From Centroscyllium fabricii (taxonomy: Eukaryota): a DNA stretch of 64,000 nucleotides. The stretch covers positions 372,001 to 436,000 of the forward strand of contig JBNRSN020000069.1 in assembly GCA_051313645.2 (NCBI GenBank). Direction: 5' to 3'. The notes under the pieces are model-generated. The model saw only the letters and a list, made by a program, of their open reading frames with translations. It was not told the DNA's origin and did no database searches. The position numbers and the translations under genes are program-made. Below, piece by piece: positions 1 through 64,000 of the stretch (positions are counted from its first letter, which is position 1; each line of letters starts with the position of its first letter).

Positions 1-684
1 TACCCCAGTATGTCCACAAGGCACCTGCGAGCAGCACGAACGAGCACCAAGCTTGGATCCACAAAGCGCGCCCCCTAGAGTCAGAGGACGAAGGAGAGAC
101 CGCGCCCCCTGCTGCCAGAATCAGGGCACCACCGCCACACAGCAGTGATATAACCACCACCAGTCGACCGGCATCAAGGGAACAACCGACACAACCAGCC
201 ACTCCACGACAACGAACACCACAGGCACCACCAGCGGTGCGAAGATCAGCGCGGATAACAAAACCGCCTGATAGACTGAATTTATAGTCATAAGAACTCT
301 GCTTGTATATATATTTTCTTGTTGTTGACGAATCACCATGTAATTATTAGTTTTTTTCACCTCGCTGTACTTCCGTGTTTTTTTCACCCCACTATACCTT
401 TGTTTTTAAAGAAGGGGTGAATGTGATAAACCATATATCACTGTATATAACGAATCACCATGTAATACTCTGTAATACCTGTACGGGATCCCAGGAGCAT
501 ACCTGGCGCCGCCCATGACTCCTCCCCCGCTGGAGGAGGTATATAAGTGACTGCCCCCATCCCCCATGCCATTCCGGGGACAGTCAGCCTCACTGTTGGA
601 TACTTGTGTATTGTCATCGTAGTTAATAAAAGCCTGATTATTCTAACCAACTATTCGACTCCGAAGACGTTATTGACGGTTACA
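1..684 (+). mobile_element. 3' end of a Gypsy-like LTR retrotransposon: pol C-terminus, polypurine tract and 3' LTR (422-684)
   Basis: Open frame 3-287 ends RRSARITKPPDRLNL*, typical of a Gypsy integrase tail. PPT aaagaaggggtgaa precedes TGTGA at 422. The LTR has TATA and AATAAA and ends ...ttaCA. Confidence 0.75.
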
Positions 685-1315
685 AGTACAAAGAAGGTTC
701 ACTTGGTTCATCCCAGGGATGAGGGGTTGGACATATGAGGAGAGGTTGAGTATATTGGGACTCTACTCATTGGGGTTCAGAAGAATGAGAGGTGATCTTA
801 TTGAAACATATAAGATTGTGAAAGGGTTGGATCGGGTGGATGCGGGGAAGATGCTCCCAATGATGGGTGAAACTAGAACTAGGGGGCATAATCTTAGAAT
901 AAGGGGCTGCTCTTTCAAAACTGAGATGAGGAGAAACTACTTCACTCAGAGGGTAGTAGGTCCATGGAACATGCTGCCAAAAAAGCTGTAGAAGCTACAT
1001 CATTACATAAATTTAAAACAGAAATAGACAGCTTCCTAGAAGTAAAAGGGATCAAGGGTTACGGGGAGCGGGCAGGAATTTGGACATGAGTCTAGGTTCC
1101 GATCAGTCATGGCCCTGTGGGTAGTGGAGCGGGCCCAGGGACCGTGTAGCCTGATCCTGCTCCTATTTCGTGTGTCTAATTCTGTTAGATTCAGGAGATG
1201 GTTCTGTGATAGTAGATTGGTGGTTAGGATCAGATCAGCCATGATCTTATTGAATGGCAGAGCAGGCTCGAGGGGCCGATTGGCCTACTCCTGCTCCTAT
1301 TTCTTATGTTCTTAT
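685..1315 (+). mobile_element. CR1 LINE 3' fragment
   Basis: ORF2 end YEERL..LGLYSL.FRRMRGDLIETYKI...FTQRVV; 3' hairpin and (ttcttatg) tail. Confidence 0.92.
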
Positions 1316-1632
1316 GGGACCAGGCTGGTGCCGGACTATTGAAAATTCCAAACCACTGAAGGTTCAGGGGAGCGCGCGGGTAGAACACTCCCCGGGGCCC
1401 AGAGCACGTGGGTAGAACACTCCCCGGGAGGCAGCCCGGGGATAGAACAGTTAGAGAACCTAAAAAAGCAGTAACCCAAACGCCCGACACCGTCGGCGCT
1501 CGCCCACCCTTCGAGGGAAATGGTGGCGCCGCCGAGCGGCTGCTCCGCAAAATGAAGAGCGCCGGTTTCCATTCGTGTCGGACCACTGAAGGTGCCGGAC
1601 AATCGGGTGCTGGATTACCGGTGCTCAACCTG
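1316..1632. mobile_element. Tc1/mariner-pogo (Tigger-like) MITE, left end missing
   Basis: Ends ...ggtgctcaacctg|TA and shares both ends with the complete copy at 51486-51967. Confidence 0.6.
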
Positions 1633-1871
1633 TATAAAAATAACATTTTGATTGGCTAGAAAGAAAGTTCCAATGGTCATTTTTCAGCCAGTCAATGCCT
1701 GGAAGTGCAAGGATTGATCAAATGTGACCATGTCAATCCTGGACATCATTTTCTCACATTAAACAAGGAGACCTGCGACCACTTGCTGAATTACCTCAAG
1801 CGGAACCGAGATTATGCCCAGATAGCTTGCCAGTGCTGCGCCGAGAATTTTAGTCCCAAAGTCCAGATAAT

Positions 1872-2665
1872 GGGGGGGATTTTGCCAGAAGTGCGGGAAC
1901 CTGGCGGGGATTGGTCAGGGCGGGTTCCTGTCCCACCTGGCCAAGGTCCTGGGTACCCCACGCAATTTTCATTTAATTGAGCAATTAAATCACCGCGTGG
2001 GGGAGCCGCTGGTAATTGACTCAATTAAGTCAGAGCTCCAGTGGGCTGCAAGCATCTTGACAGACAGTTCCAGCACGGGTTGTTGACAGTTCCCATGGAA
2101 ACACTCCACTGTGACATCACAGTGAAGTGTACCCAATGTGAAAGGCCAAGTGCTGGTGACTGACAGGTGGGCGGGACGGAACCGATTTTTGACAGCTAGT
2201 CAGCGGCTGTCAGCAAATCTGCAAAGGGTAGATTTCTGAGTTTTTGGGCACAGCTGGTGTTCACACAATGGAGTGACTTACTCCACCAGGGTGTTGAAGG
2301 CGAGTGAAGCATTTTGCTGCAGGTCCTTCAGCACATTGAAGGAGAAAGTTATGAACACCGCTGTGCTCCCGCTGGGTTTTCACCAGCGGGGTTTTAGGAT
2401 GGCGGGGTTTGGGTGAGAAGGGGGTGAAAATGGCTCAGGTCATTACACATGCCAATTAAGAGCCCTTAATGAGCTGGCAACTCATCCCCACCGGCGGGAA
2501 CGATTCGGGGCGGGGAACCAGGGTGGGGGGAAATGTTAAAGTGGCGGGGATCCGGCGGGGGGGTCACGACCCGCCGGCTTTGCTATTTTGCCGGCCGACC
2601 CGCCGAATACCCCGCCGAATACCCCGCCGAATACCCCACCTCATGGGGAGATGAAAATCCCCCCC
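1872..2665. mobile_element. Non-autonomous DNA transposon (Harbinger-like MITE)
   Basis: TIRs ggggggattt / aaatcccccc; 13-bp subterminal tandem repeat (cccgccgaatac, x3); homologous in inverted orientation to 55205-56017. Confidence 0.7.
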
Positions 2666-2737
2666 AAGGTTTCTGTCCTGACTGATATCGCCTTCACATA
2701 CTTCTCTTGCATTTTGAAGAACATCTTCAAAAATTGT

Positions 2738-2963
2738 GATGTGGAGGTGCCGGTGTTGGACTGGGATGGACAAATGTAAGATGACACACAACACCAGGTT
2801 ATAGTCCAACAGTTTTATTTGAAATCACAAGCTTTCGGAGCATTGCTCCTTCATCAGGTGTCCTGATGAAGCACACCTGAGGAAGGAGCAGCGCTCCGAA
2901 AATTTGTGATTTCAAATAAAACTGTTGAACTATAACCTGGTGTTGTGTGACTTCTTACAATTG
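2738..2963. mobile_element. Penelope-like fold-back element, family A, with hammerhead cores
   Basis: Inverted arms; minus strand CTGATGA-A-GGAGC-aat-GCTCC-GAAA-GC-TT; TSD tcaaaaattgtg. Confidence 0.75.
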
Positions 2964-3619
2964 TCAAAAATTGTGGATCAAGGGAACCAATTTCACAATT
3001 CACCATATCAATGAGGATGTTGTTGAACATGAAGAAAAAAACATTTGAATCTGATATTTTCATTCATAGATCTTAACACACAAGTGCAAAATCTCCTCTG
3101 CAGACTGAACAATTGTCTCTGGTGAATTCTTGTGTGTTGCCACAACTCTGGCATAAGATTTTGAGATGTTATTAGATAGATGAGCTTCACATAAGGCACA
3201 AAAAACACTGAAAGTCACACAAAATTGTTCAGTTTCTGTATCCTTCCAAGAGTTGGGTTTATGAGTTGCTGTCATTCAGCTATAATTCCACTTGCTTTAA
3301 ATACAACTAGAACATCTCTTAATATTGTTTACTTTGTGTCCAGTAAATGTTCATGCTACACAAGCAGTTATAATCCTGAATGAACTTCCTCCATTTCAGA
3401 AGCTGTCACTTTCTCAATATTGGGTCACTTTCTTCCTTGCCACGTGCACATTGAACGTCTTCCAAAATCTTTTTTAGGAATTTTCTCAAACTGCAAACAG
3501 CTGCTCCTCTGAATGCCAGTTATACTGCAGGCACTGGTCTCAGACAGGTGGTCATATACTGCAGTCCGTAGTTGGCAGATTCGGGTGCCTGTGTAGCACT
3601 GGAGCTCTGAACAAGTCAG

Positions 3620-4135
3620 GCGTGTGATGGAATACTCTCCACTTGCCTGGATGAGTGCAGCTGCAACTATACTCAAGATGCCCGACACTATCCAGGACAA
3701 AGCAGCCCATTTGATTAGCAACCCATCCACCACCTTAAACATTCATTCCCTCCACCACCGGCGTACCGTGTGTATCATCTGCAAGATGCATTGCAGCAAC
3801 TTGCCAAGGCTTCTTCGGCAGCAACTCTCAAACCCGCGACCTCTTCCACCTAGAAGGACAAGGGCAGCAGGCGCATGGGAACACCACCACCTCCAAGTTC
3901 CCCTCCAAGTCACACACCATCCTGACTTAGAAGTATATCACCGATCCTTCATTGTCGCTGGGTCAAAATCCTGGAACTCCCTACCTAACAGCACTGTGGG
4001 AGTACCTTCACCACACGGACTGCAGCGGTTCAAGAAGGCGGCTCACCACCACCTTCTCAAGGGCAACTAGGAATGGGCAATAAATGCTGGCCTTGCCAGC
4101 GATGCCCACATCCCATAAACGAATTTAAAAAAAAC
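3620..4135 (+). mobile_element. CR1/L2-superfamily LINE 3' fragment
   Basis: MEYSPLAWMSAA..DTIQDKAA.LI...WNSLP...FKKAAHHHLLKGN*; tail gggcaataaatgctggcc and A-rich end. Confidence 0.85.
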
Positions 4136-4194
4136 ATGCTATTTGTACGTACCTTCACACGCTTCTGATTAGCAGTTGCATTTTATTATGAGAG

Positions 4195-4570
4195 GTGATG
4201 GGAGGGTCAGCTCTCCTGGTTAGGGTCGGCGAATAGTTGAGCCACAAATAACAACTTCGATCCCCAGTCTGTACTGAATTACCTGATCTCAGTTTAGACT
4301 GCAGTGGAAGGGGAAGGGGGTCTAAGTTAGTTTCAGTGTCCTGGGTTAGAGGGAAAATTTGGTCATCTGCATGAATACATTTGAGAGAACAGGATTGGAC
4401 TTGACCTTGCTATTTCCTCCCCCAACCCCTGCCTACAGTTAAACAGCTGCTGATATTCACGGTCTAGACTCACACATGATGACTGGTCAGTTGAGCGAGA
4501 TACCAGAGGTATAATCATCCCTTTGGAACCATATGCAGCCAAGGCATCAGGCGAGAAGGAGAGAACTAGG
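4195..4570 (+). mobile_element. Degraded ancient SINE-like repeat
   Basis: Motifs gatccccagtctgt..ctgatctcag and ctagactcacacatga..gagcgagatacc resemble an old chondrichthyan SINE body (recognition from memory only). Confidence 0.3.
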
Positions 4571-4770
4571 TGGAAAAGGAGGAAAGAAATTCCAAGCGGG
4601 TTCAACAGATAACTTGAGAACTTTTTAAACTTGGCTTTACAGCAAAATACAGTCAAATCCAAGTGACGTGAGGCCACCTTCAGGGGATAGTGCCAGAACA
4701 TTTACAATTAGTGCATTTCTCAGTCAGATTGTTGACCTGATTCAGATCACTAATTTTGTGCTAATGTGTA

Positions 4771-5905
4771 TGTCACAGGGTGCCTGTCCCTTTAAGAATT
4801 CAAAACAGTTTTGTTGTGTTTCACACCTGTTTTGAGGACTGGGTTCCCCTGTTATTCCATTATTTATTCTATTATCTGTGTCAATTGCTTGTTGTGTTCC
4901 TGTTCTCATTGCCTTCAGCTTATTGGCTAACACCAAATTGTATGTTGGCCGGTTTTGGTTGATAAGCTGGAGGTAGTGATGAGAGCAGGGCGGGATCATT
5001 GTAATGTATGAACTGGACTTCTATTACACATTCTACAAGCCACTGGAGGGAGTGGTTCTGCTTCTAGAGAGGCTATGGTTTTGGACTTTCCCTTGCCCGA
5101 TTGAGGACGGATTCCCTTTGGACCACTCGGCTAGGGTGAGACTAGCTGGAGCAGCTAGAGTGAGACTGGCTGTTGAGTAGTCTCCAGTGACTTTCTAGTT
5201 GTCATCTGTCGGGACATTGAGTTCAGCCACCGGCAGCACAGGCTGAGTTGCTTAAGAGGGGCAATGGGGTTGGAGCTCAGATCACTCTGCCTTGACATTG
5301 CGCCCTGCTATCTGGAACTCAGGCATGGACAGTTCATATGTTGAGTAAGGGCGTTCCCCTGCTTGTGGATCTGAATCTACTACTTGGACATTTGTTTCAT
5401 TTTCATCCGAACCCAGGTTTGGACATTTGATACCTGTTATGCAGAAGCTGTTCCCAAATCCTCTACGGGGAGTTGTATTGTGATGTCCTACTCGCAGAGG
5501 AGAACTTGTTCGTTTCTCTTAAAGCAGTTGGATTGTGATGTCCTGCTTATAGAGGAAGACTCGTTTAAGTTGGACAGTGATGCCTGGACTTGTATTCCTA
5601 GGGAAAATGACGCGCTTTGTTGCGTGGCACCCCTCTACCCATTTCTCACTATTTTGGGAAGTTTTGTGCCAGTCTTTAGTTAGACTTGTGTTTAATATGT
5701 GTACTATATATTTGTATGTTAATGCTATTCTATGTGGTTTTGTTATAAAGGAGTTTTGTTATAAAAGACGTTTCAGTGTCTCTGCATTTGGGCCCCGCCC
5801 GCATTCCGTTACACCAATCTGGTTACAGTGTATACTAAACCACTTCGCATCAATGTGGAAGTGATAGTGTAACTGGCCCATACACTCTGACCTGGGATTT
5901 GTACA
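4771..5905 (+). mobile_element. Possible solo LTR
   Basis: TG...CA ends, tgtccctttaagaa start motif and T-rich 3' part with ATAAAA; TSD not clear. Confidence 0.4.
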
Positions 5906-6394
5906 ATACAAAGGCTAATCTACTCCACATTTCGAGCCGGTTTTCTAAATTCCAACGCGCTATTCAATTTTTTATATGTCTATTAATTTTCTTAAACCTA
6001 TTCAAATATTTCTGATTATACCCAGTAATCGGGCCTACATTTTCCATCCAACCTTCTAAAAGTGTTTAAATTCCAGCTGCATTTTACAGTGAAATCACAC
6101 TCCACAAGTTTAACGCCAAAACACCTTCATACTGATGCTAAACTTGGGAGTGCAAATTGGATACGAAGGCCAATCTTGACTCCCAAACAAAGCATATTAC
6201 AACTCCCACCTCCAAGGAGTTTCACTCTGCGTTGGCCTGGTGTCAGGTTGGGTCCTGGCTCTGAATTCAATCTGCATTTACACTGTAACAGCAGCATCAG
6301 TATGAAGTGAAACCGATTCACACCAACGCTATGAATCTAATGTGAATGCAGCCTTAAATATAAAACAGGTTTTTACAATCTTTCTTTTTCTTCT

Positions 6395-6750
6395 AACACA
6401 GAAGATAGGAGCAGGAGTAGGCCATTCGGCCCTTCGAGCCTGCGCCGCCATTTTGATGAGATCATGGCTGATCATCCAAACACAGCACCCCCCTCCTACC
6501 CTCTCCCCATATCCCCCGACACCCCCAACTCTAAGAACTATATCTCACACACATACTCATGGGCAATTTTTAGCATCTCCAATTCACCTAACCTGCATGT
6601 CTTTGGGTGGTGGGAGGAAACCGGAGTACCCGGAGGAAACCCACACGAACACGGGGAGAAGATGCAAACTCCACACAGAGAGGTCCCGGGCCACGCAGGA
6701 TTCGAACCCAGGAGCTCCTTAGTGCGAGGCACTGCGCCACCGTGTCGTCC
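6395..6750 (-). mobile_element. V-SINE, second subfamily (tRNA head, V-domain, CR1 tail)
   Basis: B box ggttcgaatcc; V-domain gtgggtttcctccgggtactccggtttcctccc; near-identical to 10572-10940. Confidence 0.9.
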
Positions 6751-7239
6751 TTCTAAATGTAACAATAACAGAAATGTATACCTTGTACCATTTGCCTGCA
6801 GTCTTTTCCCATACATGAACCAGAACACATCGTTACAAACTCACAGGCCTGATCTTCGCAGTCTGAGAACTAATTAATTCTCCCAGAACATCCCAAAACT
6901 TTTGAGAATCTGTCCCCCCCATTACTTTGGGAAGTCATGCTGAAAGTTTTTAAGTGGTTGAACTGAAATTATAAACACAATTGCCTGAAGTGTTTTCACA
7001 TGTGAAACAGGTGGTTTCAATAATGCTTTCTAATTGACCAGTGGTCTTTAGTGAGTAATATTAGTCGGCAACAAAACACAACAATTGTCTACGCACATCA
7101 AAAACATACAGGAAAAAATGCTTTAAAAATGTAAAACCATTTTCTATTTCTGAAACATAGTTAGTTTTAGGGTGCAGTTGTAGTAGTTTTAGAGCTAGTT
7201 TGTATGTTGTTAACCTGACTGTTTTGGAATTGAGTGTAC

Positions 7240-7445
7240 TCTTTTGAGCAACCCATAAACAAATAAACTGTAACTTAACAAAAATACATTAAATGAAACT
7301 TAACAACTTAAATTAAAATTTGGTTGGCCGGGGTGATGAGTGCACTCCATTACCTGCGGTGCCCACCGGTCCCGGAAGACCTTGATTGTGCTGGTGGACA
7401 CCGCATGCTCCATCTCCAGGGCCCACCCAGAACTGAGAGTAGAGA
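7240..7445 (-). mobile_element. Tx1/L1-clade LINE 3' fragment
   Basis: ALEMEHAVSTSTIKVFRDRWAPQ resembles a Tx1 ORF2 C-terminus; T-rich tail. Confidence 0.5.
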
Positions 7446-7580
7446 GAGTTGTAAACCCAACTACCGTGGCCAGTTGTCGAATCCAATATGATGCCACAAA
7501 ATGCACCCTAAGGGTTACTATTAATGATTTTTGTCAGTGAGGATAATAATGTAACCTACCGTATTGAGTTGCGTTCAACA

Positions 7581-7950
7581 GGTGCAGTAGCATAGTGGTA
7601 ATGTCACTGGGTTAGTATCCCCGAGGCCTGGACTGATGATCCAAGAGACGTGAGTTCAAATCCCACCATAGCAACTGGAGAATTTAAATTCGGTTAATTA
7701 AATAAATCTGGAATAAAAAGCTAGTATCAGTAATAGTGACCATTGTCATAAAAACCCATCTGGTTCACTAATATCATTTAGGGAAGGAAATCTGCCATCC
7801 TTACCTAGTCTGGCCTGTATCTGACTCCATACCCACAGTAAGGTGGTTGACTCTTAACTGTCCCAGCAAGCCACTACCTTCTCAAGGGCAATTAGGGATG
7901 GGCAATAAATGCTGGCCTTGCCAGCGACACCCACATCCTGTGAATGAATA
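7581..7950 (+). mobile_element. tRNA-derived SINE sharing its 3' tail with the LINE at 3620-4135
   Basis: A box tagcatagtgg, B box gagttcaaatccc, tail cttctcaagggcaattagggatgggcaataaatgctggcc. Confidence 0.85.
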
Positions 7951-7974
7951 ACACAAAATTGGCTTGTTTTCTGT

Positions 7975-9170
7975 GTACCTGTCTACCATACCATTTTCTG
8001 AATGGCAATAGATTGGGAGAAGGGGAAGTGCAACAGGACCTGGGTGTCCTTGTGCACCAGTCGCTGAAGGTAAGCATGCAGGTGCAGCAGGCGGTGAAGA
8101 AAGCAAATGATGTGTGGGCGGCACGGTGGCATAGTGGTTAGCACTGTTGCCTCACAGCTCTGGAGACCCGGGTTCAAATCCAGCCTCGGGTACTATCTGT
8201 GTGGAGTTTGCACATTCTCCCCGTGTCTGCGTGGGTTTCCTCCGGGTGCTCCGGTTTCCTCCCACAGTCCAAAGATGTGCGGGTTAGGTTGATTGGCCAG
8301 GAGAAATTGACTCTTAGTGTTCGGGGGATTGAATATGTGGGGTTACGGGGATAGGGTGGGATATGTGTCGGTGCAGGCTCGATAGGGATTGAAGGATATG
8401 GGGAGAGGGCAGGGGCGGGGTACTGAGTTTGGATGATCAGCCATGATCTCATTGAATGGCGGAGCAGGCTCGAAAGGCCGAATGGCCCACTCCTGCTCCT
8501 ATCGTCTATGTTTCTATGTTTCTATGTTTCATAGCGAGAGGGTTTGAGTACAGGAACAAGGATGTCCTGCTGCACTTGTACAGGGCCTTGGTGAGACCAC
8601 ACCTTGAGTACTGTGTGCAGTTTTGGTCGTCTTATCTGAGGAAGGATGTTCTTGCCATGGAAGGAGTTCAGCGAAGATTCGCAAGGCTGATACCCGGGAT
8701 GGCAGGAATGACGTATGAAGAGAGATTATGTCGATTGGGCTTATACTCGCTGGAGTTTAGAAGAATGAGAGGGGATCTCATCGAAACTTGTAAAATTCTG
8801 ACAAGTTTGGACAGACTAGATGCAGGAAGGATGTTCCCGATGGCGGGAGAGTCCAGAACCAGGGGTCATAGTCTAAAGATAATGGGTAAGCCATTTAGGA
8901 CAGAGATGAGGAAGAATTTCTTCGTCCAGAGAGTGGTGAACCTGTGGAACTCTCTACCACAGAATGTAGCTGAGGCCAAGTCATTGAATATATTCAAGAA
9001 GGAGTTAGATATATTTCTTAGAGCTGAAGGGATCAAGGGATATGGGGAGAAGGCAGGTACGGGGTACTGAGTTTGGATGATCAGCCATGATCTCATTGAA
9101 TGGCGGAGCAGGCTCGAGAGGCCGAATGGCCTACTCCTGCTCCTATCTTCTATGTTTCTATGTTTTTGTG
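7975..9170 (+). mobile_element. CR1 LINE 3' fragment interrupted by an HE1 SINE
   Basis: LYRALVRPHLEYCVQFWS...RRMRGDLIE; (tctatgtt)n tail. Confidence 0.92.
8116..8530 (+). mobile_element. HE1-type V-SINE, full length
   Basis: ggcggcacggtggc head, ggttcaaatcc B box, V-domain, CR1-derived tail. Confidence 0.93.
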
Positions 9171-9364
9171 TCTGTGATACATCTATATTAAATATTTTTT
9201 CTTCTGTAGAGTTTCAATAATTTGTACCTAACGATTGGCGTGCCAAAATTACAAATGGAATTACAAGTGATCAGATAAGTCAAACCCTCACATACTGCTT
9301 GAAATAAAGACATTTTATCCATAACCGGCAACTGAGTCGAATTTCTTGGTAGTCTGACAACCAT

Positions 9365-9590
9365 AAAACAAAAAGATGCTGGAAATCTGAAATCAAAACA
9401 AAAAGTGCTGGAAACACTCAGCAGGTCAAACAGCATCTGTGATGAAAGGAAGGCGGAGTTAACGTTTCAGATCGACGCCCAAATCAGTTCTGATGAAGGG
9501 TCATTGACCTGAAATCTTAACCCTACCTTACTCTCTCCACAGAGTCTGACTAACCTGCTGAGTGTTTCCAGAATTTGCTGTTTGTATTCT
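9365..9590. mobile_element. Penelope-like fold-back element, family B
   Basis: Arm gctggaaa..ctcagcagg..cagcatctgtg and its inverse; CTGATGA-A-GGGTC-att-GACCT-GAAA core. Confidence 0.7.
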
Positions 9591-10571
9591 AAATAGCGTA
9601 TCTTGTCTTGTATAAGTTAAAAAATTCAAGTTTCACAATGTCAAGATTTTATACAAACATACCATCTTTCAAGTGTATCATTTGTTGTCAAACAACTTTC
9701 CTCTGATGAAAGATCCCACAGGATTGTCCTGAAAATAAAATGACACTATTTTTTAAATTAGACACCACAATATATGTGCGATCAATGGCTGTAATGGTAT
9801 ATTTGAAAAACTCAACTTTTGAAAAAATATGTTATCAAGTGATTTTGATATTAAAAGCTGAAAATCTTCTGCCAAGGGATTATTTTAAAATATTTAAGCA
9901 AGTTGGGACTGTTGGTAAAATGCTTTAAAACACGATCCTTTCACTCTGTGGATATTTAGTCCCAACCCATCCTTGACTGATAGGAAGAAATTCTCATTGT
10001 GCCAGCTGAAAACGCACCATATGAAGTGAGATCACAGCCCAGTTATGAGTGGCCAGAAACACACAACATAAAACTGTCCATAATTATGGGCAAACTGGCA
10101 CCAGCAATCTCACTCAGAGGACCGTAGGATGCCGGTGTAGGCAGCGGAAAACACACATTTGTGTAAATGGAAAGTTTTCTGTGGTTGGAGTAAGGTGCAA
10201 TTTGGGGGCAGAGTAGAGGATGCTTTACTCTCTGTCTGCCTGGTGGCATATCTGACCTGGGATTGTTTGGTGTCAACACTGGGTGCCAAAGTGAGAAATA
10301 TCCCAATCTCCAGATATCGCTCACCTTATACAACACAAAATTCCACCTGAATATGTACATATAGAAAGGAACCTCAGCATATAACACTGTTTATGCTAGG
10401 CAAAATTAGGGTGGGCCTCATGAAGAATGCATCAACGACCATTTTAACACCTGCTGAGTATCTGCATTTCAGCAACCAACTGCAGAATTGTCTTGATTAG
10501 CTGCTGATGAAATTCATTTAAACTCGCTTCCAGAATTCACCATAGGAGCAAATACAGAATGAAAAGAGGTA

Positions 10572-10940
10572 GAAACGCAGAAGATAGGAGCAGGAGTCGG
10601 CCATTCAGCCCTTCGAGCCTGCTCCGCCATTTTGATGAGATCATGGCTGATCATCCAAACCCAGCACCCCCCTCCTACCCTCTCCCCATATCCCCCGACA
10701 CCCCCAACTCTAAGAACTATATCTCACACACATACTCATGGGCAATTTTTAGTATCTCCAATTCACCTAACCTGCATGTCTTTGGGTGGTGGGAGGAAAC
10801 CGGAGTACCCGGAGGAAACCCACACGAACACGGGGAGAACATGCAAACTCCACGCAGAGAGGTCCCGGGCCAAGCAGGGTTTGAACCCAGGAGCTCCTTA
10901 TTGCGAGGCAGCAGTGCGAACCACTGCGCCACCGTGTTGT
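10572..10940 (-). mobile_element. V-SINE, second subfamily
   Basis: Same sequence as 6395-6750. Confidence 0.9.
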
Positions 10941-11406
10941 CCGGGTAGAATCATGACAGAGTAAGAGAGCAATGATAAATTATGGTTTAAAACTTTTGAC
11001 AGTAGTTGCAGGCTCCTGGGCCGAGCTCTGGTTTCTGAGGGCAGCGTAGGCAGGAGGTATAACTCAGCACTGTTGGCCGACACCACTTCAAAACTGATAT
11101 TGGTATCATACCAGTGTCATAACTGCATCAGCATTTTGTGATATGAGCAATTGGTAGGAAATTTCTTTTTTTTATCATTATTTAACTGTGACATTTGCCC
11201 ATTTATTCTAACTGTAGACAACTAAGACCACACAGCACATTTCACACCATCTGTTACTCAGAACTGCTCTTCATTTAATGTAACAAGTTGAAATGGAATT
11301 TCAGGATTGCCAACTCGATGTGACCTTTTGTTGTTGCACATATTGTCGCCTAAATAAACTTAGGACCATACATTTAGAATTGATGCTAACAGCTTAAAGT
11401 GAAAGG

Positions 11407-11634
11407 TGTGGTAAACCACTGTTTGTATATAGTTGCCTCTTGCCTGTGTGTATACATGCCCGGGCATGCCTGAAGCTGACTCCGCCCCAGCCTACCTGAT
11501 ATAGGCCCAGACTCTGGGAGCCTGGCTCACTACAAGGAGTTGCCAGTCAGCCTAAGGATGTTCCAGGGTTCTTAGTGAATAAAAGCCTCAGTTGTATTCT
11601 CAACTTCGTCTTGAGTATAATTGATCGTGCATCA
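11407..11634 (+). mobile_element. Solo LTR (Gypsy-like)
   Basis: TG...CA ends, AATAAA, 5-bp TSD AAAGG on both sides; ends resemble the LTR at 422-684. Confidence 0.85.
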
Positions 11635-11861
11635 AAAGGCTAGAAGGTTTTTTTTTGCACAAAGGGTGATTAGAATTTGGTTGCATGGATCAACAGTCGA
11701 AGAGGCAAAATATTAAAGGGTATGGAGAAAAAACAGGTAAAGTAGATCCTGTTGATATGGAAATAACATTGGTACAGGCACACCAGGCCCAATGGCCTCC
11801 TTTTGTGCTGAAATTTATGATTAGGTTACAACCAAAATCTTTGGTGGAACATAAACTCTAT

Positions 11862-12605
11862 GGGCCGTATTTTCCGATCGGAGGCTTCCCGCGTGCGGAG
11901 GCCTCCAATCTGGAAAAATCTACGAACTTACCTGGGGGCTCCTGAGGTGCCTATACTTCCGATCCTGGGCCTCTCCAACACCAGGTGCGCAGGGCCCACG
12001 TACCCCAGGGGCACAGGCGGTTCACAGCGTCCTTGGGATCACATGGGCCATGGGGAGCCAATCACAGAAGGGAATCTCCCTTCATACACTTGGCAGACAG
12101 AACTGTGAATGGAGATCACCCCAAAAACATAGTAAAACTTTAAATACATTTAAAAAACCATCACCTTTTTTAAAATTAGTTGAAATTACAATAAATTTAA
12201 TATTTTAAATAAAATTTTAATTTTTTCAAAAAAATAATTGAAGTTTTTTACGGGGCGAAAAATAAACTTACCTTTCTGTAAAAGTATTTTTAAATGATAA
12301 ATCAGTGAATTTAAAAAAAAAACTTGTTTTCAATTCTTATCCTGGTAAAAGCAGGCCTTACATCTGCTTTTACCAGGCATAAGAACTCTAAGGGTTTTCT
12401 GCGGGCGGAGGGTCTCCAGAAAGCGGAACTCTGCCCGCAGAGGCCCTTCTCCAGGGCAGGCGTCCGATCCGTCAAGAGCATTCTTGACAGATCGGAAATG
12501 CTGGTTTTCAGCACAGGCACTGTGCATGCCTGAAACCGTCATTTCCGATGTCCCTACGGGTGCGTACACAGCTCGTACCCACCCGTAGGGATTGGAATAT
12601 GTGGC
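11862..12605. mobile_element. Harbinger-like MITE
   Basis: Imperfect TIRs gggccgtattttccgatc / gattggaatatgtggc; GC-rich arms with an AT-rich core. Confidence 0.55.
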
Positions 12606-12899
12606 AAGAACTCTAATTAGAAGTCGCAGAATGGTGATCAATTAAAAACATTCTCGTTTTGCCTCCCAAAAAAACTCGGGCCTTGAAATATGGTGGACAA
12701 TATTAAGTCCCATCATGAATGCCTTTCTGTGAAATTCCTTCTTTAACTACTTGAATGGAAGAATTAACTCAATTATAATGAATCAGTGCTCCATTCAAAT
12801 AGAAAAGGGATTGTATATGAAGTGTTAAGCAGATAAAATCGACGCATCATTTCAAGCCTTGATAGGATTATGTATTGGTATAATAAGGTAATTAGAATA

Positions 12900-38182: not shown

Positions 38183-38574
38183 TATGTTTAAATAGCAAGT
38201 CAGTCTGCGGGACAATGTGGGCCAAACAGTGTGAGGGCGTGAACTCTGATCATCGCTTCATTTAAATAAACCAGTTTGGGTCATTTAGTGAAACCAGCAG
38301 ATACAATAAGAGATGAATGAATGGCGAGTGTACATGAGTGTCGAGTTCAGCAGCAGGAGAAGAACAAGTAACACTATTGGCGAGAAGGTGAAGTGGTCCT
38401 TGAACTGTTTACACAATTAATTAGCTTCCCCCCCCCCCCCACCCCCCCGAAAAACATTAGGACGGCTCGCAAATAAACAACGCTGTGAGGCAATTAGATG
38501 CCCCATTAACAAACAGCAGCAACCGAAAGGTTAAAACAAAAAAGAGTTGTGTGGGCAATAACTGGTGTTGAAGA

Positions 38575-38765
38575 TGGCAAAATACTGCAAATCCTAAATA
38601 ACACCAGAAAATGCCAGAAAAACTCAGCAGGCCAGGCAACATCCGTGGAGAGAGAAACAGAGTCAACGTTTCTTGACAAAGGGTCTGAACCCGAAACGTT
38701 GACTCTGTTTCTCTCTCCACGGATGTTGCCTGGCCTGCTGAGTTATTCCAGCATTTTCTTTTGTT
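38575..38765. mobile_element. Penelope-like fold-back element, family B
   Basis: Near-perfect inverted arms around aagggtctgaacccgaaacgtt. Confidence 0.7.
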
Positions 38766-40557
38766 ATAACTGCTCTGGAATAACTCGCAGAAAGGGGAGA
38801 ACGGGAAGGTGCTTCTCCCGCTGTCTCCTTTTCTGAACCGCAGTCCTCATGTTCTCGTTAACTTGCCCCATACAGTCTGGATTTCACAAGGAGATTGTAT
38901 TCATGCCCAATGGCCTTGCAAACTCGTGCTAACTGTAGTAAATATAATCACAGTAAATGTCGTTACTATAGTGGGCGTTCTCTTTCTGTATTAGCCCAAT
39001 AGCTCGGCACCTTAACCAAGAATCTTTTGAAGAAAGTAGTTGCAAGTTTTAAACGGGATAGATAGCATTGCAAAGAGACGCGAGATTGCACGTCAATCAA
39101 CTTGCAATCATCAATATGAAAGCCTTTGCGGGTTTACCGCACATAAATACTAAAGGATGCGCAGCTATAACTAAATCGAAAACTTGAGTCCTTCAATCAA
39201 TAACAGGGAGTAATATATTTCAGCTTTTCACACTGTTGCGCCAAACAATTCAATGCTTTTTGAAAGGGGTTTAGTCACAACAGACAAACTTGCAGTGATA
39301 TCTGGATATTCATTTTTCCATGCTAGTGCAACGTCATTTTAGATCACAATGAAGCATATTTTCATAAAGCACTGGGTTCGTTATTGTTTTTTCAGAGGAA
39401 TACACAGCTCATCTCCTGAGTTGCTTCACTCCCCATTTCTGAGCTGGCGCCCTCTCTCAGCCAATGCAGACCAGTGGTCATCTCACCCCAGTTACCGCGC
39501 AGACATGCAGTCGAACTCCTCCTTCAAAGTACCGCAATCGCTCTTATCAAATAATGAAACAGCTCTTACATAATACCACCAGCTACTGCACATCTGGCAG
39601 TGAGAGTGGCAGAGCGTTTCTGCTGCAACTCAGTGAGAAGCAGGGGTTTGAACCTATTCACAGCCCCCAACTGCTATATTTAATTAGCCTTATAGCTTGT
39701 TCGGTGACATCAAACATTCAAAAGTTCGAATGTTCGACTATCTTTTACTGCCCCCCCCCCCCATTACTCATTGAGTAAATAACGTATTGTGAAAATCGGA
39801 AACGACTAAACATCGAACTTTGGCATTTATGTAATCGCTACCAAGGACACTCGAATGCCAGCCGTGTTCTACCCCACCCCCTTACAATTCAGAATATCTT
39901 TTCAAGCCCCATCGCCATTCTGCTAGCAATGAACATCAGCCCCTGGGACAATAATATTATATTCGAAGACAACACATCAGCAAGTTGATTGAGGCGAATG
40001 TCTGAAGAATTGTAGAACATTCTAAATGGCTAAGGAACTGTAAAACATTTAGTTCCTAAGTGCTAATAAAATCTTAACATCGCAGATCGCTAATAAACAG
40101 TATCATAATTAATGATAGAATTTCAGAACTAAATAAAACACTGCTCAGGTCTTAGTACAAATAGATTAGCTCAGAACCCGCTTTTTAAACAGATTTGAGA
40201 CAGTACTGACTATTGACAGTACTGTATAAATATTTCTGCATTTTTTTTTTCAGTTGACTGAACGCATTTTATTACATATTTTGTCTAATGACTAAAGGCA
40301 TTAGACACAATCTTTATGAAACCGGCTTCCATAACTAATATGGCCCACTAAAAAAAGAAAGCCCACCTACATTTGGACCCCACTGGTTCACGTAAATAGC
40401 TCAATAACCGTTGATTTACTGCAAAATGTACTTTTCAAATCTTTACATGGGAATGCTGGTGTATCGAAGGCGGCTGATACACTTCAGAAAATATTACAGA
40501 GCGGCTGGATTCACACACATACTCCCAACAATCCCGAACAGCTTTATATTAGAATGT

Positions 40558-40648
40558 GGACACTTCACCTGAGGAAGGAGCAGCTGCTCCGAAAGCTTGT
40601 GATTTAAAATAAAACTGTTGGACGATAACCTGGTGTTGTGTGACTTCG
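40558..40648 (+). mobile_element. Penelope-like family A single arm with intact hammerhead core
   Basis: tcac-CTGAGGA-A-GGAGC-agct-GCTCC-GAAA-GC-TT-gtga; 17-bp TSD agctttatattagaatg. Confidence 0.75.
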
Positions 40649-43414
40649 AGCTTTATATTAGAATGGCCTTTAGCCGAGGAACAGAGAAAATATATATAAC
40701 TAAGCATCATATTTGCAAGTTGCGAATGCAATATAAGACAATGGAATTAATATGACTGGAAGGTAATGCTCTGCCAGTTTTATATGCATAAATAGGATAG
40801 TGTTAGGTTTTTCAACAGTAAGTTGGAGGCGATGGTCTATTTTATTCAGATTTGCATGGCACGGCACATTATCTTAATGAGTTGGTTTGGTAATCTCAGT
40901 TCACGAAGACGGTAGCCTAACATTTGCATATTTATCAATAATATATTTGTAATAGTTTCAGAGAAATCCGCCTCGATTAAACTAAATTGTTGTATTTTAA
41001 TGAACCTGACCAAATGAACAAGGCACTGCGGAAATTGCACATTCGGGATGGTCATTAAGCCAGTGCACCTACTCTTCGACCGACGCGCTGTATAATTTGT
41101 GCACTGAACGCTCAAATTCTCTGAAAGATATGAAATATTAAAAGCTGGAATCTACACGTCACTTCCTGCTTTTTTATAACCATTCAGAAAAAGTTTGCAA
41201 GGTTGTGGTTTCTGCAGCCAAACGAAATAGAATTCATGAATTACATTTATTGAAACATCCAAAAATGCTCAATCCTCGATCTTCAGTCACCAGGAACAGC
41301 CAGGACCTGCTCCTCAGTTTACGCACAGTTTGAGCTCATTTTTGTCAAAAGTTTCTCATTTCAAATCGCCAAAATCTTACTTGATTGGGGGGAAATTGCA
41401 ATAAAAACTGCTTAACGTCACATGCCTGTTTCTTTACACTTCCATCCCAGCTCACATCCAAATATATTCTCAGTTCAACACTTTTTTAAAATCTCTCCCC
41501 CACCCACCTCCTCCCAGCCCGGATGTTGCCATCTCTTTGCAAGGGTTGAACGCGGCGCCCTGTCTCCCCCCCACGTCCTTGAACAGAAGTGTGATTCTGC
41601 AGCCTCTCGGCGCCCCGGCCCTCGCAGGCTTTCGGAACTGGTCCGCAGGTCCTCTCCAAAACCCAGCGGGGGTGCCCCCGTGTCACCGGGACACTGCAGC
41701 CGAGGGTTATTGATAACCGTGTCCCTTGGATTTGCCCATTCTGACTTTAACGGTGCATACAGATATACTCACCGAAATCCGTGCCAAAAAAAGGGCACAT
41801 TTGTAGCATTTCGTGACATGTTGCAGCTCATAAAACGTCCACAGACAGCCAAAATCTCGTACATGCCCCAAGCAAAATATATCTGCATAATTTCAATTGG
41901 AAGATCTGCTGCTCAGCTCCTGTACCATTTTTTGAACTTTTTTTTTGGGGGGGTGGGGGTGATGCTTAAAATGGAATAGTTTGTCAGCAGGCAGATGATC
42001 GCTTGTCCGGGGTGGGGGTTGGGGGGGGGGGGGGGTCGCCTACAGTCAGCCGGAGAATGAGACCATTCGGTCTCCGGGCCAAAGGTAATCTCCAGTCCCC
42101 CTTTGGCCCATCCTTGGGAGTTGAGCAGAAAGATCAGAGACCCCCTCTCCCTCCGACCCCCCACTCGCCCCCTCCACTCCACCCCATTCCTCTCCGTCTG
42201 GCTTTTCCCCCAAAACGGTTCGCCGGGAAAAAAAACTAAAAGCCTCCATCCCTGGCCGCGGGGGCAGGCAGCTCGTGTTTCGGCCAGTATATCCTCGCAT
42301 TTGGAAATGCTGCTTGCATTTGAATAGCGCTGGCTTGTTATGTATCTCGATGGCATGAAAAGAGAATCAGTATGCAAATTGCTTCAGTTACAATCGAAAG
42401 GTTCGATCTGAAGTGGACGCTCACGGAAGTGGATGTCAGCTATCTCTGCATTAGCCGAGATAGATCTGCCCAGTGATGCAGCGAGTTAAAAATTCTTGTT
42501 AATTAAAACAACGAGCGAGCTTGCAACATGACTGCTCTCGCCCTCCCCCCGTGATCAGCCCCTTTAACACAATTATTATTCTGCAGGTGTTATTTGATGG
42601 CTTGTAATGAGTGTTTGTGCAATCCCACCAGGCTAAGTGCTTGCAGTGAGGACCTGGGCACCAGCTTCAGATCACAGAGCCCCCCCCCCCCCCCCCCCCT
42701 ACACCGCAGTCTCCACATCCAAGCGTTTACCGATCAATACATGCAAGGAATTAACTTGGAGAAAGAGAGATGTGTAGCTGCGGTTTAACGGTGTATCCCA
42801 GGCAAATATATAGATAGCACCGTCTTACGTCAGTTCTACCTGGATCACCCGCTGATACCCGGGGTAAAAGAAAGATGGTTTTGATTGCGGTAACGTGCTG
42901 TCTGTTCCGACTGCTATAGGTTAAAACTGCCCCTCTTTTGACCCTTCTCGCTGCAAAGCTAGACATGATCTGACATTCCAGCTGTAATATCGGTGGGCTT
43001 GGGCAGAAGACAAGCGGGCGGACGTTTGAAGGGTTATCATTAATGGTGATTTTGGATTTGTTTTGTCATTTTTAGGAATGAAGATTTTTTTTTAGATCTG
43101 AAAGCACAATGTAAACCCCCGGCCGCTGCCGTGTCTCTCACCGAAAGTGATATTTAATTGATCCACCTTCTTTAAAATCGCATTGGCTCGGCTCCCAGGG
43201 CCATTAATACCCAAACCGCGCCTCACAACAGCTTCCCAGAGATGCGCCGTGTTTTGAATGGGACCAGATGACCGGGGCTTTCAGCGAAAACAACCCGGGC
43301 AGCACCAAGCCTAAAAAAACAACATATTTAACAGAAACTTTTCGATTCTGAACTCACCTTTTGCGGATATTAATCCACAAGCTGGCCTACAGTTCCCTAT
43401 CCTTTGAAATACAT

Positions 43415-43680
43415 AATGTGGAGGTGCCGGTGTTGGACTGGGGTGGACAAATGCAAGAAGTCACACAACACCAGGTTATAGTCCAACAGTTTTATTTTAA
43501 ATCACAAGCTTTCGGAGCTTCTACCCCTTCGTCAAGTGAAAGAGAGACTGACTTAAAGAACGCACATACGTGCGTTCTTTAAGTCAGTCTCTCTTTCACC
43601 TGACGAAGGGGCAAAAGCTCCGAAAGCTTGTGATTTAAAATAAAACTGTTGGACTATAATCTGGTGTTGTGTGACTTCTT
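43415..43680. mobile_element. Penelope-like family A fold-back (about 110-bp arms, 4-nt loop)
   Basis: Hairpin centred on gaacgcac-atac-gtgcgttc; hammerhead at 43600-43629; TSD ctttgaaataca. Confidence 0.8.
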
Positions 43681-45286
43681 TGAAATACAGTTGTTGGTTT
43701 AGATAGACAGTAAAATTATTGGACAATATATATAAAAATAGATATCCACCCTGCAGTGATTTGTGAAATGTGCAATTGTCAGCAAGTTCCTTCTATGTTC
43801 TCTTTCAAGTTTCAGATTTCTTTTATTCAGCCCATTTTGTGTTTTAATGCTGAGCAAATCTTCATTTGGCGTGGAACCTTGCGCAGTGGTGCGCCGTGCT
43901 TACAATGTTGTAGCAGAATAGCAGAGCGCCGACTTCCATTCGACTTGTCTAATTGATCAGGGAGAATTCTTCAAACCCCTGCCGTGTATCTATTGACAGC
44001 TGACTTTATTCATACGGGACGTGCTTAGCTGACAGTCCCCCCCCCCCCCCCAGTATGCGTCTCCGATTTGCCCACGCCACCAAAATCATTTGGGCTATAC
44101 ACCTTAGCAACCTTGCAATCCATTTTGCTTCTAATAAAACGGGAATCTAATTCATTTGGAACATAACGCAAACCAATTGATGGGGGTGGGAGAGGGGCCC
44201 CTTTGCAGTGAGGCTGATTTTGACAGGGGAGCGGTCAAGGTGCTTTGCTGTCTCTGTGATGATCTTCCGGGCTCGCTTGCTGCAGAAGAAGCTTACGGCT
44301 AGTCTAAGCTGACCATCTGTCATTCAATTAACGTTTCAAGGCAGCTGATCTGTAACCAGGAGGGTCAGCGACCCTAGGACAAACCCAATGCTGCCAGAGA
44401 AAAGGCGACAAAGTTCAAATGTTAAACGCCCGGCACTTTACAGAATGTGGACAGCCCAGGAAATTTGCCTATGTGAAGCTTGCATCGAGGTCTCCCCGGA
44501 GTCAACACCCAGATTTCGATTTAAAGATGTCGGCATACTTACAGCATTTTCTTCTGAAAACCCCCCAAACACTCTTAGCGAACAATAGAATTAACAGGGG
44601 CTGGGATTTGCTCAATGTCACGTTTGAAGTTGTATCAGTTCTTCTGGAGATGGGAGTAGATTTGAGCAAAATTCTTCCCCCCTCCCCCTCGTTACTGTAA
44701 AGTTACGCAAATTTCTTTTGAGGTGATTTCTTACTGCAGGGATATTCTAAAGCGACTGGAAATTAATGAAAGTGACTCCATTGATTTGTCAGTAAGCGGC
44801 ACAATTTACCGCCACCTCATCATAATCATAATTCATAACCCCCTCCCATTCATGATTACATTTTCGGAATTTCCAATTTCTCATTCTATAAATCCCAAGC
44901 AGTCAAACTTACCCGGAATATGAAACAACGCCTTGAATAGCGAGAATTTTGATTACAGTTTGCAACTTGGCTATGTTGGTATCGTAAATTCATGCTTGGA
45001 ATGTCATCCTATACACAATTTAAAAAAATCAGATATTCTCTATCTCTTAAAATGTACACACAGACTATAGAAATGCAGCTCTAATGAGTTATCTAAAGGT
45101 TTCACTCGGAAGACAGGACAAATTGAGCCTCACTATGCTAATTTAACCATTATAAATATTTCACTAGCGTCCTCATTGGAGCAGGTATGATTGGGCTCCT
45201 TTCTAAACACGTGTAATCTGTAGCCACAGTTCATCTGCATCCCTGTACTTTGAGGAACGTTCGCTTCTATCTAGATTTGTTCGAGA

Positions 45287-45662
45287 AACATGGAAGATAG
45301 GAGCAGGAGTAGGCCATTCAGCCCTTCGAGCCTGCTCCACCATTCAATGAGATCATGGCTGATCACCCAAACCCAGCACCCCGCCCCTGCCCTGTCCCCA
45401 TATCCCTCAATCCCTATCAAGCCTCCATCAACACATATCCCACCCTAACCCCGTAACCCCACATATTCAACCCCCCTAACACTAAGGGTCCATTTATCCT
45501 GGCCAATCAACCTAACCCGCACATCTTTGGACTGTGGGAGGAAACCGGAGCACCCGGAGGAAACCCACGCAGACACGGGGAGAATGTGCAAACTCCACAC
45601 AGATAGTACCCGAGGCTGGATTTGAACCCGGGTCTCCAGTGCTGTGAGGCAACAATGCCACC
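45287..45662 (-). mobile_element. HE1-type V-SINE
   Basis: Matches other HE1 copies. Confidence 0.92.
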
Positions 45663-48156
45663 GTTCTGTCCTACACCCGGATACAAACACTGCAGGTAGA
45701 AAGCGGATTGATATTCTAGCGAAATAACGCAATTTCTACGTCGGATCGATTGCCCACGAATTTTAACCTTTTAATCATAATTTTCGTTTTAGATCCCAAG
45801 AAAGTGAACCCTTCTCCCCAGCAACATATTTTCAAGTCCCATCCTTCAAGTGTTGAGGCATATAACTATTAATATTCTGAAATATAACTGCTGTTCGGGA
45901 ATGTGTAGGGATATTATTCAGAGCTTAATAGCTTCTGAAGATACTGAAAAATCAGCAGAAATTATTTCAGGTCACGTGGAGGGTCTAAGCTAGTTTCCTG
46001 TCATAAAATCCATCCTGATTCAATCATCTTTCACCTCCAATTCTCAGCATTGTTAGAATGGTAATGCGGATTCCTTTTAAGCACCTTCGCATTTAAACTT
46101 GGACAGCTTCACAATCCGCAGAAGAACCATTTCTGCTGATCGTGGAGCCAAACTGGAGCCAGAGCTGAACGCTGCCTCTGACCACTTATTAAACGAGACT
46201 GACCCCAGCTCTTACTGACGTCACTTCCAATCCAAATGACACCATTTAGATACAATTTTATTGGAACAAACCGTTTATGACACCGAAGAACAAAGCCTAC
46301 ATTTCCGTTCTCAATTTCTATGGAAAGACGAAGTTCAAATACAAATCTATATATTAAACATTTTATAACTTTTTAGCAGAAACTGGTTCAGGAAAAACAA
46401 CAACATTACATGTGGCACTCACACTCGATTCCGATAGATCATGTGTGCACCCTTGTGAAATATTAATTTATCCCATTAGATTGGAAGGAAGCAAAGATTA
46501 GAAGCGACTTTTCCATGTGTCATAAGCTCTCGTTTTCACCTGCTCTGTCCCCTGTCCCATTCTAATAATGATTTGGCTTATGACAGGCAAGATAATTTTA
46601 CAGTTAGTCATGGAGCTAATAAAAACTTTCAGCACTCCGATTCAATAACACATTCTATGCTTAATTCAAAGTCACTTAGTTTGAATTATCTGATAATTCA
46701 TTTTTAAAGTACTGCGCGGGTACCTTTCTATGTTATTTATGCTGCTTCATTCAAATGACTGGATAATTCATTTTTTAAGGGCAACAGCAACTTTGCATTA
46801 TCAGAAGTAGACTGTATTTCAATCATTCGGATTAAGATTAGTTCTGCATTTAAAGTACAGCAGATACTAAACATTAGCAGTACCTTCAGTACTGCTGCAG
46901 TTTGATTCATTCATGGAGATAACAGCTTTCACTGAATCCCATGGCTGAGAGTAAGGACACCGTTACACTACAGGTTTGAGAACAATGCTTTGGTTACAGT
47001 GAAGCAGACCTGAGTTATAACATTGGCTCTGCATCACACTTCACTCAGAGAGAGTGAGATTTAACCCACAGGCATGGGACTCTGCTCAGCATTATCCAAA
47101 TTATGGTTCCTTTTTAATGTCAGCGCGGATGGGACATTTAGCTCTTTGCTAACATTAAAAAGATGAAACATTCAGCTGTTTGCCAGGCAACTATTTTTTT
47201 TAAAGGTTCCTTCACACTGCTTGCAGTTAGTTACTCAGTGAACCAAATTGCTATGAATATATCATGGTGAACAAGTTAGAACCATATTTAGACAACATAC
47301 TTTTCATCAATGCAAAGCCAAAACCTATTAAAAAAAATCTTAGCTTTAAGCTTGTTCAACCAAAATGATCACTTTAGGGATTTTGTTCCAGAGTCGTTAA
47401 TTAAGGATAAAGACACTGAAAATGGAACTGAAGTTGATGTTGTTCTGCAGTTGCAGCTAGCCATATCCTTCATGGGGTTAAAGGCCAGATAAGTGACAGC
47501 AACCATAAATAACAATTACATCAAGATTTTATTACAGTTAAAGGAACAAAATGGGATAAATGTTATATTTTGAATGAAAGAGCCCCCCCCCCCCCCAATT
47601 GAAACTATTATAAGATGAAGCTTCAGTATTCCCCACAGAGCAATGTGAGCTGCCTTTGACTTCTCTTCAGAGGCGGCCATATTGAAAATCTCACAGCACA
47701 AACAGAGATAGAAATATTTGGGTGGTTTCAGTTCAAAATAAAATGAGTTTGTAATTATCCACAGAGTCAGTTAAAATGTTTGTCACAGAACGTCAAAGTA
47801 ATTTAATATAAAGACAATGGGCTGAAACACAGTTTGCTTTAGAAGACGGAATCTATCAAAGCTCCCATTGTTTTCAAAGCTGGCATTTCTGGCACCGTAC
47901 AACCATTTCAGGCTGAAATGTAAAATAGCTTCAATAAAATTAATATTTCAAAACAAATTTCAATATTGTTAAATATTCTAATTAGCTACAAACCATGTAA
48001 AACTGTATAAAAACTGAACCTTCATCTTCATGGATATACCATTATGAACATTGCCTGTCATAAAATCTAACCATTGTTTCAGCTGTCCACCTCCAATTCA
48101 AGAGGTGTATTGTGTAATATATGATCTGTAAAGTATTCTGTAAAACAAGAGATGAT

Positions 48157-48526
48157 NNNNNNNNNNNNNNNNNNNNNNNNNNNNNNNNNNNNNNNNNNNN
48201 NNNNNNNNNNNNNNNNNNNNNNNNNNNNNNNNNNNNNNNNNNNNNNNNNNNNNNNNNNNNNNNNNNNNNNNNNNNNNNNNNNNNNNNNNNNNNNNNNNNN
48301 NNNNNNNNNNNNNNNNNNNNNNNNNNNNNNNNNNNNNNNNNNNNNNNNNNNNNNNNNNNNNNNNNNNNNNNNNNNNNNNNNNNNNNNNNNNNNNNNNNNN
48401 NNNNNNNNNNNNNNNNNNNNNNNNNNNNNNNNNNNNNNNNNNNNNNNNNNNNNNNNNNNNNNNNNNNNNNNNNNNNNNNNNNNNNNNNNNNNNNNNNNNN
48501 NNNNNNNNNNNNNNNNNNNNNNNNNN
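48157..48526. other. Assembly gap
   Basis: Run of N. Confidence 1.
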
Positions 48527-50585
48527 GAACATAAGAAATAGGAGCAGGCGTAGGCCATACGGCCCCTCGAGCCTGCCCCACCGTTCAATAAGATCATGGC
48601 GCACCATACAGCATAATAGGAAAAAAGACTGGTGTACAAGAAAGATATATTGCAGTTCACTTCAAATACAAACACGACTCTTTGCAAACCTAGACCAAAG
48701 ATCCATCATTTAACAGTTTTTTGATGGCAGTAATTAGACTCATTAGGCAATACATACTGCAGCCTCAGACCCGTCCTTGGGCGTCTTTTATACTTTTAAA
48801 CTCAATGTCAATTTTTCGTATTGAGAATCTAGTAAAGTATGGCAAAGAATGAATGGCTAGATCTACTAAAAGTGCATATGCGTGTTTCTTCTCAGGTTTC
48901 TATTTAATGTGTGTGCACAGACATTCAAAGCTTTCAAAGATGATTTATCAAGTTTGTTTTAGAGTGCATGTTATTAATAATGTGTGTCCATTCATACCGG
49001 CCTACAGGTTTCACAGGAAAAATAGCAAGTACAACATATACAATTACATTTGCTTTTTGGGACTTGACAGCAATAACTTATCTCCTTTGTCGCAACTGTG
49101 TTTGTGCAAACTTGTCTTGATATGTTATAATCCATTTCATTGCACTTAATATCTGGACATATTCTGTTACAGACTGCAGCCATTCTGGTTGTCATTGTGG
49201 TACTAACAATGATAACCTGAGGTGACTGAGGCTTTTTGATGTCATGGAAACTGATTTATACATCAATTAATGGCATAAAATGAGCACTCAAGGTGCGCCA
49301 AATTCAAATCAGCAGGTAGAATTTAAAACATACTCATTATTTTTGGGATATCTGATTAATCCTCAGTTCTACAAGCCATAAGCCAAAGCTTGCCTTTGAA
49401 TGCAAAATTCTACATGTTTGCGCGTAACTATGCTGCACAACACTGTGGATATTTAACACTTGTACCTGCACGTGCATTGCGCTTTATGTATTTTTCATTG
49501 TATCATAATTTATATCATGGGATAATGTAAAGATGGTATTACTGATTATTATGATATTCAGAACTAGGACATTAATGGAGTCTTGCCATCAAGGCACCTT
49601 TAAAAACAACCATTTGAAAAGATTAGCAACAAGTTTGACATCTCTTTGATATATTTTTTTTAATCGTGAGTGCTCATGACATAGGTTGGGGTGGGGGAAG
49701 CTTGGAGGAGTGACCGAGCCTAGCCGGAACACTGAATTTGTTTCCACAGTGTTGAAGCGGCAGTACCCTGGGTTAATGACGGTATCAACTGCTGTTAATT
49801 CAGCTCCCTTACACTGTCAAAATCAGTAAACCTTTCAATCCAGTCTCTCTAATAAAAAGATAGAAAATGATCAAATATTTGTTGAAGTTAATAGTCATTT
49901 CTAAAAGGGACCCTGCTTCATGAGGTTCCCTCGATAAGCTGACTTAACGTTTAACATGACATTCAGAAGTAATTAATGGAGTAAATCCTAACACTATATT
50001 TTATAATCATTACTTCATTCAATTCAGTAAAGGCATTTTGATTTGTCCCCACCCATTACACCCAACTGCTGTATAGTCTGCAGGTCAACTTATGCAACTG
50101 AGCATAAAGATTTTGAATACTCAAACTTAAATCAGCTACTTGCAAAACAGTGATCCCTTACATTAAGCATCATAAAGGCCATTAACAAATTGGAGTCAGG
50201 TTTGAATGGGATAAACTACTCAATATTTACAAGATTTGTAAAAGTCTATAGGAAAAATCAATGCATTCTTTGCAGGATAAGATGAATAGGAAGTACAGAC
50301 CATGGGATGAAAATAAATGATTTGAAAGAGAATTATGGCAAAGACACGGGCTTTGTATGTGGACAAGTCTAACATACATAGGGACAGGCAGATGCTGTGA
50401 AGCATTCAATATTCCCTTTCATTGTTTCTTTGAATAGTGCTGCTGATATTCTCACCATTGTACTCTACACATTTCATTGTGATTTATTTTCCTTTATTAG
50501 TTTATTTCTTCTGGTTTTACAGATTTAAGGTGTAAAAATGATAATCTTCCAAAAATGCCTAACTTTGGGTGACTGGTTTTCACAT

Positions 50586-50980
50586 ATAGAAACATAGAAG
50601 CAGGAATAGGCCATTCGGCCCTTCGAGCCTGCTCCACCATTAAATGAGATCATGGCTGATCATCCAAACCCAGTATCCTGTCCCTGTCCCGTCCCCATAT
50701 CCCTCGATCCCTATCAAGCCTGCACCGACACATATCCCACCCTATCCCCGTAACCCCACATATTTAATCCCCCTAACACTAAGGGTCAATTTATCATGGC
50801 CAATCAACCTAACCCGCACATCTTTGGACTGTGGGAGGGAACCGGAGCACCCGGAGGAAACCCACGCAGACACGGGGAGAACGTGCAAACTCCACACAGA
50901 TAGTACCCGAGGCTGGATTTGAACCCTGGTCTCCAGTGCTGTGAGACAACAGTGCTAACCACTATGCCACCGTGCTGCCC
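50586..50980 (-). mobile_element. HE1-type V-SINE
   Basis: Matches other HE1 copies. Confidence 0.92.
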
Positions 50981-51485
50981 TTTAAAGATTGTGAAAAAAA
51001 ATTACTGTAATTTTTTTTTATGAGCTTTAAATTTCTTACGATTTGAAAAATTCATCTAATTCCCCTATGCTGACTAATAAAAATCACTAAAATTATTAAT
51101 GTCTGAGTCTGAAACTTCTATTCCTAGGCAGCTAATGGGCACAATATGATGTCCTAAAAACTGAAAATGTATTATTTAGAATCTTGAAGAAAGAGATGAA
51201 CAATTTCATTAAATTTGAGTGAGTTATAGCTTGCATAATATGGATAAGATTGACTACTTTCCACTAAATCAGTTGGTATAATATTTGCTGTTAGAACTGG
51301 AAGATTATTGCTCACTAATGTCTCAACTGGACAGCACCAAGCAGTGCAGTATCAATGGATTTTTGAAAGTGATGTGAATGGGCAGTCAAGTTGTTTGGTT
51401 GCATCACACCTGGTGAGATGATAGCAGTCCATGCATAAGTAGTTAAGTGCTCACAGACCTCAATCCGCCAGGGAAATATATACTA

Positions 51486-51967
51486 CAGGTCCGACACCAT
51501 TAATCCAGCATGGTTGGGACCAGGCCGGTGCCAGATTAGTGAAAAATCTGAATGATTGAAGCTTCAGCGAGCGCATGCGCAGACCATCCAAAATGGCCAC
51601 CACGAAGGCCGGTGGCCATTTTGAATGATCTGCGCATGTGCTCGCCGAAGCATTAATCGTTCGAGGAGAGGCCCGGGCATGCGCAGCCAAGCACGGCGGC
51701 CATTTTGCGCATGTGCAGCCAAGCGCGGTGGCCATTTTGCACATCCGTAGATCAGTCGGGCAGTTGGAGAGAGGCCCGGGCATGTGCAGCCAAGCGCGGT
51801 GGCCATTTTGCGCATCCGTAGATCAGTCGGGCAGTTGGAGAGAGGCCCGGGCATGTGCAGCCAAGCGCGGTAGCCATTTTGCGCATGCGCAGACCAGTCG
51901 GCCAGATTCATTCTGGACAACTGAAGTTTCTGGATTACTGGTGTCCGGATTAACGGTGCTCAACCTG
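51486..51967. mobile_element. Tigger/pogo-like MITE with an internal 71-bp tandem repeat
   Basis: TA|caggtccgacaccattaatcc ... ggattaacggtgctcaacctg|TA (imperfect TIR, TA TSD). Confidence 0.7.
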
Positions 51968-51986
51968 TACTACATACTGCACATAC

Positions 51987-52615
51987 ATGCCTTGGAGGCG
52001 GTGCAACAAAGGTTCACTAGATTGATTCCTGGGATGAGAGGGTTGTCTTATGAGGAGCGATTGAGTCGAGTGGGCCTATACGCTCTGGAGTTTAGAAGAA
52101 TGAGAGGTGATCTCATTGAAACTTCTCCCTTCTCCCTCAGCATCGGAAATCTCGGATCCGTGGGCATCTCCCGTGCGTTCATCGCACGGGGCATTTTGGA
52201 CCCGTTCGTGCGTGGGCATCTGGTGCGAGGCACCCGGAATTCTGGCTCATAAGATTCGGAGGGAGATTGACAGGGTAGATGCTGAGAGGTTGTTTCTCCT
52301 GGCCGGAGAGTCCAGGACTAGGGGGGCATAGACTCAGGATAAGGGGTCGGCCATTTAAGACTGAACGAGGAGGAATTTCTTCACTCAGAGGGTTGTGAAA
52401 CTTTGGAATTCTCTGCCCCAAAGGGCTGTGGAGCTGAGTCTTTGAGTATATTCAAGAATGAGATAGACAGATTTTTGGACTCGAGGGGAATCAAGAGATA
52501 TGGGGATCGGGTGGGAAAGTGGAGATGAGGTTGAAGATCAGCCTTGATCTTGTTGAATGGCGGAGCAGGTTCGAGGGGCCGTGTGGCCCACACCTGCTCT
52601 TAATTCTTATGCTCT
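51987..52615 (+). mobile_element. CR1 3' fragment with a ~125-bp foreign insert
   Basis: ALEAVQQRFTRLIPGMRGLSYEERL...RRMRGDLIET; 3' tail. Confidence 0.9.
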
Positions 52616-53054
52616 TAAGTTGTTGTCTGTATCCATCACACTTCAGGTGTCACACTGAAATAAAAGTGTTAAAAAAGAGTTGGTCTGACCTCGAATTGAC
52701 CTGAGCATCTGCTAAGATCAATGAGCCTCTAATTGAACTAAACAAACGCAGCAACTATACCGTGTGGCGTTAGAGGGGCACACTTGGCTGTAAACAGCAA
52801 CATTTTAAGAGCAGAATCATACATTGCGTGTTACATGGTATAATGTTCCTTTCCATCTAAAACAACATATCCTTCAATCTACCATGCACTGTGCCATGGG
52901 AGATCCACTAGTAATTGAAAAGAACTGATGGGATTGTCACTCATTTCTATTACTAGAAGCATAAGGAACATAAAATATTGTTTACATTTGTGTTTGATGT
53001 GCTGGCTAGGCACTAGTTGTAGTTTGCTGCAGTGAGGAACATGGGAACATGAGG

Positions 53055-53990
53055 GACAGAAGTAGGCCATTCAGCCCTCGACTCTGCTCCGCTATTCAAT
53101 TAGATCGTAGCTAATCCACACCTAAACTCCATTTACTCATATTTGCTCCATTTCTCTTGATACCCTTATCAAACAAAAATATGTCTATCTCAGTCAAGAA
53201 AACTCGAATCGTCCCAGCATCCACAGCCTTTTGGGGGAGAGAGTTCCGGATTTCCACTACCCTTTGTGTGATGAAGTGTCTCCTGATTTAGCTCCTGAAT
53301 GGCCTGGTTATAAATCTTATGATCCATGAGGAATGACTCATGAAATAACACTGGACGGCCAGCTGGTGGCACCATCCAAGGAGTATAAATACTCGGGCGT
53401 GGGCCCAGCTTGCCCAGGGACATTTTGGAAACAGGAACTAGTGAACGATAACTAGACCTCCATGTTTTTGAAACAAGTTGATTAAAGCCTTGCTTTATGC
53501 TCAAACCAAGTGCGTAGTGAGTTTTCGTACATCAGGCCTAACTCTAATTTTAATATTATGTCCCTTTGTTCTTGATCATGTGGGTTTCCTCCGGGTACTC
53601 CGGTTTCCTCCCACCACCCAAAGACATGCAGGTTAGGTGAATTGGAGATACTAAAAATTGCCCATGAGTATGTGTGTGAGATATAGTTCTTAGAGTTGGA
53701 GGTGCCGGGGGATATGGGGAGAGGGTAGGAGGGGGGTGCTGGATTTGGATGATCAGCCATGATCTCATCAAAATGGCAGAGCAGGCTCGAAGGGCCAAAA
53801 GGCCGACTCCTGCTCCTATCTTCTGTGTTTCTGTGATCTACCCTACCCGAGGAAATAATTTGTCTGCATCAGCCCTATCAAATTCTTTTAACATTTGTAA
53901 CAGATCAATTAGTTCACCCCTCAGTCTTCTATACCCAAAGGAATACAAGCCACGTTTATGCAACCTGTCCTCTTAATTCCACCCTCAAAG
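53055..53990 (-). mobile_element. Degraded CR1 3' fragment with a nested LTR and a 5'-truncated V-SINE (53578-53835, plus strand)
   Basis: gaacatgg/gaacatga tail; CR1 sequence resumes after each insertion. Confidence 0.75.
53305..53534 (+). mobile_element. Solo LTR
   Basis: TG...CA ends, TATAAATA, ATTAAA, 4-bp TSD GGCC inside CR1. Confidence 0.75.
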
Positions 53991-54205
53991 CCCAGCTGCA
54001 CAGTCACCTTTTCCAGTTGGTCTTCTTACTGATATCAAACCTCTGATTGCTGAGAAATCAGCATGGCTATCATTGGCTGGATGATACTGCATGGATCTCA
54101 TTGGGTAGCATGGAAATGACACACTGATTTGATGCCAAACATTCAGCATAATTGGGGAACAAATGAATCTACTTCCTCAGTTAGCACACTTCTTCCTTCA
54201 CAGGT

Positions 54206-54605
54206 CGGCTCGGTGGCTTAGTGGTTAGGACTGTTGCCTCACAGCACTGGAGACCCGGGTTCAAATCCAGCCTCGGGTACTATCTGTGTGGAGTTTGCAC
54301 ATTCTCCCCGTGTCTGCGTGGGTTTCCGCCGGGTGCTCCGGTTTCCTCCCACAGTCCAAAGATGTACGGGTTAGGTTGATTGGCCATGATAAATTGACCC
54401 TTAGTGTTAGGGGGATTGAATATGTGGGGTTACGGAGATAGGGTGGGATATGTGTCGGTGCAGGCTCGATAGGGATATGGGGGGAGGGCAGGGACAGGGT
54501 ACTGGGTTTGGATGATCAGCCATGATCTCATTGAATGGCGGAGCAGGCTCGAAGGGCCGAATGGCCTACTCCTGCTCCTATCTTCTATGTTTCTATTTTC
54601 TATGT
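54206..54605 (+). mobile_element. HE1-type V-SINE
   Basis: Full head, V-domain and tail. Confidence 0.92.
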
Positions 54606-55204
54606 AATCGTGACCACATTAATACAACATTTTGGATCTGAATTATAACAATGGTGTATTAATGTGGTCGCAATTACCTGTGAAGGAAGAAGTATGCTGA
54701 AACAAGAATAACAAATGCATTTACAGAGAATGCGGATTTTCAGCTTAAATAAACTCGAGGATGTGGAGCATCAAGTATATGTAGAGTTTTTGTACTAATT
54801 GGTTCTTCTGCCACGCCTATCACAGATGCCTTTATGTGTGGCTGGGTTTCGGCCTCTGTTACTTCCAGTTGCCAGGTTGTAAAGGACAATTACTCTAGTG
54901 CAATAGTAATGGATACAGAATACACTCCATTTCCCAAGATGCAACATTGGCCTTGGAGCTGCAGTTTCCTGGTAACCCAGAAAATTCCTGCTGGTATGCT
55001 GAACCGATGTGCTATTGATTAGCAAAATGATGAATGGTGAGTAATAGAATTCCTTATCTAGGTTCAGGCAGGAAAGAGCAATGACATACAGAAATGTTGT
55101 ATCTGCATACTTCTATAGGCTCACAGCCTGGAACCGAGTCTACTGCCCATTGTCTGCTTTAACACAGATTACAGAGAAATATATCTGCAGATTTTCCATA
55201 CAGT

Positions 55205-56017
55205 GGGGGGTATTTTCATGTCCCCGTGAGGCGGGGTTTTTGGCGGCCCGGCCTGCAAAATAGCGGGAGCAACGGGTCCCGCCGCTCCCTGCCGGATCCC
55301 CGCCGCTTTCTCAATTTCGCCCGCCCAGATTCCCCGCCCCGAAACCTTCCCGCCGCCGACCGGCTGGGATGGGTTGTCACCTCGTTAAGGGCCCCTAATT
55401 GGCATCTTTAATGCCATTTTAAGGGCCCGCAGCCATTTTGCCCTGTTTTTCGCCCTAACCCCGTCACCTTAAACCCCGCGAGCACAGCGCTGGTCATTAC
55501 TTTTGGACTATAACCTGGTGTTGTGTGACTTCTTAAATTTATTACTTTCTTCTTTAAGGTGTGAAGGACATGCTGCCAAATGCTTGGCATATCTCCAACA
55601 CTTTAGAGGAGTAAGTAACTCTGTTCTGGCTTCAGCAGCAGCTGTTAGCAGAAACTGAGCAATCTCAGTTCTGCACAGTTCCTGACAGCTGCTGCGAGCT
55701 GTGAGGGATTCTGAGCCCGCCTGCCCACCTGTCAATCACCAGCACTTGGCCTTTCCCATTGGCTCCACTCCACTGTGATGTCACAGTGGAGTGTTTCCAT
55801 GGGAACTGACAACAACCAGTGCTGGAACTGTCAATCAAAGTGCTAGCAGCCCCCTGCAGCCGACTAGATTGATCTAATTACCTCCCGCTGTCGTCGATGG
55901 GGATTTAACAACCTAATTAAACTAAAATTGCATGGGCTTCCCAGGTCTTTCGGCAGGCAGGACCGGAAGCCGCCCAGACCAATCCCCGCCAGGTTTCCAT
56001 CCGGCAAAATCCCCCCC
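55205..56017. mobile_element. Harbinger-like MITE, same family as 1872-2665
   Basis: TIR gggggg(t)atttt / aaaatccccccc; TSD AGT; shared internal palindrome cactccactgtga(c/t)(a/g)tcacagtg. Confidence 0.75.
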
Positions 56018-56164
56018 AGTGCGTCTGTGAATCACCTTTATTTAATTAACGATTATGTTTTATATTTGTCAAATAAAAAAAAATGAATCTAGATTCATTA
56101 TTTCAAGGTACCCATGTTAACATTAGGACTGTAGTTGGCAGTTGTACAATTTCTTTTTAAAAGA

Positions 56165-56570
56165 CAACAACCGCTTGCATTTATATAGCGCCTTTAATGT
56201 AGTAAATCAGCCTAAGGTGCTTCACAGGAGCGTTATCAGACAGAATTTGAAACCGAGACACATGAGATATTCGAACAGGTGGACAAAGCTTGGCCAAAGA
56301 GGTGGGTTTTAAGGAGCGTCTTAAAGGAGGAGAGCCAGGCGGGGAGGTTCAGGGGGGATAATTCCAGGGCTCAGGGGCCCAGGCAGCTGAAGGCCTGGCC
56401 ACCAATGGTGGGAGTGATGAAAATCGAGGATGCACAAGAGGCCAGAATTGGAGGGGCGCAGAGTTCTTGGAGGGTTGTGGGGCTGGAGGAGGTTGCAGAG
56501 ATAGGGAGGGGCGGGGCCACGGAGAGATTTGAACAGACGGCTGAGAATTTTAAATTCCAGGCATTGCTGA
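56165..56570 (-). mobile_element. L2 LINE 3' fragment
   Basis: FKIL..LFKSLRGPAPPYLCNLLQP...LRPSNSG; tail ggcgctatataaatgcaag. Confidence 0.85.
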
Positions 56571-58489
56571 AAAGTACAGTAATCTGTGACGGTATTTAAT
56601 CTTGCTGGCACAAACACTCGGTGGCGGAGGCATCACAGTGCACACTAATAGCTGACACCAAATTAAAGTGCTCGAGTTGCTGTGATGTAACTCGGCCATC
56701 CTTTGACACATGTTGATGTGAATGCCGGACTGGCTACGGTAAACTCATCAGTGACAGGTTGTGACGGTGACGCATCAACTTTACACATCTGTCTGTCTCT
56801 TCAAAGTTGTCAGCGTCGGGAAAGCTTTGAATGACTGCAGTGACGGTAAATAGATCTCAAGCCTGCAGATGCCCGACTCTGAAATCATGGGATCCTTTTC
56901 CACCTTCGGTCAATTGACACATTCAGCTTAAGTATGTAATTAGTAATGCATAGATTAAAAGACAGAGAATAACACACAGCAGATAGCTAAAAAAAGGTAA
57001 ACCTGGCATGCGGAAAGTGCTTTGAAACAAAACGCACAAACTGTAAGGGCGTGAGTTTAGAATTTTCAATAAATATAAATATTTGTTGGCCACGCTTTTA
57101 GTAACAAATGGCAAGAAGTAGTTTTAATTTATAAATCATAATGTCACCTAAACAAAAAATCAATGCCATGTTTTAAGAGTGTTGCTGACTACAGTGTTAA
57201 CATTTAAGAAAAAAAAAATCACTGAACTGAAATTAAACCAAAGCCAGGCTAGACATGGTTTTGTGGGTTGTGAACAGGTACACAGTAATTTTAAGTATTT
57301 GTTGGAGCTGAGGCCTGTCATTTGAGACGTGATAAGAAATAATTTGTAATAAGAGAGCTACCTTCTTCAATTGTCTTCTGCTGAAGTGGAGAGTCCCAGT
57401 AATGATTTATTGCCCTGCTGCTTGTCTGCTGATAACTGGTCACCAAATGGCTCCTCATTACTCAAACCTCCTTCATTCCCTATAACCAAAATCTTTTCCC
57501 ATTAGTCCAGTTTTGTTCAGGGGAAATGAATGTAAGACATTCCAGTGTAAGCCCATAAACTATTTTAGTATATCTATATATATATAAAAAAGTCATAAAT
57601 AATGGGAGAAAATCTTGTTTGCCACGGCTGCTGGATCAACTGCCTCTTGGCCTTTTGATAGCATCTTTGAAATGGAAATGTCCAGCTGCCTGACCTTCTG
57701 TTCAATGACCCTTTTGTACAAAGTCAAATCACCATGGCTTCTCCGCAGCCCAATCACAGCAATTCACCTGATGGATACTTTATGCCGTTAATACCATTTA
57801 CAAAAAAAAAAATATCTAGAATATTCTACCTTCAATGATTTCATGCTTGCTCACATTGAAAGAGCTAAAATTCAATAGGACAGAAAAATGAACACGTGGA
57901 AAATCATGTTAAATGGGTACTTTTGCAATCTCCGATTAAACGTAATTCTATGGATCATAGAAACAACCACTCAAGTGGTAGAGAATTAAATGCAACTTGT
58001 AACAAGTATACCCAGCGCAGTGCGATCTTCTGCCGAGTCATGATATTGGGCCCTGTTTTCCTGTGCTCCAGAGGAGCTGCACACTCACGAAGGGGGGTCA
58101 GAAATGCCCCGTGGGGGTGTAGCACGGGGGATGCCCACGAACGGTAATTTCCTGTGCTGATGGGCAAGGCCTGTCAGCTTCCAACGCAGGAAGACCTTGC
58201 ACTGACGATTTCCTGTCAGAACGGTGATTTTTGGAGAGTGATTCCGTGTGCAACTGGCTCACAAGCTGCACACAGAAAAACTAGTAGTAAGAGGGAGAAG
58301 ATTTAGTTACTGAAGAATGTTACAGTAAATTTGCTGCACACATTTTGCAATAGCGACTTTATTGGTGTTTGTACAAGGTTTTCAGTGTCCATTAATATAC
58401 CCTGTGTGAAACCCATTGACTACCTGCAGAAGGAGTTCACAGATAATTCGTCATTATGGAAATGAGGTTGTTAAATGCCTCCCACAGAT

Positions 58490-58675
58490 ACAAAAAGAAA
58501 ACACTGCAGATGCTGGAAATCTGAAATAAAAACAGAAAATTCTGGACAAACTCAGCAGGTCAGACAGCATCTGTGAAGAGAGAAACAGAGTTAACGTTTC
58601 AGGTCGATGACCGAAAGGTTTCTTCACAGATGCTGCCTGACCTGCTGAGTATCTCCAGCATTTTCTGGTTTTATT
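58490..58675. mobile_element. Penelope-like fold-back element, family B
   Basis: ctcagcaggtcagacagcatctgtgaaga and its inverse; TSD-like tgtt(a/g)aatgcc. Confidence 0.7.
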
Positions 58676-59385
58676 TATTGTTGAATGCCACACCGTTTGA
58701 TTATTTCAGCTTCTTATTACGCACTTATGATTTGGTGAGGGAGGCTTGACTTGTTTAATTTGTAGAAGTTACAGTTCAATGGAATGTTTATTTGAGAGAG
58801 TGTGGGTGGGGGGAGCGGTGATGGTTGGCAATGATGTCAAGTTTCTCAGCGAGTGCATGAAATGATAGGGTTTGGAACAACGTGGCAAGCTGCCCAGTCT
58901 CTCAGCACAGAAAAACTGGTTCGTAATTACACTATCATTCAATCAGAAGTCTTTTGCTGCAGAGAAATCCCTAATGAAATTAGGATTCTATGCAAAGTTA
59001 ATACTGAATACAGACATTCATAAATTGGTAGATCACATCAGCACTACTTTCTATATAATCCCTCACAGTGTTATACTCAGTTAATATCCAATTTGTAAAA
59101 TCGGACTTTGGAAAGACATAAGGTTAAGGCTGGCGTGTTGTAACAGAGTCATTACATTTCTCATTCAGACACTTCATCACTCCAGCTGCCGCGTTTCATA
59201 TCTGGTTTACTTACATTTATCTGCTGTGCTCATTAAGCGATGGCCTTCAGCCAAGGGTGTGAAAACACACCTTGGATACCTGGGATGATGAGGCAGCCTT
59301 CACTGAACCATTCCATATTACAGCACCACACTGAACAACTCCACAGATCACAACTTCTTGCAGAATTAGATAATGGGGTAACATT

Positions 59386-61870
59386 CATAAGAACATAAGA
59401 AATAGGAGCAGGAGTAGACCAATCGGCCCCTCAAGCCCGCTCCGCCATTCAATAAGATCATGGCTGATCTGATCCTAACCTCAATTCTACTTTCACGCTC
59501 CATCCCGCCCCAACCCATGTGATCTCCCGGGAGAGGCGAAAAACCAAATTAAAAACCCAGTGGCCAATTTGGGAGAAAAAATCTGGGAAATTCCTCTCCG
59601 ACCCATCTAGGCAATCGAAACTTGTCCAGGAGATCACATGGCCAATCTGAACCTAGCCTCACATCCACTTACCTGCCCATTCACCGTAACCCCTAATTCC
59701 CTTTACTTCTAGGAAACTGTCTATCTCCATTTTAAATTTATTCAGTGTAGTAGCTTCCACAATTCTCTGGGGCAGCGAATTCCACAGCCCCACTACCCTC
59801 TGAGTGAAGAAGTTTCTCCTCATCTCAGTTTTAAAATGGCAGCCCCTTATTTTAAGATTATGCCCCCTAGTCCTAGTTTCACCCACCACTGGGAACATCC
59901 TCACCGCATCCACCCGATCAAGCCCCTTCACAATCTTACATGTTTCAATAAGATCACCTCTCATTCTTCTGAACTCCAATGAGTAGAGGCCCAATCTACT
60001 CAACCTCTCGTCATATATCAGCCCCCTCATCCCCGGAATTAACCTAGTGAACCTTCTTTGCACTGCCTCGAGAGCAAGTATGTCTTTTCTTAAATATGGG
60101 CACCAGAACTGCACGCAGTACTCCAGGTGTGGTCTCACCAATACCCTGTACAACTGCAGCAAGACCTCCCTGTTTTTATACTCCACCGCCTTAGCAATAA
60201 AAGCCAACATTCCGTTGGCCTTCCTGATCACCTGCTGCACCTGCATATTAACTTTTTGTGTTTCCTGCTCCAGGACCCCTAGATCCCTTTGCACTGAAGT
60301 ACTTCCCAGTTTCTTTCCATTAAGATAATAACTTGCTCTATTATATTTCCTGCCAAAGTGCATAACTTCACACTTTCCAGTATTATACTCCCGGAATAGT
60401 GCAAAGAAGGTTCACTAGGTTAATTCCGGGGATGAGGGGGCTGATATATGACGAGAGGTTGAGTAGATTGGGCCTCTACTCATTGGAGTTCAGAAGAATG
60501 AGAGGTGATCTTATTGAAACATGTAAGATTGTGAAGGGGCTTGATCGGGTGGATGCGGTGAGGATGTTCCCAGTGGTGGGTGAAACTAGGACTAGGGGGC
60601 ATAATCTTAAAATAAGGGGCTGCCATTTTAAAACTGAGATGAGGAGAAACTTCTTCACTCAGAGGGTAGTGGGGCTGTGGAATTCGCTGCCCCAGAGAAT
60701 TATGGATTGGGGTCGGAGAGGAATTTCCCGGATTTTTCCCCCAAATTGGACCTGGGTTTTTATCCGGTTTTTCGCCTCTCCCAGGAGATCACACGGTTCT
60801 TTGGGTGGGAGAAGGGTGATAGTGGTATGAAGGTTAGGGTAGGATCAGCAATGATCTTGATGGGTGGGGGGGCGGGCTCGGGGGGCCGATTGGCCTACTC
60901 CTGCTCCTAGTTCTTGTGTTCTTGTGTTCTTGTGTTCTTGTGTTCTTGTGTTCAGCCATGAACGTATTGAATGGCGGTGCAGGCTCGACGGACCGAATGG
61001 TCTACTCCTGCACCTATTTTCTATGTTTCTATGTTTCTACTCCATCTGCCAAATCTCTGCCCACTCACTTAGCCTATCTATGTCCTTTTGCAGGTTTTTA
61101 ATGTCCTCCTCACTCATCACACTCCCTCCCATCTTTGTATCATCCGCAAACTTTGATATGTTGCACTTGGTCCCTTCCTCCAAATCATTCATATAGATTG
61201 TAAAGAGTTGGGCTCCCAGCACCGACCCTTGCGGAACACTGCTAGTCACTGATTGCCAGTCTGAGAATGGACCATTTATCCCAACTCTCTGTTTTCTGTT
61301 AGAAAGCCAATCCTCCACCCATGCCAGAATATTACCCCCAATCCCATGATTTTTTATCTTGAGCAATAATCTTTTGTGTGGCACCTTGTCAAATGCCTTT
61401 TGGAAGTCTAAATACACTACATCCACTGGTTCCCTTTATCCACCCTGTATGTTACGCCCTCAAAGAACTCTAGCAAATTTGTCAAACATGACTTCCCCTT
61501 CGTAAAACCATGCTGACTTTGTCCTATTATATTATGTTTATCCAAATGTCCTGTTACTGTTTCCTTAATAATGGACTCTAACATTTTGCCAACCACAGAT
61601 GTTAGGCTAACTGGTCTATAGTTTCCAGCCTTCTGTCTACTACCCTTTTTAAATAAAGGCATTACATTAGCAGTTTTCCAATCTGCCGGGACCTTTGCCG
61701 AGTCCAGTGAGTTTTGAAAAATTAATACCAATGCATCCACAATCCCTACCGTCACTTCCCTTAATACCCTCGGATGTAAGCCATCAGGTCCAAGGATTTA
61801 TCTGCCTTAAGTCCCATTATTTTACCGAGTACTACTTCCTTAGTGACTTTAATGCTAATTAGCTCCTCCC
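59386..61870 (-). mobile_element. CR1 LINE with the RT domain and 3'UTR, frameshifted and interrupted at 60392-61037
   Basis: GNYRPVSLTSVVGK, VYLDFQKAFDKVPH, VPQGSVLG, KFADDTK, LVRPHLEYCVQFW. Confidence 0.95.
60392..61037 (+). mobile_element. Composite CR1 insert in opposite orientation with two successive 3' tails
   Basis: ORF2 end, (tgttct)n tail, then a second (tctatgtt) tail; flanked by tactcc repeats. Confidence 0.85.
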
Positions 61871-62324
61871 TCCCTAGAGCCCCATATTAACTTTTAGTTT
61901 GTAAAGATTTTCCTGTCTTCTTGAAAAATTTGGGCTGAAATTAATAGGCGTTTTATAGATATATATACATAAGTTCACATTAGAATGAGAGACTAAAGAG
62001 CACTGCTCACTCTCTGCCAGTCGAGTCCATGATTATTCTAAGCCCTGACTCTGGATTCTGGCTGCCTTTATACTACTGCTGAAAAACTGCTTCTCACCAA
62101 CGTGAAACAGCTGTGATATAAAGGCAAATTTTGACGTTTTAAAAGGAACTCCACTTATCAATCATAATGTGGTTTATTTTCTGTCCTTGCAAAAGCAGAT
62201 CAACAAGCAGCGAAAGAACAAAATGATAACTTCCAACATCACAGAATGCAGAAAGTTACAGACTAAGTATGAAAGAAAGCAAAAACTGCAACTGGAAAAT
62301 AGCACTATATCAGCTGCTATGAAA

Positions 62325-63980
62325 ACAACAACAACTTGCATTTATATAGTACCTTTGATGAAGAAAAACGGCCCAAGGCATTTCACAGAAGCCTAATCAG
62401 GTAAAAATGGACGTCAAGCTAAAGAAGGTTGTATTAGGCGGGTGATCAAAGCTGAGGCAAAGAGATGGCTTTTAAGGAGGGTCTGAGAGAGGGAGTGGTT
62501 TATGGAGTAAACTCCAGAGCATGGGGCCTAAATGGCTGAAGGCACAGCCATCAATGATGGGGCGAAAGGAGGGAGGATGCACAAGAAGCCAAAGTTGGAG
62601 GAATGTCGATTTTGGTGATTGGGGACGGGGGATTTATCTCGGACTGGAGAAGGTTACAGAGATAGTGAGGGCTGAGGCCATGATGGGATTTAAAGATGAG
62701 GATGAGAATTTTAAGTTAGAGGTATTGGGGGACTGGGAGCCAATATATGTTATCAAGCACATGGGGTAATGGGTGAACGGGAGTTAGTGCAGGATAGGAT
62801 ACGAGCAACAAAGCTTTGGATGAGCTGAAGTTTACAGAGGGCAAAGCAATGAAGGCCAGCCAGGAGAGCACTGGAATCGTTGTCTTGAAATGACAATGGG
62901 TATGGATGAGAGTTTCAGCAGTTGTCATAGGATGGCTCTTCCTCTTTAACTGGCAACTACCTTATTAGCTCTGCTTGGCAACCACCTCATTAGCTCTACT
63001 GCTCGCACCTGATTGAACAGCCCAGACTCACCGGTGACAATCAGGAGCTGTATTTAAACACCTGCTTTCTACCCAGTGGTTGCCAGATCGTTTGTGCTTT
63101 CTGACTGAGGTAACCTGTGTTTTGTTCTTAGCTCTCTTATCCTGCCTGTTTGAGCTACTGACCTGCTTTCTGGAATTTGGATTCTCTTCTGCCTGACCCC
63201 GTTTTGGATTTGTCGCTTTCGTGGACTGACTACCCGGTATTGATCTGTTTTTGGCATTTGGATTCTCTTCTGCCTGACCTCTGCTTTGGGACTTGTTGCC
63301 TCCCTGAACTTTCTGCCTATATATCGACCCACTGTTACCAGTGTCTTCTACTGCCCAGAAATAAAGTAGTTTACTTCTACATATGCTGTTTCGGTGTATT
63401 GCATTTGGGCCCAACCTACAGCCATTACAGCAGTAGATGGGCTGAGACAGGTGCAGAAACAGGAAAGGTTATGGAGGTGGAAGTGGGCGGTCTTTGTGAT
63501 GGCGAGGATATGGGATTGGAAGATCAGCTCAGAATACAATGCCAAGGTACTGAACCATCTGGTTCTACCTGAGAGACTGTGGAATAGGATGGAATTGGTA
63601 ACAAAGGTACAGAGTTTGTGGTGGGGCCTGAAGATGATGGCTTTGGTTTCCCAATGTTTAATTGGAAGAAATTATGGCTAATCCAAGACGGGATGTTAGA
63701 TAAGCAGTCTGACAACACAGAGGCAATGGCAAAGTCAAGAGGGCAGAGCTGGGTGACATTAGTGTACATGTGGAAGCTGACCCCATGTCTTCAGATGATG
63801 CGGCCAAGAAGTGGCATGAAGAACAGGAAGAGGAAGAGGAGGGGGGGGGGGCAAGGATAGATCCTTGGGGGACTCCAGAGGTAACGGTAGAAGGGTGGGA
63901 GAAGAAGCCATTGCGGGAGGTGCTCTGTCTATGATTCAACAGGGAAGAAAGAGTAAAACCAAGTGAGGCCAGCCCCACTT
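62325..63980 (-). mobile_element. Degraded L2 LINE
   Basis: VTSGVPQGSIL, CLSNIPSWISHNFFQLNIGK, ITKTAHFHLHNL; L2 tail. Confidence 0.85.
62923..63429 (+). mobile_element. Solo LTR inserted in the L2
   Basis: TGTCA...TTACA ends, TATTTAAA, AATAAA, 5-bp TSD GCAGT. Confidence 0.85.
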
Positions 63981-64000
63981 ATGTAACGGGGTGTGGTGGA

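What the first reader, a model, noticed from the sequence alone, without database searches (positions are those of the whole stretch)
2738..58675. Two families of hammerhead-ribozyme-bearing fold-back insertions (Penelope-like), about 14 copies in 64 kb
Seen: family A (2738, 28096, 31380, 37608, 40558, 43415, plus a fragment at 55503) and family B (9365, 15805, 23310, 27005, 31055, 38575, 58490) look unrelated in sequence, yet both carry CTGANGA-A-[stem II]-GAAA-NN-TT inside a short stem I. The core is intact in several copies and degenerate or partial in others. Stem II covaries (GGGGC/GCCCC, GGAGC/GCTCC, GGGTC/GACCT, AGGTC/GACCT), and stem III is a palindrome (AAGCTT or AACGTT). Most copies are asymmetric inverted dyads with one complete arm and one variably truncated arm, many have 11-17 bp TSDs, and none has an ORF. 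Known: minimal type-I hammerheads with palindromic stem III occur in Penelope-like element termini and are thought to act as dimers. Inference: these are very abundant non-autonomous ribozyme retroelements mobilised by a Penelope-type RT/GIY-YIG enzyme, easily mistaken for MITEs and probably poorly described in this lineage.
Basis: partly seen in the sequence, partly recalled or inferred. Interest (0 to 1): 0.72.

Follow-up and report, generated by a model that had tools for sequence, protein, structure and literature searches.

The report
Truncated shark Penelope ends, two families
These short mirror-image repeats are the cut-off ends of two very common Penelope-type jumping genes in a shark-like genome, each carrying a known kind of small, predicted self-cutting RNA; the layout is already described, but the exact ends suggest each pair is likely copied from both sides of the DNA cut.

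Summary
The repeats are real: 13 independent insertions (10 head-to-head pairs, 3 single arms) plus one passenger fragment; 9 of 13 have 12-17 bp target duplications. They are not a separate non-autonomous family. Longer genomic copies run from the same arm into a 3'UTR, a GIY-YIG endonuclease and a reverse transcriptase. Family A has intact 890-aa elements in partial tandem; family B is a second family (30% protein identity). Both have the Neptune/Nematis-type linker. Inverted truncated partner, one-sided 35-nt tail and minimal hammerhead are published Penelope-like element features, and this scan has noted the same thing many times in this and other genomes. Ribozyme activity is untested, and within pairs the motif is predicted to be folded shut.

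The parts
2739..2963 (.). Family A dyad; left arm (-) with tail, right arm (+) without; both cores intact; TSD 12 bp (2727-2738 / 2964-2975)
9360..9588 (.). Family B dyad, diverged; left arm (-) with worn tail, right arm (+) tail-less with core but altered stem III; no TSD found; left edge approximate
15782..15979 (.). Family B dyad; left arm (-) with an internally deleted tail (read by eye) and an insertion in stem III; TSD 13 bp, 1 mismatch
23304..23555 (.). Family B1 dyad; right arm (+) with tail and intact hammerhead at 23423-23460; left arm lacks the 5' strand of stem I; no TSD found
26990..27107 (+). Family B2 single tail-less arm; hammerhead with U3-A8 core, C-G first pair of stem I and GUC site; no TSD found
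28099..28231 (+). Family A single arm with tail and intact hammerhead (28106-28143); TSD 12 bp, 1 mismatch; 95% identical to the terminal repeat of intact elements L093 and L094
31053..31309 (.). Family B2-type dyad, both arms cut short of the core, about 95 unrelated bases in the centre; TSD 14 bp
31380..31539 (.). Family A dyad without a complete core; TSD 12 bp; ends about 40 bases from the splice donor of the host gene
37608..38182 (.). Family A dyad whose left (tail) arm is split by a later insertion of another repeat at about 37667-38066; TSD 12 bp
38569..38767 (.). Family B dyad; left arm with tail, right arm B2-type (U3-A8 core, stem I cut); no TSD found
40557..40648 (+). Family A single tail-less arm with intact hammerhead; TSD 17 bp
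43414..43677 (.). Family A dyad, near-symmetric; left arm with tail (U3.G8 core), right arm with intact hammerhead; TSD 12 bp
55499..55540 (+). 42-bp family A fragment carried inside another repeat; not an independent insertion
   Evidence: same flanks in L037, L047
58480..58677 (.). Family B dyad, both arms cut short of a full core; left arm with tail; TSD 12 bp, 1 mismatch

Best explanation
The 13 insertions are 5'-truncated 3' ends (end of the 3'UTR, minimal hammerhead motif, optional 35-nt tail) of two autonomous Penelope-like retrotransposon families of this genome, and the head-to-head pairs are likely made by reverse transcription primed from both nicks of one staggered cut. Shown: identity of the arms with the ends of RT plus GIY-YIG elements, two fixed 3' end points, duplications of mostly 12-13 bp, one tail per pair. 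Inferred: the enzyme, probably a dimer, nicks both strands 12-13 bases apart; one 3'-OH anneals by 1-5 bases at the tail end of a read-through element RNA, the other about 35 nt upstream; both cDNAs usually stop early and are joined head to head, often at a self-complementary spot; usually both come from one source element, sometimes from two. The hammerhead is predicted to work only in tandem transcripts of full elements; in the stubs it is a passenger. Odds: identity as truncated element ends 0.97; dual priming 0.6.
For: Extension of genomic copies into GIY-YIG and RT frames. Intact family A: L094 has a 769-bp repeat pair 98% identical around an 890-aa ORF whose ATG follows the tail directly; L096 and L097 add an inverted 5' copy. 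Family B frames up to 776 aa with RT and endonuclease; A against B 30% identity. Pfam RVT_1 E 6e-10 for A; GIY-YIG E 6e-4 for B, below the curated cut-off. TSD of 11 bp or more in 47 of 74 candidate pairs against 1 of 300 swapped flanks; 30 of 44 are 12-13 bp; 44 of 44 TSD-bounded pairs have a tail on exactly one arm. In 800 kb taken at fixed grid positions, 17 of 18 pairs have one tail and 1 is unclear. Single arms with a TSD occur with either end (tail-less: 40558, L122, L144, L155), so the inner end point is itself used for joining to the target. Microhomology averages 1.9 nt at both outer junctions against 0.5-0.6 in 2000 shuffles (family A; 23 and 17 of 27 pairs scorable). In 12 of 36 clean pairs the tail-less arm reaches more than 25 nt further 5' than the tail arm; 4 of 56 pairs have a tail arm of only 22-38 nt. 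6 of 27 family A pairs differ at 3-4 of 8 polymorphic sites, and L027 joins two different 3'UTR subfamilies inside one 13-bp TSD. In vitro, the anole element cuts and extends both strands and starts at two sites that bound the tail (PMC11167929).
Against: 19 of 36 pairs are symmetric within 25 nt and arm lengths correlate (rho 0.46), as fold-back predicts; 424 pairs are centred at or beside the stem III palindrome. Arms are far more alike than random pairs (0.18 against 0.42 in A, 0.11 against 0.45 in B). Asymmetry could come from later deletion at the centre of unstable palindromes, and mixed arms from gene conversion. Of all 74 candidate pairs, 4 had two tails and 4 none (none of these 8 among the 44 with a TSD). 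Many loci were fetched with tail-bearing queries, which biases the tail side. PMC11167929 saw no difference in start site between the two strands in vitro, which does not explain a strict one-of-each rule. No intact family B ORF was found among 102 scored matches. Clade placement rests on motifs, not on a tree.
Confidence: 0.6

Rival explanations
1. Same elements, but the inverted arm is made by fold-back: one cDNA (or an antisense template, as proposed in PMC3846280) primes on itself at a palindrome, copies itself and is cut or stopped about 35 nt short of the tail; unequal arms come from later central deletions.
For: 19 of 36 pairs symmetric; joints favour palindromes; most arm pairs share private variants; published proposals of self-priming (PMC3846280) and of endonuclease-mediated resolution for the tail (PMC8557442).
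Against: Tail-less single arms with a TSD; arms from two subfamilies in one TSD (L027; 6 of 27 pairs with 3-4 of 8 differing sites, some of them symmetric); tail arms of 22-38 nt beside tail-less arms of 220-1045 nt.
Confidence: 0.3
2. One reading: a distinct non-autonomous ribozyme retroelement (retrozyme-like) with its own short master copies, spread in trans and dependent on hammerhead cleavage.
For: No ORF in any window copy; short copies dominate; retrozymes derive from these terminal repeats (bioRxiv 10.64898/2026.07.22.740005); the fold is conserved by compensatory change.
Against: 5' ends are spread from under 40 nt to over 2 kb and run into the ORF; each dyad has its own centre; no tandem arrays among the window copies; sense and antisense arms pair into one hairpin of -145 to -198 kcal/mol. 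Short ORF-less masters for a minority of copies were not excluded.
Confidence: 0.08
3. MITEs of a DNA transposon, with the hammerhead look being chance.
For: Short, non-coding, inverted repeats, direct-repeat flanks.
Against: Arms are the ends of RT plus GIY-YIG elements; TSD length varies 11-17; the ends are unequal; 0 of 100 shuffles give the motif.
Confidence: 0.01

Closest known systems
Endonuclease-containing Penelope-like elements with inverted 5'-truncated copy, pLTR and one-sided 30-40 bp tail (Craig et al. 2021, PMC8557442, passages and sections 3 and 15; Arkhipova et al. 2013, PMC3846280, passages and Discussion; D. virilis Penelope, PMC2377424, passages)
   Same: Single RT plus C-terminal GIY-YIG ORF of about 890 aa, partial tandems, inverted partner, tail at one end only, TSD, heavy 5' truncation.
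   Different: Here most copies are only the last 100-300 nt; TSD peaks at 12-13 bp (8-10 bp in the rotifer examples) and no microsatellite target is evident among the 44 TSDs listed; copy number is about 0.5 million.
[quoted passage not shown]
   Same: Short stem I, extra base before stem II, palindromic stem III, families with compensatory changes; a U3-A8 core variant is reported there for Schistosoma.
   Different: Sharks are not named in the text I read (supplements not seen). Exact family A motifs number 126,135, against about 4,000 in coelacanth and 9,000 in Xenopus in that paper (different methods; this genome is 7.2 Gb). B1 has A-U or G.U, not G-C, at 10.1-11.1.
PAc (Poseidon of Anolis) in vitro system (Frangieh et al. 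2024, PMC11167929, parts 1-2 of 4 read)
   Same: Two internal start sites bounding the tail; both strands cut and extended; hammerhead near the ORF start.
   Different: PAc is of the Penelope/Poseidon clade and its ORF starts inside the ribozyme; here the ATG follows the tail. That paper does not, in the parts read, link the two sites to inverted pairs.
Animal non-LTR retrozymes (bioRxiv 10.64898/2026.07.22.740005, parts 1-3 of 5 read)
   Same: Non-coding, hammerhead-bearing, derived from PLE terminal repeats; one cartilaginous fish was surveyed.
   Different: Retrozymes are defined by head-to-tail tandem units; these copies are single or head-to-head.
L1 twin priming (recalled, no call)
   Same: Both nicks prime cDNA and give a 5' inversion inside one TSD.
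   Different: In L1 the two pieces cover different parts of the RNA; here they duplicate the same stretch and start at two fixed sites.

Membership tests
EN+ Penelope-like element | Single ORF with RT and C-terminal GIY-YIG endonuclease linked to the repeat | tested here: met
   A: 890-aa ORF, RVT_1 E 6e-10, DKG and YIDD motifs, VYLIxC..YIGE; B: up to 776 aa, GIY-YIG E 6e-4 (below cut-off), same motifs; relatives carry PF00078, PF26215 and often PF01541
EN+ Penelope-like element | Partial tandem forming pLTRs | tested here: met
   L094, L096, L097: repeat pairs 98-99% identical; shown for A only
EN+ Penelope-like element | Inverted 5'-truncated copy and 30-40 bp tail at one end | tested here: met
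   44 of 44 TSD-bounded pairs; 17 of 18 in the grid sample
EN+ Penelope-like element | CCHH motif with two cysteines between GIY and YIG | tested here: met
   Two cysteines inside the core in both proteins; downstream histidines present but not aligned to references
Neptune clade | CX2-5CxxC linker before the endonuclease (shared with Nematis, absent in Penelope/Poseidon; PMC8557442) | tested here: met
   C-X4-C-X2-C at A 752 and B 642
Neptune clade | RT phylogeny with reference Neptune elements | not tested
   No named reference sequences were in hand; Neptune rather than Nematis is inferred from the vertebrate host
Minimal type-I hammerhead of PLEs | Core CUGANGA/GAAA/UH with stems I and II, extra base after A9, palindromic stem III | tested here: met
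   129 of 138 A arms and 121 of 153 B arms parse; compensatory changes at 3-8, 2.1-1.1, 10.1-11.1 and A stem II pair 3
Minimal type-I hammerhead of PLEs | G10.1-C11.1 pair | tested here: inconclusive
   Met in A (121 of 128) and B2 (33 of 42); B1 has A-U (49) or G.U (11) of 65
Minimal type-I hammerhead of PLEs | Self-cleavage as a dimer | not testable with these tools
   No raw RNA reads were available
Rfam hammerhead families | Covariance-model match | tested here: not met
   No hammerhead hit at E up to 1 in the window or up to 10 at 28060-28200
Non-LTR retrozyme | Head-to-tail tandem units each with a hammerhead | tested here: not met
   Window copies are single or head-to-head
MITE | Equal terminal inverted repeats, fixed TSD, transposase partner | tested here: not met
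   Unequal ends, TSD 11-17 bp, RT partner

The most novel reading that the evidence does not exclude
Penelope-like elements integrate by an asymmetric double priming: a dimer uses the tail-end start site at one nick and the inner start site at the other nick 12-13 bases away, which explains the inverted repeat, the one-sided tail and the TSD in one step, and can draw on two different RNAs. In the same genome the ribozyme core switched from C3-G8 to U3-A8 twice in active lineages, which would be in vivo evidence that the catalytic fold is under selection in a vertebrate element, with more than 100,000 intact motifs as a test set.
Probability: 0.45. Interest if true: 0.6.

Novelty: new member of a known kind. 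Interest (0 to 1): 0.3.

Why it matters
As sequence features these are ordinary dead stubs of a known class of retrotransposon. Their value is as data. How these elements form inverted repeats and tails, and what their hammerheads do, are stated as open in PMC8557442 and PMC11167929, and about half a million insertions with clean junctions allow a direct count-based test. For annotation, such stubs should be filed as Penelope-like, not as MITEs or microRNA hairpins (Rfam's best sub-threshold hits on them are miRNA models).

Tried and rejected
Rfam scans: no hammerhead model matched. Pfam on the 372-aa C-terminal piece of A: no family. RNA runs: no RNA holder listed; four contig sets guessed as RNA were laid and cannot show starts, ends or cleavage. 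Idea that 5' ends pile up at the predicted cleavage site (lead e1-9162017): 4 family A arms start exactly there in the 1.06-Mb unselected set, but the genome-wide pattern finds 424 pairs of which 36 of the first 50 listed keep the whole stem III palindrome at the centre (counted by eye), so palindrome joining and cleavage are confounded; no control pattern at another offset was run. First structure string for the pair count was out of register and was redone; that alignment has only 12 hand-picked rows, and the changes are a few lineage events, not 13 independent ones. No TSD could be found for 4 of 13 window copies. No full-length intact family B ORF among 8 long copies fetched. Literature searches that found no description of these families in sharks or of dual priming in these elements; the library lacks most subscription papers and Repbase/Dfam, Arkhipova 2006 was not seen, and supplements of the papers read were not opened (those of PMC4209133 and the bioRxiv preprint may list shark motifs). 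Look-up of earlier notes by sequence and for the U3-A8 variant returned nothing.
Full report
Observation. All 14 cited sites hold family A or family B sequence. Thirteen are independent insertions: 10 head-to-head pairs and 3 single arms. The piece at 55503 has the same flanks at L037 and L047, so it travels inside another repeat. Target duplications of 12-17 bp flank 9 of the 13. A minimal hammerhead descriptor hits 6 places in the window and none in 100 shuffles. Rfam's hammerhead models do not match.

Setting. The window is C1255:372001-436000 of a 7.21-Gb assembly. The closest named proteins to the family A enzyme are from sharks (89%, 84%, 80% identity), so the host is inferred to be an elasmobranch. 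The window holds a gene with a CUT domain and a homeodomain exon, read as a ONECUT gene from recalled features; five insertions lie in its 10-kb intron.

What the arms belong to. Searching the genome with each arm gave copies with a fixed 3' end and variable 5' ends. The longer ones run into a 3'UTR, a GIY-YIG endonuclease and a reverse transcriptase. For family A, 110 matches were scored and several lie in frames of about 900 codons; eight were fetched. L094 is a partial tandem: a 769-bp truncated copy, then an 890-aa ORF whose ATG follows the tail, then the 3'UTR and the same end, 98% identical. L096 and L097 also carry an inverted 5' copy. Four window arms are 90-95% identical to these ends. 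Family B leads to a second element, 30% identical in protein, with frames up to 776 aa but no intact ORF among 8 long copies; it looks older. Both have the C-X4-C-X2-C linker that PMC8557442 gives for Neptune and Nematis. No tree was built.

Abundance. In 800 kb taken at fixed grid positions there are 57 insertions (28 A, 29 B), which scales to about 510,000 (Poisson range 390,000-670,000). Exact patterns count 126,135 family A hammerhead motifs, 14,568 on the B1 stem II and 5,770 on the B2 stem II. The window is about three times denser than the grid (13 against 4.5 expected, P 7e-4 before allowing for selection of the window) and the 200 kb beside it hold 10.

The ribozyme motif. Among arms that reach it, 129 of 138 (A) and 121 of 153 (B) parse as a minimal hammerhead (loci partly chosen by similarity). 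The third pair of A's stem II is G.U, A-U or G-C in 126 of 128. Family B has a subfamily, B2, with the same endonuclease and changes at three pairs: C3-G8 to U3-A8, U-A to C-G or U.G in stem I, and A-U to G-C at the base of stem II. In the first 100 genomic rows on the B2 stem II, 86 are U3-A8, 10 U3.G8, 3 C3.A8 and 1 C3-G8. On the B1 stem II, 78 are C3-G8, 13 U3-A8, 7 C3.A8 and 2 U3.G8 (Fisher P 1e-9; rows counted by eye and not independent events). The 13 have a different base at position 7, so the switch probably happened twice, though recombination could give the same picture. Against strict constraint, a U3.G8 form spread to 10% of B2-type rows. A U3-A8 variant is already reported for Schistosoma (PMC4209133). 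Cleavage is untested. In a pair the two motifs are on opposite strands, and three window pairs fold into single hairpins of -145 to -198 kcal/mol, so the stubs are predicted to be inert.

How the pairs form. The layout itself is published: an inverted 5'-truncated copy and a 30-40 bp tail at one end (PMC8557442, PMC3846280). Of 74 candidate pairs, 63 have one tail, 4 two, 4 none, 3 unclear; all 44 with a duplication of 11 bp or more have exactly one, and 30 of the 44 duplications are 12-13 bp. Many of these loci came from tail-bearing queries, but the grid sample agrees (17 of 18, 1 unclear). Single arms with a duplication end at either point. Both outer junctions show about 1.9 nt of microhomology against 0.5-0.6 by shuffling. 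Of 36 pairs with a clean centre (8 of 44 dropped for a gap or overlap over 40 nt), 19 are symmetric, 12 have the tail-less arm reaching further and 5 the tail arm. Arms usually share alleles, but 6 of 27 family A pairs differ at 3-4 of 8 polymorphic sites, and L027 joins two UTR subfamilies within one duplication. I read this as priming from both nicks at the two start sites that PMC11167929 mapped in vitro for the anole element, and put it at 0.6. Fold-back with later central deletion or conversion explains the symmetric half and the palindromic centres as well, and stays at 0.3.

Earlier notes. I reached this reading before opening the scan's notes. They show 269 similar findings in at least 17 genomes and 17 in this genome, including the twin-priming idea and mismatched arms. 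They are not independent support. None mentioned the U3-A8 switch under the words I searched.

Verdict. A correct catch of a known thing: new shark members of the Penelope-like elements, in a published layout. Interest 0.3, from the scale, the core switch and the testable insertion model.

Noticed in passing
window 21114-21408 and 31581-32610 (-): Two coding exons of a CUT plus homeodomain gene (likely ONECUT). Five of the insertions lie in its 10-kb intron; the three intact hammerheads there (23427, 27007, 28110) are all antisense to the host transcript, and one insertion ends about 40 bases from the splice donor. Numbers are too small to call selection.
   Followed up: partly
window 1-64000 against L161-L268: Insertion density in the window is about three times the grid average and four times that of the flanking 200 kb; unexplained.
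   Followed up: partly
window 27007-27043; L132-L160; U3-A8 hammerhead core on two different stem II backgrounds of family B, plus a U3.G8 form in about 10% of B2-type rows.
   Followed up: yes
window 55423-55560; L037, L047; also L094:6963-7004: A 42-bp family A fragment is fixed inside another dispersed repeat of unknown class.
   Followed up: partly
window 37667-38066 and e.g. 8116-8527, 22175-22496, 45284-45658, 50591-50987, 54196-54606: Abundant SINE-like and CR1-like repeats (labels recalled); one copy split the 37608 pair. RT fragments at 61040-61797.
   Followed up: no
L102, L146, L158, L160: Pairs whose tail arm is only 22-38 nt, i.e. ends about where the other arm starts; would fit two primers on one RNA molecule.
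   Followed up: partly
window 51571-51641 and 59756-60706: A 71-bp hairpin unrelated to families A and B, and a perfect 309-bp inverted repeat of LINE-like sequence with a 333-bp spacer.
   Followed up: no
L032 and L033: Two loci 2.3 Mb apart on one contig are 99% identical over at least 1.6 kb: a recent duplication or an assembly repeat; L033 was left out of the counts.
   Followed up: no
family B arm, e.g. window 23462-23540: Between hammerhead and tail lies a pyrimidine-rich stretch that resembles an intron 3' end; these elements are known to keep 5'UTR introns. Not tested.
   Followed up: no
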